Shown here piece by piece: positions 1 to 64,000 of a stretch of DNA of 64,000 bases. Source of the stretch: Amoebophrya sp. A120 (lineage: Eukaryota > Protista > Dinoflagellata); NCBI GenBank assembly GCA_905178155.1, contig CAJINV010000003.1, positions 4,277,253-4,341,252 of the forward strand, given 5' to 3'. Both the position numbers and the translations under genes were made by a program. A model generated the notes under the pieces. The model ran no database searches, was not told the origin of the DNA, and worked only from the letters and a program-made list of their open reading frames with translations. Numbering within the stretch: the first letter of the stretch is position 1; every line of letters begins with the position of its first letter.

Positions 1-3000
1 GTGTCGTCCACCAAGGGATTCTTCGGGTGCTGACTTGATACGTCATCGTACTCATTACCGTTCAGCAGGTTCCGGATTTCCGTGTTTTGTCGCAGCGCTT
101 TTGAAATCGCCGTCCTAAACGTCATTGTGGGAAACGAGTTTGGCGGGAGGACCGCATCTACGAAGTTCGGCAACGAGTACCACTTGCGGAGCGTGAAGCG
201 AATTTCGAGGTTGGCTGCCCGCTTCGAGAGATCTTCGGTGTAGGTGAGCGCCGGATTGGGGTTTCCGCCTACCGTGAAAGGGACGGTGCTGAGCTGAACC
301 TCCGCAACATCCGGACTCGTCACGCCCGCCGCATTCGGCATGCCGAAGGCGTTCGCCAGGCCCTCTGCGAGGGCCTCCTTGACCCCATTCACCTGCATCA
401 GACCGATGTTTTGGGGCGTGCCGCCTCCGGTGCCGCCGACTTGCACGCCGTCGTTGACCGTCCAAGCCTGATTCGGATCCAGTTGTCCACTCGCACCGTT
501 CCACGTGGAAGCTGGAGGCGTCTGCAGGTACAGAAACATGCGATACGTCTTTTGCGTCACCCTGCAAGCCGTGGTGTACGGGGTCTGGTAGAAATCCGTG
601 AAGCAGTTCGTTGCACCAGGGATACTGTTCGACGAGGAGTCCGCGAAGTACAAATTTCTCGCCGGTTCCGTCGCCGCGGCCGCCATCTCCTGGTTTGGAT
701 AGAAGTACCGGTAAAGCGACACATCCTCCGACGGTACGTTTGCCGTGTACTGTCTCGACAGAATACCCCGAACACCAGCGGATTTTAGCCCCACGGGGTA
801 GTTGTTCACGTCCAAGCGCTGCCGCTTCGGCGACGCCCGCGCGCACGACTGCACTGTGCTCACACTCAAAGTCGTCAGACCGAGGTTTTCCACAGCCTCG
901 TCCGTCGCATTGCTCGAGTTTGTGCTGTTGTCCTCATCGCTAGAGGATAAAAACCGTCGCTGAAACAAATTCTGTTCTACTTGGGCCGCCGCTGGCGCTT
1001 GTAAAGTAGAGTACCACGAGGACGATAACCCCAACGTCGCATCCTCCTCCCCCGTACCAAAGCCTGGCTCCGAATCGTCAAGTGGGGGAAGTCCGAGTCT
1101 TTCCCGCTTGATCTCCAGCAGCTGCCGCCTGCTCGAGCCAGCCGAAGAGGAGCTGCTCGACGAACTGGTCGAAGAGTCTTCGCTGCTCTCCGCCTTCACG
1201 TTCGATCCCGTACGGATCACGATCTCGGAACTGTCTATCTGGATTCGGTAGGGCCCCGTGTTAGAAAACGGCTTAGTGTCGTCGTCCAACTGCATCACCA
1301 TGTCGGCGTAATCTCCAGTCATGCTACTGGCCATCTGCCCGGTCGCGTGGTGCTTGTAGCGAAACGCGAGACCGTTCGCCATGATGTGCAGCACCTGCGT
1401 CTTCTTCTCTGCGTTCACCTTCTCCGACTTGATCGCAGTTACCAGCTCGTGGATGCCCATGCCCTGGTCCAGCTCCACGGTGAAGTTGCTCTCGTTTAGG
1501 GCTTTCACGGGGAAGCCGGCCTTCGGCCCTAAGCTGGCCTTCACAATCCGGTAGCGGTCGATGATGGAAGCAATGGTGGCGTTGCCGGAGGAACCGTAGG
1601 TCTGAATGGTCGTCGGGTCCAGCGCCATGACTTCACTAGCCGGAATGTCGCCGTCCGGCCGGTATTGACAAACGTACTCGTTCTTCTCGTTTCGGTTCGT
1701 CCGTCCGGAGTACAGCTCGTCGTACGGGCAGACCTGGCACTGGTTGCCGTTGGCCGCGTATCCTCTGCAAAAGTATCGTATTCGTAAGGCAATCATGCAT
1801 TACAAATCTTTTCATTAAGTCAAATCCGCATTACAAATTTTATTTCTCATGCTGAGAAAATTTGTAATGCATTTATACGATTACGATACTTTTGCAGTTC
1901 ATACCGCGCGAAACTCCGTGGCGTGGCCAAAGTACCCGTGCAGAATGACGTCGCCGGGCATGTTCATGCGCTCGCACGGCTCGGACACCGCCACCTCGGA
2001 CGTCGCGGGGTTGTACACCGGGAGGGTGCACCGCCCGGCGGGACTGCACACCTCGCCCGAGTTGCAGTACACGGTCTCGTAGATCCCGAGCAGGCAGTCC
2101 GGGTCCGTCATGCCGCAGTTGCAGTCGCAGTACTGCTGGTCGTTGTAGCGGTTGGGGGGGCACACCCACAGCGTGGGGTTGCTAACGGCCGGGTAATCAC
2201 TGGGCGGCGTGACCGCGTGGTTCAGCCGGTTGGCGCCTATCTGGTTCCCTCGGGTTACTTTCACCTCGTAGTCAGTGTCACCCTTGCCGGTAACGAGCAT
2301 GCGCTCGCTCCCCATGTTGCCGGTCACCAGGACGTAGAAGGGAAATTTCTTGGTCCACAACGCCACAGGGGTTTTTAGCGTCAATTTGGATGCCACCTGT
2401 TGTTGTGAAGTGGAAAAACGATGTGAACTTTGGATCCTGGTTGGGTTCTGCTGTGGTTGCGGATCAGAAGTTGAGCAGGTGTGAAGTTCGAATTGTTGGG
2501 TCAAAACTTGACTGCCGCCTGAGCGAAAACTTGACCTCAGGCGGCCCTGACAAGACCCGGCAGCACAAGTGCACCACCACAAATTGCTTTAGTTCCGGTT
2601 TTACAGCGTCTGAATTCTATCTTGCTTCAGTCGCGAAAGTTGCCAACGGAACGGAGTAGAACTTTCAAGCAATTCCAGCAGCTGCTTTGGTGAATATCTA
2701 GAGCTTCATCGAAGAAAGATCATCATACGTTGCGGTCCACAATGCACGACCACTGTCACTGAAACGAACTTTTATACTTTTGGACTCTATGCGATTATGA
2801 TTATCGATATCCATATCGACGTATCAAAAGAATCTTCAAAGTAGTACCTTATCCGGAGCATTCGCCTTCAAATATGCGGAATTGAAAAACTTTCCACTCT
2901 TGCCATCACAGGTGACGGACTCTATACTGTGCTGGAAGTTGTTCACGTAGGACGCAAACAGCATCCAATCCGAAAACAGCAGGGGCACCTGGGCGGCCGC

Positions 3001-4431
3001 GAGGTCCTCCACTTGTTGTGTCTGGTTCACCGCCGCGCCGCCGCTGACCGGTACGTAGCCGGTGGGAAACCCGAGATTCACCCGCATCTGCCGCTCGATG
3101 TTCAGCTGGTACTTGCCCAGCTGGAAACTCTGCATAAACCGCTTCGCGTCGGTGGCGTTCCACCCGGTCTGCAGGATCATCATGTTGTTCATCTCCGTGG
3201 GGCGGCGGTGGGTTCCGGTTTCGCTGTTCGTGTACACCGACGGGTCCCAGGTGAAATTGTTCGAGGTGAGCGTGTTCATGTGCTCGGTTTTTTGGTACTC
3301 GCGGGTGTACTTCAGCAGGTAGGGGCGCAGTGCCTCGTACTGGTACCGGTTCACCAGCCCGAACTGCAGCTGACAGGACTTCACGTTGCGCAGCTGCTTG
3401 CGGTCAAACCGCACGAACGCAACGGCGTCGTGGTCGAAAAACTCGTTGTGGCGCTGCAGCAGGCCCATGTCGCTGTACGCGTACCGCAGCGACTCGTCGA
3501 AATTGTGGGTCGAGGAGGTGACCGCCATTTCCCGGATGTACCGCGTCATATTTGGGAAGGGGGACTCGAACTCGGACGCCCCGAACGGGTACGAGTTGAA
3601 CGTGATGGCGGTCTTCTCGTGGGCCCCGAACCCCACGGGCACCTCGGACTGCAGGCTGGTCCCCCCGAAGTGGATGCCGTTCTTGTCGACCCACTTGATT
3701 TTCGCCAGGCTGCTCTTGCCGTCCGCCTCCGAGAATTCGATGCGCTGGGTCCAGGCCATCTGCAGCACGGGAACGTCCAGGTACGGCGGTTTCGCGGAGG
3801 TGAGAAACCCCGAGAAGTACTCCCCCTTCCACTCGCACCCGGGCACGTCCCACTCGTCGCGGGCGGCCGCCCCGGTGGTCAGCGGGGATAATGATGCGCG
3901 GTACTCCCGGTTGATCCCCGACCCCCTCTGGTTGCCCTGCGCATTCAGCCCGGCGCAGTAGTAGTCGGCATTGAGCACGATGTCGCCCCAGGCGGACAGG
4001 TTGGTTTGGTTCGACAACAGATCCCCGAGCGCCATCTGCGCGAAAATGGCGACAAAAATCATCAGGAAAAAACTGCAGCACGCCCCACAGTAGGTGGGGG
4101 GTAAATCCCCCGCGGTGACCTCGCCGGCGCGGTCCATGCGCCGGGCGAATTTGTCCAGCAGCCGCACCAACAGCTTCGGCTCATAGTACTCGATGTCCGT
4201 GCGCTGGATGGTTTCGTCCCACGGCTGATACCGACCAAAGTTTAGGTTGCGGTACGCCCAGCGCCAGAAGGAGCTAAGGCCGGACTCCGTGTCCTCGGCG
4301 TCACCATCCGTCACCACCACCGCGGCAACCTGAGAACTGCGCCGAACGATGCGGCCCGCCTTCCGTGTGAAAGTGCTTACGGAAAACAGGCTGCGCCGGC
4401 CCATATCCTTCATCCGCTCAAACACCGGCAT
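1..4431 (-). CDS. Large hypothetical membrane-anchored protein (>1200 aa, runs off window start); exons ~4431-2848, 2396-1904, 1758-<1
   Basis: ORF 2836-4431 has one hydrophobic segment (CCSFFLMIFVAIFAQMAL). It joins in frame via GT-AG intron 2397-2847 (PDK|VASK) to a Cys-rich exon (YCDCNCGMTDPDC). It then joins across element 1759-1903 (EFRA|ANGNQCQVC) to a frame open to position 1. Confidence 0.75.
1759..1903. mobile_element. TIR insertion / non-canonical intron, family D (145 bp)
   Basis: TATCCTCTGCAAAAGTATCGTA...TACGATACTTTTGCAGTTCATA flanked by the direct repeat CCGCG; removal restores the reading frame; near-copy at 35293. Confidence 0.9.
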
Positions 4432-5007
4432 GTTGGGACTTACGAATCCGAAACCGATACCGAATGTAAAAGAATGTTCTTGGAAAATAAACTTGAGTCG
4501 AGACTTATTTGCAAGGAACGTAAAAGAATGTTCTTGGAAGCGCTAGATTGGTAGCGGGAGAGATCGGCTTCAATACTTTGCGGCGGACGGGTGTCACTAT
4601 TCCAGCGACAGTAGCACTGTGCGCCCGCGCAACTACTACATCTTCTACATAACAAAATCTAAGTCATTGTAGCATTACATGCTACACATTTTTATACTAC
4701 ACACGTACACTTGGTACACATTTTTTCTTTCCGCCACGAAGTACACCTAGATGTTTCTGGAAAATCGTGCTCGCTGAATAGAACGAAGGAGCCTTTGCCT
4801 TTACATCGTAACCAACATTTTGACGTTAGAAAAATATAATGTCAGCAAGCTACGTTTATTATGCACGAACAAAGGGGTGGTGAAACGAACGAGTCAATTA
4901 CTGGCTTGCATACCTGTTTTTGAACGAGTTGCCGATTGAAATCGCACATAAGACTAAGAGGCTGCACGACAGGTACTTCTTACGATGGGCTAAGGAACGA
5001 TGGGTTA

Positions 5008-5137
5008 AGGACCGACATGCTCTTGCACTTGCTTCACCGACTTCTTTCGTTTTCCTTGCATTGAGGACTGATAGGTGAAGTAGGACCGACATGCTCTAGA
5101 ACTTCCTTCAACAGCGTCTTTCGTTTTCATTACATTC
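5008..5137. repeat. Two degenerate tandem copies of a ~74-bp unit
   Basis: AGGACCGACATGCTCT at 5008 and 5082, each followed by a similar CTTTCGTTTTC.TT.CATT. Confidence 0.6.
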
Positions 5138-5192
5138 ATTTCACTTTCTCAGCGTGAACACTTTGATATGGAGATTTTTGCGACTCGAATAT

Positions 5193-7208
5193 TTACACTG
5201 GGGGGCGAAAAACATTCAGGGTGAGCGCTACGTACTGATAGTAGCCAACGATTGAGACGAGCTCTACCATGCCTTTCTCACCAAATGCCTCGATACCAGC
5301 CGCATAGAGATCATCATCTAGATCGCTGTGCTGGAGTAGCGCTATACCGATTCTGAGCAGCAGGCCATCTCCATCTGCTGCCAAGTCGTCAAGCTCGGCT
5401 AGTATGGCTGGCACATTTCTCCGGCCACCCATGTCCTTCACACGCCCAAGAAATTCGAGCACAGGCTGCGGAACACCAGCCTGAAGCGCTTCTGGTTCGT
5501 GGATGCTCCACTCCTTCTCGCTTCGTGTCCACGCGGCGGTCAAAAGAATGAGGCACTCCGACTGCCGAGGTTTGAAATCTGTATCGTACCGGACGGCTTT
5601 TCCGAGACGCTGTGCTGTCTCAGCAACGCCCGGCGAAGCCAGCCATGGCCCGAAAGGCCCGCTGAGCCCGGTTCGTGGTCGCGTTCGTAGGATTTCCTCC
5701 TGTATTAGTCGTTGTTCATCCGACAGCGCATCATTGGAAGGACCCACGTACCGAGTTTTCTCTTTCTGCTCCTTGTCCATTTTAGAATTGTTCCTGCCAG
5801 TGAAGACAATCGCGTCCTTCTCCTCTTCATCCTTCACATCTGTACCACGACTAGTGGCACCACTCACCTCACTAACCGCAGTTTTCTTCCCTTCGAGTAT
5901 TGACATGACAGTTGGCTCTTCGATTCCCACGGCACCACCGGCTGCGAGTAGCTCGGTGAGGGTGCCCGCGCTCAATGGTATACCATCGCGCAACCGCTGG
6001 GCCATGACTTGCGCCTCCAACTCGCCAGGAACGAGAACTTGTGAAATTTCCGCTCCTGCTTCATGAGTCTCACCAGGTCGTGGCGCAGATTGTTTCATGA
6101 AATCGGTCAATGAGCGGATTTCGTCCTGAAACGTACGAAGACTTTCTGAGATGGCACCAGGAAGTCCACTGGTTGTATTTGTTCCAGTTCCACTCTTGCT
6201 TCGTAAATGCGTAGGGTCAAAGAGTAGGGTCAACATGGAGTTGATAATCAAACCTTGGTCGCGCGGGTACTTCGGATGGATCGTGTTCCCTCCGGAAAAC
6301 ACCGCACCGAGGATTTCGCACAGGAACGAAAGCGCATACCCCTTGTGATCCGCGAAGGGCAGCAACGCGCCGGTTTTATTCGGGTGCAACCAGTCCCTGT
6401 CGTTTGAAGTGGAACAATCCTTGGTCACAGTACTATCGGCTTTCGACGCCGTCGTTACGGTGGAGTTCCCCGGGGGAAACATAACCTTCGGATCCTTCGT
6501 CGGCCGCCCTTCCGCGTCCAGCACGATGTCGGAATTTGGCAGCTCCTCCCCGCGCCCGAGGTACTCCCGAACCTTCCCGAGCGCCATGGCGCTCGTCGCG
6601 TAGTCCAGGACAATGGGCGGACTGTCATCACATTTACCGTTAGTCGCATGAAGATCACCATCCACGTTCTCTGGGAGCCCGAAACTTCGTGGGCAACCGA
6701 TTGTGAAGGGATTGGTGCCCAGCCTGGCATCGCCGCCTCGACTTGCGGCAACCAGGGGTTGGTGTCCAGCCACATTTGTGAAGTGAATTGAACAGATTCC
6801 GGCTCCAGCACACTGCTCCGCGTAAGATCCAATGCGCCCCAAGTGGTGGCAGTTCTTCAGGGCCACCAGGGCCACGCCGTGATTTTTCGCCAGCTCTATT
6901 CCGAGCCGCATGGCCCTTCGCCCCTGGACTTGCCCAAAGCCCAGATCGCCGTCGGCTTGCAGGATAGGCGAGACGCTCGTGGTGGAGTTGTCATGGTCTA
7001 GTACTTTTAAGGGAGCATTGACGTTCAGGTTGCCGGAAAGCGCGCTACGCACGTACCGCGGCAAGTACCCGACCCCGTGACTGTCAACCCCCTTCAGATT
7101 CGACTCAACCAGGTTGGCCGCAACCACACCAGCCTCCGTGGCAGTAGAGCCACTGCGCTTCAGCAGTTCGACGGCAAGTTGCTCGAGACTGCGAGCTTGG
7201 ACCAACAT
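5193..7208 (-). CDS. Ldh_2 family (YbiC/HcxB-like) hydroxyacid dehydrogenase fused to a C-terminal carboxymuconolactone decarboxylase/AhpD-like domain
   Basis: Ldh_2 motifs GVDSHGVGYLPRY, HHLGRIGSYAE, LGTNPF, LDYATS, HKGYALS, VLVPGE; CMD-like GPFGPWLASP...RQSECLILLTA...EWSIH...VELVSIVGYY; intronless; first ATG at 7208. Confidence 0.85.
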   Translation of the reverse strand: MLVQARSLEQLAVELLKRSGSTATEAGVVAANLVESNLKGVDSHGVGYLPRYVRSALSGNLNVNAPLKVLDHDNSTTSVSPILQADGDLGFGQVQGRRAMRLGIELAKNHGVALVALKNCHHLGRIGSYAEQCAGAGICSIHFTNVAGHQPLVAASRGGDARLGTNPFTIGCPRSFGLPENVDGDLHATNGKCDDSPPIVLDYATSAMALGKVREYLGRGEELPNSDIVLDAEGRPTKDPKVMFPPGNSTVTTASKADSTVTKDCSTSNDRDWLHPNKTGALLPFADHKGYALSFLCEILGAVFSGGNTIHPKYPRDQGLIINSMLTLLFDPTHLRSKSGTGTNTTSGLPGAISESLRTFQDEIRSLTDFMKQSAPRPGETHEAGAEISQVLVPGELEAQVMAQRLRDGIPLSAGTLTELLAAGGAVGIEEPTVMSILEGKKTAVSEVSGATSRGTDVKDEEEKDAIVFTGRNNSKMDKEQKEKTRYVGPSNDALSDEQRLIQEEILRTRPRTGLSGPFGPWLASPGVAETAQRLGKAVRYDTDFKPRQSECLILLTAAWTRSEKEWSIHEPEALQAGVPQPVLEFLGRVKDMGGRRNVPAILAELDDLAADGDGLLLRIGIALLQHSDLDDDLYAAGIEAFGEKGMVELVSIVGYYQYVALTLNVFRPPV

Positions 7209-7549
7209 CTTGCAAAAAAAAAGAGAGACTGTCAAGCGAATCAAAGACACAGGCGGAACAGCACGGAAATAAACATGTTTTATGATTCACAGATGGTAGA
7301 CAAAGACATTCACATCCACACCGAATATTCAAATTGATCCTCCTTGCACTCAAAAACAAAAGGGGACTGCAGCGCCATCAAACTTGATCAGTGGAAAAAA
7401 TAAGCTGGAGCTATAGTGAAATCTTCACAACCACACACAATGACTTCAGAGTTGCACTTCTGCTTCCTTTCCATCGGTTTTTCCAGACCAGAAATTCTGC
7501 CTTTACAGGATCAGTATCAGAATACTTTTTCTTGTTCAGGCCGTTCACC

Positions 7550-8930
7550 TCAGCAGAATTCTTCTTCGTCATGATCGTCCTCTATCCTGTGCGCGACTTC
7601 ACTTTCTAAGCGGAGAGAAACATTCATTTCGACCAGTGAAAAGTCGTGGTCGAGGACGTGCCACGGCTTCTTCTCCTTGATACAGTCGCACATGCGTTTC
7701 TGCGCTTCGTTGCCCTTGAGCATCAAGATTTTTCGCAAGATTCGCACCCTCTGCTGCGCTGGCCGACTCATGAGCTTGTACACATCCAGCGCGGTTTTGA
7801 TCTCGCGCGGCTTTTTCTCCTTTTTGTTACCATCCTCGTCCTCGCTTCCTCCGTCCTCCGAAACTCCATCCGCTTCTCCTGGTTCGCGCTTGATCCTCAT
7901 GTTGACGTCGAGATCTGGGTCAGCGCCTTCCATTCCCTCGTCCTCGACGTTGTCAAACTCCGCCAGCGTCATCGCCTTTCGCTTCAGAATCATGTCGCGC
8001 AATCGGTGCAGAAAACCCTGGTCGCGGTTGAAGCATTCGGTCGCGCGGTCAGCCTCTTCGTCCTCTTCCTCCTCTTCTTCGTCGGACAAGTCGGACTCGT
8101 TGTGCTCGATAAACTCCTGCGCAGTGTCGAGAAACTCCGGGTGCTTCTGGCGGAACTGGGCCAGGAAAATGCGTCCGGGAATGGAAAGAGAGAACTCGTG
8201 CTCCCGCCCCCGTCGCCCGCGCAGAAAGAGCCCCTTCTTCTCGCACATGTTCATCATCGCGGCCCACGCGCCGAACATCCGATCTTGGTCGGGGTCTGCC
8301 TCCATTTTGCTGTTGCAGTACTTCTGCGAACGCTGTTTTTAGATGTCGCATTTTTGGCATAATGCTCATGGAGATTGATACGAAAACTCCTCCAATTTCA
8401 AAGTGATAATTGAAAAAATATGATCATGATGGAAGATCAGATTTCCTCTGCAACTACTAGATGAAAACAACTCTCGGGACGAGATCGAGAATATTTGAAC
8501 ATGAAGATGATAAAAAAAAATGTACTTCGATAATTTCTTCCTTGGTGAGCTTGAGTGCCACCTCGTCGTCTTTTGGCCAGTGTGCCAGGAGGTTGAGCAT
8601 GTCGTCGACGGTGGTCGCGTTGCGAAAGTCCTGACGAAAATCCCCGGAAACGTGGTTTTGGTCGTCGAGGAGCGTCTCCAAAAATCCGCAGGTGATGCCG
8701 TAGCTGCCGGACCGGATCTTCATGCGGCTCAAGAACTTGGCGTTCTCGGCCATGCAGTCGTTTTCGATGTAGTCCCGCCGGTCCTCCTCCGTCTGTAAAG
8801 TCCCGAACCAGGGCACGGAGCCCTTCTCGGAAAACTTCTCCAAATACTTCGGAAGGTTGGCGCCCTCGTTCTCGCGGCGCAGGCGCTGCCGCTTCGGGGC
8901 CAACAAACTATCCGGATCATACGTCGACAT
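7550..8930 (-). CDS. Hypothetical acidic protein, 2+ exons
   Basis: ORFs 8457-8930 and 7550-8305 join in frame via GT-AG intron 8333-8525 (EEIIE|RSQKYC); 3' end uncertain. Confidence 0.6.
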
Positions 8931-9762
8931 TCTATATCCTTCTTTGCTAAACTGGTGCCGAACTGCTAGATAGCAAGCATAAATATAGTTCGCTGTTCAC
9001 AGTCTTCCTGCGTCTTCGTTTTCCAGCCAGCGGCACTGAAAAAGCTGGTCTAGTAGAAACAACTTCTTCAGAATGATCAGATAGAAGCACAAAGCGACCT
9101 AACACCGGAAGTCCGGCAAGCATAGATATCTCAATGCTGGACTTCACCAGTCGAATCGAAAAACGCAACTGATTGCAAAATGAACCTCCCGATTACAAAA
9201 TAGACCTCTGCCCTTAGTCAGCTCCTTTGGGAAATTTTCTGCAGTTTTCTCGTCATGTCCGTCTCACATCTTCAGCTGCTCAAAAAAAGGCAGATATACT
9301 TGACTAAAAACTACTCTTTGTAGGACCGTCGTGCCGATTGATTCTCAACTGCGGCGCGACTTCTATCATCTTGTTTGCCTTTCAGACACGATGCAGTCCT
9401 GACTTAACCCTTTGCACCTTTCAAGAAACTTTTTGAAGCTTGCTGGTTCCAGTGGAACAACCTATAGAGCTGCCACGCGACCAGGCATCATTGAAAACAG
9501 CACGACGAGCCGACCAATTGCTGGAATCTGCAATCAACTTAAACCTGAGTACACTTGCATTTTGCATCTGCTCTCGAGTTCATTATCGTTTCTTTTGGGG
9601 GCGAGCTGGGTACACGTCACAAAAAAAAGGAAGACCATCAGGTTGTTGAACTTCTACATTTACATTGTTTATCTAGTGTTCGCAGCTCGTTCCCTTGACA
9701 TTCGAGGTGCTTGCGGCTGATAGGACTTTGCGGCCGGGGAACGTCAGCACTAGCAGCCATGG

Positions 9763-12700
9763 TCAGACCCATATCTGGTTGATGACGTCGAACCTGCGGA
9801 TTTTCACGGTCCTGGGCCCCGCATTCGTTCCCAGGCGCTGCAGGCCGCCCGCGGGAGCCGTACTTCTTGCCGCCGGGGGCGCCACCAGCGTTTCCACTTT
9901 GGTCGCGGGGTTTTGGTGTTTGTCAATGTACCAGTGCCGGCGCGTGGTGGCGGGGCCAAAGATGTGCTCCCGCCGTTGTTCTTCAGCTGTCAATGGTGCA
10001 GCTGGTTCCACCTCCTCCGTGGTGCTGGAACAAGGTACTATGGGAGGTTGTTTCTTCACCGTTATAATGCGAGCGGGCGGCTGAGTCGGAGCGGTCGCGT
10101 AGTTGTGCAGTCCCCGTTCTTGCGGTGCCCAGTTCTCATCGCCGCGTGGCGGAGCGACCACTCCGGTGGCGCGCCAAGAGGCCGAAAGTTGATCCTCGCG
10201 TCGCCCCTGCCATCTCTGGGTGCGGGCGGACTGGGGACGGGACAAAGTAGTGGGTTTACTCGTTTTCATTCCCGTGCTGGCGCGGGTCGACAGGGACGAC
10301 GGAGATTTGTGCCGAAGGTAGTTGATAACACTGTGCTGCTGAAAATCTCGATGTTTTGATCCGCGGTGGCCCGCCCGCGAAGACGCTGCAGGTCGCGACC
10401 GAGACCACGGGACTTCAGCGAGAGGATACCGCGGGTCTTTGGGCGACATGTGGTCGTCGGCCTTCCAGAGCCGGTGATGCGCCGCCTCATGGTCGAAGAG
10501 CACCGACGGAGAGACGGGCTCCGCTCGCGATGGAGACAACTTCGGCGAGAGGCACGCGTTGTCGGGGTCGCCGACCATGTCTTGTTGGCCCGAAAGCACT
10601 CGCGCGGCTGTGGGTTCGTCGTGCAACCGCAGTACGGGTCCTTGCTTCGCGAAGTACTCTGGACTCCCGACGAGATTTGTCCGCGCTGACGCCAGGGGCG
10701 ATCCTTCGACCTGTTTTGGCTGTGGCAATCGGAGTTCCCCGACGAACGGCAGGTTCTTCGTGGTACGCTCTCCGGAATGTCGTGTCCTCGTCTCAGGTTC
10801 TCGTTCGTCGTTATTGTTTCCGCGGTTTTTATTTGCGCGTCCCGGTGGTGCAGAATTTCGAAGTCGCTCCTTTTCATGATCCCGATCGCGGGGCCTGTGG
10901 AAAACTTCTTGGCCCGGACGGGAACTGCGCGAATGCGAACTTCGCCGACCCGGCGGAGAGAAGCGCGGCGTTAAGGAAGATTCTGTGTCCGTGTCGTCCA
11001 GTGGAGCTGCAGGCGCCGCCTGCTTTTTGCGCTTTCCAACGCGCACGACTGCAATGCTGCCATCACCGGTCTCGCGACCGAAGTCAGACGGCTTCCCCGC
11101 GGGGCGGGGGCGGCGTGGGTAACAAGCAGCGCTGCCATACAACGACGTCGAAAACGCAAAGTCGTCCTCTGTGCCTTCCGCCAGCATTCGCCGATCCTTT
11201 GTCAAAGGCGCATCGCGCAAAAGACTTTGCCTTTGCTCCGGCGGTGTGGTATGCGCGTCCTGGTAGTACGCAGCGACTTGCTTTGGCCGCTCACCGCTGG
11301 CGCAACGGGAGCGAGATCGCCGCTCAATAGCATGTTGTCTGTCTCCACCTTTGTCAGCACTTCTGGATCTAGAACGCTCACGCTGAGTGCGAGGACTGCT
11401 CGGGGATGATTGCGAGGTTCCGCGTGGGGGCGAGGCACGGTTTTTGCTGCTCCTACTACGCTCGCGACCCCTGGAATGGCTTCTCGTCGGACGGGGCTCT
11501 CCTGAGTGTAGACGGTCGTGGTCCTTGTTCTGGTTGTCGAGCCTTGCCTGGCCGTGTGCACCGCGAAATGCTGACACGGATTCATCAGGAGCCGGCCCCT
11601 GGTCATTTCGTCGCGATCGGCTGTGGTGTCGTGCGAGAACCTGCTCGTAGAGCCGGTCTCGCAGCAGGCACGTATCCGAGTCGTCATCGTCATCTGCAAG
11701 AAGCAGATTCGCATTTTTCTCCTGCTGCGATGCTTCTCTCCTAGACGTGCCGAAAGCAGATGGCTTAGTTGCCTCCATATTAGGGGAATTCAAGGCTCCA
11801 ATTTTTGGCGTTACGGATCTTCGCTTGCTGGCGGGATCTTTGTCATGATCCTCGACACGCGCTTCGTCAGAGGCACCTTCAGTTTCAGCACGTCGCTGCG
11901 AATTTTGCAATGCAGCAGCATAGTGCTCCTTCTTTGGATCATGAAAATCAGTTCGCCCGACGACTTTGCCACCGGAGCGAAGCGGGCGCGTCATCACGCC
12001 CGGTGGGAAGCGTCGCTCGCTATCGGAAGAGGATGCTCGTTGCTCATTCTCCACGACTGCTGTCGGGACCCAGGACGCAGCCCGCTGCCGCGCGCTCTTG
12101 TTTTTGTCATCCCCTCGACGTCTTCGCCCGCGAGAGCCACTACCCTCCGCCGCGGCACGTTCTTGTGCTTCATGACTCGGAAAATAGGGCGGACGCTGCA
12201 TCGATGCAGCCCGGAGCCGCCTTTCTTCCGCTGGACGAATGTTGTTCCAGTGCGCGTGACTACTCGACGACGACACCACAGCGCTACTGTTGCTGCTCAC
12301 TGCTGACGATGCCGGTCCGCTCCTCCGATCATTACTTCGGTTGCGTGCAACACCAGTTGAAGACGAGGAGGACGAGGGAGCCGCGGAGGACGCACTCTGC
12401 ACGACACGCCGACTAGACGAGCTGCTCGCCGCACTTCCCGTGAAGATGTCGCCGTCCTCCGGGCTATTAAGCATCCCCCGCTCTTGCTTTCTGCTGGCGG
12501 TGATCATTTCCTTCACAAGGGCGTACAGCTCGTCGGCGTTCGGGCGGCGGTTGGGGTCTTTTTGCAGGCACAGATGTACAATCTTCCCAAAATTTTTGTT
12601 GAGCAAAGCCTTGTACCGGCCCGCGAGCACCGCGTTGGTGACGTCGCGCAAAGAATTTCCCGAGAAGGGCATCCGCCCATTGGTGGCCACTTCGTACAAC

Positions 12701-13437
12701 ACGACCCCGAGACTCCAAATGTCGGTTTTCCTGGTGTACCCGCTCCCCGAGATGATCTCCGGGGAGAGGTAGAGCGGCGTGCCGTAGAAGGAAGACAGTA
12801 GGTCGCACTCCGGCTCCATCCGGCGTGACACCCCGAAGTCTCCGAGCTTGCAATAGCCGTCTTTGGTCAAAAACACGTTCAGCGTTTTCACGTCCCGGTG
12901 CACGATGCCCTTCCCGTGCACGAATCGCAATCCGTGCAGAATCTGCAGAAACAGGTCCCAAACTTCGGACTCGCGGAACGATTTCGCGGTCTTTTGCCGA
13001 ATCCGCAACTCCTTGTTCAGGTCTCCCTTCGCCGCGTATTCAATCACGAGAACCAGGTGCCGGTCCTCGAGGAAGTACCCGTAGCAGTCAATCACGTTCT
13101 TGTGCCCGCGGCACTCCATAAGCAGGCCGTACTCGTGCAGCAAACTGAAATTGTCGAGAATATTCTTCCGCCCGGCCTTGTTCATCCGCTTCGGCGCACT
13201 GCCGGGCTGCTGCTCGTTTTGCAGGTCCGCTGCGGTGTACGGTCGTTTTTTGAGTACCACCTGCGTGCCCTTCGGCACGACGTCGTTACCAGTTTTCACC
13301 CTTGCCAAAAACACGACGGAACAGGCGGAACGGTACAGCTCGCGGTGGACGTCAAACTCCAACATCGAGGAAAACGGCCCGGCGGAGGTGGCTATCGCGG
13401 TCCCCGTGGTGGGAGTAGGGCTAGGGAGCACCGTCAT
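9763..13437 (-). CDS. NIMA-related (NEK family) Ser/Thr kinase with a long low-complexity C-terminus
   Basis: IEYAAKGDL, HRDVKTLNVFL, KLGDFGVSR, GTPLYLSPE, KTDIWSLGVVLYE. Confidence 0.92.
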   Translation of the reverse strand: MTVLPSPTPTTGTAIATSAGPFSSMLEFDVHRELYRSACSVVFLARVKTGNDVVPKGTQVVLKKRPYTAADLQNEQQPGSAPKRMNKAGRKNILDNFSLLHEYGLLMECRGHKNVIDCYGYFLEDRHLVLVIEYAAKGDLNKELRIRQKTAKSFRESEVWDLFLQILHGLRFVHGKGIVHRDVKTLNVFLTKDGYCKLGDFGVSRRMEPECDLLSSFYGTPLYLSPEIISGSGYTRKTDIWSLGVVLYEVATNGRMPFSGNSLRDVTNAVLAGRYKALLNKNFGKIVHLCLQKDPNRRPNADELYALVKEMITASRKQERGMLNSPEDGDIFTGSAASSSSSRRVVQSASSAAPSSSSSSTGVARNRSNDRRSGPASSAVSSNSSAVVSSSSSHAHWNNIRPAEERRLRAASMQRPPYFPSHEAQERAAAEGSGSRGRRRRGDDKNKSARQRAASWVPTAVVENEQRASSSDSERRFPPGVMTRPLRSGGKVVGRTDFHDPKKEHYAAALQNSQRRAETEGASDEARVEDHDKDPASKRRSVTPKIGALNSPNMEATKPSAFGTSRREASQQEKNANLLLADDDDDSDTCLLRDRLYEQVLARHHSRSRRNDQGPAPDESVSAFRGAHGQARLDNQNKDHDRLHSGEPRPTRSHSRGRERSRSSKNRASPPRGTSQSSPSSPRTQRERSRSRSADKGGDRQHAIERRSRSRCASGERPKQVAAYYQDAHTTPPEQRQSLLRDAPLTKDRRMLAEGTEDDFAFSTSLYGSAACYPRRPRPAGKPSDFGRETGDGSIAVVRVGKRKKQAAPAAPLDDTDTESSLTPRFSPPGRRSSHSRSSRPGQEVFHRPRDRDHEKERLRNSAPPGRANKNRGNNNDEREPETRTRHSGERTTKNLPFVGELRLPQPKQVEGSPLASARTNLVGSPEYFAKQGPVLRLHDEPTAARVLSGQQDMVGDPDNACLSPKLSPSRAEPVSPSVLFDHEAAHHRLWKADDHMSPKDPRYPLAEVPWSRSRPAASSRAGHRGSKHRDFQQHSVINYLRHKSPSSLSTRASTGMKTSKPTTLSRPQSARTQRWQGRREDQLSASWRATGVVAPPRGDENWAPQERGLHNYATAPTQPPARIITVKKQPPIVPCSSTTEEVEPAAPLTAEEQRREHIFGPATTRRHWYIDKHQNPATKVETLVAPPAARSTAPAGGLQRLGTNAGPRTVKIRRFDVINQIWV

Positions 13438-14279
13438 TTTTTCTTCTTGCGAAGAAGTAGATGTAGAAGAGAACCGTCGGCAATAAATTGTGAGCGGGGC
13501 GTTGCACTTCTCACCGAAGATTGTGTCGGTCGGAAGAACGAGGCGTCAGCGCAGGAAAGCGAGCACAGTGTATTTAAAGAACAAAAAAACGAAAAAATTA
13601 CCACCACCCTAAACTTAAACTTTAACTTTAGATCAACACTAGAACAATCACCAGACCGCAGAAGCAAGAATCAACGAATGGTCTCATAAATTGCGTTTCG
13701 CTGACAATGTAGTACCTCGCCATGGCCATTTGACTCTCCTCTCGTAAGTTTCGCCCTCTCTGCCGCGCTCACAAAAAACATCATCGAGTAGGTACATCGA
13801 CGAACAAAATAAAAGCCAAAGCCACACGCAAGGTGAAACATCAAGGCGAACACAATGGGCTGTCGTGAGAGAAGTGCCTGCCAATTTAGATTTACGCTGA
13901 CAAATTAATCGTGCTGTCAGATACCGCAAGACGATTTTTATCGTCCGTTGAAGAAATGTAACGTTTACATTTAGATCTATTGGTTCTGTAACCACAGTAA
14001 CCTTTGCGACATACAACATGAAGAGCATTGGTCCATTGACCCTGATGAGGCACCGTACCCAGGACGGTTCAATTCGTCTTCTCGTTCTCTTTCGGGTTGG
14101 TTCTGCTTTGTTCTCATGGCGGGGCCATCCCGAGCAACTAGCACTACGATCTTCCTGCAGAAATAAATACCGTACCAGGCAGCACTCGTGCGTTCGCTTC
14201 GAACCACTCTTTCGCGTGTCTGCCAGTTGGTTCTGCCCGGCCGCCTTCGTCACTGGTCGCATTTCTCGTTGGCAAAAGT

Positions 14280-15950
14280 TCGCCGGGTGCAATAAACATT
14301 TTGTATGCGCCTGAGGGTTTTGCGTACGCTGGACCTCCTTCATCAGCGAATTGGTTTGCGTCCTCTGCAGCCCATCAATCTTGTCGCTTGATTTTTCCAC
14401 TGAGCCCGTATCGTGGTCGCCGACGTCGCTCGCGTACTCCGATACAGCGCGCAAGTAGATGCACCAAAGCATCGTTTGCGCAGGCTAACCCTGATGGTGC
14501 ACAGGAGCACCCATGCAGCTCGCGGCGCAGATCATGCAGCTGGGGGCTAGACGAATTTCTCTGGCATATTACTCTTCTCTCGGATCGGAACTGAACCGCG
14601 TGAGATCGCGATGGTGCTTGTGAAGCAACGCCGCCTTTTGTTCCGCTGTCAGCAACGCCAACTCGATACCCTGTTTCTTGATCTCCGCCGCGACCTCGGC
14701 TTCATCCTTTTCGAGAATTTTCCGGTATATTGTCGTGGCGAACTCGCTAAAGTTGAACAACGAACCTGTGAATTTCGATAAAAAGCTTCGTGAAATATTT
14801 CTTCCGAGACCATATCACACAGAGTATCGAAAGAGCACCTGCGATAAGCTGCAGCAATGAAGAATTGAAATTTTTTCCGGTACTAGAAGAAATAAATTCT
14901 ACCTCGCTCATAACACCGCTCCCTCTGGTCGTTTAGCAACTTCCTGACAAAGTGAATCGGGACCGGCTTTCGCCACGTCTCCGAGGTGGTCAGCTTCTGC
15001 AAGCCGGCGATGCGCTTCGAGTCCGTTGGTAGCCGGTGCGACCACCAGAAACCGGCGCTGGTGAGCTCCAGCATGAGCCACTCGCTATGACAGTGCACAA
15101 CTCCCCCGCCCCTCATTTGTGTTGCATGAACAGCAACACAAGCAACAGCAGAAAAGGGGCTTTCGCATGACAAATCTGCATGCGGATTGTAGTACTATTT
15201 GAGGTTCCAAAATTTGTCATGCTAGCAGTGCTTACGAGCAAGGTGTGAGTTTGGTATTTTGCATGACAAATGAGGGGGAGGGGGAGTTGTGCACTGTCAT
15301 ACTCGCCGCAGTTCATCTTGAAGATGAGCCCGGCCGAAGTCTCGTCCTGCTTCTCAAAGTACTTTATCTGCTTCCACGAATCTTCGTCGGCGGAGTATTC
15401 TTGCCGCTGCCGCTCTCCGCGGGTGTAGAGGGCGGTGCTGTCGAAGGTCTTGTACTTCAACTATCCTGAGTAAAAACGTACCCACGCCAGAGCTGTAATG
15501 CAGATTTGCAAAGACAGGAAGACTTGTACATGCGCATCCCCATGAGAGCCATTTCCAATTGTGTTTTGGAATTTGTGTTGCTGTGAACAGGATGAGCAGA
15601 TGAATCTGCGATGCGGCTGCACGTGCTAACCTGCACTACACTGCATAGCGCAACTTGTCATGCGTGACTCACAAAACTCCTAGGTTTGTGTTGCAAAATC
15701 CCCATCCTGACTCTGGTGTGGGTACGTTTTTACTCAGGATATCAACTCCAACGTCATCAAGGTCTCCATAAACTCATCGTCATCCAAGATCTCGGCTCCG
15801 GGGACCCCCGGCATCACAAACCCGGGGGATGAGCTGCAACAGCCCATTTGTTTCCCTCGTCGCTTGCGTCCACAAGCAGCAGAAAGTCTCGAGGCGTTGG
15901 GCGTGGGTGCCTATTAACGAAGCGGATGAAAACGGCACGACTCGCAATGG
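14280..15950 (-). CDS. Hypothetical multi-exon protein interrupted by two TIR insertions; ends approximate
   Basis: Frames join across 15462-15741 (MTLEL|KYKTF) and 15086-15301 (NCGE|WLMLEL); further GT-AG intron ~14765-14901; exon joins near 14480-14570 not resolved. Confidence 0.5.
15086..15301. mobile_element. TIR insertion / non-canonical intron, family B (216 bp)
   Basis: TATGACAGTGCACAACTCCCCC...GGGGGAGTTGTGCACTGTCATA (22 bp perfect, ~35 bp imperfect); direct repeat CTCGC. Confidence 0.9.
15462..15741. mobile_element. TIR insertion / non-canonical intron, family C (280 bp)
   Basis: TATCCTGAGTAAAAACGTACCCAC.CCAGAG 31-bp TIR with one mismatch; direct repeat TCAAC. Confidence 0.9.
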
Positions 15951-16440
15951 AACTATATAGAGCAACAATCCGACAAATCATTCCCTTTCCCTTACTCTTA
16001 GCATAGATACTGCAGCAATATTTCTTTTTTAGAAAGATGATTCAAAAATGCAATCAGAAACTGATACGAAGGCGCCGAAACACTAACACGACAGGATAGC
16101 AGACGTACAATGATATTGAACTCGATGAGGTCCTGTTTTGAGATGAATGTGGATAACTTGTTGTGAGGGCTTGTGCGTCAAAATAAAAACAAGCAAGACA
16201 CACTCCATCTCGCACGACCACTTTGCGCTCCATTGTCAGCACACGTCAAACTCTCCGTATTTTTGGTATTTCAATTTCTCCCTTGTGATTCTGACTCGTA
16301 ACGACGTACCACAGCTATTCGTGTCCATGCCGCCCGCTCCTTGCCAGACGAACACATGAATGGAGTCCAGAAAATCGTAAAATGATTCATACCGTATCGA
16401 GAGCTACAAAATCTGTCGTAGCAGCAGAGTTCGTCCTGCG

Positions 16441-18357
16441 TTAGAACGCTTCCTCTGTGTCCTGGTGCGTATCAAGTGTTTGCATGTTTCCTTTTCCTGT
16501 CCTGCCGTCATTTTTTAGGCGAGGACTACTTGAAGACTTCGCAGCTGTTTTCTTGGAAAGAATAGACACTTCTGTCAAGCCATTCTTCCGCTGCATCTTG
16601 GTTGCTTGAAGAATGGTGTCGTAGCTCAAGCTGCCTTCATTTCCGGTGCTGTCGGTGTTGGTCGTTTTTCTTTTTATAGAACCGAAGCCTTTCGCCTTGC
16701 TTGTCGACGTAACCACTGGAGAGACGACCGGAGACTTCCAGTCTGGTTTTTCTTTCTCCCCCCTGGAGTCGACTCCTTTTCCATTTCCATTTGCGGGGGC
16801 GGAGATCACATCTGCACTTCCAGTCTTACTTTGCGGTCGCAAACGGGAACCACCCGGTCGTGTACTGGGTACCTCAAAATCCGGCTGAACATCCTGAGCT
16901 GCCTCAGCTTCGTCGGTGGATGATTTCGATCTGGCCTTTACCGCAACTCCGTCTCCCATCGCGGAAAGAAGAGGCTGCATCTGCATGCTCGTGCTCTCCA
17001 CTTTATTTGTCTGCTCGGCGGTGGACGGACGCGGTTCGCCGGAGCTGGACGCCATCTGCTTCTGCAGCTCTCGAGGCAATACAAACCCCGCCGAAGTGGG
17101 TTTGCCCTTGTTTGGGGGAGCTGGCTGCTGAAGATTCTGCGTTCGCACAACCCCATTTTCCCGCGGTGCGTCTTTGCTTAGCGCTGGTGTAGTCGTACCC
17201 TTCGTCTGCCCTGCGCTTGACGCGAGGGACCATCTCTGAGTGGCGGGATTGGCAACCGTCCGAGACAATGACGAAGACGAGGATTCAGTCGTTCCGAGGA
17301 CAGCGCCGATTTTGTTCCTTGCATGGCTCCTTGGTGGATCAGTTCCCCTTCCAGAGGAACTGGTCGGCGCTTGCTTCGATGCTTTGTTCTTATCCCTGCT
17401 GCTGGCCCTACTAAAGAATTGTCGCGGCGAAGTGGAGGCTGAATCTTCGCCACGACTTGGACTCACTCCCCGCGCCGGATGCCGCATTTCCATGTAGTGC
17501 TGTCCTTCGCGCGAGAGCAGCCCGAGTCTACGCTGGTCGGACACTTCTTCCCCGACATGCTGATCCCGTCCTGTTGTCGCAGCAGTGTCAAAGCTGCCCA
17601 GCAGCCCACGGATCGCGCTCGTGCCACCGGTGCCGCGTCCCCCCGGCGGTGGTCGATACCGCAAGCTGTCGTCGGTACTCGTGCCCCAGGCGGTGAAAAC
17701 TTCACTCCGCTGGAAGGGCTTGATTTGAAAGTGGCGGTGCATCACTTTGGCGTATTTCTGTAGCACCGAAAGCAGGGCCTCGTCCGAGTTTTCCCGGACC
17801 GTGGCTTCGGTCTCGAGCTGCGCGTGCATCTTCGCCAGCTCGGGCGTGATCACGTCCTTGAACCAACCGTGGAAGGACCGGAATCGCATGTCCAGCTCCG
17901 CCGTGTCCGTTTTCGTGCCGCGCAACCCTTGGTCGAGGTACTCGGTAAGCTCGTCGCGCAACTCGTGCGCCTTGCCGCGCCACGCGTCGTCGATCTGTAC
18001 CCGAATGGGCACGCCGACCTCGCCGACGAATTTGTCCTCCAACGCGTCCATTTTCTTGTCCAGAACGCCGAGCGCGTCAAGAATCGATTTCTCTTTGGAC
18101 ATGCGCACGATGTGTTCCACCGACTGCAGCCGCGATTGGCACTTGTTGTAGTCCCGCTGCAGTAGCGCCACTTTGGCGTGAAGCTCGTGGTCCATTTTCT
18201 CCTCCAGCTTTTTTAGTTCCTGCTCAAACGCAGTGGCGATGCGCCCGATTGCGACCTTCAGCTGCGCCTCCACCACCTCATTTACAGCACTCCATGAGAG
18301 CATCGACGGAGGTGGAGCGCTGCTAGTAGTACCCAGCGGCGGACTCGAGTTTATCAT
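16441..18357 (-). CDS. Coiled-coil protein, N-terminal part SF-assemblin/beta-giardin-like, with disordered tail
   Basis: 638-aa ORF with heptad-rich N-terminus; LETEATVRENSDEALLSVLQKYAKVMHRHF resembles the SF-assemblin C-terminal signature (family call tentative). Confidence 0.6.
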   Translation of the reverse strand: MINSSPPLGTTSSAPPPSMLSWSAVNEVVEAQLKVAIGRIATAFEQELKKLEEKMDHELHAKVALLQRDYNKCQSRLQSVEHIVRMSKEKSILDALGVLDKKMDALEDKFVGEVGVPIRVQIDDAWRGKAHELRDELTEYLDQGLRGTKTDTAELDMRFRSFHGWFKDVITPELAKMHAQLETEATVRENSDEALLSVLQKYAKVMHRHFQIKPFQRSEVFTAWGTSTDDSLRYRPPPGGRGTGGTSAIRGLLGSFDTAATTGRDQHVGEEVSDQRRLGLLSREGQHYMEMRHPARGVSPSRGEDSASTSPRQFFSRASSRDKNKASKQAPTSSSGRGTDPPRSHARNKIGAVLGTTESSSSSLSRTVANPATQRWSLASSAGQTKGTTTPALSKDAPRENGVVRTQNLQQPAPPNKGKPTSAGFVLPRELQKQMASSSGEPRPSTAEQTNKVESTSMQMQPLLSAMGDGVAVKARSKSSTDEAEAAQDVQPDFEVPSTRPGGSRLRPQSKTGSADVISAPANGNGKGVDSRGEKEKPDWKSPVVSPVVTSTSKAKGFGSIKRKTTNTDSTGNEGSLSYDTILQATKMQRKNGLTEVSILSKKTAAKSSSSPRLKNDGRTGKGNMQTLDTHQDTEEAF

Positions 18358-19203
18358 TCTGTTTTCGTGATGAAAAGCTAGATTTCAGCAGCTATCTTAC
18401 ATGATCAAGCGTAAAATCAACATACTTCCGCTAGTCAGAAGCCCTGCGGCTGGGAAACAGACACGAGTGTGTATTTGGGTACCTCGTGACAACAACGAAA
18501 CTCTTTTTTTCGACAGTTTTCAGTTCTTACTTTCGTCGGAGCTTGCAAAGTTTGCGGCTTTGATTGTGACGATGTATGAGAGATACTCATTCGCTCCTAG
18601 AAACAACGCTCCGAAAGAACATCCAATCAAGCAAAATTACACTCGAAAAGACTTCTCTGCAGATCGAAAACATGCCGAGAATCAGGAACACCGAACAGAA
18701 ACAAAAATACTTACAGCACATGCACGACAGGCTCTCTGATTGACAAAACAGCTTCACAACTGTCTTTAATCCTCTTCCACTTGCGGCGTGTGCAGCAGCA
18801 GTGGGGGTACGCAAAACAATTCAAATTCTCCTCCCCGGGCACCTGCTTGTTTTCCCAGCACTGTAAAACTGAAAATAGTTCCCGCGAAGCAAGGGTCCTC
18901 TCGCGGTCGTTTGCAATTATTGCGACGAAGCGCTGCTCCGCGAGCTTTTTTGTCAGTCAGCAGCTACGTCCATGTTGTCCTGCTTCTCATGCACGGGCGT
19001 ATGAAAGTCGGCTGCTACGTCGTCTACTTCGTTGGGGGACACAAGCTGTTTTATTTTATTACGATAGTTAGGTCTGATCATCTCATTCTCACGTGTTTAT
19101 TATTCCGATAGTATGAAGATGGCTATAGCAAGATGATCTGACTTTCTTCATCTCGCGCAACACTCACTGGATCCAAAAAAAGAGAAAAAATGCCGGTCTA
19201 TTT

Positions 19204-21213
19204 TCAACATACCACGACGTTCTTGAGGGCATTCGTTGCTGATTCAATCAGGCCCTCCTCGTCCTCGTCCTCTTGAGGAAGTTCCTGAGGAAGCTGCAAA
19301 GCGGCCACTTGCTGCTCTGCTTGGACCTGCGCTTGAACCTATGTTGAGAATGAATCTTTATTTATGTAAAAAAGTAAGTAAACAGACCACAACGTGAGAG
19401 CTTCCCGCAAGCCTTTTCTCAACACATGAACGAACACCAAGCAACGAGTGTTTGCTTTTGCTGCACCGGAAAAAATCGGCATGAATATTAATCTCAACGT
19501 CTTCACATCCTTTCGAGGATATTCATACCTGTGTCAGAGCAAGTAGATACTGCTCGAGCTGAATCTCGTTCTGCTCGAGCATCTGTGCGGCAGCTGGGTC
19601 GTTAGGATTGGTCATGAAGTGCTGCTCCAAGGCTTGTCTCTGCCGTTGAAGTTCATGAATCGCGTGCTGCGTCCTGTTTCGTTTTGATTTTTGCTTCTCG
19701 GAGCATCGTAGTTTTAAGTACGTAAAAGGACAAGAAACAGAAAAACAAAGAAACGGCAAGAAAAACCAAAACGCAGGAAAAACAGGATCCTCGGGGATTT
19801 CAGTTTTCCTAAATACTGTAGAAGCTGATGCTGTGCTTGGGTAGTCGCAGCGGCAGCGTAGACGCCCTCCACAGCGGCCATCCCGGCGTCTCCTGCGCCG
19901 CCCATATGCCTATGCAGGAGCGCGGCCATCTCGGGTTTGTTCTGCGCGATGGCCTCCTCGAGCGGGGTGCGGCCCTCCTGCAGCGCCACCTCATTCGGAT
20001 TTGCACCGTACGCGAGCAGCACCTCTGCTGCGGCGACGTGGCCCTCGCTGGCGGCCAAGAAAAGCGGCGTCCAGCCCTTGTCGCCCCCGTCGTCAGGGTG
20101 CGCGTTGTGCTTTAAAAGCTCTGCCACTGATATTATGATAAATTGCGCAATCCGAGTTGCGGTACGCAATCCGAGTGTGCGGATGGTTTCGGTTTTGCAA
20201 AGAAAAACGGCACATAATTGTAATTCCAAGAACTACAGGAGACTCATAAACAAAAAGCATCAAGTCATCTTCTGTACCTATTTCTGTCTTTCCTTCTCTT
20301 GCGGCAACGAGCAGCGGTGTGCTGCCGTTTTTTGATATGGCGTCGCAATTAGCCTTGTACTCGCAGAGCAGCCGCGCCACTCTTGCCGTTGCTGTGTATG
20401 CGCACTCGTGCAAGGCGGTGTACCCGTAGGTTCCCTTTACATTTGGCGAGGCGTTTTTGGCCAGGAGCATGTGCACCAGGTTGGGATTCCCACTGTGTAC
20501 GGCCTTCTGCAGCAGCGTGGCTTGCGTATACGGACACTTCATTCGCACAGATACACCTGTTTGTTTCGTAGTTGCAGTCCCGGTCGTCCCCGATGTTGCC
20601 TCTTATTTCGGCATCACGCACAAAGGACAAGGAGACAAACTGAATCTGAGACATAATTCGGTGTACGCGCATGCTTGCTGTCATCGTGCAACAAAACTTT
20701 GAAGCTACCTTGCAACACCATGAGCCACAGCGAGTCCACGTCTCCCACTTCTGCCACCTCGTGTATATTTAGGTCCGGTCTGCCTATTCCCAGCTGGTCG
20801 TTCAGGTAGGGAAGCATGCTTGAAAACATATCGTCTGGGAGTCGCCACCCAAGTATTCTCGAGCACATTTTCAACTTTAGCCACATGAGCGGGTGGAACT
20901 TCGTTATGCATTGTACCTGATTGTTATTGTTTCAACAAGACTGCGAGAATCACAATGAAATATGAACTTCCAACGTCGAGTGAAAAAAAGTACTTTCTTA
21001 CATACGCATGCGCATGGATACATCAAATTTCCCTATGTGACTAGGGTAAGTGATATGAAAGAACCACCAACCAAACGTAATCAGTACTATTTTCTTGTCT
21101 TTGAAAAGCTCGGAAAATTTTATCCCGGCGCGCTTCGCCGCCTTCGCGGGGGCGTCGGCCGCCGGAGCGGTTGAGCTTGTTGCTGGTTCCGACATTGCGG
21201 GAGGTGTCACCAT
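19204..21213 (-). CDS. Ankyrin-repeat protein, multi-exon with GT-AG introns
   Basis: GYTALHECA, GSTPLLVAAREG, GWTPLFLAASEGH, GRTPLEEAI; first join KFD|VQCITK is in frame. Confidence 0.8.
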
Positions 21214-22619
21214 GGATTAAACGGAACACGGAGGCTACTGATTCCGGGCGAACGCGCTAGGGTTGTCGGCTTTCGAGGAACGCCAAGCGATTTAACGTGC
21301 AGAAGCTGTGTTGATGAATGCCGCAGCGGCCTGCGACCGTTGCAGGTCTTGTTCCCCGCTACTGCAATCCCTGTGCCCGTGCAGTTCTTCTTCTTTCACT
21401 TTTTCTCCTAGCTTCGACAAAATTCGCTTGTTGAGGCAGCAAGTTGTTTAGTGAGCCTGGATGTGGAGCTGCAGGTCGGCTACAGTTCTTTCACGTTGGT
21501 ATGTCGTTCCCTTTGCTTGTAGTTCATCTGCAAATCAAACAATGTCCATGTCTTGCTCGTCGATCCGTGACGCAAGGCTCCTCCCGGTTTTCCGTCAGCA
21601 CTTTGCGAACTTGCGCGTCGTCCCGAAGTCCCGATGCCGTAAACTTGGGCGTACCTTCTTCCAAACGGCTTCAGAAGTGCTTGGATTGCTGAATGCGCGC
21701 TTCCAGGACCAGGAGAAAGGTCACTATAAGACACGTTTGATCACGCTTGGCTTTCCCCGCGTGCCTCGCCGACGTCGGAATGCCAAGGAGCTCCTGCCAC
21801 GTTGCCTTTTTGCTTTTTATTTCTGCTCTGCCATCCAATGTCAGCTTTGTTTTCGTTTTCGCCACCTAGTGCAGCAAGTGGTAAATGATGGAGCAGATCC
21901 CGAGGCTATGTAACAGCCTCCGCACGCTCCTGCACGGTTGGGTGGTGCTCGCACTCACGCTCGACTAGACCTAGAGCTTGTTGCACACGCAAATCAGCTG
22001 CCTGAGCGTGGGCATTGAGGCCGCCTCATAACACTTCGACTTCCTTAAAAACAGTCACAGTTTCGTCCTGACGCTGACCTATAGTGCGGTATAACTGAAG
22101 CTGAGAAAGATCATCAAATAAAAATTTTGAATTTCCATGCATGCGGCGGAAGAAAACAACGGAAGACGAAGAACAACACAAAAACTACTTACTTGAGCAG
22201 CTGCGATGGAACAACAAAATGTATTTCCGCACGAAGCGCCTCTCTCGACCACGCATTGTTCACTTCCTTGACAACTTTCTGACTGGCAGGCGTTCCGGGG
22301 CATTTTCGAACAACATTTACCAAGTCCCTCTGCGCAGGCAAGTACGGCAACGTGATGCGCCTGTATGTTATCTGAGCTGCGTGTACGCTAGTAACAAAAC
22401 GCATGTCAAGGGTCGAATCCATGGTGCTGCTGCTGGTGAAAAACGGCGAGCATCGAATGGGCCGGTCGGAAGCGGTAAGAGCGACGAACTGTTCAGCTCT
22501 AGGCGTAGTCTTTTTTCGTTGCGACACAGACAAAATAAAGCGAAAGATCCCAAACGCGACGCAGAACACTTTCAGGCCTTCGAGGAGGCTGACAAGAACG
22601 ACTCCCGCAGATCTGACCT

Positions 22620-24288
22620 CATTCGCAAGGTATGCTCCTTGTGGCCTCACTCCGAAGGCACTACTTTTGGTCCCCTGCGCACGGGAGCTTTTTTGGCCCC
22701 CAGTTCTGACCGCATCCGCAAGGTATGCTCGTTGTGAGCGCAGCGCCCAAGCAGTGCATTTGCTCCCCCGCCCCTCGCGCACGCAAGGGGGCTTTTTTCG
22801 CCACCAGATCTGAACACATCCGCAAGGTATGCTCGCTGTGAGCGCACCTCCGAGGCCGTGCTTTTGCTCCCCTGCGTGCGGGGGCTTTTTTGGCCCCCCG
22901 TTCTGACCGCATCCGCAAGGTATGCTCGTTGGTAGCGCACTACCAGGGCACTGCTTTTGCTCCCCTGCGCACGGGAGCTTTTTCGGCCCCCCGTTCTGAC
23001 CGCATCCGCAAGGTATGCTCGTTGTGAGCGCACCTCCAGGGACGTGCTTTTGCTCCCCTGCGCGCGGGACCTTTTTTGGCCCCCCGTTCTGACCGCATCC
23101 GCAAGGTATGCTCGTTGGTAGCGCACCTCCAAGGAGGTGCGTTTGCTCCCCTGCGCACAGGAGCTTTTTTGGCCCCCCGTTCTGACCGCATGGGCACGGT
23201 ATGCTCGTTGGTAGCGCACTGCGAGGGTTCTACCTTTGCTCCCCTGCGCGCGGGAGCTTTTTTGGCCCCCCGTTCTGACCGCATCCGCAAGGTATGCTCG
23301 TTGTGAGCGCACCTCCAAGAACGTGCTTCTGCTCCCCTGCGCACGGGAGCTTTTTTGGCCCCCCGTTCTGACCGCATCCGCAAGGAGTGCTCGTTGTGAG
23401 CGCACCTCCAAGGACTTGCTTTTGTTCCCGTGCGCACGGGAGCTTTTTTGGTGCCCCGGTCTGACCGCATCCGCAAGGTATGCTCGTTGTGAGCGCACCT
23501 CCAAGGACGTGCTTTTGCTCCCCTGCGCACGGGAGCTTTTTTGGACCCCAAATCTGACCGCAGCCGCAAGGTATGCTCGTTGGTAGCGCACTACTAGGGC
23601 ACTACTTTTGCTCCCCTGCGCACGGGAGCTCTTTTGGCCCCCCGTTTTGAGCGCATCCGCAAGGTATGCTTGTTGGGAGCGCACCTCCAAGGACGCGCTT
23701 TTGCTCCCCTGCGCGCGGAAGCTTTTTTGGCCCCCAAATCTGACCGCATCCGCAAGCTATGCTCGTTGGTAGCGCACTACTAGGGCACTACTTTTGCTCC
23801 CCTGCGCACGGGAGCTTTTTTGGCCCCCCGTTTTGACCGCATCCGCAAGGTATGCTCGTTGGGAGCGCACCTCCAAGGACGCGCTTTTGCTCCCCTGCGC
23901 ACGGGAGCTTTTTTGGCCCCCAAATCTGACCGCATCCGCAGGGTATGCTCGTTGGTAGCGCACTACTAGGGCACTACTTTTGCTCCCCTGCGCACGGAAT
24001 CTTTTTTGGCCCCCCGTTTTGAACGCATCCGCAAGGTATGCTCGTTGTGAGCGCACCTCGAAGGACGTGCTTTTGCTCCCCTGCGCGCGGGAGCTTTTTT
24101 GGGCCCCCGTTCTGACCGCATCCGCAAGGTATGCTCGTTGTGAGCGCACCTCCAAGGACGTGCTTTTGCTCCCCTGCGCACGGGAGCTTTTTTGGCCCCC
24201 CGTTCCGACCGCATCCGCAAGGTGTGCTCGTTGTGAGCGCACCTCCAAGGACGCGCTTTTGCTCCCCTGCGCACGGGAGTTTTTTTGA
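22620..24288. repeat. Tandem array, 93-bp unit, about 18 copies
   Basis: ATCCGCAAGG recurs at 22911, 23004, 23097 and onward; unit CCGCATCCGCAAGGTATGCTCGTTGTGAGCGCACCTCCAAGGACGTGCTTTTGCTCCCCTGCGCACGGGAGCTTTTTTGGCCCCCCGTTCTGA. Confidence 0.95.
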
Positions 24289-25088
24289 GCCAGCGCCGTG
24301 CGTCCTCGTCAAGAGCAGCATGATAGTGCCTCCAAAATCTCTTCAGAGGTCGGCCTATCGTAACCGCTTTTGCGGCTCGAAAGAAACGCATAGAACGCGT
24401 TGCGTTAGTCACCTCGCTCTGAGTTGTGAAATTCCAAACTTTTATTTTTATCGCGCAGCAAAATCCGCGAATTTTCAAAGTTTTATTTTTATCTGCTGCT
24501 TTTCTGATGGTCCTTGACACAAATGGGATAGCGCAAAGGTGGACCATGATATGTTATGTAGTTAGTGGGCCAAAAGGTACCACACACCATGTCCCGCGGC
24601 GATCTTCCTCCTAGGCGGCCAAAAACAGAACAGGAATTCCACTCACAAGACCGCCCGGCTTAGCGCCCCAGTTTTTGGATTTGGGCCACATATCTACTGA
24701 TTGTGATTTCGACAACCCTAACCCAGTTTCCGCTAGTGGTAGGCACGCTCGGAAAAGGGTATTTCCTTGTTATGGCTAGCATCTCTCTGTCTCTGCGGTG
24801 AGTTCATCGACTTTCAGCCAGGAAGCAAGACGACCAAAGACAACACAGAGACGACATCGACGCAACGACCTAAATAAAAGCGCACTTTCTGTGTCAAGGA
24901 GACGAACATACATGTTGTCGCGAAAAGGAAAACCTATCGACAAATGACTTCCGTCTGGGTGACAACTACATCGCGTCGCTTTTCTTTCGCATAGATAGTA
25001 CTTAGGTTTGCTTTTTAGTTCGTTGTCGCTTGTTGTGCTTCTCGATGCCGCTTGTTACAAAGAGATCCACTCGATCAAACAATCAATG

Positions 25089-26574
25089 TCATTTTTCGTC
25101 CTCGTCGCTGAGCTCTAGGAGTTCCATCATACGCATAGCAAGCTCCTCTGCCCGATTGCGGCGCGCGTCATCGGAGAGGTTTTCGTTTTTCGCCTGCACA
25201 TGAGCCGATCGCATGTGTTGCATCAAAGTGTCCAATGCTTCCAAGTGTTCGGCTTGATCCTCTTCCGCAGCGTTTTCTAGTTCTACGGATGTAGCTGGCT
25301 TTTGTCCCTGCCTTGCTTTCTCACAGCATTCTCGTTGTGCCCCCGCGACTTCCTGGTGCAACGCGGTACTAGCTACTTTCGAGGGTGAGTCGGAACTCAA
25401 AACTAGGTCTCCATCCTCTGCGCCTCTCGATGTTGGCTCCAATGCAGGCGAAGCATCGTCGGTTGATGGGGTGCTATCACGGAGAAGCGCATCGCTCTCG
25501 CGGTTTTTTATCACTACACCGAGGTCCCGGCGTATGGGTGACGCTGGGCTGGTGGTTCGCCCTTCATTAGTCTCAGTTTTTTTCTTTGCCTCAACTGGTT
25601 GTATGACGGGCCACATATGACACAAAAAGGTCTCCCGGATTTCCTCTGTGGCAGAAACGTCTGCTGCACTTTGGTCGACAAAAGAATTCGGCTCCGCACC
25701 GCATGATTCTGGGTGTGCTCCTCTCAACAAAGAGCCAATGGGAAAAGGTTTCTGTGCGGGCAGCAGCTGCGTGTCGTCTCGCTCTCGGCCAAGGAAATCC
25801 CGAACTTCCTCTTCCTTGATGGCTATTCGCTGGAAACCGTGATCCAGGCACAGGTCAATGTCTGTAGTTGTCAATATTTTATTTCTCGAGGAATTGCTTT
25901 AGCTTTAGGACCGAGAAACGCAAATGAAAATCCAATGTGCGGAGAAGTTCATCATGTGACCATCCTACGCTACTTTTTACTCACATGTTTTCTTGCGCAG
26001 ACGCAAACCAGAAGACAGAAGTTTGAAGAAAAAAAAATGTCAATGGCAAAAGCATTGATATAGCTTTTCTACGCTGTTCCCGTTCCTGGTCATCCTGCTC
26101 CTCTACACGGAAAGCAGACACCTCACCTCGGTCGTTCCGTTTTCCGTCCTGAGCATTCAGAACGCAAACCGCCAACCGAAATTGTTCAGCAATCTCTTCC
26201 TCTGCCCCGTCACCCCCTGTTTCGGCAGAGTTTGAGGAAAATGCCGCCGACGCAGATGGTCGCGCCTCCAACAGGTCCCGCAATTCGGACAGACCTCGGT
26301 AGATTAGTACGATTCCAGCGTCCGGCCTTTCGCTTTCGGTTGCTTTAGCGTCTTCCCTGCGTGTGAACGCTATTCGTGCCTGGAAATACTTCGTTACCAA
26401 AGTCTTGTCGGGAAAAAGGTTTTCCACAAACCTGTACGCATTTTCGGAAAACCCTGCATCATGCCGGCTTACTACCACTGAGATCTTGTTATTTGCTGGC
26501 GGTGGCGCAGCAGAGTATTGCTGCGAATCACCGCATGCTGCGGACGCCTCCTTGTCGGCATCGGCTGTATCCAT
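25089..26574 (-). CDS. AAGAB: Alpha/gamma-adaptin-binding protein p34-like
   Basis: LVTKYFQARI, LCLDHGF, IRETFLCHMWP and C-terminal LSDDARRNRAEELAMRMM; intron ~25870-26065; start could extend to 26724. Confidence 0.7.
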
Positions 26575-27670
26575 TTTGCGCAAAAAATGATAGTAGTCTA
26601 AATGTTGATGTTCAGAATAAATTGACTCTTCTCCAATTAGGGGTGAAATAGCAAAACCTTGAACAAAACTTCTTCCTATGTCGCTGATACGATCAAGGAT
26701 GATAATTGGCCTTTCTGCAAGCATGGCGCAGTTGGAGTCTATTTACTGCAGAAGACCTCGAAAAAATCCTTGAGGTGGGGCGGATCGGAGAAGGAGAAAA
26801 AGAAAAAAGACCTCATACGTCTGCAACACATACACGTTCACGTTGTGATCCGAATGCATTACCCGAATAGATCAACTGAAATTCTGAAATTCTTTACTTG
26901 TGGTCAGTCCGACAATGTCGAGGAACGCAAAAGTAGTCTTGTACAGATGGAACGTGATGCCGTAACCTGTGCTGTTTCCGGCTCGATCTTTTGTACAGAT
27001 AAATTTTCTTGAAGGCCTCCGTCGACAAATCAATATGTACAGGCGTTTTGTGGATACGTCAAATACAAGATTTCTCAAACGCAACATAGATACAATCAAA
27101 GAAAGTTAACGCAAACCGCAAGCGCAATCCGTATGAAATAACGAGAAGCGAATTTGTTACAGCCTCCGTTTTCTCGCTGTGGCGATTATGACTATCGCAC
27201 AAAGGTAATCCATGACATAAACTAACATGACATAAACGTATAGAGAACAAAAGCGATGGTGTAATCTAGATCAATACTTTAATGGCTAACTCAAGTGTGA
27301 ATAAATTAGGTGCGACTAAACACTTCGATACCGTTACTTACGAAAGCGCAAACCCGCCATTCTTGCGTTTGCGACTTCGAAACCGAAAGTGGTTCATTGG
27401 GAATAGAAAATACAAAAAGGTTCATCAAACGAGCAGCTCTACGCGACCGCGCGCATTCTTTGATCTTCAAAGTGAGGCACCACGACGCAGTATCGCAACA
27501 ATACGACCGTGGAGAATTAGCAAGCACTAGAATCTGGAAAGCACATGAAGACGTAGGTTTCTGTTAGTACACAGAAGATCAGCTTTCTACGTGAATAGAA
27601 ATTCTTTATCTAGCGTCATCTTTCTACTCACGTTCTTTGTCACGTAAAAACAGTTTTCATCCACCGTCCA

Positions 27671-29475
27671 CTAGTGCGGCTCAATCATGTTGCCACGCTT
27701 CATGGAGCCGCAGCTCGGATCGCGGCTGAACCACATGTGCATCTGCCAGCGCGCCGATTCCAGCTGCTCGGTGCCGTAGTGACTCGGGCACCCCGCGGCT
27801 CTCATGGTGGAAACGTTGTGCTTTTTGAGGTTCCCCGGGTTGTAGCTCAAACCGGACTCGTGACTGAGGCCCGCCGTGTACTTGCACCACGTCATCGGCT
27901 CGGTGTACGACAATGGCATAATTTCTCGCTCCATCGCACAGAGGCTCGCGTACCTGTCGTGTTGGATCGTTTATTGTTTTTGCTTCGTCCTTTTTGCAGC
28001 TTTTTGTGCATTAGGGGCGTCATCTAGTCACGAGGAAATCGCCACGTTCAACTGCATGCACCACAATGTGAAACAACAAAACAAAGACTCACAGCGACAA
28101 CTTGATCTTCTACATACGAGATGATCCAAATGTAAGAAGTATACTTGTTCTCTTCCGGGGTGTATTGGTCTTGCAGATCTACCCTAAGGTCGGATCCAGG
28201 ATTTAATCTTGTCCATGAAAGCGAATACTTCGGGTCCCGATGAAACCACTGCGCCGTACCGTATGGGTTGTACTGTTTATTTTTTTCGTGAAAATCAATT
28301 TTGATTTTTACACGTTCGCAAGAAGATTTAAACCACAAAACTCAACATATACTTTCATACTTCTCTCAATTCCTGAGCCCGCGCGTTGGCGTCTCCGAGT
28401 TTCTTGCCGATGACAGTTTCCGAGTACACAGCTGGTTGATTCGTGCTGGTACCAGGCACTCTTTGTATTTGCTTCATCGACTTTTTCTTCTGCAGGGCTT
28501 TCGGATTGTCAATGGCGCGCTCGAGCTTCGAAGGACCGCATTTACCTGTTTTTGTTTTATACTAGAAGGACGATCATTTTCTATCCATCTTATGGTCGAA
28601 AAACAATCTTTTGCGCACCATGTCAAGAGTTCGCATCAAGATCAATTGTTCAACACAAAAACCGCATGAGATCGAAAAAGTAATCCTAATTCAAATAATT
28701 TCTGTACCGAGCCTCTGGTAGGCAATTTCTATTCCCTGGTGCCACCTTGTCGAGAATTGGTTGCATGGCCCCTTCTTCGGGATATACCCGAGGTACTTAC
28801 TCACATTTGTGACATACTTCGGCTGGTCAACCCTTGGCATGTGGCCAATTTTTCGGGCTGGAATCTTGTGTAGTCTGCCGAGCTGAAAATGAAATGCATT
28901 CATATGCCATCAGATGAAAACCGATCAATTTTCAAGCCTGTACCTGCCACGCTGAACTTTCTTCAAAAATAAAACTAGAACCACTCAAAGCAACGCACAT
29001 CTCAACGCAGGCAGGTACCTGTATGTCATCAATGCCGGTGTGCTCGTGCCCTGGCTTGTCGCAGTACTTTCGAAATGCCGCATGGTTATCAAATGTAAAA
29101 ATGTCTGGGTCTGGAAGAATCCGAACTTGTGGTGCTGCATTTGGATTCTAAAAAAATCTGTATTGCATGACCAAAAAAGGAAATGCAATTTTGGCTACGC
29201 GGAGAGGGAATTTGTCATGCGGAATACGCATCAAGAAGCCCTCAAAAGATCCGTATTGCTAGAGTATGCATCACAGACATCATGGCTCATGCAAAACGTG
29301 CATGACAAGTGTCACAATCTTCCAGACCCAGACATTTTTACATTTGATAATGGTGAGTTTTTGACAACCGGTCCTGGGGTCCGAAATAAATCGGCGTGGG
29401 GCCCGTGTCTTGCACCGGAATGCGCAAATTTCGGCCCTCATCGTTGTATCCGCGGACTTCGTCCGCACCCGACAT
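27671..29475 (-). CDS. Hypothetical multi-exon protein (possibly flagellar; YLGYIP motif)
   Basis: MSGADEVRGY...SKTHH|AAFRKYCDKP is in frame after removing 29087-29349; later exons flanked by GT-AG (28883-28707, ~28545, 27954-27671). Confidence 0.6.
29087..29349. mobile_element. TIR insertion / non-canonical intron, family A (263 bp), reverse orientation relative to the other A copies
   Basis: Perfect 32-bp TIR TATCAAATGTAAAAATGTCTGGGTCTGGAAGA; direct repeat ATGGT. Confidence 0.95.
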
Positions 29476-30516
29476 TGTAGTTCTACGAGATCTTCAATTC
29501 AAAACTAGTCTACAAAAAAAAGTATCTTTCCCGCAAACAAAAAAAGTACCCGGTTCTGTCTGAAACAACGATGAGTGTCCTTCGTAGCGAGCGTTTGCGG
29601 CAGCCCAGGAAAACTTTGAACTTCACAACGAAGGTAAGTTGTAGAAAGTTAAACACGATTCCAACAAAATCAAAAACCAAACAGATTGACGAAGGCCCAA
29701 CGAATCCGTATGCATGTCCACGTCTGTGATTGATTCCTGCTTTAGACTAGGTTATTTTCAAACGAGACAAAATGAAATTGCAAACAGTTATTTTCATTAC
29801 GAAGATTTAACGATGTTGTAAATAACAATGAGGAGCAGTAGAAACACAAAAATAGGAGAAGACCGACGGGACTAAGATTTGTGACGAGTTGACGATATGC
29901 GATCATACTGGCACGAGTTTCGACGTCCGAACGGGAAAGAGTAGGGAAACATCAGCTATCAAATTACTGAATACACGACAACAAAGTAGAACCTGTCTTC
30001 CCATACCCACACCCGAGACTGTAGATGTACCTAATGCTTTCCCAGACTTTCCTTTATCCTTTGTTCCGTCCCGACAATTCCTTCGACGCGAAATTACACG
30101 TCTGAGAGATGAACAAACAAGAGGCAACCTGGCGGGCATTGTTGACCCACAGTTCTATAGCACGTAGCCCGGCACAAGCCAAGAAGCTGGACCTGAATGT
30201 ACTTAAGTTCCGACTCCAGATGTTGAGCGAGAGTGGGCGCAAGACCATTGTACACATGTATACTGCGTTCTAGATGCAGCAGGGCCGTCTTGAACGGATG
30301 CAACGTGACTTCAACAGCATCCCTTAGGCTTAGTAGCTATTCTTCAGCGATGTTGTAGACGTGTCAATGCTAAAACTCTTGTTCAAGCGCATGCACAGCG
30401 AGGAAATAGCGCTTTATTCATCGTACAGTTCCACGAAATAAAAAATCATGGTTCTTGGTGAGCTATCATCCTGGCTCCAGCTTCGTGTCACATTTATTCG
30501 CTTCGCCACTACTACT

Positions 30517-31724
30517 TCAGACTGCATTTTCATCCCTCAATCGGTAGTAGTACACCGGGCTGCCCGAATCCTTTTCCCGATCGCTGGTGGGATCGATCTT
30601 GCTCCAGGAAAACGGTAGGTTCTCCTTGCGCTCCTCCACCAATTTCGACGAACAGGCGGTGACGCCCTCGATCCCGTGCATGGAAACAAACATGCGCAGC
30701 TTTTTCGGCAGGGCGGCGCACACCTGTCCGAGCTGCTCGCGGGAGAAGGAGAAGTTGTATACGAGCGTGGCATCGTCCATTTTCGCTTTGGTAAAGTCCT
30801 TCTTCCGGAAATCGATCTTGCGCACGTTGTCGGGCGATCCGGTGAGCGACCGAATCTGCTCCGGGGACAGTTTCCCGCACTGCTCCGGGAGGGACTCCTG
30901 CGTCTTCCGAAACAGAGAGGAGAACCCCTTCGTATCCTTTTTGTTGATCTGGTTCACCTCCTGCACCTTCGTCAGCGAGTTTCTCAACAGAAACAGCTTC
31001 GCGTTCTGCGCGGCGTCGTACCGCGTCGGCTCGAATTCGATCCCGATGGCCCGCTTCACCGGCGTCGTCAGCGCGGTCTGCACGACGGCTTTACCGAGCC
31101 CGCTTCCGAGGTCGTAGAAAACGTCATTGGCCGTCACGTCCATGCGCCAGAGGATCTGCGCCAACGAGTCGGAAAGCACTTCCCCGTACAACGGGCTGCC
31201 CCCCACTGCCTTCAGCGCCGCCTGCTCCTTCTCCGGCACGTAAAATCCCGAGGGCAGACTCCCGTAAACAGTGTTCACCAGGTCGCCTGCGCAGGCGCTC
31301 AACTGCCGAAAGCCTTGCTCAGCCTTCGCGATCACATCAGCACGACGCTGCAGGGGCACCATGTTGCGTCGCACAAACGAGGCGCCCCGCACATCTTGTA
31401 TGAATTGCAAAAATGTCTGGGTCTGGAAGAGTGCAGGAGTTTGCCATGCATATTTTGCATGCCCCGTGAGGTCTGTGATGCATGCCCTGGCATCAGAGAT
31501 TTTGCGAGGGCTTTCTGATGCTCATACCGCATGAGAAATGCCCTCTCCGCGTAGCACAAACTACGCGTCTTTTGCTGTTCATGCAATACAGATTTTATGT
31601 AGAGTCCAAAGGTAGCATCACAAGTTGCATCCTTCCAGACCCAGACACTTTTGCATTTGATATCTTGATGAAGGAAGCAAACCTGGTGCAGCAGGAGAAC
31701 CAGAAACCGCGGCACACCGTACAT
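30517..31724 (-). CDS. DOT1-like class I SAM-dependent methyltransferase, paralog 1
   Basis: LYGEVLSDS, DVFYDLGSGLGKAVVQTAL, AIGIEFEPTRY; the N-terminus MYGVPRFLVLLLHQVCFLHQD joins VRGASF after removing 31399-31662. Confidence 0.8.
31399..31662. mobile_element. TIR insertion / non-canonical intron, family A (264 bp)
   Basis: TATGAATTGCAAAAATGTCTGGGTCTGGAAG...CTTCCAGACCCAGACACTTTTGCATTTGATA; direct repeat TCTTG. Confidence 0.95.
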
Positions 31725-32548
31725 GGCAGTAGTTTTGCACTAACGTATTTCTCAGTGTCGTGGTAGTCGTGTGAGCAGGATTTAATGCTAGTACTGCTGC
31801 AGCTTCGGCTGTATGCAAAAAAACCGTAGCTACAAGATTCAAAAATTTGTTATGTTGAAAGCAGAAATCGCGAAGAAGCACACTTCTTACGCCAGGTTGG
31901 TGGAATCGGTCCGTGAAATCGTTATCGTATTTTGCTTACTAGTGCCTCTCAACTTGTATGGTGCACCTCTTCTCCGTGTTCTCGATCTTGGGCCGCGTCA
32001 TGAGGTCGCTCAAATGAATCCAGGTAGATGCAGCGCCGGTATGGATCATCACCATCGTTTGAGATCTTTTCCCACCCTACCGCAGGCGGATGGAGTAACA
32101 CATCTTCGGTGAGATTGATACACCTCACGTCATAGCGCCATTCTCGTAGGAGCTGCAAGTTGTCACTGTCTCCTGCTACCTTCTTCTCATGCGTCATCTT
32201 GGGAGAGCCATCTACTACATTGCGAAACGTATGTCCTGCTCTGATTCAGCTTTACTTCATCTTGGTTTCATCTTTTTATCCTTATACATTCAGCCAAAAA
32301 ACGCAAGAAACTGTATCTGGTTGCTTTCCTGGTTCATTCTTTTCTTTTGGAAACGTCTGTCTGAGTCATCGCCAAGCTACTAGTCGTCTTGAACAACGAG
32401 AATTGCGCCCGAATCCGGTCACCGTTACATGATCATGGAGTTTCTGATGTTTGGCTGTGAGGACGCCGCGAGCCCGGCGCCGCTGCACTATGAGAATCGC
32501 CTTTGCGTTCGCTTCTCCTCCGGCTTTGCACCCAGTTCTTCTACTCGT

Positions 32549-33340
32549 TCACGCATGCGGCTGGTAGAAGTAGATCGAACTTCCACCGGATTTTCGGCTC
32601 CACGACATGGGTAACTGCATGACGTGCGCTTTCCAGAACTTTCGGGTACAATTTTCCACGTCCCCGAGATCCTTGAGAACCACAAACATGCGCACCTTTT
32701 TTTGTGGAAGCAAATCGCAGATCTTTCCCAGCAATTCCGTAGAGAAACAGGTTGCGCATGAGTAGGCGATGGTGGCATCGTCGAGGGTCGCCTTCGCGAA
32801 GTCCTTCTGCTCAAACTCGATCACCCTATCGGCCGCCGCCGGCGTTCCCAGCACTGCCTTGCGTGCTTGGAGCGCCGTTTTGTGTCTTGTCGCTTCGAAT
32901 TCGATACCGACTGCTTTCTTCACGGGTGTGGTGAGCGCGGTTTGAAGCACCGTCTTCCCGATTCCCGACCCGAGATCGTAGAAGACATCGTCTCTCGTGG
33001 GCTTCACGTACTCCAGAACTTTCGCCAACGACTCCGGTAGAATTTCCCCGTAAATCGGCGAACCCCCTACCGCCTCCAGTGCCTTTTGCTCTTGTGCCGG
33101 GATGTTAAATCCCGGATTCAAGTCCTCGTACGTCTTGGTCAACAACGTTGATGCTTCATCCGTGTCGAAAACGCCCCCGGGGGCTCTTTTTGCGGCCTCG
33201 GTCTTCAACTTGCTCTTACCTTGGCCCAGCATCAACTTGTGCCGCAAAACGTTTGCGCATTCGACGACACAAAAATGCGGGGTGAGCAGCACTGCCAAGC
33301 CGGCGAAACGCCAGGCAGCAGAACTATACGCGACAAGCAT
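32549..33340 (-). CDS. DOT1-like class I SAM-dependent methyltransferase, paralog 2
   Basis: IYGEILPES, DVFYDLGSGIGKTVLQTAL, AVGIEFEATRH, DATIAYSCATCF; hydrophobic N-terminus. Confidence 0.85.
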   Translation of the reverse strand: MLVAYSSAAWRFAGLAVLLTPHFCVVECANVLRHKLMLGQGKSKLKTEAAKRAPGGVFDTDEASTLLTKTYEDLNPGFNIPAQEQKALEAVGGSPIYGEILPESLAKVLEYVKPTRDDVFYDLGSGIGKTVLQTALTTPVKKAVGIEFEATRHKTALQARKAVLGTPAAADRVIEFEQKDFAKATLDDATIAYSCATCFSTELLGKICDLLPQKKVRMFVVLKDLGDVENCTRKFWKAHVMQLPMSWSRKSGGSSIYFYQPHA

Positions 33341-33691
33341 ATTTTCACACTACCATGCTCCGGCGTTAGCGGTGCTGTTCAGGGTGGGATGATTTAAGTA
33401 GAAGGTGAAAAAGAAAAGCTACAGTGCAGTCCGTCATGTGAAAACCTCCTATCGAAACCATGTCGCGCACACTCTTCACCAACTCTCAGAATTCTTCCCT
33501 TCCAAGAAACATGCTTCCATAAACGTAGCCTCACATCAACATACATAGGACACTCTGACTCTAGGGGTTTCTGCTCGTTGTTCCACCTTTTGGACAATCT
33601 GGTCCCTGTGACGGCGCGCCAACACGCTATGGCTAATATCCCATTCCCATATAGGCCGCTTAAGCACATAGCAAGAGACAGCCTGTGCATT

Positions 33692-36600
33692 TCAGTTGTA
33701 GCCGTAGCTGCCGATAGATCTTGATCCTGGTAGGTACGCGTTTGCTTTGTTGAGTAGTAGACTAAAAGAATTTCTGAATGCGAACCGAGTCTGGGACTGC
33801 AGCCCAAGGGAAAATTGTAACCGCGACTGTTCATCACACACTGTCGAAGACTTCCCAGAACTCGTCAGACTCCTGCTTTTCCACTTCCACCCCGGCGATC
33901 CGAACCTGACTGCGCACGAGCTCCTGGCTCTGCAAGAAGTCTTCTGCAAACTTCCCCGAGTTTGCCTTTGCCTTGTCATCTGGATGAGCTAAGGCGCCGA
34001 CCCACAGGAAGATCGTCGGCTCCCCGTCCGAATCGGGTGCAAAGAACAATTGCACGAATTCGCTGTCGAGGTCGTCCGGATCGGGCATGCTCATCGGATC
34101 GTCCCAATTTGGGCACCTGGAATGGGACGTTGCTTCACGTAAGTACTAGTACAGGAGGTTTTGCACTGTTGCTTGTACATCTAGATTGATCCTAGTCCTG
34201 GTCCTGCTACTTTTACACGCAAACAGAAAAAACAGGTACGTGAAAAGCTGCGGTTTGATTTTCAATTTTGTCTTCGATGACGTAACAACTTCGGTGTTCA
34301 ACGGGGGCGTCCTTGGCGAGGTCATCGGTGTCCGCGGCGTCTCATTTTTGGCTCCAAACGTCTTGACCAGCAGCTCGTAGTCGTCATCGTTACTCCGTAT
34401 TGATTGCACCTGCAAATTTCTTGGTCACCGATTCACCGGAAGTAGATGTTGTTCACGTAGTTGTCAAAGTAAAAGAACTCGTCCTGATTCACATTTGAAT
34501 CTTTTCGCCCTACAAGTTCCAGAAAAAATACGAAACAGGACCCGAAATTCCAATACCTGCCCTGAGCCTTTGTTTTCGCTCCGCAGAATGCCCCAAAAGG
34601 CCTCGGACGGGTTCGGGTCTCGGCAGTAATCGATGACGGGTCTTTCGTTGGGTGGCAGCCACCGCCTTCGGCAGTCGCTGACCTGCAACAGGAGTTTCTC
34701 GGCTTCCTGCTCCGGAACCACGGACTCGGGCCCACGCCACACCAAGAACTTGTTCCGCTTGCTGTCAAAGCACGCGTAATCGAAGCGCGGGTCGATCCAC
34801 AACGAGGGCACATTGCGGTATTCGACCGCGAACAGAACCAGAAACGGGTCCCGGTCGTGGTGACACCTGATCTTGCAAAGCTTCGGATCGGCTACTACCT
34901 GTATAAATTTAAGTAACGTTGGAGATCGTCCTCGGGACTTAGAGGTTTTCTATTCTTTTTTGTACTCGTGTGGATTTGCTTGAACGGCGAGGACCTGCAT
35001 CAGCATCGACTCTGTGACTTATGGGGGTCATACATTGCAAAATTAGTACCGCTTCCCCAGGTTTTTCTGAGTTGGGGTTCGGAATCCCCAGTTCCTTCTG
35101 CCAGAGCAGAAGCTGGACGTAGAAGCCGGTATTGGGGCGGCAAATGGGGCGCGTTTGCTGAATGCGCGAGAGGACCTCCCCGACGGGCTTCTTGGTCAGG
35201 TGCATCAGGTACACCAAACACAGAGTGCAACTTCGGCTCACACCTTGGCCGCAGTGGAACAAGATGCGCGGCTTTTTCCGGGTCGTTTCCGCTATCCTGT
35301 GCAAAAGTATCGTACTCGTATGGCAATCATGCATCAATTTTTTTCTTAAGGAAAATCCGCATTACAAATTTTATCTCTCATGCTGACGAAATTTGTAGTG
35401 CATTTATACGAATACGCTACTTTTGCAGTTCATATCCGCGGCCTGCACGCAAAACTCCAGCAGCTTGAAGAATCCACTGGAGATATCCTCCGCGCGGCCG
35501 TCCTTGAAGTAAAAGGTGAGGTACTCGAAGTGCCGCGACGGGGCTTTCTGAGCTGTAGTAAGAGCAGGATAGAAGTCTTTCTATTCCTACCACATTTTTC
35601 AGTTCCACCGAAAGCAACTACACTTGAAGTCGAAATGCTTGCGGATTCAAAAAAAAAAACGAAATCTATGTTTGTATTCAAGAAGTACGCGAGTCGTCGT
35701 CCGAGTCCTCCAAGTTGTCAGTTACTTCGGCGGCGGCGTTGACGATGTGTGTGATCCCCTGATTCAGAAGCTGTGTCTTGTTTCTCGCGACATCCGAGGC
35801 CCCGATATAAACGAAGCTTCCTTTCAACCGCGCCAGCGATGGATCGTCGAGGTCGCAGGGTATCTCGCTCAACTCCGGCCGGTATTTTTCGAGCATTTTT
35901 TGGTTCTCGGCCTCCGCGCCGTACTGCAGCTGCTGTTGTTGGCTCTGTTGCACCACCCGCGGGGTCGGCGGCGTCACGCCCTCCCCCTCGCCGGTGGCCG
36001 CCACCTGCTCGCCGCGTCTTCGTTTCAGCACGCCGGGCGCCCGCTCGGGGGACGCAGCGTCCTCCGCGAGGACCTGGACGTTGGGCGACTTCATCACGAT
36101 TTGGGTGGAGTGCTCCACGATCTGCTCGTCCTGTTCGCGTGGACTCACCCGCGACATCACTGCCTGCTTCACCAAGTTCTGACGGTAGCGGTCCGCGGGG
36201 GAAACCAGCTTCTTCGTCGGGTCCGACGGCGTTTGACCTATAGCAGGTTTGGGAGGGGAAGGGGATGAGATGATATCACAACCACAAGCATGCAAACGAC
36301 TATATGTAGATTGGAATCGCAAGTAAGTGTACTTATGCGGCCCCATGGTGGATAGCTGGTGTACGCATGGTTAAAGCAAAGATTTTCAAAAGCTTGCATA
36401 CCAGCAGCGCCTTTTCCGCGTGCAGAGCGGGGCGTAGCGGTCTGCGGCCGTCCTCTCGCAGAATCTTGTTGATTTGCCCGGCCTGCAGCAGCAGCGGGTG
36501 GTGGCTTGACCGCCCCTGCATGGAACGATTGCGCCCGCGGAGTGGTGAACACACCGAGCCCTGGCTGCAGTGGCAGGCGAGGAGTGGCCAGCGGGGTCGC

Positions 36601-37329
36601 TTGCAGCACTGCGCTCATAGGGAAGGACTGCGGTCTCGGCATGGGAATGCTGAAGCGACCGCCCAGACCGAGCACTGGGGGCCGTCCCACGCTTTTGTCT
36701 GGACTTGTCGCCCCGCCCGACGTCCCCAACAATGGTATCTGTGTCACCTGCGTCGCGCCAGTAAATTTTGGCAGTGCCTGCGGTCGCGAAAACGGTCCGT
36801 CGAGACCCGAGGGCTTGGCCGTCGAGGCGGCCGGCCTTGCGACGTTGGTTTGCTTCGCGCTTGTGGGCAGCAGCGCAGGCACGCAGAGTTCTCCATAACT
36901 ACCCGGAAGCGACAAACGGGGAGTCTGCTGCAACACGCGCCTCGCGGGCGAAAAAATCGCCGAAGACCCGGTCGAGCCGCCACTCTGGAAATTCATGACG
37001 CGCGGCACTGGTGCGGTAGTACCGGCTGCCGGCTTTGCTGGGTAGTTCCTGGTCGTGCTACTGCTCGAAGGTGCCTTCTGCTGCATTTGGGAACTTCTGT
37101 TTCCCATGATCGTAGTGGCATCGTCGTAGTTACTTGCATCCTGTGACCGCCCGGGACGACCCGAGTTCGCTGTTGCCCAGGAGCTTGCGGCGGCTGCGGC
37201 ACGGTTCCAGGTGTCTGCCGAAGTCCCGTCGCGAAATGAAGTTGCTCTGGGCAGAAGAGAACCGAGTTCAAATCGCGGCGTTGTGACGTAGCCGAAATTA
37301 TCTGTGGATAAACGAGAATTCTTCATCAA
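33692..37329 (-). CDS. Dual-specificity (MKP-like) protein phosphatase, multi-exon; 3' end approximate
   Basis: FVYIGA, GITHIVNAA, catalytic loop ILFHCGQGVSRS, RPICRPNTGFYVQL; join EFCVQA|AETTRK across 35293-35434. Confidence 0.8.
35293..35434. mobile_element. TIR insertion / non-canonical intron, family D (142 bp)
   Basis: TATCCTGTGCAAAAGTATCGTA...TACGCTACTTTTGCAGTTCATA; direct repeat TCCGC; similar along its length to 1759-1903. Confidence 0.92.
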
Positions 37330-37392
37330 CGATCACCCGCACAACGGGTTGGTGCTGCCACAAGTGTTTTATTTTTGTTCAGTGTGGTATTG

Positions 37393-40300
37393 TCATCTAC
37401 ATTGGAGGTGCAGGTGGTTCAGGTGAAAGAAAAAAGAAAAACTAGAATTACAACAAAAAATTGTACTTCTGCCACTCTGCTGAACATCGTTCATGACGGA
37501 GAACGCAGTCTCAAGACGCGTTGGAACCGCAGAGGGCCCGGCATCTACGGGGACCGCCACATCTAGAACAAGATTCCGCCGCAGCGGACCAATTGATCTC
37601 TGGTGCGCCAGTTTCCGGTGCAGAACGTTCACTTGCCGCAGCGCCTTGTGGAAGACTTCATTCTTCACGCGATCGCCCTTAACTCGGAAAAAAGTGACCA
37701 TGACATCGCTACGAATCTGCCGGCCGGAGTCTGGCGGCGGCGAGGTTCCCCGGGGGCTTTGCAAAACCTTCTCCATGTTTTGCACCTTGGGCACCAACAC
37801 GTGTACGGGAAAACCCGCCCCCTCCGGGGTCTTGAAGGGTGCGTCGCCAACCCCCGATATCGGCTTTCTCGTCGGAGCTTGCACTGCGCGCGGCGACGTG
37901 GGTGCCGTGAAATTCCACAAATCGCGGCAAATCGGCGACACGTCAAAACCGGGTGGGAGCTCAATACGCGTCACCACGGAGCTCTCCATGTACGACCGCA
38001 CTTTTCCGAACACTACCTAGAGACGATGTATAGAGACGAAATAGGTGATCTTCAGCACTGTTCTTATCCCTAAAGAAATTCGCAGCATACCGTCGGGATT
38101 TGCCCTTTTTCTTGCGCCAACGCAGGCGCTGCAGCTTTTATGGTCGCGCCTGCGTAGGAGTGGTGTTGCCTCCCCTGGTGGGTTTTTGCACGCGGCCCAG
38201 GCGTCGCTCTAGAGAAACCAACAGGCTGGCACGCTAGCACCCCGGCGAGCCTAGACATAGACTAAAGAGGCCCCCCCACTGCGCAGATCGACGCGCCCCG
38301 CGGGCACTCACAACACACCCATCCGGCGCAGGCGGGCATCTTTTCCGCGGCCCCGAGCCCGACGTACTCGCGACCCAAAAAAGGCCGCAAGCCGGCTCGT
38401 GCGGACTTGGTGCGCAGGCCCCTCGAGTCCTCTTGGAACTCTTCAAGCGCGCCCCCATCTCTCACCCGCCGCCCCAATCACTCACCGTTGGCACCGGACC
38501 GCTTTCGCGGCCGTGGTGGACGCACTGGCAGAAGACCCAAAAAGCTTCCCGCCTGGTATTCGTTTAAACGCTCCAAAAAGATAGATAAGAACACCTACTG
38601 CAACGACCTGGCATTTGGCATTGATGTTTTGGCACGAAGCAGAGTTGGAGCTTCTGCGCCAGATGTTCCCGGTCTCGTTTTCTGCTGTTCTTATCCTCCA
38701 CGCCATGCATAGATAAGAGCATGTTTGTAACGACCTGAAGCTGGTGTTTGGCACGAAGCAGAATTGAAGCTTCTGCGCCAAATGTTCCCGCTCTCGAAAA
38801 ATGCTGTTCTTATCCTCCATTTGGTGCATAGATAAGAACATGTTTGTAACGACCTGAAAATGGTGTTCTTATCTATGCACGGAGAGGAGGGATAAGAACA
38901 GCATTTTATAGAGAACGGGAACATCTGGAGGAGAAGCTTCAATTCTGATTCGTCCAATCACCCTACTGCAGGTTGGAAGCTGGAGAGCGACACGACTGTG
39001 GTGGTCAACGAGAAACTCCGAGGAGGCTACTACGTCCAACTCTGATTCATCCCAAAACACAGCAACAGGTCGCTGCAGTAGTGTTCTTATCTATGCACGA
39101 GCGGGAACGTGCGGAGCTGAAGCACCATCTTTGCTTCTAGTCCCTCCCATATGCGTATTATTTTATAGAGCCAGCGCCCCATCGGTCCTAATTTAGGACC
39201 GACGGCACGGCGCAGGCAACAAAGACAACACCGGAGGGGCCATCATCTGCTATGGAGCTCTCCATGTACGACCGCACTTTTCCGAACACTACCTAGTAGA
39301 GACGATGAAAGTGGCACCAGATTGATTCGACACACTGAACATTTTGTGTGAGATTAGGCTGGGGCTACACATTGACATACAGTAGACATCATATCATTCT
39401 CTTCACGTCGTCCCTTTCTATAACTTTCATGTACATTTTTGTGATGAACGTTTCCAAGCCACAATCGCATACCTCCATGATCACGTAGCATTCGTCTCGG
39501 CGAAGGTCTTCAGGATTGAATTCGAACTGCTGCTTCGCGTCGAGTATCAGATGTAAAAATGTCTGGGTCTGGAAGAATGCAAGATTTGTGATGCAGGTTT
39601 TCCATGACCCATGAGGTCTGGAATGCGAGACCCAGCATGACAGATTCTTGGAGGTCTCTATCATGCCTTTCCTGCATGAGAAACTCCCTCTCAACTTGGT
39701 CAAACGCGGACAGCTTTTGGCACTCACGCAACACAGATTTTTGCATCATTTAGATTTAGCATGACAAGTTCTAATCTTCCAGATCCAGACATTTTTGCAA
39801 TCCATATCGAGGCACGAAACCCCTGCAGCGGCCGGCTGCTCGCCGTCCCGCCACCGCCACATCCGATACGCGGCGCACTCCTGCCATGACGTTGTGGAGT
39901 TGCCGGGGTTGTCGATGCTGCGTGCAAACTCCTCGAAGGACTGAGGGTCCTTCTCGAACGCGCACGCGTTCCCCATGGTGCGGGAAAGTAGAGGACCACC
40001 AGCAGTCGATTAGTACACCAGCACGGTTCAGACTCCGCAGATGTTGCAGATCACCTTTTTACTGCCTTCATAGTTTGGCTGGGTCCTCACATCCGTATCG
40101 CATTCTTTTGTCTCTAGGGCAGATACTCGTTTTTACTTGGCGGAAATGCTTGTGCTTCACAAAATGTTGACCGTGCAGCTGCCCGCACGGATCCTTTTCT
40201 TGAAGATCATGCATGATACGAGCGATAGCAGTATCGTGTCAGGAAGGACATCTTTCGAGTTGGACGTGACTGTAGTATGCAAGGCGGGCGATAGAAGGAC

Positions 40301-40400
40301 ATTTACATTTCAGATCCTCTCCTCAGAGCAACCGACGGAAGCATTATACAACGGTCGTGGAGCTTTTGACATCATCCACGACGTACATTGAGATTGACAT
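37393..40400 (-). CDS. Hypothetical multi-exon protein with a kinase-like fragment; structure uncertain
   Basis: GVSCL|DAKQQF is in frame after removing 39545-39806; CYVIMEVCDCGL resembles kinase subdomain V; the start of the terminal exon is duplicated. Confidence 0.4.
37978..39296. repeat. Identical 43-bp direct repeats (37978-38020 and 39254-39296)
   Basis: GGAGCTCTCCATGTACGACCGCACTTTTCCGAACACTACCTAG occurs twice, each followed by (TAG)AGACGATG. Confidence 0.9.
38580..39098. repeat. Fold-back repeat built from ~120-bp units bounded by GATAAGAACA/TGTTCTTATC
   Basis: Direct units at ~38581, 38709, 38828; reverse-complement units from ~38865 to 39098. Confidence 0.8.
39545..39806. mobile_element. 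TIR insertion / non-canonical intron, family A (262 bp)
   Basis: TATCAGATGTAAAAATGTCTGGGTCTGGAAG...CTTCCAGATCCAGACATTTTTGCAATCCATA; direct repeat TCGAG. Confidence 0.93.
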
Positions 40401-40869
40401 TTTTGCACCGTTCGCATTAAGTTCTTCACGCCTGAGCGCAACGGAGAGAGCGCCAAAATGGAGCGGAGTTGCGGTCATGATGAGATGCGTACCGCAAGTA
40501 CTACACGCTCGAACACAAAAACTTTTTAGTCCACTGGGAGCGGTGTGGAAATCCATCGTGTCATATTCGCCAAGCGTGTGGATACAGTTGTACGGACTTT
40601 TGCGATGATGTAGTACACCAGCAATCATACAAGTAAAATTTCTTTTTCGCGCACAGCGTATGTACAGAAAGCTTTCATGCGCGATTGCATTTATTTCCGT
40701 TTGCGTACTGCTTTCATCTGCGTATAACAACTATTCTAAATCTACTCAACTCCTTGCACTCTACCTGAGAGCGTTTTTCATTTTCGAGCGATGTAAACAT
40801 TTGTAAACTTGAAAGTGGACAGGTTCATTTTACAGTCGATATCTCGGACAAGAATCCTCCGCTGGAAGC

Positions 40870-42103
40870 CTAACCGCCTTCCGCTGAGGGAGCCGGCACC
40901 TCTGCTGGGGCAGGCGGGGCTGCTGCTTGATCTGTGAAAAATTTAGTGGAAAAGGTTCACACTCCGTTCTGGCACTTACTTCCATCTTAGTAGCAAACTG
41001 CGTGTGCGTCTGTCATGCGTACATATCCGTTTATTCCTTTTCGTACGCATACCCATACGCAAGCAACAAGCAAAAAGAAAAGAGAATACCTTTTGGCATG
41101 TCTTCCAACGCAAATCGATTCTTCCAGGCCCCTTTGCAGTAGAGCCACCAGCTTTGCGTTCCTAAACCCTTGAACGCCGCCATGTGGTAAGCCTGAACAT
41201 TGGAAATGACAATGAGCAATTCGAGCATGCACACATAGTACATCGTTCGGAATTGTGAGCCTGAAGCATTATTTTTAAAAAAAGACCGTATTCTGTAAAG
41301 AAAAGCAAAGCCGTTATGAAGAACAAAGCTTATATCTGTACGGTGCATCCGTGCTTGTCGGTGACATTCGCGTCGCATCCCTTTTCTATTAGTGTCTTTG
41401 CTATCTGCCATCGCTGCGCTTCGACGGCCCGAAACCTGAATTGGGTTGTAAGATCTTAGTCCGGAAACTACCCAAGGTAAGCACTAGTACATCAGGGAAA
41501 CAAGTTTTTCACGAAGAGCTTCTATGCTTTCACTTTCAAGATGCTAGTACAGCGGAAAAGTATTTTTCAGTACAGTGGTGTTCTTCCTTCGTCGTCCTGC
41601 TTTATTTCTGCCTTCTTGTCCAGCAGCAAGTTTACCAAATCTTGATACCCGTAGAACCTGAAGGGAGAAATCAAAACTTCACTTTTGCTTATCAATGCCA
41701 ACTGTGCACCATTTGCCCGTTGCAAGAACCGCCCTCGAACTTTGACGGCGAAACGTCAACGAAAAGAACTACTACGTGAAGTAGATGCATCACAAAAAAT
41801 TGTGGTCAACAACTGGTTGAGAAAGTGCTACTAAGGTTGGTACGATGCATCGTGGAGCGGCGTCCTCCCCAGGTAGTCCGTGCAGTTCATGCTGACGTTT
41901 TTGTCGAGCAAGAACTTCGCTACTGGTTCCCGGTTCATGGATATTGCCTCGTGGAACGCCGTTCGGTAGTAGGGTTTCTCGCTGAAGTCCAGGTCACCTT
42001 GTCTTCTCAACAGTTCGGACGTGAAAAATTTCACCCCGTTCTCCCCATCCATGATGCCCTTGTGTGCCGCCTGGCACAGCTTTCGGTTCTCTTCCTGTGC
42101 CAT
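40870..42103 (-). CDS. Small ankyrin-repeat protein, multi-exon; 3' end approximate
   Basis: RTAFHEAI, GRTPLHDAS|FYGYQDLVNLLLDKKAE, EGRTPL. Confidence 0.7.
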
Positions 42104-43562
42104 CTTGTGTCAAGTAGATGTCGCCTTTGCTAGTCGTACTCGTGCTCCACCAGAGCGAAGGAGGACACAATTCCAATTCTGAAAACAGCTCTTGTCGTTT
42201 GTTTTTCAGAAGGTTTCGGTCTAGTGCAGACTCACGTTTGCCGTCCTGCGGGATTGGACTTTTCACGTTAGCTGGGACAGTTGGCCAAGAGATGTACCAC
42301 TGGGAAGGCAGTCGACAACAGGTTCTCCTTTGCTCCCCTTGCGTCACTCCAATCCGGGCTGCCGCGTGGTATGCTGCCCCCAAAGGAGAGACCAGCTCCA
42401 GAACTTCAACAGAATTTTTAACAGCGCTGTCTGCGGTCCGCTACGCCTTCTTACGTACTTACTTGCCAGAAGATAGCCAAACGTACACGTAGTCAGTGCA
42501 GCTATCACTGTGAGGCGGTAAAGAAAAAAATCTCCTAGAGGTGTCGACCTACGAAAGAAGAATGAATCGCTCCGCTCGAAAACGAAAACAGATATCGAAC
42601 AAGGGTCAGCTCGATGGATCAGAGTCTAACAAACATTGATGGAGTGGTCCTGCAAGATTTCAATAGATTTAAATTTACCTGCATGGTAAATGATTTTCGG
42701 AGTGGTTACCGCGTCCAATAGTAATTCAGCGGTGATCGTACGTGGTAAGTGCTCTCGTGCTAGCCGAACGATGGTTTCATCTGCCTCAATAGGAGAGGAA
42801 CAAGAACGAGTTGTAACGAGTACGATTAATAATAATAATAATAAGATTCCTTAAAAGGCGCTAGCCAATCGACAGAGCCGATTATGGCAGCGAATGTCTG
42901 GAAATCTCTGTTGTTCTCTTTCACTTGGACTGGTGATGTCACATCAGAGAGTTTGGAACGATTACTATGCAGCTAATATGCACCGATCTGCGATTGCGAT
43001 GTTCTACTTCGGCTTAATGAAGTTACAGGAGTTCGATTGCTGAATTAAGTGAAATTCCTCTCTGCACAATCGCAAGCGCTTTTTCGCGACGAGCGTAGAA
43101 GTAGAACAGCAAGGCGAATAGCAGTGCGCAAACTTTCGCTTTTTCATTTTTTTCTTTTCTGGGTTGCAGTTGGAAATTCTCTAGTTGCGTACTCTGTCTT
43201 GAAATCTGGTTATTGTTGCGGGGGTTCAAGTTGTAAAACCTTGGTTAGCTGCTGCCATTGGGATACCATCCCGTTCAGACGAACTTAAAGTCAACAATAG
43301 AATTCAAGTCTGCGCTCACAAATAGTACCAGCCGTCAGAGACCGTCAAACGAGTTGAAAAAATTTTTGGTAACAATTGCGATGCATATATCCGTAAGTTT
43401 TCGTATTTCGATTCCATGATGGTGTAGCTCTAGCTCGTTCAAAATCAGGTTGTTGATGCAAAGAAATTCCGTTCTCAAGTTTTTTCTTCGAAAGTGTTGA
43501 TGTTGATGCAGCTCCATGATAGTACCGACTTCCACTATATTCATTCGCTCTCCTCGTTACCC

Positions 43563-44400
43563 TCAGCGGCGGCGGGAGTCCGACTTGGAGCGGGAGCGGT
43601 CGCGCTTGGAGCCCGCCCGGTCCTCCTTCTTGGAACCACGGTCGCGGTCTCCACCGCGGCTGCGGGAGCGGGAGCGATCACCGCCCCGGGGGCGGGAATC
43701 CGCCCGGGCTTGGAAGCGACCGCCCTGGCCCTTCGGCTTGCCGCACCGCATGCACTCCTGGCGCGCGGCGAAGTTCATGAAGTCGCAGCTGTCGCAGATC
43801 CAGTCCCCCGGCTTCATGCTCTGCTTCCCCTTGCCCTTGCCCTTGGGGGAACGGCTGCGGGAATCGCGGCGGCCACGCCCGCGCCCACGGGAGTCGTTGC
43901 GCCCGCGGCGGCGGGAGTCACCCCGTTTGCCCCGGCCCTTCGCGCGCTCGCGTGCGTCATGGTCCCCGGTTCCGCCAGTCACCATCAGGGCGCGCTCCTT
44001 CCCGTTCCGGGCACGCTCGTCCTCCACGACCTCCATTTCAACCTGATGTGTAAAGATGAAGTGGATTGATGCTCTTGGACCAGATAAGAGATGTTCCCGC
44101 CGCTGGCTTCTAGTTGCTTTTGAGCGCGGGTGACATGCACGATGAATCTTGTATGTAGAAGATGTAGTAGTACATCAAACATATCTTCAGTGACATCAAG
44201 CAAATTTACAACATGCGACGTACTACGCAACAAATAGTACTACGTACCTTGTCATTTTCCATCAACGGACGGCCCTCCACATCGACGGAGTGAACGAAGA
44301 CGTCGATTCCCGCCTTTCTCCCCTTGGTCACCTCGATGAAGCCATAACCCTTCTCCAGGTTGAACCACTTCACGACGCCCGGCACGCGTTCTCCGCCCAT
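43563..44400 (-). CDS. Cold-shock domain + RS-rich + RanBP2-type zinc finger protein, copy 1
   Basis: [20 protein letters not shown]; GT-AG intron 44043-44247; [22 protein letters not shown]; RSRS tracts. Confidence 0.88.
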
Positions 44401-45956
44401 GTTGTGATAAATTTATCTGTTCTTCAACGAGTACGTCCTTAAAAATGCTGGTCCTCCTTGCTTCCCCGATCAGGAAACGGTGAGATAGAATCAAATCGAA
44501 ATAGAATTCCGAACAGCCTGTGATGTTTGTTGAAAAAGTCTCCGAGCGAGTAGTTGCGGTGGTTTCGCCCGAGGGAATCCGAAAGTCAAGTATTCCTACG
44601 CACCCGCCGAAATAAAGTAGAGCTGGACGGGGGAAATGTGCGCTTGTTGTAGCTCAGGTTCAACCACAACTAACTGGAATCACGGTAAAAGTTGTCCCAC
44701 AGCACCTCCAAGGGATGATAGATCCTGTAGTGCCCGCACGTTGTGCTACCGGAACGGCAACGGCTATAGTATAGTAAATTTCGTCGTGCGTGCAGGGGAA
44801 TTGATAAGAGGCATTTTGCTTGAGGAGCCCACGCTGCACCGTTCCAATTTATGGCAATGTCGGGACAACCTGCGGGTACGCACGCCGAGCCTCTACCACC
44901 TTCTGCGCTCGCAACACTGACAAGATCTCCGCCTTTCACAATTTTGAAGAACCCCGTTCGAGAATTTCGTTTCCGAGCAGCGCTGATCTTGATTCGCATT
45001 TGCATTTCGCACGTAGACATCTGCGCGAGAACGAGCATCGGCCCTTCGTCTAGCAGCTATCGACGTTAAAACTAGGACCCTGTCTTACGAAATCGATTTT
45101 AGGGCGTCTCTATGATCTCCGACCCGTCCCGACCTTTTTGTGACAAACTCGTAGGACATAGCGACAAACAAACCTGTATCTGCTCGAGTCTACCCCTACG
45201 TATCTTCTTCCTCGATATCATGATGAACAGGTGGACATTGTAGATATTACCTCTCATGCAAGTAGCTACCCCCCTTTGTACCACTGCGAGCGGTGTTTGC
45301 GTTTGCATATTTCCAGTCTGTCTTCCTGTTCGACAACGACATTGACAGTTAGTGCATGAGATAAAACAGTGAATTCGGCGCGCAATGGACGATTGTGATA
45401 ATCTCGATAAACAAATGTTGTGGTGCATTGGTGCCAATCCAAAGCCCCCGCTCCGATCGGGACGTTACGAGAACCATGGACTGCCACTGCTCCCGGTACG
45501 TAGCTCCAAAAAAAAATAGCTTGGTTCCACATCCACGTGAACGATCGAAAACGCGAAAGCAACTAGCCCCTTTTTTATGCATGTTAAACCTCTGGTTGAA
45601 GTTGGATTTTTTGCTAAACCTCCTCGTTGTGACTTCGTGGTGGAGATGAGATGGCTTTTGATCGTGCGAGCGCCTTCAAGAGTAAATCAAACCTGATGTC
45701 CTCCTGGTCGACACCTGTTGTATGATATCAATGTTTTTTTGTTCTAGAGCAAGATCATTTCCTTTTCCATTGAAGATGGAAGTAACGAAAAACTAAACCC
45801 GAAGTGGTGTCAATCTATGCATCCGATCACAAATCTAACCCTTCACCTTGCGCAAAATCAAAAAATCGCGTTGTATGAATGTTGCTACCATGATTTTTTC
45901 GTTTTCCAATCTCCGTTTCCGAAATCTGTTTCGGTCCTTCTTCACTGCCCGGGCCT

Positions 45957-46827
45957 CTAGCGGCGGCGGGAGTCAGCACGACCACGGGACTTCTCCTTGT
46001 CGCCCCCACGGGACTCCTTGTCGCCCCCACGGGACCTGGATCGGGAGCGGGACTTCTCCTTGCGGCGCTGGTCGGGAGAACGGCTGCGGGAGCGGGAGTC
46101 ACGGCGCTTGCCACCCGGGACGCGACCACCCGGGGCCTTGACTGCGCCGCACTTGAGGCACTCCTTTCGGGACGCAAAATTCATGAAGCTGCACTTGTCG
46201 CATTCCCAGTCACCCGGCTTGACGGACGTCTTTCCCTTGCCCTTGCGCGGGGAATCGCGGCGACGGCGGGAGTCACGGCGACCACGGGAGTCGCGGCGAC
46301 CACGCGAGTCTCGGCGGCCGCGGCCCTTTCCGTCTCCCTTCGCGCGCTCACGGGCATCGTAGTCTCCAGTGCCCCCAGTCACGTTGGCGGCACGATCCTT
46401 GCTGGACGTCCGGTCGTCGTCCGCAATGTTGAACTCGACCTGCAGTTGGTGTTGCTTTAATTCTCTTTCCGAAAAATAACAGGAGGCTCAGACAAAACTG
46501 AAACAGCAAATTCAAACTTTAATTTTTCACACACAGTAAGTGAAGAAAATAAGTACTCCAAAGCCAATCAGGAGGCCAAATCGATCCTAAAGTCTTGATG
46601 CTACCTATGCGTCGCGATCGCGAACAAACAAGACAACTGAAAAATAATTCTGGCGAAGGCAAGAAAGTGCGTACCTTGTCGTTCTCCATCAGCGGGCGTC
46701 CCTTGATGTCGGATGCGTGAACGAAGACGTCCGTTCCCTTGTCCTTGCCGTTGGTGATTTCGATAAATCCGAACCCCTTCACGAGGTCGAACCACTTTAC
46801 GGTTCCCGTCAACATGTCTCCGCCCAT
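45957..46827 (-). CDS. Cold-shock domain + RS-rich + RanBP2-type zinc finger protein, copy 2
   Basis: [20 protein letters not shown]; intron at the same codon (ENDK|VE); [22 protein letters not shown]. Confidence 0.88.
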
Positions 46828-49100
46828 GGTTGATGCTTTTTGATCGACTTTTACGGCTTACGGTTCTTACGTCACCCAGTAGAGTAACGAGGAATGTTTT
46901 GCGAAAGGGCAAACGAGAAAACTGTGATAGCTGGCTGCGATTGGATAACCACTGGAAGATTTCGCCCGGCAGGTACACCTCTACGATTCCAAAAAGTTTC
47001 CTGTCAACGTTTTTTGCAATGCCACAAGAATAGAAGGGACTGCGGTTCCGCTGCGGCGAAGAGAGGTCTCCGACCACTGCCGAACCAAAGGTGTTGCCGA
47101 AGCTAGGTAGTGTGTGTGGACTCCGTAGTGCTGTGTTCGCTAGGAAATGTAGTGGAGGACTCTTGGTAACGGTATCGGTACGTAGGTAGATAGAAAAACA
47201 CGCGCCTTCGAGGACGTATCGCCGGTGCAATTGCCTGACCGGTCGCAATCGCCCCGCCCGCGCTTCGCGTCTGTCTACGATGTAGTACACTAGTGCAACT
47301 TCTACGACCCTCCGTCACGTAGTGCTTCCTTGTGCTCGCAGTTAAAATTCTTGATCCTCACCGAAACGTGTTCGCGTGCGCTGGCTACCAACAGCGGATA
47401 AAAATTTCATGATCCGCCCCTTTTCAGGGTAACTTCGCCAGGGCTCCCCTGTCACTCGCTGAAAAACTCCCAGCTGTCAAGAGCGCTGCGAAAAGGAACA
47501 GGAAGCGGGCACAGGCATCATCATCCCGTCCCGGCTTCTATTTCTCTGGGCCTTCATCGACAACGAGAATTGCGAGTCCCGAGCCTTGCAGTGCCTCGCG
47601 TATTCCTCTGTGGCTTTGCGATCGGAAGTTTTGTCGCACGACCCGCGCCACATTGAGCTGTTCTTGCAACTACGGCCACGATCGGAAATCTCTCTCCATG
47701 TCTTTCCCCCCTATTACACCACCAGCCGGCAAGTTGCGCTAGCCAACGTGTTGATCATCGTGCCAAACGTCTATCTGTGCCCGTTGAAAAACAACGAACT
47801 TCCCTAGCACAGAACCCGACGCCGCGGCCGATCACCTTCATTGCGGCGAACAGCTGCTGGATCGCTCAAAGCCGTCCTGTGTTTGTTCGCGGAAGAAAAA
47901 GGCGACGTGAGGGCCTATTTGTTTGGGCGCGGCGTTATTTTCATCAGATATCGTGCCCAGATTGATGGACAAAAGAGAACTACCTGATCCAAGTAAGTGT
48001 GGGCGTTGGATGGGCTTAGCGGCAACGCGTGGCTGCGGGGGGCTTTTCGCGCATTTTCGCGATCCTTGCCGCGGTGCGCAAATGCGCGGCGCCGACGCGG
48101 TCGCAAATGATTCATACAAGAAATAAATCAACAGCGATCATTGCGATGGGCTCTGCAGTCGTGCTAGGTAGCGTGTTTACCTCCCCAGGATCAGCTACTG
48201 CGCGCTAGTGCGCCAAGCCCTCTATGTTTCCATACTGCAGTCGTGAACGTTAAGCATAAGCGATGTGTTACATTAGATAACGGATCCCATTTTCAAACAT
48301 GCGTTGGGTAGTGTACTTACGTGTATTTCGATCGGGTCGATGTCGGTTTGCGAACGCGAAGCCGCATGAAAAATTTGCTCCAGAGAGAGCGTGAATAGCC
48401 GTATCCTCTGAAAAAGTGTTCCGTCTGATGTTACTGCAAAGATCTCTGCTGAGCGGCACTCGTCAGTAGAAGTACTAACTTGTTTAGTTCGTAGAAACTA
48501 GAAAGGTGATCTCAATTTATGCTCACTTGGATTTTTGACTCTGCTATTTTGCTTTTGGGTGCAGGGGGAAATGAACTCATTTTTACTTTGATCGTCTCAA
48601 AAGTCAGACCTCCTCCAGTGCATTTAGCATTTTTGCGGTTTCTTTTGGTTTCTGTAATTGGATCTTCGGCGACTCAGTTTCGTTTTCCTTCAGATGAAAA
48701 GATCTCGACTGCTGATACATCAATATTCAGTCCGTCCGCTTTTGAGTTGCCTGCTCAAGATTGAACGTCGACCATCAATAGGCACTACTTCTGCGTGGCG
48801 AATCAAACACATAAAGACAGAACTGACTTACAACAAGTGCTGGCACACAAGTACTTAGAACAAGAGGTCAAGCATTTTTCCTCATATACTATATCACCAT
48901 GTCTCACTTCAGGAGCTCGAGTTCCGTCACACAAGAAGTGAAAGACGTCATATTCCGAGTCGCTCGTCCGTGAAGTTCGTGTTATTCTTTCGGAACTACA
49001 CTGAGCAAATCCTTTTGCCTTTTTTGATTCATTGTGCGAGCGCGAGGACGACTTCAACATCTACATCCTGCAACTAAAAGCCTCAAAAATATGTCTGTTA

Positions 49101-50422
49101 CTACAGCCCTGGAGCCACGTCTTCGTCTCTGGTGCCGTCATTTTGCAGCAGCGGCGAGGTGAAGAAGGACAGGTAGCCGTTTTTCTGTGACTCGCCCAGA
49201 AAGTATCGGACGATGATGGGGTGGTTCTGCCTGAAAAAAAGATCTACTCGTCCAACCTGATTCGCGCAACTGGTAAACGTTTGCAGGAACTTGAGTGGAA
49301 ACCGCTGCTCGAAGCTTCGTCGCATGCCGGAGAGATCGACCCAGTGCTCCTTGTTCGTCATTGTGTCGTTCTTTTGTGGTATGCTCAGGTGCGTACTTAC
49401 ACCTGAAAATGTAAATGAAGATGTCGTGCATATTTTAAAGGGAGTACTATTAGCTGCAAAAAACATAAAGAAAGAAGCTCCGAACCACGAGCGAAAGCTC
49501 CGCCACTAGGTCCTCGTACCTGTTTCCCTGCTTTCTATGGAGCACCTGAAAATCTGGGGGTCGACGGAGATGCGGACATTCGCTGCCTGGGTCTGCAGGG
49601 CGTTTACCATGTACAACAGTGTCTTGCTGTTCATGCGGACTTGGTTGTCGTAGTATTCGCTCGGGACGTTTGACACCTTCATCCGATCATCCTCAGTTAT
49701 CTTCAAAAGCGGCAGCTTCGCGTTGAATTCCTGATCGATGTTGGTACGACAGTAGATGAAATAACTACAGGACTCAGTCTCAGCCGAAGCTTTTCCTTTC
49801 TTCATCAAAATCACTGAGACCTGAGGTTGCACGACGTCAACTCCGATACATTGAGGATGGGAAATCGTCTACCTTACCTCGCTAGTTTTGCGCTTTCCCG
49901 CGGACGTTTCGATGTAGGATAATCCGAGAAATGTCGGATTATCGTTACTGTAGATTTCTATGTGGTTGCCTGCCTCCGCACCAGCAATCATTTTCAGCAG
50001 CCACCGAACGTCCAGCTTCCATGAGATACTGATGTAGATTGATTTGGTCTTTCGCGATTCATGTTCATCGACTCACAAAAAGAAGCAAGCGCCGTCTCGC
50101 AGCAGTAATCCTGCCACAGTGCGATTGGTTTGCCTTTGCTATGCAGAAGCACGGGAACAATTACAAATAAGTAAAAACAGAGCCTGGTGACCATCCCGAC
50201 ACAACATACTTACCAGGTTTTTGCCGTGCGAAAGAACTCGAAGTGAGAGAAGCCGTCAAAGCTGATTTTCCAGTCGCAGAGTGCTACCAAGGCATCGTCT
50301 TGTGCGTGCCCGAACATCCCTTCTTCCTCCTTTACCGTAATTACTACGGTGTTACTCAACCCCTCCAAACCTTTAAGCACCATGGCCAGGTGCTGGGCCT
50401 CGATTACGCACGCAAACGGCAT
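49101..50422 (-). CDS. Divergent PCNA-like sliding clamp, multi-exon
   Basis: Colinear similarity to PCNA: AQDDALVALCDWKISFDGFSHF, AKLPLLKITEDDRMKV..EYYDNQVRMNS, FPLKFLQTFTS...HPIIVRY...GYLSFFTSP. Confidence 0.65.
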
Positions 50423-51466
50423 TGTGGTTGATACTTAGTGATACTTACCAAAGGCAATGCGAAAGACAAACAGGAGCAAAGAGTAAGTCGCTTCGAGGTG
50501 GATTTGCCTGAACTCAGTGCAAAAACTGGTGCGATGGTGTTTCGAATATGCCGAATCAAGGCGCGAAGGCCCCGCCCGGCGACTCAAGGGAAAATAAGAC
50601 CTACAATTATTGAACTGTCCATTGAAAAACCTATGGATGTCACGCTGAAGGAATACTCTTCCACTAGAACTCACTATACACCAGAACCAGAAGAATGATT
50701 TCAACAAATCATGATTGCTTTTGGTGTTTGCCTAAGACATGTCGTTGGCGACGCAACTTAGCCACGATCACAAGCATCACAGACATCTTGTCTTTTTTAT
50801 CACGATTACTCCAGCTGAGTGCACAAACAGCCTCGGATTGATGTCAAGAAAACAAGTTGTCCTTCATACTAACTCAATACTTTAACCAGCGAGCAGGCAG
50901 CGTGCACAGACTTTCATGACTCGGTCGCCTTCGTACGACAGGTGCCTGTTGGAACGCGCTGATCGCCCATCCGTACCACCATCAGGAATCACGAATACGA
51001 TCTTCGAACTGAGCATGAGTTTGGCACGAAACGAACGTGATTATCAGTATGTTGACCTCGTCATCTGGATCTGGTTCCTGCTATCAACGATTGCCTTCTT
51101 AAGACGCTAAGAAAGCAGTGAACACACCACGGGCCACGGCTTCAACTTTTGTCTGCGTATCTATGTCATTCATATTTCGGCATGCTCTTTCTCCATGCTT
51201 GTCATTTGTATTTGTTGAAGGAGGATTACCATTACCGAAAAAACGGTGAACAGAAAATGCTACTTGCCGATGCATGTCGTCTAGGGTATTTCACGCACAC
51301 CGTGGCAGTGGCAAGTTCGAAACTAGAAAGAAACCGAAACATTCAGAAGCCGTTCATCTACATCGTTGTGTAGTTCATCTTCATTTACTTTTACTATACA
51401 TTTCCATATAGACACCAGCACCCTGCTCCGTTACGGTATCAGCGCAGAGTACGTAGCCCCCACTGT

Positions 51467-52136
51467 TCATATAGGACTGAGAATGTTTCGTATGAGACCC
51501 CCCGTAGCCGGATCCGTACTAACTTGCGTGACGAAATTTACGTCCAGCAGCGAATCGTCGTCCCGCATGAGAGAAAAGACGAGCAGTCCGACGTTTTTCA
51601 GCACATCCTTCGCGAGTTTTTCTGGCATCTCTAGGTTTTCGATGTGCCACACAACCTCGTTAGCGCTGTCTGGGGACACCGTTGCTGGATATTCAGCGAC
51701 CTGCTCCGTCTCGCCGAATTCGACCTAAAATGGTAGTGGTTTGCTTTTGTGCTGAGCCAGTGCTTTTTCTTGTTTTTGATTTCGTTTTTACAAAAGGAAA
51801 AGAAAATACAGCGTCAGCGCATGCGTTTGTATCTTATGTAGTGAGGGAAATACATCCTTGAGAGCGGCGAGAACAAAACAAATAAGCAATGCAGCATGGG
51901 AGAAACAAAAAAATTTGATAGCGATCAACCGGAACAAAGGAATGTTGTATGCGTACTATTTTTGTCTTCTTCGCAGTATCCACGGAGAAGCGTATGCGCC
52001 ATCTTGCGTTTGGTATGGCGAATGGGTGTGTAAAACGCAGGCGAATGGTGAGTGGGTCCTCCAAAGCGCAATCGTTCGGCGAAATATCAACGCCGACGAC
52101 ATCAATCTCCTCCTCCGGCTGCTCTACCGCCGCCAT
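51467..52136 (-). CDS. Small ASF1-like (Ig-fold) protein, 2 exons
   Basis: IDVVGVDISPNDCALEDPLTIRLRF resembles the ASF1 N-terminus; NVGLL and VNFVTQV...LIRNILSP; GT-AG intron ~51726-51955. Confidence 0.5.
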
Positions 52137-52568
52137 TTCTTTTGTATATTTATGTGCAGGAGCGCCACGCCGGTTCACTCGTTACTAGTCCTCATCTACA
52201 GGTGCTTTGTCAGGAGTAGGATCTTCGTACGCAGAGCAACCGCCTTTCTCAGACACGATTGCTCACATGCTTACTTGTTTCTGCTCGCCATAACCTTACT
52301 TTCTCTGCTCCACACCGCGAACCACATTGACTCGCCACCCACGTTATTTTCCATCGCTAGAATTAAAATTACTTACATGGTTTGGTACTCCCGGATCGAC
52401 TCTATAGCCTCGTTGGAACGGCGACACGCGAGAGTGCAGGTGACAGAAAAAAATAGAAAAGCAAAAGCAACACTGCAGCGCCTTCCTGTGGAACTCCGTG
52501 ATGCACTGGCGTCAAGCAAGGGAATCAATCGAAGCCGTCTACGTAAGTAGATCGACCTATATAGGTTT

Positions 52569-54612
52569 CTATCTTTTTACTTCGCGAAACCCGCGGTAAA
52601 AGCGTTCGTGGTTCGTTCGTATTCTCTCAAGGACGGCCACTTTGTCCTCCTCTTTTTCAACAAGCAGGAAGTGTTCTATCTGGCCCCGACAGGCCTCCAA
52701 AGTCCACAAATAGGGCCCCATATGCTGAAAATTTTGTTCCCGCAGCTCGTCCTGATAATCGACGAAGCGGCCCCAGTCTGCCGCCGTCCAGTTCGCTAGC
52801 CGTTCCGGGCCGGGAAGCGCGAAGCAGGACCGTTCCGCGCCGTCCTCAATGAGCATGGCCGCCAGTGTGCGACCCGGGTTCCGCGGGCAAGGTACCGCGA
52901 AATCGTGCACGCGGCAGGGCTGTTCGTTGCCTGTTTGCAACTCCTGCAACTCCAAATAGTCCGTGCCGGTGTTGCGAAACGCGCCCATCCAAGGGTGGAT
53001 CACGAAATCCTCGCGGTCGGTGATCTTCGAAAAGTCGTGCACGTTCCCCAGCGGCATCATCCCGCCCTTCTGCCCCTCGCCCAAGTCCAGCGCCTGCCGG
53101 TTCTCGTCCCCGAAGATCATGGTCTTCACGTCGACCTGAATGTCGCTCCAGTCGCCCACCTGGGCGGCGCGACTTCGGAAGGTACGGTGTCCGTACGCGA
53201 TGTTGCGATCCGTGTCTCGAATGTAGCTGTTGATGTCTATCAGCAGCGTCGCGGGTTGCTTTCGGATGCAGTACAGCAGATCCTTTCGAAAGTACTCCAC
53301 GGGGAGTGGCTTAATTCTATCATCCTCTGTCATTTCCCGGTGACCGCCAGCCGCCTCGATCTCCGCGTTGGTCTTCCCTTTGTGGTAAAAGTCGTGTACC
53401 TCCTGCGCGGCCTGGACACCCTCATGAGGCTGCACCGTTGTTTTCACGAAGCACTTGACATCCGGGGACCACTTCTCCAAAACGAGAGTCAGTGTTTTTT
53501 GCAAGTAGCTCCACTCCTGTTCGTCTTTCACGCCGATCACAATTCCACATTGCTTGGAAAAATCATGCTGTGAGGACGGCCACAATCTGATTCTTTCTGG
53601 ACGACTACTAGAGCTAGTCCAGTTCAACATCACATGCAACAGACGATCACGCCGGCCCCACATCTACTGCGAGCCGCACAGCATAATATCGCGAATCATT
53701 TTTTTCTGTCGATAAATCAATGTCGTTTTCCAGGAAATCTGGGTGATTTCTCAGTTCCCGCGCGCCCGCGGCGCCGTACCGCATCAACGCGATGAGCGTG
53801 CCGCGGATGGGAAACCAATCGAGCTTCATTTCGTTCGTGAAAATGTCCGCGATCTCCTTGAAACTGCTGTGATAGTAGGCCGTGAAATCCTCATCGCTCA
53901 GCCCCTTTTGCTTGTCCACGTCCGTTCCCAGATGGTCCGCGTACGCGTCCTTCCCCGCCTGTATGTCCTCTGCGAACCACTGCCGGTACTTGTCCGCCCG
54001 CTCCCACCCGGACACGATGTTCCAGCCCTCGACGAGCCGGAGTAACCCGTCGTACGTGACGTCGCTAGACAGCTCGTGGTACAGCGCGGTGAACTCCGCG
54101 ACGATCTCCGCCGACTTCTTCAGCCGTTTCTGCTGCACTGCGATCTCGCTGTACGCGTCGGTGTACGTGACCGCCATGGTGTTTTCCAGCTCCAGCACGA
54201 GGGTCTGCAACGCGATCAAGGGGCACACGTCCACGATCACCTGCCGAAACTGCATCAGCGTCCCGCTCAGCCCGCCCACGTACAGCTCGGCGCCCGAGTT
54301 GTAGAAGTCGTCGTAGTGCTTCTTGATGTGCTGGTACGTCATAAACATGTCCCCATTCTGAATACCCCCGCGCTCGCACGCGTTCCTCACCTTCTCCTCG
54401 GAAAACTTACCGGTGTGCTCGTCGCGCCCGGTCTCGGTTTCGATCAGCTCCCCGGGGTAGTCCGTCGGAAACCGGCTCACCGCCTCAAACTGGTCCGGCA
54501 CAAGCGCGTCGCGATCACTCTGGGCTCGCGCTTTATCACTTGCGCTGGTGCTGAGAAAAAAAAAACGAACCAGGAGAAGAAGTAACGACTTGATGACAGC
54601 GAAAACCAACAT
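52569..54612 (-). CDS. LicD/fukutin-family nucleotidyltransferase-like protein with N-terminal signal/anchor
   Basis: LDWFPIRGTLIALMRYG...ENDIDL (W..GTL..R.G..DxD) and late VPCPRNP; two ORFs must be joined near 53545-53715. Confidence 0.65.
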
Positions 54613-54990
54613 CTTGTGAAAGCGAGATTTGGAGGCGTTGTGGAATATTGCGACGAGCCACACCGGTCTTCTTGCACTGGCAGTTCAATGCTACCGATCG
54701 CCTCCTTCAGATGATTGCGACTATTTGACCTTCGAATTACGCATGTCTGGCACGAGCCTTACGTCGGTACCCACAGCGGAACAAATAAAAAAGAACCGGA
54801 GCATGTCGTCCACCAGCATCACCATTTTCAAAATCAAATTACTCAACATTTTTTCGCTATGAAACTTGGGAACGTCGCTGTGTGCTTTTGTATTTCAGAA
54901 CTATATTCAACGAACCTCACGCGGAGCGGGTGCGGGAGCGGAGGCCGGGGACAAGACTATTCACCACAAAAAAACGTAAAGAAGTAGTCA

Positions 54991-56098
54991 TCATTCGTCC
55001 CAGAACTGAAACCGCCCCCAGTCGAAGGTGGGCTTTTTCTTTGTTTTCTTGACTATCCAATGATGCGGCGTCTTGTTGATCACAAACGGCTCTGGCGGTG
55101 GTGGCGGCGGGGGTAGTTTGGTATCACCGAGCGCTGCTACCACTTCGTTGTTCCTGAAATCAATCCTACCGCGGACGGGAACCGGCATTTCAGCGGGCCA
55201 GCCTACGTGGATGTTCTCGAAAAAAAAGTTGTCGGGCTTCTCGTCGTTACCCGTTGGCTTGTCAGGAATGCTAGCTGTTGTAGTTTTGCGCCCTTACGTA
55301 GCGAGCTGGTTTATCAACGACCTCCTGCGAGGCGAGGCCGAGGCGAGCGAGCGCATACAATCAACAACCTCCTGCGACTCAGAATGTCTATAGGTCAATC
55401 ATCTGCGTACGCTAAGAAGCAAAACTGCACTGCACACACTTTACCTTTCATCTTCTCTGACGCACAGTGGAGAAATGGACCGCATTGCTTGATAAAAGGA
55501 GCCTCCGAGCCGAGATCCTTTCCGAGATCCTTTAAATGTGGAGTGTCGACCGTCGACCACAAGTCCGGATTATCCCCTGCGGAATCCTCCTCCAACTTTT
55601 TGTGCAGATCGTCTACGTGGTGCTGGTGTTTCGCGCACTCGAGCTCCTTTATCTTATCTTCGCACCAATGGACCCGCGCCCACTCTTTGTCGATCGTCTC
55701 GCTGTCGTCCTTCCCCCTTTGTGTCAGAATGTCCTCCGGAGGCGTATGGTCTCCCGCTGGTCCGTTGAAGTTACCTTTAACCTTATACAAAAAGTCGTAG
55801 ATCGGTGTCTTGACGGCTGCGAAACTCGTCGTGGTACCATGACGCAGTCGTATTGTCCATGCAGGCGCCGAGGGGATCTCACTTCTTCTCTGCAAAAATT
55901 TTTGGCTGCAGCTGCTTGGAAGTTGTAAGGCATCAAACTGTGCCTCCACGGCATTCGAGACAGCACTTTCGTAGTGCTGATTAAAATCCAAGGAGCGCAA
56001 CATCATTTTCGCTTCGCATCCAAGCGCTAGTATGTCGAGTCTGAGATGCTGGCTCACTTCGTTCCCATTACATCGGAGTCGTATGCAGGCGGTAGTTC
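54991..56098 (-). CDS. Hypothetical protein, multi-exon, start not resolved
   Basis: 220-aa ORF plus a downstream Pro-rich exon joined by GT-AG intron ~55389-55444. Confidence 0.45.
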
Positions 56099-56534
56099 TG
56101 TAAAACTATCAATCTCTCTGCCTTTGATTGACACACTGACTCTAGTTCGATCTCGTCCTTGAGGACAAAACATATACTCTGGAATCACCAGCCCGGTGGA
56201 GATGCATTCGATTCTTCACATCATCGAGAACAATTTTGCAGAAGCAAGGCCTTCTGGATGACGACCGCGAAATCGAAACTACGACACCCACACGACAAAG
56301 TGGCGAATCACGACTTACGATTTGAAGATATTGCTTTGCTATACAAAACTCACGGGCGAGGGATTCTGTGACGGGCACCAGAGCAACGCAGCGACATGTC
56401 GGACCGCTACAACTCTTCAGATCGAAGTTTCTCTGCGCACACTTAGTTCTGTGAATGTCAAAGGGTAAAAACCAAGCATGAGCTGCGTTGTGATTTCACC
56501 GTCCTGTTCGTTCTTGTTGCGCAATGTAATTTCA

Positions 56535-59500
56535 TTATCCCTCATCCATACGATCCTCATCATCAACATCCTCAACGCAATAATCTTCTTCGTCGTCTTC
56601 GAGATCCAATGTTAAGATTCTCTTGGATCCCCGGTCGTATAGAGTACAAACGCCACGAGCGAAAGACAGCGTCACTTCGAGATTTTTACTGCCAGACCGA
56701 TCGTTGTACTCCGGCGGCAATATGCGGCAGCGAAGCCCAGTTTCCTCAGGATTTTTTTGCATCTCCTCGTCGAGGTAGTAGGATTCAGTATTGCTGGCAG
56801 CATTAGGCCTGTCGTCCTCCATCATAATTGGCTGCACTTTTCCACCGATAACGCGATGTGTGCCGGGTGCGCAGCAGTCTTGTGCGCCAGCTAATTCCAA
56901 TTGTTCCAAGGGAATCAGGACCGCTACACACGTCGACGTCTCAGCAGTACTGTACAAGACCAGCAGCTGCTTCGAGGAGTAAAACTTCGCGGCGACGAAC
57001 CGGGGCGCGGACGTCTTGTTTTTAAACATTACTCGCTTCCACCGATCCCGCTTCCTTGGTGGCATTTCACCGGACAAAGATCCTCCTTGATAGCCTGGAA
57101 TCTTGCCGTCGCAGCCGTGGCAAGGCTGGATTTCCGCAGCACCAAGTCGGACTCGATCTTCAGACATCAAGACCTGCACAAAGGCATTCCCATCTTCTGC
57201 CCAGGCACTGTCAACAACACGACCAGTCGTGGTGCTTGTACAGGCGCCCGATGAATCGTGAATCCTGTTGCTGGCGATCCGTAGCGCAACCTCCTCTACC
57301 TCCACGGAATGCGCTGCGCATACGCTGGAGGCAGTTTCTGTAAGACACTCTTCGAACTCTTCCAGCAAACTCCAGAAGGTGCTAACCTCGATGACTTTCT
57401 CACTGCCGCTCATCTTACTGGACTGCGACACGTGATTCGCTTGCTCCCCCCTCCAACAAGTACTAGTCGTGAAGGCCGGATCGCGAATCCGCGATACCCG
57501 CACTGCGCTCGCGTCGCGTGCTCCAGACAGCTCTCTCGTGGGTGCCTCTGAGGACAATAGTGCTGTGACGACGTCAAGGGACTGGGCGAAATCCTTATTC
57601 AGCATGACTGCCTCGACATGCGCTACCGGGGCGCACACTGGGGGAGGTGACTCGCCAGTGATTTTCCGCAGCACGTAGAACAAGCTCAACACGTAGATTT
57701 GGCACCGGTAGAGGGAAATGCCGAGGGCCTCACATGTCTCGGCAAGCAAGTGCGCTTTCTGTGCCGCCGTGCCTTTTTCCTCGGATTGTTCCTCTCCAAG
57801 CTGACAATTGGAAGACGAAATTGCCACCTCCGCAACGCCACGGGACGCTAGCAACAGATGGCGTGCGGCGGGCTCCATGCGTGTAGCGAGCTATCAAATG
57901 TAAAAGTGTCTGGGTCTGGAAGAATGCAGATTTTTGTCATGCTGCTTTTGCATGACACAAAATGTCTGTCATGGAAGCCCTAGCACCATAGGTTTCGAGA
58001 AGCTTCCGCTTTGCTTAATCCGCATGACAAATCCCCCATTTTCGTGAAAGGTAATGGGCGCCTTTTGCTGCCTATGCATGAGAGATTTGTCTGTGTTGTG
58101 AAATGCGCATCACAAGTTCGCATCCTTCCAGACCCAGACATTTTTACAGTTGATACGAGCAGCGTTTGCACGTATTCGATTGCGTTCAGCATCTGCTTTT
58201 CCATCCGATGGAGGTTGGGCAGGTAGATGTCAGAAACCCGACCGGTGTACATCGCATGCAACAAGTTCTCCTCGCGGGTCGCCTCGCTACTTTCAGTCCC
58301 GTCTGGAGATTCTCGGTCCTCGTCCTCGTCGCCGCCGAAGTGGGCCCGCAGGTGCTCATCAACCGAGGACGCGAGTTTGGACTCAAGCGTTTTGCGCGCG
58401 CCAGAAAAGTGCCGCAGCATTTGCTCGCAGAAGGTTCGCATGGCGGTGAGCACACCACAGCAATGTTGACGACAAACGATGTTGCGCAAAATGATCGCCC
58501 GACGCGCAGGAGGCGCTAGCACTTTCCGAAGATCCAACAACCTGGTGTCGGAAGGTCCAGCGGTGGATGGCCTTGATGGCCTTTCGATCGTGATAAACTT
58601 TCCGTTGCAGTACATCGTCGTGCTGGCCGCGGAGATTTCGTCGTCTTGAAAACCAACGCTAGAGGTCGGGTTTGAAGACGATTTGCAGCTCAGCTCAAGT
58701 ACGCACAGCAAAGCCGCAGCGTTTTCCGAACCATGAAAGCGCATACCACTATCCACAGTGGGACTTAGGGGAGAGGGCGCGGCTGCATCCGGCCCTGCGC
58801 CTGCGGCAAGCGAGCATATCGACGCGACATGCTCGTTTAGCACAAAGCCGGCAATTTTCCCCGTCGCCGAAGTGACAAACAGGATATCTAGGGGCGGTAA
58901 CTCGTCCGGTAGCACGCATTCTGGATGCACGGTCAGCGGTTGTGATGTCGCTCCAACTTGTTGGGGCACCGCGAAAATCGGAGGCAGTGTGGAGAGTTGA
59001 GCCAAGTAGCTACCAGAGAGTCCGATCGCTCCGTTGCCATGATTTCGGACTCCTGCGGAAGATTCATCCTGCACTGAGGTAGATGACAAGAGGCTCTCCG
59101 GGTGCGCACCGTTCGACAGAAGGACCTTCCCCAGCTCATCCTGGAACATTGGCGATGTTAGAGAAGCACTGATGCCTTGGCTCTCCAGCAGGGGACACCA
59201 GCCCTCCGGCGTTGAGGAAGCTCCCAAACGGCGAAACAGTGAATGCAAGATTTTGGTTCGGCTTTCACAACTGGATGCAGAAGCAGATTCCGGACCGGTA
59301 CTAAAATCTTGGCCTGTATTGATGTGATCATTCACGTGCGAAGTGCAACTACCGTGTCGAGTGTCGCTTCCCCCTCCTGGTCGATGCCAACATAATGCAG
59401 CTAGAGTGTCGTCGCTGGAGTTATTTCCTGCGCTTGAGTTTTTGCCTTGTTTTTTCGTACCTTTTTCGAACACGTTCGTGAACTTGAAGAACATGCGCTC

Positions 59501-59920
59501 GGTAGCGATGTCGAAGACCGTGATGACAGATCGCCGACCTACTGCGAGAAACCGCCCGCAAGGCGACCACGCGGCCACGGTCCGCGACGCAGGCGCATGC
59601 GTTGCAGTAGATCTAGCGGCCGCACTCGAAGAAGAAGAAGAAGATGAGCTGCTAGAAGATGAGCTGCCAGAACAACTGGAGCTACTTGTGTGAAAAACTT
59701 TTCCGACTTTTTCTCCTGCATCTTCGGAGTTTTCAGCAGGAAGCGTTTCCGCGGGGGAAACCGCGGCCGCAAACACCAAATCATTCTCGTCTTCTGCCAG
59801 GGGACGCAAGACCGCCAGCACATCCCCATCCACGACAGCCAGGAGGTCCTGCACGGGGTTCCACGCCACGCAGCGGACGTCGGCAGCAAGCTTCTCGCTC
59901 ACCAGACGGAAACTACTCAT
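56535..59920 (-). CDS. ANAPC4: Anaphase-promoting complex subunit 4-like
   Basis: N-terminal WD40 CVAWNPVQDLLAV and AWSPCGRFLAVG, helical middle, C-terminal SFARGVCTL...LTLDLEDDEE; QTLL|ATRMEPA is in frame after removing 57892-58155. Confidence 0.75.
57892..58155. mobile_element. TIR insertion / non-canonical intron, family A (264 bp)
   Basis: TATCAAATGTAAAAGTGTCTGGGTCTGGAAG...CTTCCAGACCCAGACATTTTTACAGTTGATA; direct repeat CGAGC. Confidence 0.95.
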
Positions 59921-60531
59921 GGTGATCAGATTGTAAGCATTCCCAGTACCAGTTCTTTTTAAGCAGTCGGCTCTGATAGCGAATCCGCAAGAAGGCCCTA
60001 CTGGTACTGTGCTTCATCTTCTGTACCATACAAAAGCAGACTCACACGAACCATCTCAAGACAGTACGATCTATCCCATGCAACACAAAGAAAAAAACAA
60101 CAGGGACAACCACGCTCCTCACAATGATGAAGTACTGCAGCTACAACTACCTGACTTACAAGCTTACGACTGCGTTGGTCTTACTTACAATTCCAAAAGC
60201 ATACATAAGGCTGGATCATGCAGTTGCAGACCCGAGCGCAATCAATGCTTCACCAATGATCGTCACAGTCTCTTTCCGTTCTGTTCGAAAAGAAGATCAA
60301 GATCCAACCGGTGGTCACACACAAGGAAAAAAAAAAGGAGTTGCATTTGCGGATCCTGCAAGAGAACTTGCTCAGAACACTTGCTTGCGACACGAAAAAA
60401 AAAAAAAACGATTGCTTGCGATCAGCCCCGTGTAAAATCTGTAGTACGTTCAAAGTCGCTTGATAGTATATAGAAATTTCGCATACTGTGTACATATGTG
60501 AGGACACTGAAAAGTCACTTCACACACACAA

Positions 60532-61881
60532 CTACTGTTTGTTCTTGCGCGCCAAGTAGCGCTCCTTTGCACTGAGTGCCCGCTGGTTTCGCTCGACCTT
60601 TTCAGCTTGCTGCTGTGCCTGGCGCTCGGCTTCTTTCTCCTTTTCCACCGCCGCGGCCGCCTCTGCGCGCACGCGCTTTTCCTCGGCTTCCTGCTGTTTC
60701 TGTGCGAGACTTGCTTCTGCACTCTGCATCTCGAGCTTGGGGCGTTTAGCCGTGTCCCCGCTGCCTTCAACATCCTTTTCAGCGTCGCGCTTCGTGGTCG
60801 AAGTGGTCGTTTCCGCTGCTGGATCGTCTGGCTTCGCTGCGCCCATAGTTGACATTTTGTCTGTCGCCTTCTGCGGTCCGGCTGTCAATCCCGGAGGCCT
60901 TTGCGGCCCTAAAGCGCTCATATTGTCTGCTGCTTTCGCTGGCGCCGCGGCCATACCAGGCGGACGCGCGGGGCCTACCGCCACGCCGGCCGCTGGTGGT
61001 TTAGCAGGTTCTTCCCCCGGTGCCGTTGTTTTCTGATCTCCAAAGGCTTTCTTGGTCTGCTCCTCAGCACCTCCCGCACCCTCGCCTCTTCGCTCGTTGA
61101 GCAGCCGTTGGTGCAACTCACCGGAGAATCCCCACGCGGCCTTTGCGTTTTTCGCAAAAGCGGCCTCGTCGGCTTGGTCCTGTTCGAGGAGTTGTGCTTC
61201 AAACTTTTTCCGCTTCTCGAGTTCCCGTGCGTAGGCGCCGGTGACGAACGCCTCGGGCTTCTTTTCCTCCGCGTCCAGGGTGCGGTTGATTGCCCGCTGC
61301 TCCAAAATGGCCTTTTCGACGTCGCGCCGGTCCTTCGTCTCGCGCATCCCCTCCACGTACTGGCTCTTCTTTTGCGCGAGCTCCTCGTGGTACTTCTTAT
61401 TCATGACCGTCAACCCAGTGCGCTTTACCTGCTCCAGCGCGTCCGTGGTCTGCATGTTGTGGTACTTCTTCTCCATCTCCGCGTCGTCTAGGTGTTCGTC
61501 GTACTGGAACACACTCGCGTCCGCCGCAATCATGGCATCCATCTGCTTCTGCAAGTTCTTCGACACGCCAGGAATGTGCGCAGCTGCAGTGCTACTTTTC
61601 GTGGAGGTAGTTACCGTCGTTGATGTTGAGGAGGACGAAACGGCGGCTACCGCACTGTGCGCGATAATGGTGGGGTGGTAACCCTGCTTGATTCGCTCCG
61701 CTTCGAGGTTCTCCTGCGCGTCGATCGCCTCCTGAAACATCTTGGGAACCACGGCGGGCGCCTTCGCTTTCGCCAGACCTTGCTGCTGCGACAAGACACT
61801 GACCCCGAAGGCGCCAGGCTTCGCCTTCGCCGGACCCGTAGCGCCTGCGCCGGGCTTCGAAAACGACATTGAAAATTTCAT
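60532..61881 (-). CDS. NSRP1: Nuclear speckle splicing regulatory protein 1 (CCDC55/DUF2040)
   Basis: DASVFQYDE, KSQYVEGM, EAFVTGAY..EL, C-terminal SAKERYLARK. Confidence 0.8.
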   Translation of the reverse strand: MKFSMSFSKPGAGATGPAKAKPGAFGVSVLSQQQGLAKAKAPAVVPKMFQEAIDAQENLEAERIKQGYHPTIIAHSAVAAVSSSSTSTTVTTSTKSSTAAAHIPGVSKNLQKQMDAMIAADASVFQYDEHLDDAEMEKKYHNMQTTDALEQVKRTGLTVMNKKYHEELAQKKSQYVEGMRETKDRRDVEKAILEQRAINRTLDAEEKKPEAFVTGAYARELEKRKKFEAQLLEQDQADEAAFAKNAKAAWGFSGELHQRLLNERRGEGAGGAEEQTKKAFGDQKTTAPGEEPAKPPAAGVAVGPARPPGMAAAPAKAADNMSALGPQRPPGLTAGPQKATDKMSTMGAAKPDDPAAETTTSTTKRDAEKDVEGSGDTAKRPKLEMQSAEASLAQKQQEAEEKRVRAEAAAAVEKEKEAERQAQQQAEKVERNQRALSAKERYLARKNKQ

Positions 61882-62195
61882 GGTGGGCGTGTTCTGCTCA
61901 AGAAAGAAAAAGAATTTCTAAAGTTTCTACTGGAGGTGGTGCGTGGGCAGTCTAGGTCTACACCTCCTCGCGTCCATATCTACTTCTACACTACGCAACT
62001 TACAACAAACCATTTGCTGGGCAGCTTTAGTCGATTGTTCTTGTTCATACTAATACCTCCTACAAAGAATACTTTTGATTCTGGAAGGGTAGTTGCCTAC
62101 TGGCAGAAATCTTACAATGAGAAGGAAGGGAAGAGGGACGCTAGCGGCTTTGTTTTTGATCGACGACCATGCACACTTCGAGAGCCATGAATTAT

Positions 62196-62401
62196 TATCA
62201 AAGAAAAAAAGTTCGTCACGATCACTCATGCGCATTCTTGCAATACAAAATTGTTTGTCATGCGTAAAAATGCATCACAGCCAAACCTCATTAGGGATTT
62301 CCCTAGTGTTTCTGCAATACAAGGAAAGTTTGTGATGCTGAGAAAATTTGTAATGCATAACCTGCAAATTAGTGATTGTGACAAACTTTTTTCTCTCCAT
62401 A
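62196..62401. mobile_element. TIR insertion, family E (206 bp), in UTR or intergenic DNA
   Basis: TATCAAAGAAAAAAAGTTCGTCACGATCACT...AGTGATTGTGACAAACTTTTTTCTCTCCATA; direct repeat ATTAT. Confidence 0.85.
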
Positions 62402-62724
62402 ATTATAGACCCGGTTGCAATGTTGCGTTGCTCGCTTTGCTTGTCATTTTCTCGAAGTGCAGTGTCGCAACATCTCAGCGTCTTCTCTAGAATTTCTTTT
62501 TGCTGTGAACTTACTTACTTTGCAGAACCAGATCGATGAATTTTGGTATCATGCTTCGCGCCTTCTTCATGTCTTGCGAAACACACCAGAGTCTTTGTAC
62601 CGGTAAAGAGCCTCTTGGAAGAAGCTTTGACAGTCGCTTCCTTTCGAAACCTTTTCTTTCCATTTTTGTCGTCGCTTTGTTGTGATACAGAGATACTTGT
62701 CGTGATCGATATTGCGTCAATGAA

Positions 62725-64000
62725 TCAGAGATCCTGATTTGCGTCGCGGTACGATTCCAACATGGTCCAGTAGGACTCGCACCCTCGAGAAGCCAATATC
62801 TGCCGCCCTTCTGCCTCGGTCTTAATCGTATGCGCCTTGAAACCGTCGAAAAGCCGCTTCTGGATCGTACCTGTAGAAGAAAGAAATCAAATTATACCCA
62901 TCTAGGAATCAACATATCGACCGAACTAGTTAAACTGAGCGCATCCATGGTTCATGCAAAAATGCAAGGCACGCAAAACTTCGAACGAGCCTTACAAACA
63001 AAAAAACTTGACAAGGAATAAGTATATTATGGAAAACGAGTCTGATGCAAACAAGCGGTCACCCCTTACCTTGCCACATTAGCGTCGCTGGATCGTCCTT
63101 TTTCGCCGGCCCTCCGCCGCCGTCGCTATCTTCGTCGTCGTCATCCTCGTCTTCACCGCCTGCGGCGGTCTCGTCCCACTTGATACGGCGCATGATCAAT
63201 TTCCGGTACTTTGTTATCGCCCGCTTGCCACCTTCTACGATCAACAAATTTGCGAGGCCCGTGCACATGATGAGGACCCCGGACAGCTGGAACTGCTCCG
63301 CGTTTACGGTGACCTTAAACTGGTGCTTGCCGTGCTTCATGTCCTTGATCGAGAACGCAAGCACGTGCGTTTCGTTGACCGACGACCGACCGTCGGTCTT
63401 CGGGGCGGGGCCCCCGATGGTGTTGCCGTCCCAGCGCTGCTGCTTCTTTTTCTTCCGGGCCTCCGGATCCAGCTTCGCGGCCTCGTTCCGCCTCTCGTGG
63501 TCGAGCCGCCTCTGTTCGGTCTCGCGCTTCACCTTCTGCTCGATCGCGGTCGGATTCGCGATCTGCTCATCACCCAACACACGCATCAGGTTAGAAAATT
63601 TCACCTGCAATGTATAAGTCGAAAGGTAGAGTGCTTGTTCAGATCGTACGTTTTCGCTTTGTATGTCTATGTTTTCATTCAATAAGAACTACGGTAGGAA
63701 AGAACGCACATCTCGCCTCTTCCTGGTCTCGAATTATACAGACCTAGAATTGCAAACTCTTGTACCTTTGGTGGCGGTGCTTCAATGACACCCATCATGA
63801 TTTTGTCTCGCATTTGCTGGGCGCGCTCCTGGCGGTTTCTCCGGCGCAGTTTCTTCCTCTCCGCGGGTGTGAGCATGCTTTCAAGGGGCTTCACAGTCAT
63901 CTCTTTCTGCAGAGAAATTGTCTGCGGTTTAATGGGAACTGGGTGCTCCACGTAATTTGTGACCCGCCTCTCGTCGATCATGTCTAGATCATACGCCGGG
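62725..64000 (-). CDS. PRPF3: U4/U6 snRNP protein Prp3, 3' part
   Basis: YVEHPVPI, LTPAERKKLRR, PPPKVKFSNLMRVLG, FKVTVNAEQFQLSG, IVEGG..AITKYRKL..RRIKW; GT-AG introns 62871-63069 and ~63606-63765. Confidence 0.93.

Follow-up and report, generated by a model that had tools for sequence, protein, structure and literature searches.

The nine elements with terminal inverted repeats (TIRs) found in a window of 64,000 nt from Amoebophrya sp. A120 (the whole stretch of DNA analysed: contig CAJINV010000003.1, positions 4,277,253-4,341,252 of the forward strand) are the published introner system of this strain itself and not a look-alike, and as such they were already known; they are almost certainly removed at the RNA level. 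At six of them, RNA contigs or public gene models lack the element together with exactly 5 nt, that is, one copy of the flanking duplication (TSD). The elements and their surroundings are as follows:

1759..1903, unstranded, family A element, 145 bp, TSD CCGCG, within a minus-strand cysteine-rich ORF
14766..14902, minus strand, canonical GT-AG intron, 137 nt, in one transcript with the elements at 15086 and 15462
15086..15301, unstranded, family B element, 216 bp, TSD CTCGC, RNA joint in 4/4 runs of one sample
15462..15741, unstranded, family C element, 280 bp, TSD TCAAC, in the same gene as the element at 15086, RNA joint in 4/4 runs
29087..29349, unstranded, family D element, 263 bp, TSD ATGGT, within coding exon 1 of a gene on the minus strand
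31399..31662, unstranded, family D element, 264 bp, TSD TCTTG, early in a DOT1-like methyltransferase ORF (Pfam DOT1)
33837..39976, minus strand, phosphatase host gene model P0002, 1128 aa, with 7 GT-AG introns (all with GTA starts) and 2 element introns
35293..35434, unstranded, family A element, 142 bp, TSD TCCGC, adjoining the HCxxGxSRS motif of a dual-specificity phosphatase on its upstream side
39545..39806, unstranded, family D element, 262 bp, TSD TCGAG, intron 1 of phosphatase model P0002
57892..58155, unstranded, family D element, 264 bp, TSD CGAGC, interrupting a long ORF whose N-terminus weakly resembles ANAPC4_WD40
62196..62401, unstranded, family E element, 206 bp, TSD ATTAT, non-coding by score, between Prp3 and NSRP1-like genes

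A scan of the window recovered all nine elements that the earlier note had described, with TAT(C/G)...(C/G)ATA ends, TIRs and an exact 5-bp flanking duplication in 9/9 cases. The TIRs extend over about 30 bp, 23-30 of the first 30 bases being complementary in each element, and the combination of TAT...ATA ends, duplication and TIR occurred 9 times in the window and at most 0 times in 50 shuffles. Six further TATS..SATA pairs with direct repeats in the window were discarded as chance, with 7-15 of 30 bases complementary. The five families claimed before were reproduced by blastn: family A consists of the elements at 1759 and 35293 (89% identity), family D of those at 29087, 31399, 39545 and 57892 (72-79% identity, the copy at 29087 being inverted relative to the other three), and the elements at 15086, 15462 and 62196 are singletons. 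When the junction was slid across the duplication, no GT-AG register was obtained at any of the nine elements on either strand, again as noted earlier, and the GT/GC donor plus AG acceptor of U2 spliceosomal introns is absent at 9/9 window elements. Eight of the nine start with TAT-N7-AAA (TAT, seven variable bases and at least three A), while the element at 15086 has TAT without the A-run. Wider statistics were drawn from the window together with 147 loci of a sister genome, which total 415 kb and overlap in part, so that copies with identical end sequences were counted once. Among 201 copies, A was found at element positions 11-14 in 85-96%, and stem positions 4-7 pair poorly (0.44-0.82) compared with positions 9 and 11-13 (0.95-0.98). 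All three elements that were folded form hairpins, with z values of -8.1 (15086), -8.4 (31399) and -4.6 (35293). Being short, TIR-bounded, dispersed and non-coding, with a TSD of fixed length, the elements fit the build of a MITE or non-autonomous TIR DNA transposon. They are repeated in families, the DNA depth summed over element bins (which is not a copy number) amounting to 10^4-10^5 versus about 45 in the flanks. Neither a transposase-length ORF nor a nested element was detected in seven copies longer than 400 bp (longest stop-free frame 59-150 aa), no autonomous partner with matching ends was present among the 147 loci, and the end pattern of family D had no match in viral contigs.

According to Farhat 2021 (PMC7789003), A120 introners start with TAT-N7-AAA and carry direct repeats of 3-5 nt (5 bp in the legend of Fig. 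S19). The organism is the same as ours by protein identity, the inverted repeat has the same TAT-N7-AAA form, their mean length of ~240 nt is close to the 227 nt determined for the nine window elements, and non-canonical ends, RNA support and GT-AG introns in the same genes are common to both, so that the link to reported Amoebophrya introners drawn in the earlier note was right and extends to the very system of strain A120. The differences from what is given there are of resolution only, as the repeat is always 5 bp here and the inverted repeat covers ~30 bp instead of 8-20. We infer that the varied 'splice sites' in Table S4 of that work are at least partly equivalent registers within one duplication, and the 5-bp rule or the composition of the flanks could already be displayed in its figures (logos, S19-S25). 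The same source describes the elements as strain-specific between A25 and A120, whereas all five families studied here recur in the sister genome, one ortholog being 81% identical. Supplementary file 8 of Gozashti 2025 (PMC12130899) contains 58 A120 introner families, mostly 'TIR DNA', and many of them resemble the present elements in having 145-320 bp with ~30-bp TIRs. Family 38 of that set, ~810 bp long and with integrase-like homology, is annotated 'Ginger, 5-bp TSD, TA/TA Termini' and is a literature candidate for the autonomous partner; no ~810-bp copy like it was found in the 147 loci and the window, families having been compared by description. Ginger2/Tdd elements (PMC2836005) likewise possess TIRs, and TDD-4 and TDD-5 a 5-bp TSD, but Ginger termini are TGTNR with biased targets, in contrast to the TAT(C/G) termini, the unbiased targets and the lack of a detected transposase here.

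RNA contigs without the element and exactly 5 nt were obtained for at least three sites, skipping 221 nt at 15086, 285 nt at 15462 and 269 nt at 31399 (31392 joined to 31662), and a single contig skips the elements at 15086 and 15462 plus one GT-AG intron. Runs X3-X6 were classed as RNA on two grounds, the lack of GT-AG introns in their contigs and a poly(A)-derived end on one of these contigs. The comparison with run contigs spanned the seven elements from 1759 to 39545, and the host gene of 1759 had no RNA contig over it. The raw RNA runs X9 and X10 contributed 140 and 2 reads, none of which covered the host genes, those of X9 lying on an element fragment; they speak neither for nor against removal. 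Public A120 gene models skip the element plus 5 nt at three more sites, namely 147 nt at 35293, 267 nt at 39545 and 269 nt at 57892, and the skip of P0002 at 39545 offers no GT-AG option. P0001 and P0002 (NCBI Amoebophrya sp. A120 proteins) match the window translations exon by exon, and the element+5-deleted translation at 57892 equals P0001 at 896/896 residues. Of the eight cases in which a protein had been said to be rebuilt by deleting the element and one duplication, six are borne out by these contigs and models; for the elements at 1759 (226 or more codons stay open to either side once element+5 is deleted) and 29087 the evidence consists of frame continuity and coding score. That such introns share genes with ordinary GT-AG introns was also found, in the contig just mentioned and in P0002. 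The 'conserved ANAPC4' of the earlier note was not upheld, as the Pfam match in the host of 57892 is sub-threshold (17.7 bits, cut-off 22.9, E 0.004) and lies ~580 codons upstream of the junction, which rests on the gene model and not on conservation. The phosphatase homolog P0003 is colinear on both sides of the joint at 35293, where a gap of 3 residues lies at the joint itself. Searched alone, the 47-aa piece upstream of 35293 had no DSPc match. The DOT1 paralog fails to align over the site at 31399 and thus yields no empty-site control. Among offsets of +2 to +8 compared for a copy in the sister genome, only element+5 gave a junction that matched the A120 ortholog gap-free.

In the sister loci, duplications were exact in 211 of 284 TIR pairs and had one mismatch in 31. 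Within coding sequence, copies of a family lie either way round (27:22, 10:9, 9:6, 7:3 and 4:4 by family; ~190 coding copies, mostly of the sister genome) and, therefore, any removal signal must sit in the symmetric ends. At none of the five TSD positions did the bases depart from those of phase-matched coding sequence (p 0.26-0.96, n = 108), a GT-AG register was possible in just 7/108 coding copies (simulated 3.4 ± 1.7) and a GC-AG register in 0/108, indicating that removal ignores the junction sequence. In 163 copies, G was not favoured at the putative +1 position (d5: G 58, A 44, T 32, C 29), nor was AG at the putative acceptor (15/163), and no 5'/3' asymmetry was seen for A/U runs (8 vs 8) or for candidate branch regions (13 vs 15). 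The duplication was mismatched in 42 of 300 copies, and such copies could place the true cut. In 13 of 21 mismatched duplications the change was synonymous, which is above the fixed-cut prediction (p 0.01-0.07) and hints that the excision cut may float.

At the ends of the elements, the sense-strand 5' U1 showed 0 changes, whereas the last A of the 3' end showed 7 (p = 0.016, uncorrected; 192 oriented copies), in a comparison that is one of about 12, is based on 16 events and would fail strict correction. When the three terminal positions were pooled, 5 versus 11 changes were counted (p = 0.21), and a strand bias of A>G versus T>C was absent (22 vs 22). One copy has 5' TTT, and U3 is changed in four. 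The sense 5' end is TATC more often than TATG (97 vs 32), an excess that does not suggest selection for a +5 G. An apparent rule that A at position 2 never changes (0/488 ends) was overturned by a looser search. Canonical introns of the host start with GTA in 10/10 examined and with GTAT in 4; the invariant sense U1 resembles these GUA donors and provides a weak hint in favour of a relaxed spliceosome over a second pathway.

Our preferred explanation, whose prospects we judge to be about even, is removal by the host's own relaxed spliceosome. On insertion, a staggered-cut DDE transposase, probably integrase-like, would make the 5-bp duplication; the element copy stays in the DNA and, where RNA joints were obtained, is lost from the mRNA with exactly one duplication copy. 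The relaxed spliceosome would cut one base before the UAU start (N|UAU donor register) and a second time four bases past the AUA end, where the terminal hairpin might act as the ruler for an AG-free acceptor. This proposal is modelled on the modified U2 spliceosome of Fritillaria borealis, a precedent for re-tuning (PMC11282704; 10.1101/2025.08.15.670264), whose introns are likewise MITE-derived and possess TIR and TSD. However, Fritillaria introns have fixed AG-AC/AT ends and a TAC target, whereas no fixed sequence exists outside the element here. In Farhat 2021 (PMC7789003), 83 of 89 spliceosomal proteins were found and, in A120, no U1 snRNA. A review (PMC11282704, section 6) shares our reading of the Amoebophrya system as handled by a relaxed spliceosome.

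A dedicated pathway, either non-spliceosomal or formed by a second spliceosome, would read the TIR hairpin, cut both flanks with a total offset of 5 nt and ligate the exons, a route that has been put forward for the nonconventional introns of euglenids; we consider it a tentative but serious possibility. Its removal step would explain why neither the junction bases nor the orientation matter at all, it could make use of the strong hairpins (z -4.6 to -8.4), and it agrees with the lack of branch or U-tract asymmetry as well as with the U1 snRNA not having been found. In addition, similarly built euglenid introns leave as circles (review PMC11282704). However, a constraint specific for the 5' U1 (0 vs 7) is unexpected for a purely symmetric hairpin reader and matches the GUA donors of the host, and stem positions 4-7 pair poorly. 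The second excision pathway beside the spliceosome that the earlier note had proposed is therefore not favoured, the constrained 5' U being the sole discriminating hint and leaning to a relaxed spliceosome. Nonconventional introns of euglenids (PMC11282704) share with the Amoebophrya elements the end-to-end TIR hairpin, TSD-like junction repeats, non-GT-AG borders and coexistence with U2 introns. They differ in their Y|R junctions with CAG/CTG at +4..6 / -8..-6, as opposed to the invariant TAT/ATA and unbiased flanks here; release as full-length circles, after the U2 introns, is a feature of the euglenid introns. We doubt that Amoebophrya has a dedicated machine, independent of the spliceosome, whose only cue is the TAT-ended hairpin and which takes the element out with the 5-nt stagger of the transposase; if it had, insertions would be erased scarlessly whatever their orientation or context, and one transposon superfamily would have a general 'undo' working at tens of thousands of sites.

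No mechanistic account of the way in which introns lacking GT and AG are removed from tens of thousands of sites in a eukaryote was found in the open-access literature. The present data narrow this question to one geometry, the element plus one 5-nt duplication in either orientation and with any flank, and offer a testable register, in which the donor is N|UAU and the acceptor lies four bases beyond the hairpin. For engineering, a hairpin intron that is scarless and independent of context would be a useful part as well.

A short direct repeat combined with a stable hairpin is a build known to cause template-switch skips by reverse transcriptase. The elements have both features and, if the RNA joints were such artefacts, the mRNAs would keep the elements, which we regard as very improbable. 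The RNA evidence stems from assembled contigs, all from one sample, and the support in Farhat 2021 is RNA-seq as well. However, element retention would close the reading frame in 8/9 window elements, 74 of 129 coding copies remove a length not divisible by three, the joined form at 15086/15462 makes up the principal contig, with the full depth of the gene, in 4/4 runs, and homologs are colinear across the joints.

Internal eliminated sequences (IESs) of ciliates have TA-bounded ends and leave one repeat copy after removal. An IES-like excision from DNA in transcriptionally active nuclei, to which the same kind of ends, the single remaining repeat copy and the alveolate host would point, is extremely improbable because contigs of the DNA-like run X1 run from unique flanks into the elements at 29087, 31399, 35293 and 39545 at single-copy depth (41-45 in the flanks), a result that holds among the joints listed and for contigs, which drop rare variants, and because the RNA contigs also lack GT-AG introns and hence represent spliced RNA.

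A scan of the whole window for TAT(C/G)...(C/G)ATA ends bracketed by identical 5-bp repeats yielded 15 pairs. In nine of them 23-30 of the first 30 bases are complementary, and these coincide one for one with the nine elements with terminal inverted repeats (TIRs) described in an earlier note, named here by their start positions (1759, 15086, 15462, 29087, 31399, 35293, 39545, 57892 and 62196). The other six pairs, with only 7-15 of the first 30 bases complementary, were rejected as chance matches, and 50 shuffles of the window gave no element. The same grouping into five families (A-E) was recovered, 29087 lying in the opposite orientation to the other three members of its family, and, as had been claimed for junctions slid across the duplication, GT-AG is absent from every equivalent register of the nine elements on both strands. 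Pfam-supported window genes all lie on the minus strand (of 46 ORFs submitted to the search, 45 came from that strand), and 62196 is non-coding by coding score.

Contigs of runs X3-X6, all from one sample and taken as RNA because GT-AG introns are spliced out and a poly(A)-derived end is present, lack, in all four runs, 221 nt at 15086 as well as 285 nt at 15462, and an X3 contig joins 31392 to 31662, a skip of 269 nt. Each of the three skips corresponds to the element plus 5, the loss that the earlier note had predicted for transcripts. The public gene model of the phosphatase (protein P0002) leaves out 147 nt at 35293 and 267 nt at 39545, and the frame at 57892 lacking the element plus 5 is identical to NCBI protein P0001 (896 of 896 residues); these models are annotations and not independent RNA evidence. 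The claim that such deletions rebuild continuous proteins thereby gained RNA backing at 15086, 15462 and 31399 and that of gene models at 35293, 39545 and 57892, and stays at the level of frame and coding score for 1759 and 29087. Retention of the element closes the reading frame in eight of the nine cases. Element introns and ordinary GT-AG introns do occur within the same genes, as one RNA contig lacks 15086, 15462 and a GT-AG intron together and the phosphatase model has seven GT-AG introns alongside its two element introns. At window position 29513, in 5' non-coding sequence, an RNA contig has one extra homopolymer A that is absent from both the DNA run and the window, which probably reflects allelic variation or the assembly. 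Most of 140 partial reads of the raw RNA run X9 fell on 39722-39796, inside a family D element, from which they differ by two T>C changes; host genes were not covered by X9, and these reads represent a related element whose transcription takes place at another locus or in a different strain.

For two proteins encoded in the window, the NCBI matches carry the name Amoebophrya sp. A120. In the accessible text of Farhat et al. (2021; PMC7789003), non-canonical introns make up 65% in A120, and introners (29,850 copies in 1,954 families, mean length 240 nt) carry direct repeats of 3-5 nt and inverted repeats that begin with TAT, followed by seven variable bases and at least three A. In the accessible material of Gozashti et al. 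(2025; PMC12130899), A120 families are mostly TIR DNA elements (file 8; the analysis covered 56 of its 58 A120 rows), family 38 being annotated "5-bp TSD, TA/TA Termini". The window elements are therefore confirmed as the already known, published A120 introner system; the consulted part of a dinoflagellate genomics review (PMC11453091) adds nothing on it beyond Farhat et al. The present analysis adds a tighter rule (loss of the element and exactly one 5-bp repeat, in any orientation and any flank), shows that a sister lineage shares these families, and gives a weak but testable indication of where the cut lies. In DNA contigs from elsewhere in the genome, only 31-40 bases separate one element's end from the next element's start, and these spacers are very short exons between neighbouring introners.

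The family D end pattern was found at 148 loci among the matches listed for metagenome assembly JACKZZ01, of which 147 were analysed (L001-L147), and had no match in viral contigs. One JACKZZ01 protein shares 81% identity with the corresponding A120 ortholog, and the source was therefore taken to be a sister lineage; its loci contain every one of the five window families (best matches 82-97%). Among 284 TIR-paired TATS..SATA candidates, the 5-bp repeat was exact in 211, had one mismatch in 31 and more in 42, many of the latter being mis-paired or inner motifs; a 4-bp repeat occurred twice and a 6-bp repeat never. When removals of +2 to +8 were compared at one sister locus, only the element plus 5 gave a gap-free junction alignment with the A120 ortholog. 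One family C copy (L061, 3329-3608) has an exact 8-bp flanking repeat and several further copies resemble 7-bp offsets; these may be aberrant insertions, on which the ruler could be put to the test.

Strand calls came from a codon model built on 16 ORFs of the window, which in leave-one-out tests was right in all 58 confident segments (58 of 107), and which oriented 129 of 201 copies, or 192 of 300 when the search was loosest; unoriented copies were excluded from strand counts. Both orientations occur in coding sequence within the families (27:22, 10:9, 9:6, 7:3, 4:4, 3:2 and 1:3). Duplication bases equal the phase-matched coding background at every position, and GT-AG, GC-AG and AT-AC were possible in 7, 0 and 3 of 108 coding copies, versus 3.4, 3.2 and 3.3 simulated, so that no selection is visible on junction sequence outside the element. 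Therefore, the removal signal must reside in the symmetric ends. Each of the three copies that were folded gives a long end-to-end hairpin (z -8.1, -8.4 and -4.6), with poor pairing at stem positions 4-7. In about 48% of coding copies the duplication begins on a third codon position (61 of 129, p=0.003; 78 of 162 in another run), an excess not explained by base composition in L001-L147 and the window. Duplication mismatches were synonymous in 13 of 21 cases, more in keeping with a cut that floats than with one at a fixed place.

With terminal bases left free in the search, TAT or ATA was changed in 16 of 192 oriented copies, with 0, 1 and 4 changes at 5' positions 1-3 and 7, 2 and 2 at the last three 3' positions. 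The first U and the last A differ (0 versus 7 changes, p=0.016, one of several comparisons made), and pooling the three positions gave p=0.21. No strand bias of A>G over T>C (22 versus 22) was observed in oriented copies. Since all ten host canonical introns examined start with GTA, an intron begun one base before the element (N-UA-U) would correspond to the host donor without its G. The unchanged first U is a weak hint of such a start; against it count one copy beginning with TTT, the number of comparisons made, the lack of G or AG enrichment in this register, and the 5'/3' symmetry of both the A/U run and positions 16-20.

Because TIRs and the duplication occur together, the elements would have spread through staggered 5-bp cuts made by a trans-acting DDE transposase. 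The family 38 annotation (PMC12130899) suggests an integrase-like enzyme; the window elements differ from Ginger in lacking its TGTNR terminus, as given in the part of PMC2836005 consulted, and none of the 147 sister loci held an autonomous copy. Removal by a relaxed U2-type spliceosome, positioned by the hairpin, seems to us an evenly balanced proposition; the accessible part of a review interprets the Amoebophrya system in this way (PMC11282704), and Fritillaria offers a precedent in the portion available (10.1101/2025.08.15.670264). Somewhat less probable is a separate pathway that would read the hairpin, as suggested for euglenids. The accessible text of Farhat et al. reports that U1 snRNA was not found in A120 and leaves the removal mechanism open (PMC7789003). 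No paper settling it was found in the open-access literature, most subscription papers being outside the scope of the search. A template-switch artefact is a very improbable source of skips that recur in four runs, albeit of one sample. Elimination of the elements from DNA is more improbable still, as run X1, read as DNA because its depth is even (about 45) and its contigs continue from flanks into elements, crosses from unique flanks into four of them.

The window also contains the following features:
22612-24287, a 93-bp unit containing a palindrome, repeated in tandem about 18 times and giving many inverted matches
30517-33349, a tandem pair of DOT1-like methyltransferase genes whose core regions share 57% identity
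38628-39137, 119-bp repeats, both direct and inverted, within the phosphatase gene's 1,456-bp GT-AG intron, with DNA depth about ten times that of the flanks
60532-61917, NSRP1-like splicing regulator gene
63059-63688, Prp3 (U4/U6 snRNP) gene

The repeats at 38628-39137 are another repeat type. Both DOT1-like proteins have hydrophobic, signal-peptide-like N-termini, which is odd for a histone methyltransferase family. Element 62196 sits between the Prp3 and NSRP1-like genes.

Follow-up and report, generated by a model that had tools for sequence, protein, structure and literature searches.

The dinoflagellate Amoebophrya sp. A120 carries introners that possess an inverted repeat composed of TAT, 7 variable bases and then AAA or a run of A, and that show 3–5-nt direct repeats, non-canonical ends and a mean length of ~240 nt (Farhat et al. 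2021, PMC7789003). The text of the same paper proposes a hairpin that joins the exons and leaves the mechanism of removal open. It reports nearly all spliceosomal proteins present with U1 snRNA undetected, the same repeats in 15% of the canonical introns of A120, and no autonomous transposase found. TIR-flanked integrase-like families in A120 have been described by Gozashti 2025. Computational pipelines for introners treat direction differently: that of PMC12130899 requires same-orientation matches and that of PMC9860276 allows opposite-orientation matches.

The creation of introns in either orientation is already known from Polarella glacialis and Aureococcus anophagefferens, where it is the work of TIR/TSD transposons, among which a class with a 5-nt TSD can form its donor with the final G of the duplicated bases (Roy et al., bioRxiv 10.1101/2020.10.14.339549). 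Those elements use GT/GC/GA-AG sites that either lie in the element or are taken from a duplication of constrained sequence, whereas the A120 duplications are unconstrained; an orientation bias is noted for them, whereas none was detected here in 49 core copies of a relative of A120. Nonconventional introns of euglenids share with the A120 elements non-canonical ends, terminal pairing, TSD-like repeats and a proposed MITE origin, but are described with a Y/R junction consensus, heterogeneous sequences and circular excision products (PMC6221363, PMC11282704). The non-canonical introns of Fritillaria borealis share TIR/TSD structure and derivation from MITEs, but keep the preferred ends AG-AC and AG-AT (PMC11282704), neither of which was found here; the title of a paper cited in PMC11282704 ascribes their removal to an evolved U2 spliceosome.

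Four introner copies of one family lie in both orientations

We analysed a window of 64,000 nt of the A120 genome, in which four elements (family A) of 262–264 nt possess terminal inverted repeats of ~35 nt (TAT...ATA) and, in 4/4 copies, an exact 5-nt flanking duplication:

29087..29349, unstranded, family A introner copy in reversed orientation, 263 nt, duplication ATGGT at 29082-29086 and 29350-29354
31399..31662, unstranded, family A introner copy, 264 nt, duplication TCTTG
39545..39806, unstranded, family A introner copy, 262 nt, duplication TCGAG
57892..58155, unstranded, family A introner copy, 264 nt, duplication CGAGC

The repeats follow the pattern TAT, 7 nt, AAA, and in the 29087 copy they are perfect over 33 nt. 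The family is repeated, with a summed depth in DNA contigs of >100,000 against ~45, a figure that does not equal copy number. With TIRs, a fixed-length TSD, short length, many copies and no transposase gene, the elements have the traits of MITEs, that is, of non-autonomous TIR transposons. They are the introners of Amoebophrya sp. A120 described by Farhat et al. 2021 (PMC7789003), whose description they fit, since two host proteins match A120 entries: P0001 and P0003, annotated proteins retrieved with exon translations and given the label A120 at their source, agree letter for letter with the window exons where checked. By this label the organism is the same, and nothing differs in kind, except that the repeats here reach ~35 nt against the published 8–20 and that the text of the paper contains no tabulation of orientation against host strand. 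The literature searched yielded no explicit statement on the orientation of A120 introners, although figures and supplements may hold one. The element class is thus already published for A120; our contribution is to put numbers on one property of a known system and so to bring an open question of mechanism into sharper focus. An earlier sequence-only reading of this DNA did not name the elements as a published class. A scan of the window against Rfam gave 0 hits.

That reading had claimed that 29087 carries a motif of which 31399 has the near reverse complement, and that 39545 and 57892 are oriented like 31399. We located the two 29-mers at 29194-29222 (+) and 31527-31555 (+), and they are mutual reverse complements with 2 mismatches. 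After cutting 35 nt off each element end, the interior of 29087 aligned in reverse complement with those of 31399, 39545 and 57892 (z = 19.4, 15.4 and 12.2 against shuffles), while forward alignment reached only z = 4.3, 4.2 and 6.2; the gap between the two sets of values led us to reject a chance call of inversion. The interiors of 31399, 39545 and 57892 align forward among themselves (z = 9.5–17.1), which bears out both claims.

Elements are absent from RNA-like contigs and present in DNA-like contigs

We compared four of 11 listed sequencing runs with the stretch 27500-41000. Runs X1 and X4 are unlabelled, come from one sample and are RNA-like by behaviour, skipping GT-AG introns and showing zero depth at 29755-30205. 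The kind of run X6 is also unlabelled, and it is DNA-like by its even cover of introns and spacers (depth 41–53 outside repeats). The raw-read run X9 gave 217 matching reads, all partial and confined to element ends, with no junctions among them.

Removal of 31399 from RNA-like contigs was seen directly: in X1 record 2, which has depth 156, position 31392 is followed immediately by 31662, and the element's own interior letters have zero depth at the listed positions in X1. For 39545, X1 record 4 has 70 unlisted nt from 39807 to 38013, and the element appears removed because this remainder equals by arithmetic the exon stretch 39470-39539. Around 29087, the depths predicted from exons in two bins of X4 (12.09 and 20.31) agree with those observed (12.1 and 20.3); in X1 one bin fits (7.37 predicted, 7.34 observed) and the other is higher than predicted (4.39 predicted, 5.36 observed). 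Record 5 of X4 leaves 154 nt past the exon adjoining 29087, and the first exon, taken as far as a TTTTTTTTGTAG acceptor, measures 155 nt. The leftover 154 nt are not the element, because 29087's own letters have no depth in X4 at seven interior positions. Exact length arithmetic thus indicates indirectly that 29087 and 39545 are removed from RNA, to which an annotated protein adds for 29087; for 57892 removal is indicated by annotation only.

In contrast, X6 contigs at depth 41–45 reach about 25–29 nt inside 29087, 31399 and 39545 from either side, and so the three sites are occupied in bulk DNA. No empty-site joint was found among the 15 X6 joints shown (336 more are unshown); X6 is possibly the source of the assembly, and its contigs lose rare variants, which leaves room for rare excision. 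We rejected bulk excision from DNA: the DNA-like contigs keep the elements, and the RNA-like contigs lose them along with ordinary introns. The elements stay in DNA, inserted in host genes in both directions.

Precise removal restores reading frames in genes on one strand

The hosts of all four copies are minus-strand, as the sequence-only reading had stated, on the evidence of GT-AG introns, long ORFs, a Pfam DOT1 match (host of 31399) and annotated proteins (hosts of 29087 and 57892):

27674..29509, minus strand, host of 29087, exons 29509-29355, 29086-29019, 28882-28708, 28545-28361, 28272-28145 and 27953 onward
30520..31724, minus strand, host of 31399, DOT1-like methyltransferase domain (Pfam DOT1), start codon position approximate
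35681..40252, minus strand, host transcript of 39545, GT-AG introns 36238-36401, 37302-37466 and 38017-39472
56538..59494, minus strand, host of 57892, 896-aa annotated product

The host of 29087 contains four GT-AG introns and encodes a 319-aa product, three exon pieces of which gave no Pfam match when scanned. Deleting the element plus one duplication (268, 269, 267 and 269 nt in the order of the copies) restores the frame in 4/4 hosts. This claim of the earlier reading stands with two qualifications: upstream of 31399 there are just ~24 codons and the independent frame calls of its two flanks disagreed, and the length removed at 39545 is divisible by 3, so that removal there clears stop codons and does not correct a frameshift. 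Annotated protein P0001 crosses the 29087 junction and P0003 the 57892 junction with one split codon each, which is annotation and no independent proof of splicing. P0002 starts downstream of the 29087 junction and is uninformative there. On the host strand no GT-AG or GC-AG was present at any slide position (0/4 window copies), and canonical splicing via sliding inside the duplication was rejected because such a register is lacking.

Both orientations occur in coding sequence of a close relative

A pattern scan of one public assembly (a partial sample of about 330 stretches) gave 138 loci, from which we recovered 130 distinct family A copies, 99 of them core and 31 with a divergent interior. 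The organism is close to A120 and not identical (95–97% protein identity at locus L070), and the evidence on these copies comes from genomic sequence and, at L070, from protein comparison. Their duplications were exact in 112 copies, differed by one mismatch in 8 and were cut off by the locus end in 2. A coding model whose training set was 19 ORFs of the window assigned a host strand to 69 of 126 copies whose flanks were usable; in leave-one-out trials on 120-nt pieces the model recovered the frame in 143/177 and the strand in 152/177.

Among the core copies with a called host strand (49/99), the orientation of 29087 was seen in 22 and that of 31399 in 27 (p = 0.57); the corresponding numbers in the divergent-interior group were 6 and 14 (p = 0.12). 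This corresponds in part to the genome-wide tabulation of orientation against host strand that the sequence-only reading had proposed, made on a sample from the relative and not in A120, and the 29087-like class was not nearly absent from coding sequence.

Frame was examined in 49 of the 64 copies with both flanks coding, namely those in which the flanks scored on one strand. The independently called flank frames agreed after precise removal in 42/49 (permutation mean 20.3, maximum 32 in 10,000 permutations), and in the core copies agreement was 15/18 and 14/17 for the two orientation classes. Retention of the element would break the frame in 42/42. A GT-AG reading was compatible with 4/61 copies of the relative. 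Locus L070 holds a 29087-like copy inside an ABCG transporter gene, and exactly one residue lies between the flanks of this site in 6/9 homologues tested and in the A120 orthologue. Frames were still concordant in 5/8 copies with a one-base-mismatched duplication, which appears to fit a ruler better than a mechanism based on homology.

Recognition is probably confined to the terminal repeats

These results indicate that the interior cannot carry the recognition signal and that the ends must. Of the earlier proposal that recognition uses symmetric ends, the part assigning the signal to the ends and accepting both orientations in coding sequence has held, and the part invoking excision at the DNA level is disfavoured. 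The statement that recognition cannot rest on strand-specific signals went too far: directional signals inside the repeats remain compatible with the data because both orientations give the RNA the same terminal ~35 nt. Moreover, removing one 5-nt duplication would be inherently asymmetric, because the two cuts would fall k and 5-k nt away from it, offsets that are never equal, where the reference point is the stem. Neutrality of orientation narrows the search for the signal to ~35 nt at each end, a small and testable substrate.

Across the 69 called copies, stratified by element direction, the transcript-5′ arm differed from the consensus at fewer positions than did the 3′ arm (p = 0.0015, and with other thresholds 0.0009 and 0.036; 0.018 in a sign version), in a comparison that was post hoc, one of several statistics tried and weaker at the strictest threshold. 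The variant arm lay at the 3′ end in 13/22 and at the 5′ end in 5/27 (p = 0.007). The sequences thus suggest that the 5′ arm is modestly better conserved; 39545 is a counter-example, with its variant arm at the 5′ end, and yet it appears removed. The G.U-wobble test gave no support for selection on pairing (45 G.U-compatible arm differences vs 56 A.C/C.A), and in core copies arm agreement exceeded expectation at only 1/6 variable positions.

The duplications are nearly unconstrained, with 97 distinct among 116, so at least one cut disregards its flanking letters. There was no excess of G at the would-be +1 position before TAT (19/61; coding background 0.305) or of AG at the would-be acceptor (5/61; background 0.068). 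The canonical donors examined in the window read GTAY in 7/7.

Mechanism of removal and alternative explanations

We consider it highly probable that removal takes place at the RNA level and is guided by the ends, given that RNA-like contigs skip GT-AG introns and elements alike and the DNA-like run keeps both. As to the machinery, there is an even chance, in our judgement, that a relaxed spliceosome, guided by the hairpin and reading only the ~35-base inverted repeats, removes the elements from RNA. A shared transposase would insert the non-autonomous element through a 5-nt staggered cut regardless of host strand. The element's portion of the transcript begins TATCAAATG and ends CATTTGATA whatever the direction of the interior, and its arms are predicted to pair into a stem of ~35 bp; in the predicted fold, 29087 forms a long terminal stem (z = −10.0) and 31399 one with z = −9.0. 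Element and one duplication would then be lost as the RNA-like contigs show for 31399, as they indirectly suggest for 29087 and 39545, and as annotated for 57892. The terminal TAT may substitute for +2 to +4 of a GTAY donor with the +1 base free, and the 3′ cut may be placed by distance from the stem base, making AG unnecessary. We favour the spliceosome because 7/7 local donors are GTAY, whose +2 to +4 the element's TAT matches, because more appears to depend on the 5′ arm, and because the set of spliceosomal proteins is nearly complete. Against it, no residual splice-site preference and no sign of selection on pairing are seen, freedom at both ends would be an extreme condition for a spliceosome, and the invariant TAT is explained equally well by the transposase.

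The main alternative, to which we give less credence, is that A120 possesses a second, non-spliceosomal splicing activity (an endonuclease and ligase, or a second splicing machine) that recognises the terminal hairpin, ignores junction letters and direction, and uses the stem base as the point from which the length of exactly one 5-nt duplication is set, much as has been suggested for nonconventional introns in euglenids. The near freedom of the duplications, the lack of enrichment for G or AG, the strong terminal stems and the undetected U1 speak for such a structure-guided route, as do euglenid introns with inverted repeats and duplications that are described as leaving as circles and not lariats (PMC11282704). 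However, neither a wobble excess nor general arm covariation was found, terminal positions 4–7 are frequently mismatched, and TAT matches the local GTAY donor. Such an activity, if it exists, would let many TAT-ended families insert nearly anywhere in coding sequence without harm. Should removal prove non-spliceosomal, or the work of a spliceosome that needs neither GT nor AG, it would represent a new type of mRNA splicing, and the element a scarless, direction-free removable insert. An ordinary spliceosome using interior strand-specific branch signals, present by chance on both strands of a partly palindromic interior, would agree with the weak interior self-similarity (29087 still aligns forward at z 4–6) and with the 4/61 copies in which GT-AG can be read. 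We regard it as improbable, as 57/61 have no GT/GC-AG register and families with unrelated interiors behave alike.

Two further explanations would do without splicing of the element. A hairpin combined with a short direct repeat is the signature of a reverse-transcriptase template-switch artefact, and all RNA evidence here consists of cDNA-derived contigs; the element might then stay in the mRNA and be handled otherwise (e.g., by ribosome hopping between matched repeat codons), or the allele might be dead. Apparent non-canonical joins produced by reverse transcriptase are the subject of PMC2923612. Such switching across the hairpin is very unlikely in view of the depth of 156 at the 31399 joint with no interior letters at the listed X1 positions, of the frames that retention would break in 42/42, and of the 5/8 copies with a mismatched duplication that keep concordant frames. 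Ciliate IESs have TA ends, their precise loss at the DNA level restores frames and requires a somatic genome, and those of the Paramecium type keep one TA. The TA-bounded ends of the present elements and the loss of one direct repeat resemble these IESs and their pointer repeats in form. Programmed excision of this kind ahead of transcription, which the sequence-only reading had entertained, seems to us even more remote than template switching: the DNA-like contigs hold three elements at flank depth, and both TA ends are lost where one would be kept. The Amoebophrya lineage is not known to have a germline/soma split.

Other TAT-ended families

Elements of other families with TAT ends are also present in the window:

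1759..1903, unstranded, TAT-ended introner of a ~150-nt family, duplication CCGCG
35293..35434, unstranded, TAT-ended introner of the same ~150-nt family as 1759..1903, duplication TCCGC
15086..15301, unstranded, TAT-ended introner of a ~220-nt family, duplication CTCGC
15462..15741, unstranded, TAT-ended introner of a ~280-nt family, duplication TCAAC
62196..62401, unstranded, TAT-ended introner-like element, duplication ATTAT, no coding context called

Both orientations were found among the called hosts of five further multi-copy TAT families (8:2, 6:3, 4:4, 4:1 and 2:1). A TAT start was present in 220/229 matches to a hairpin plus 5-nt repeat, a set that was not deduplicated.

Insertion sites and longer TAT-ended units

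The 138 loci taken from the assembly of a close relative (L001-L138) yielded 54 copies whose flanking coding frames agree after precise removal of the element and one duplication. In 29 of these the 5-nt duplication starts on codon position 3, the other two positions accounting for 13 and 12. This excess possibly reflects a G/C target preference. Four of the loci contain longer TAT-ended units of 457-972 nt, likewise with 5-nt duplications:

L033:1595-2225
L048:1501-2472
L016:1814-2270
L032:571-1051

These units are possibly nested or internally expanded elements, and they are also candidate remnants of an autonomous partner.

Contigs and reads at or near elements 29087 and 39545

A T-rich AG acceptor lies at 29510-29521 on the minus strand and coincides with the calculated start of a contig from X4, the unlabelled run that behaves as RNA; it is likely a spliced-leader trans-splice site. 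Raw reads of run X9 at 39722-39809 showed a match confined to an element end before running on into foreign sequence, which suggests that another strain has an abundant transcript in which a related element is kept.

Other repeats and paired genes in the window

22604-24383, long open minus-strand frames: tandem array in which a 93-nt unit (31 codons) recurs head to tail about 18 times
30520-31724 and 32552-33349: two DOT1-like methyltransferase genes (Pfam PF08123), side by side
38017-39472: GT-AG intron with a different repeated sequence, containing internal direct and inverted repeats
43434-44401 and 45894-46828: duplicated pair of R/S/D/E-rich low-complexity coding regions, about 2.4 kb apart

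Summed DNA-contig depth over the repeat in intron 38017-39472 reached 670-830, compared to about 45. Judged by eye, both DOT1-like genes apparently open with a hydrophobic, signal-peptide-like stretch, a start that is unusual for this histone methyltransferase family.
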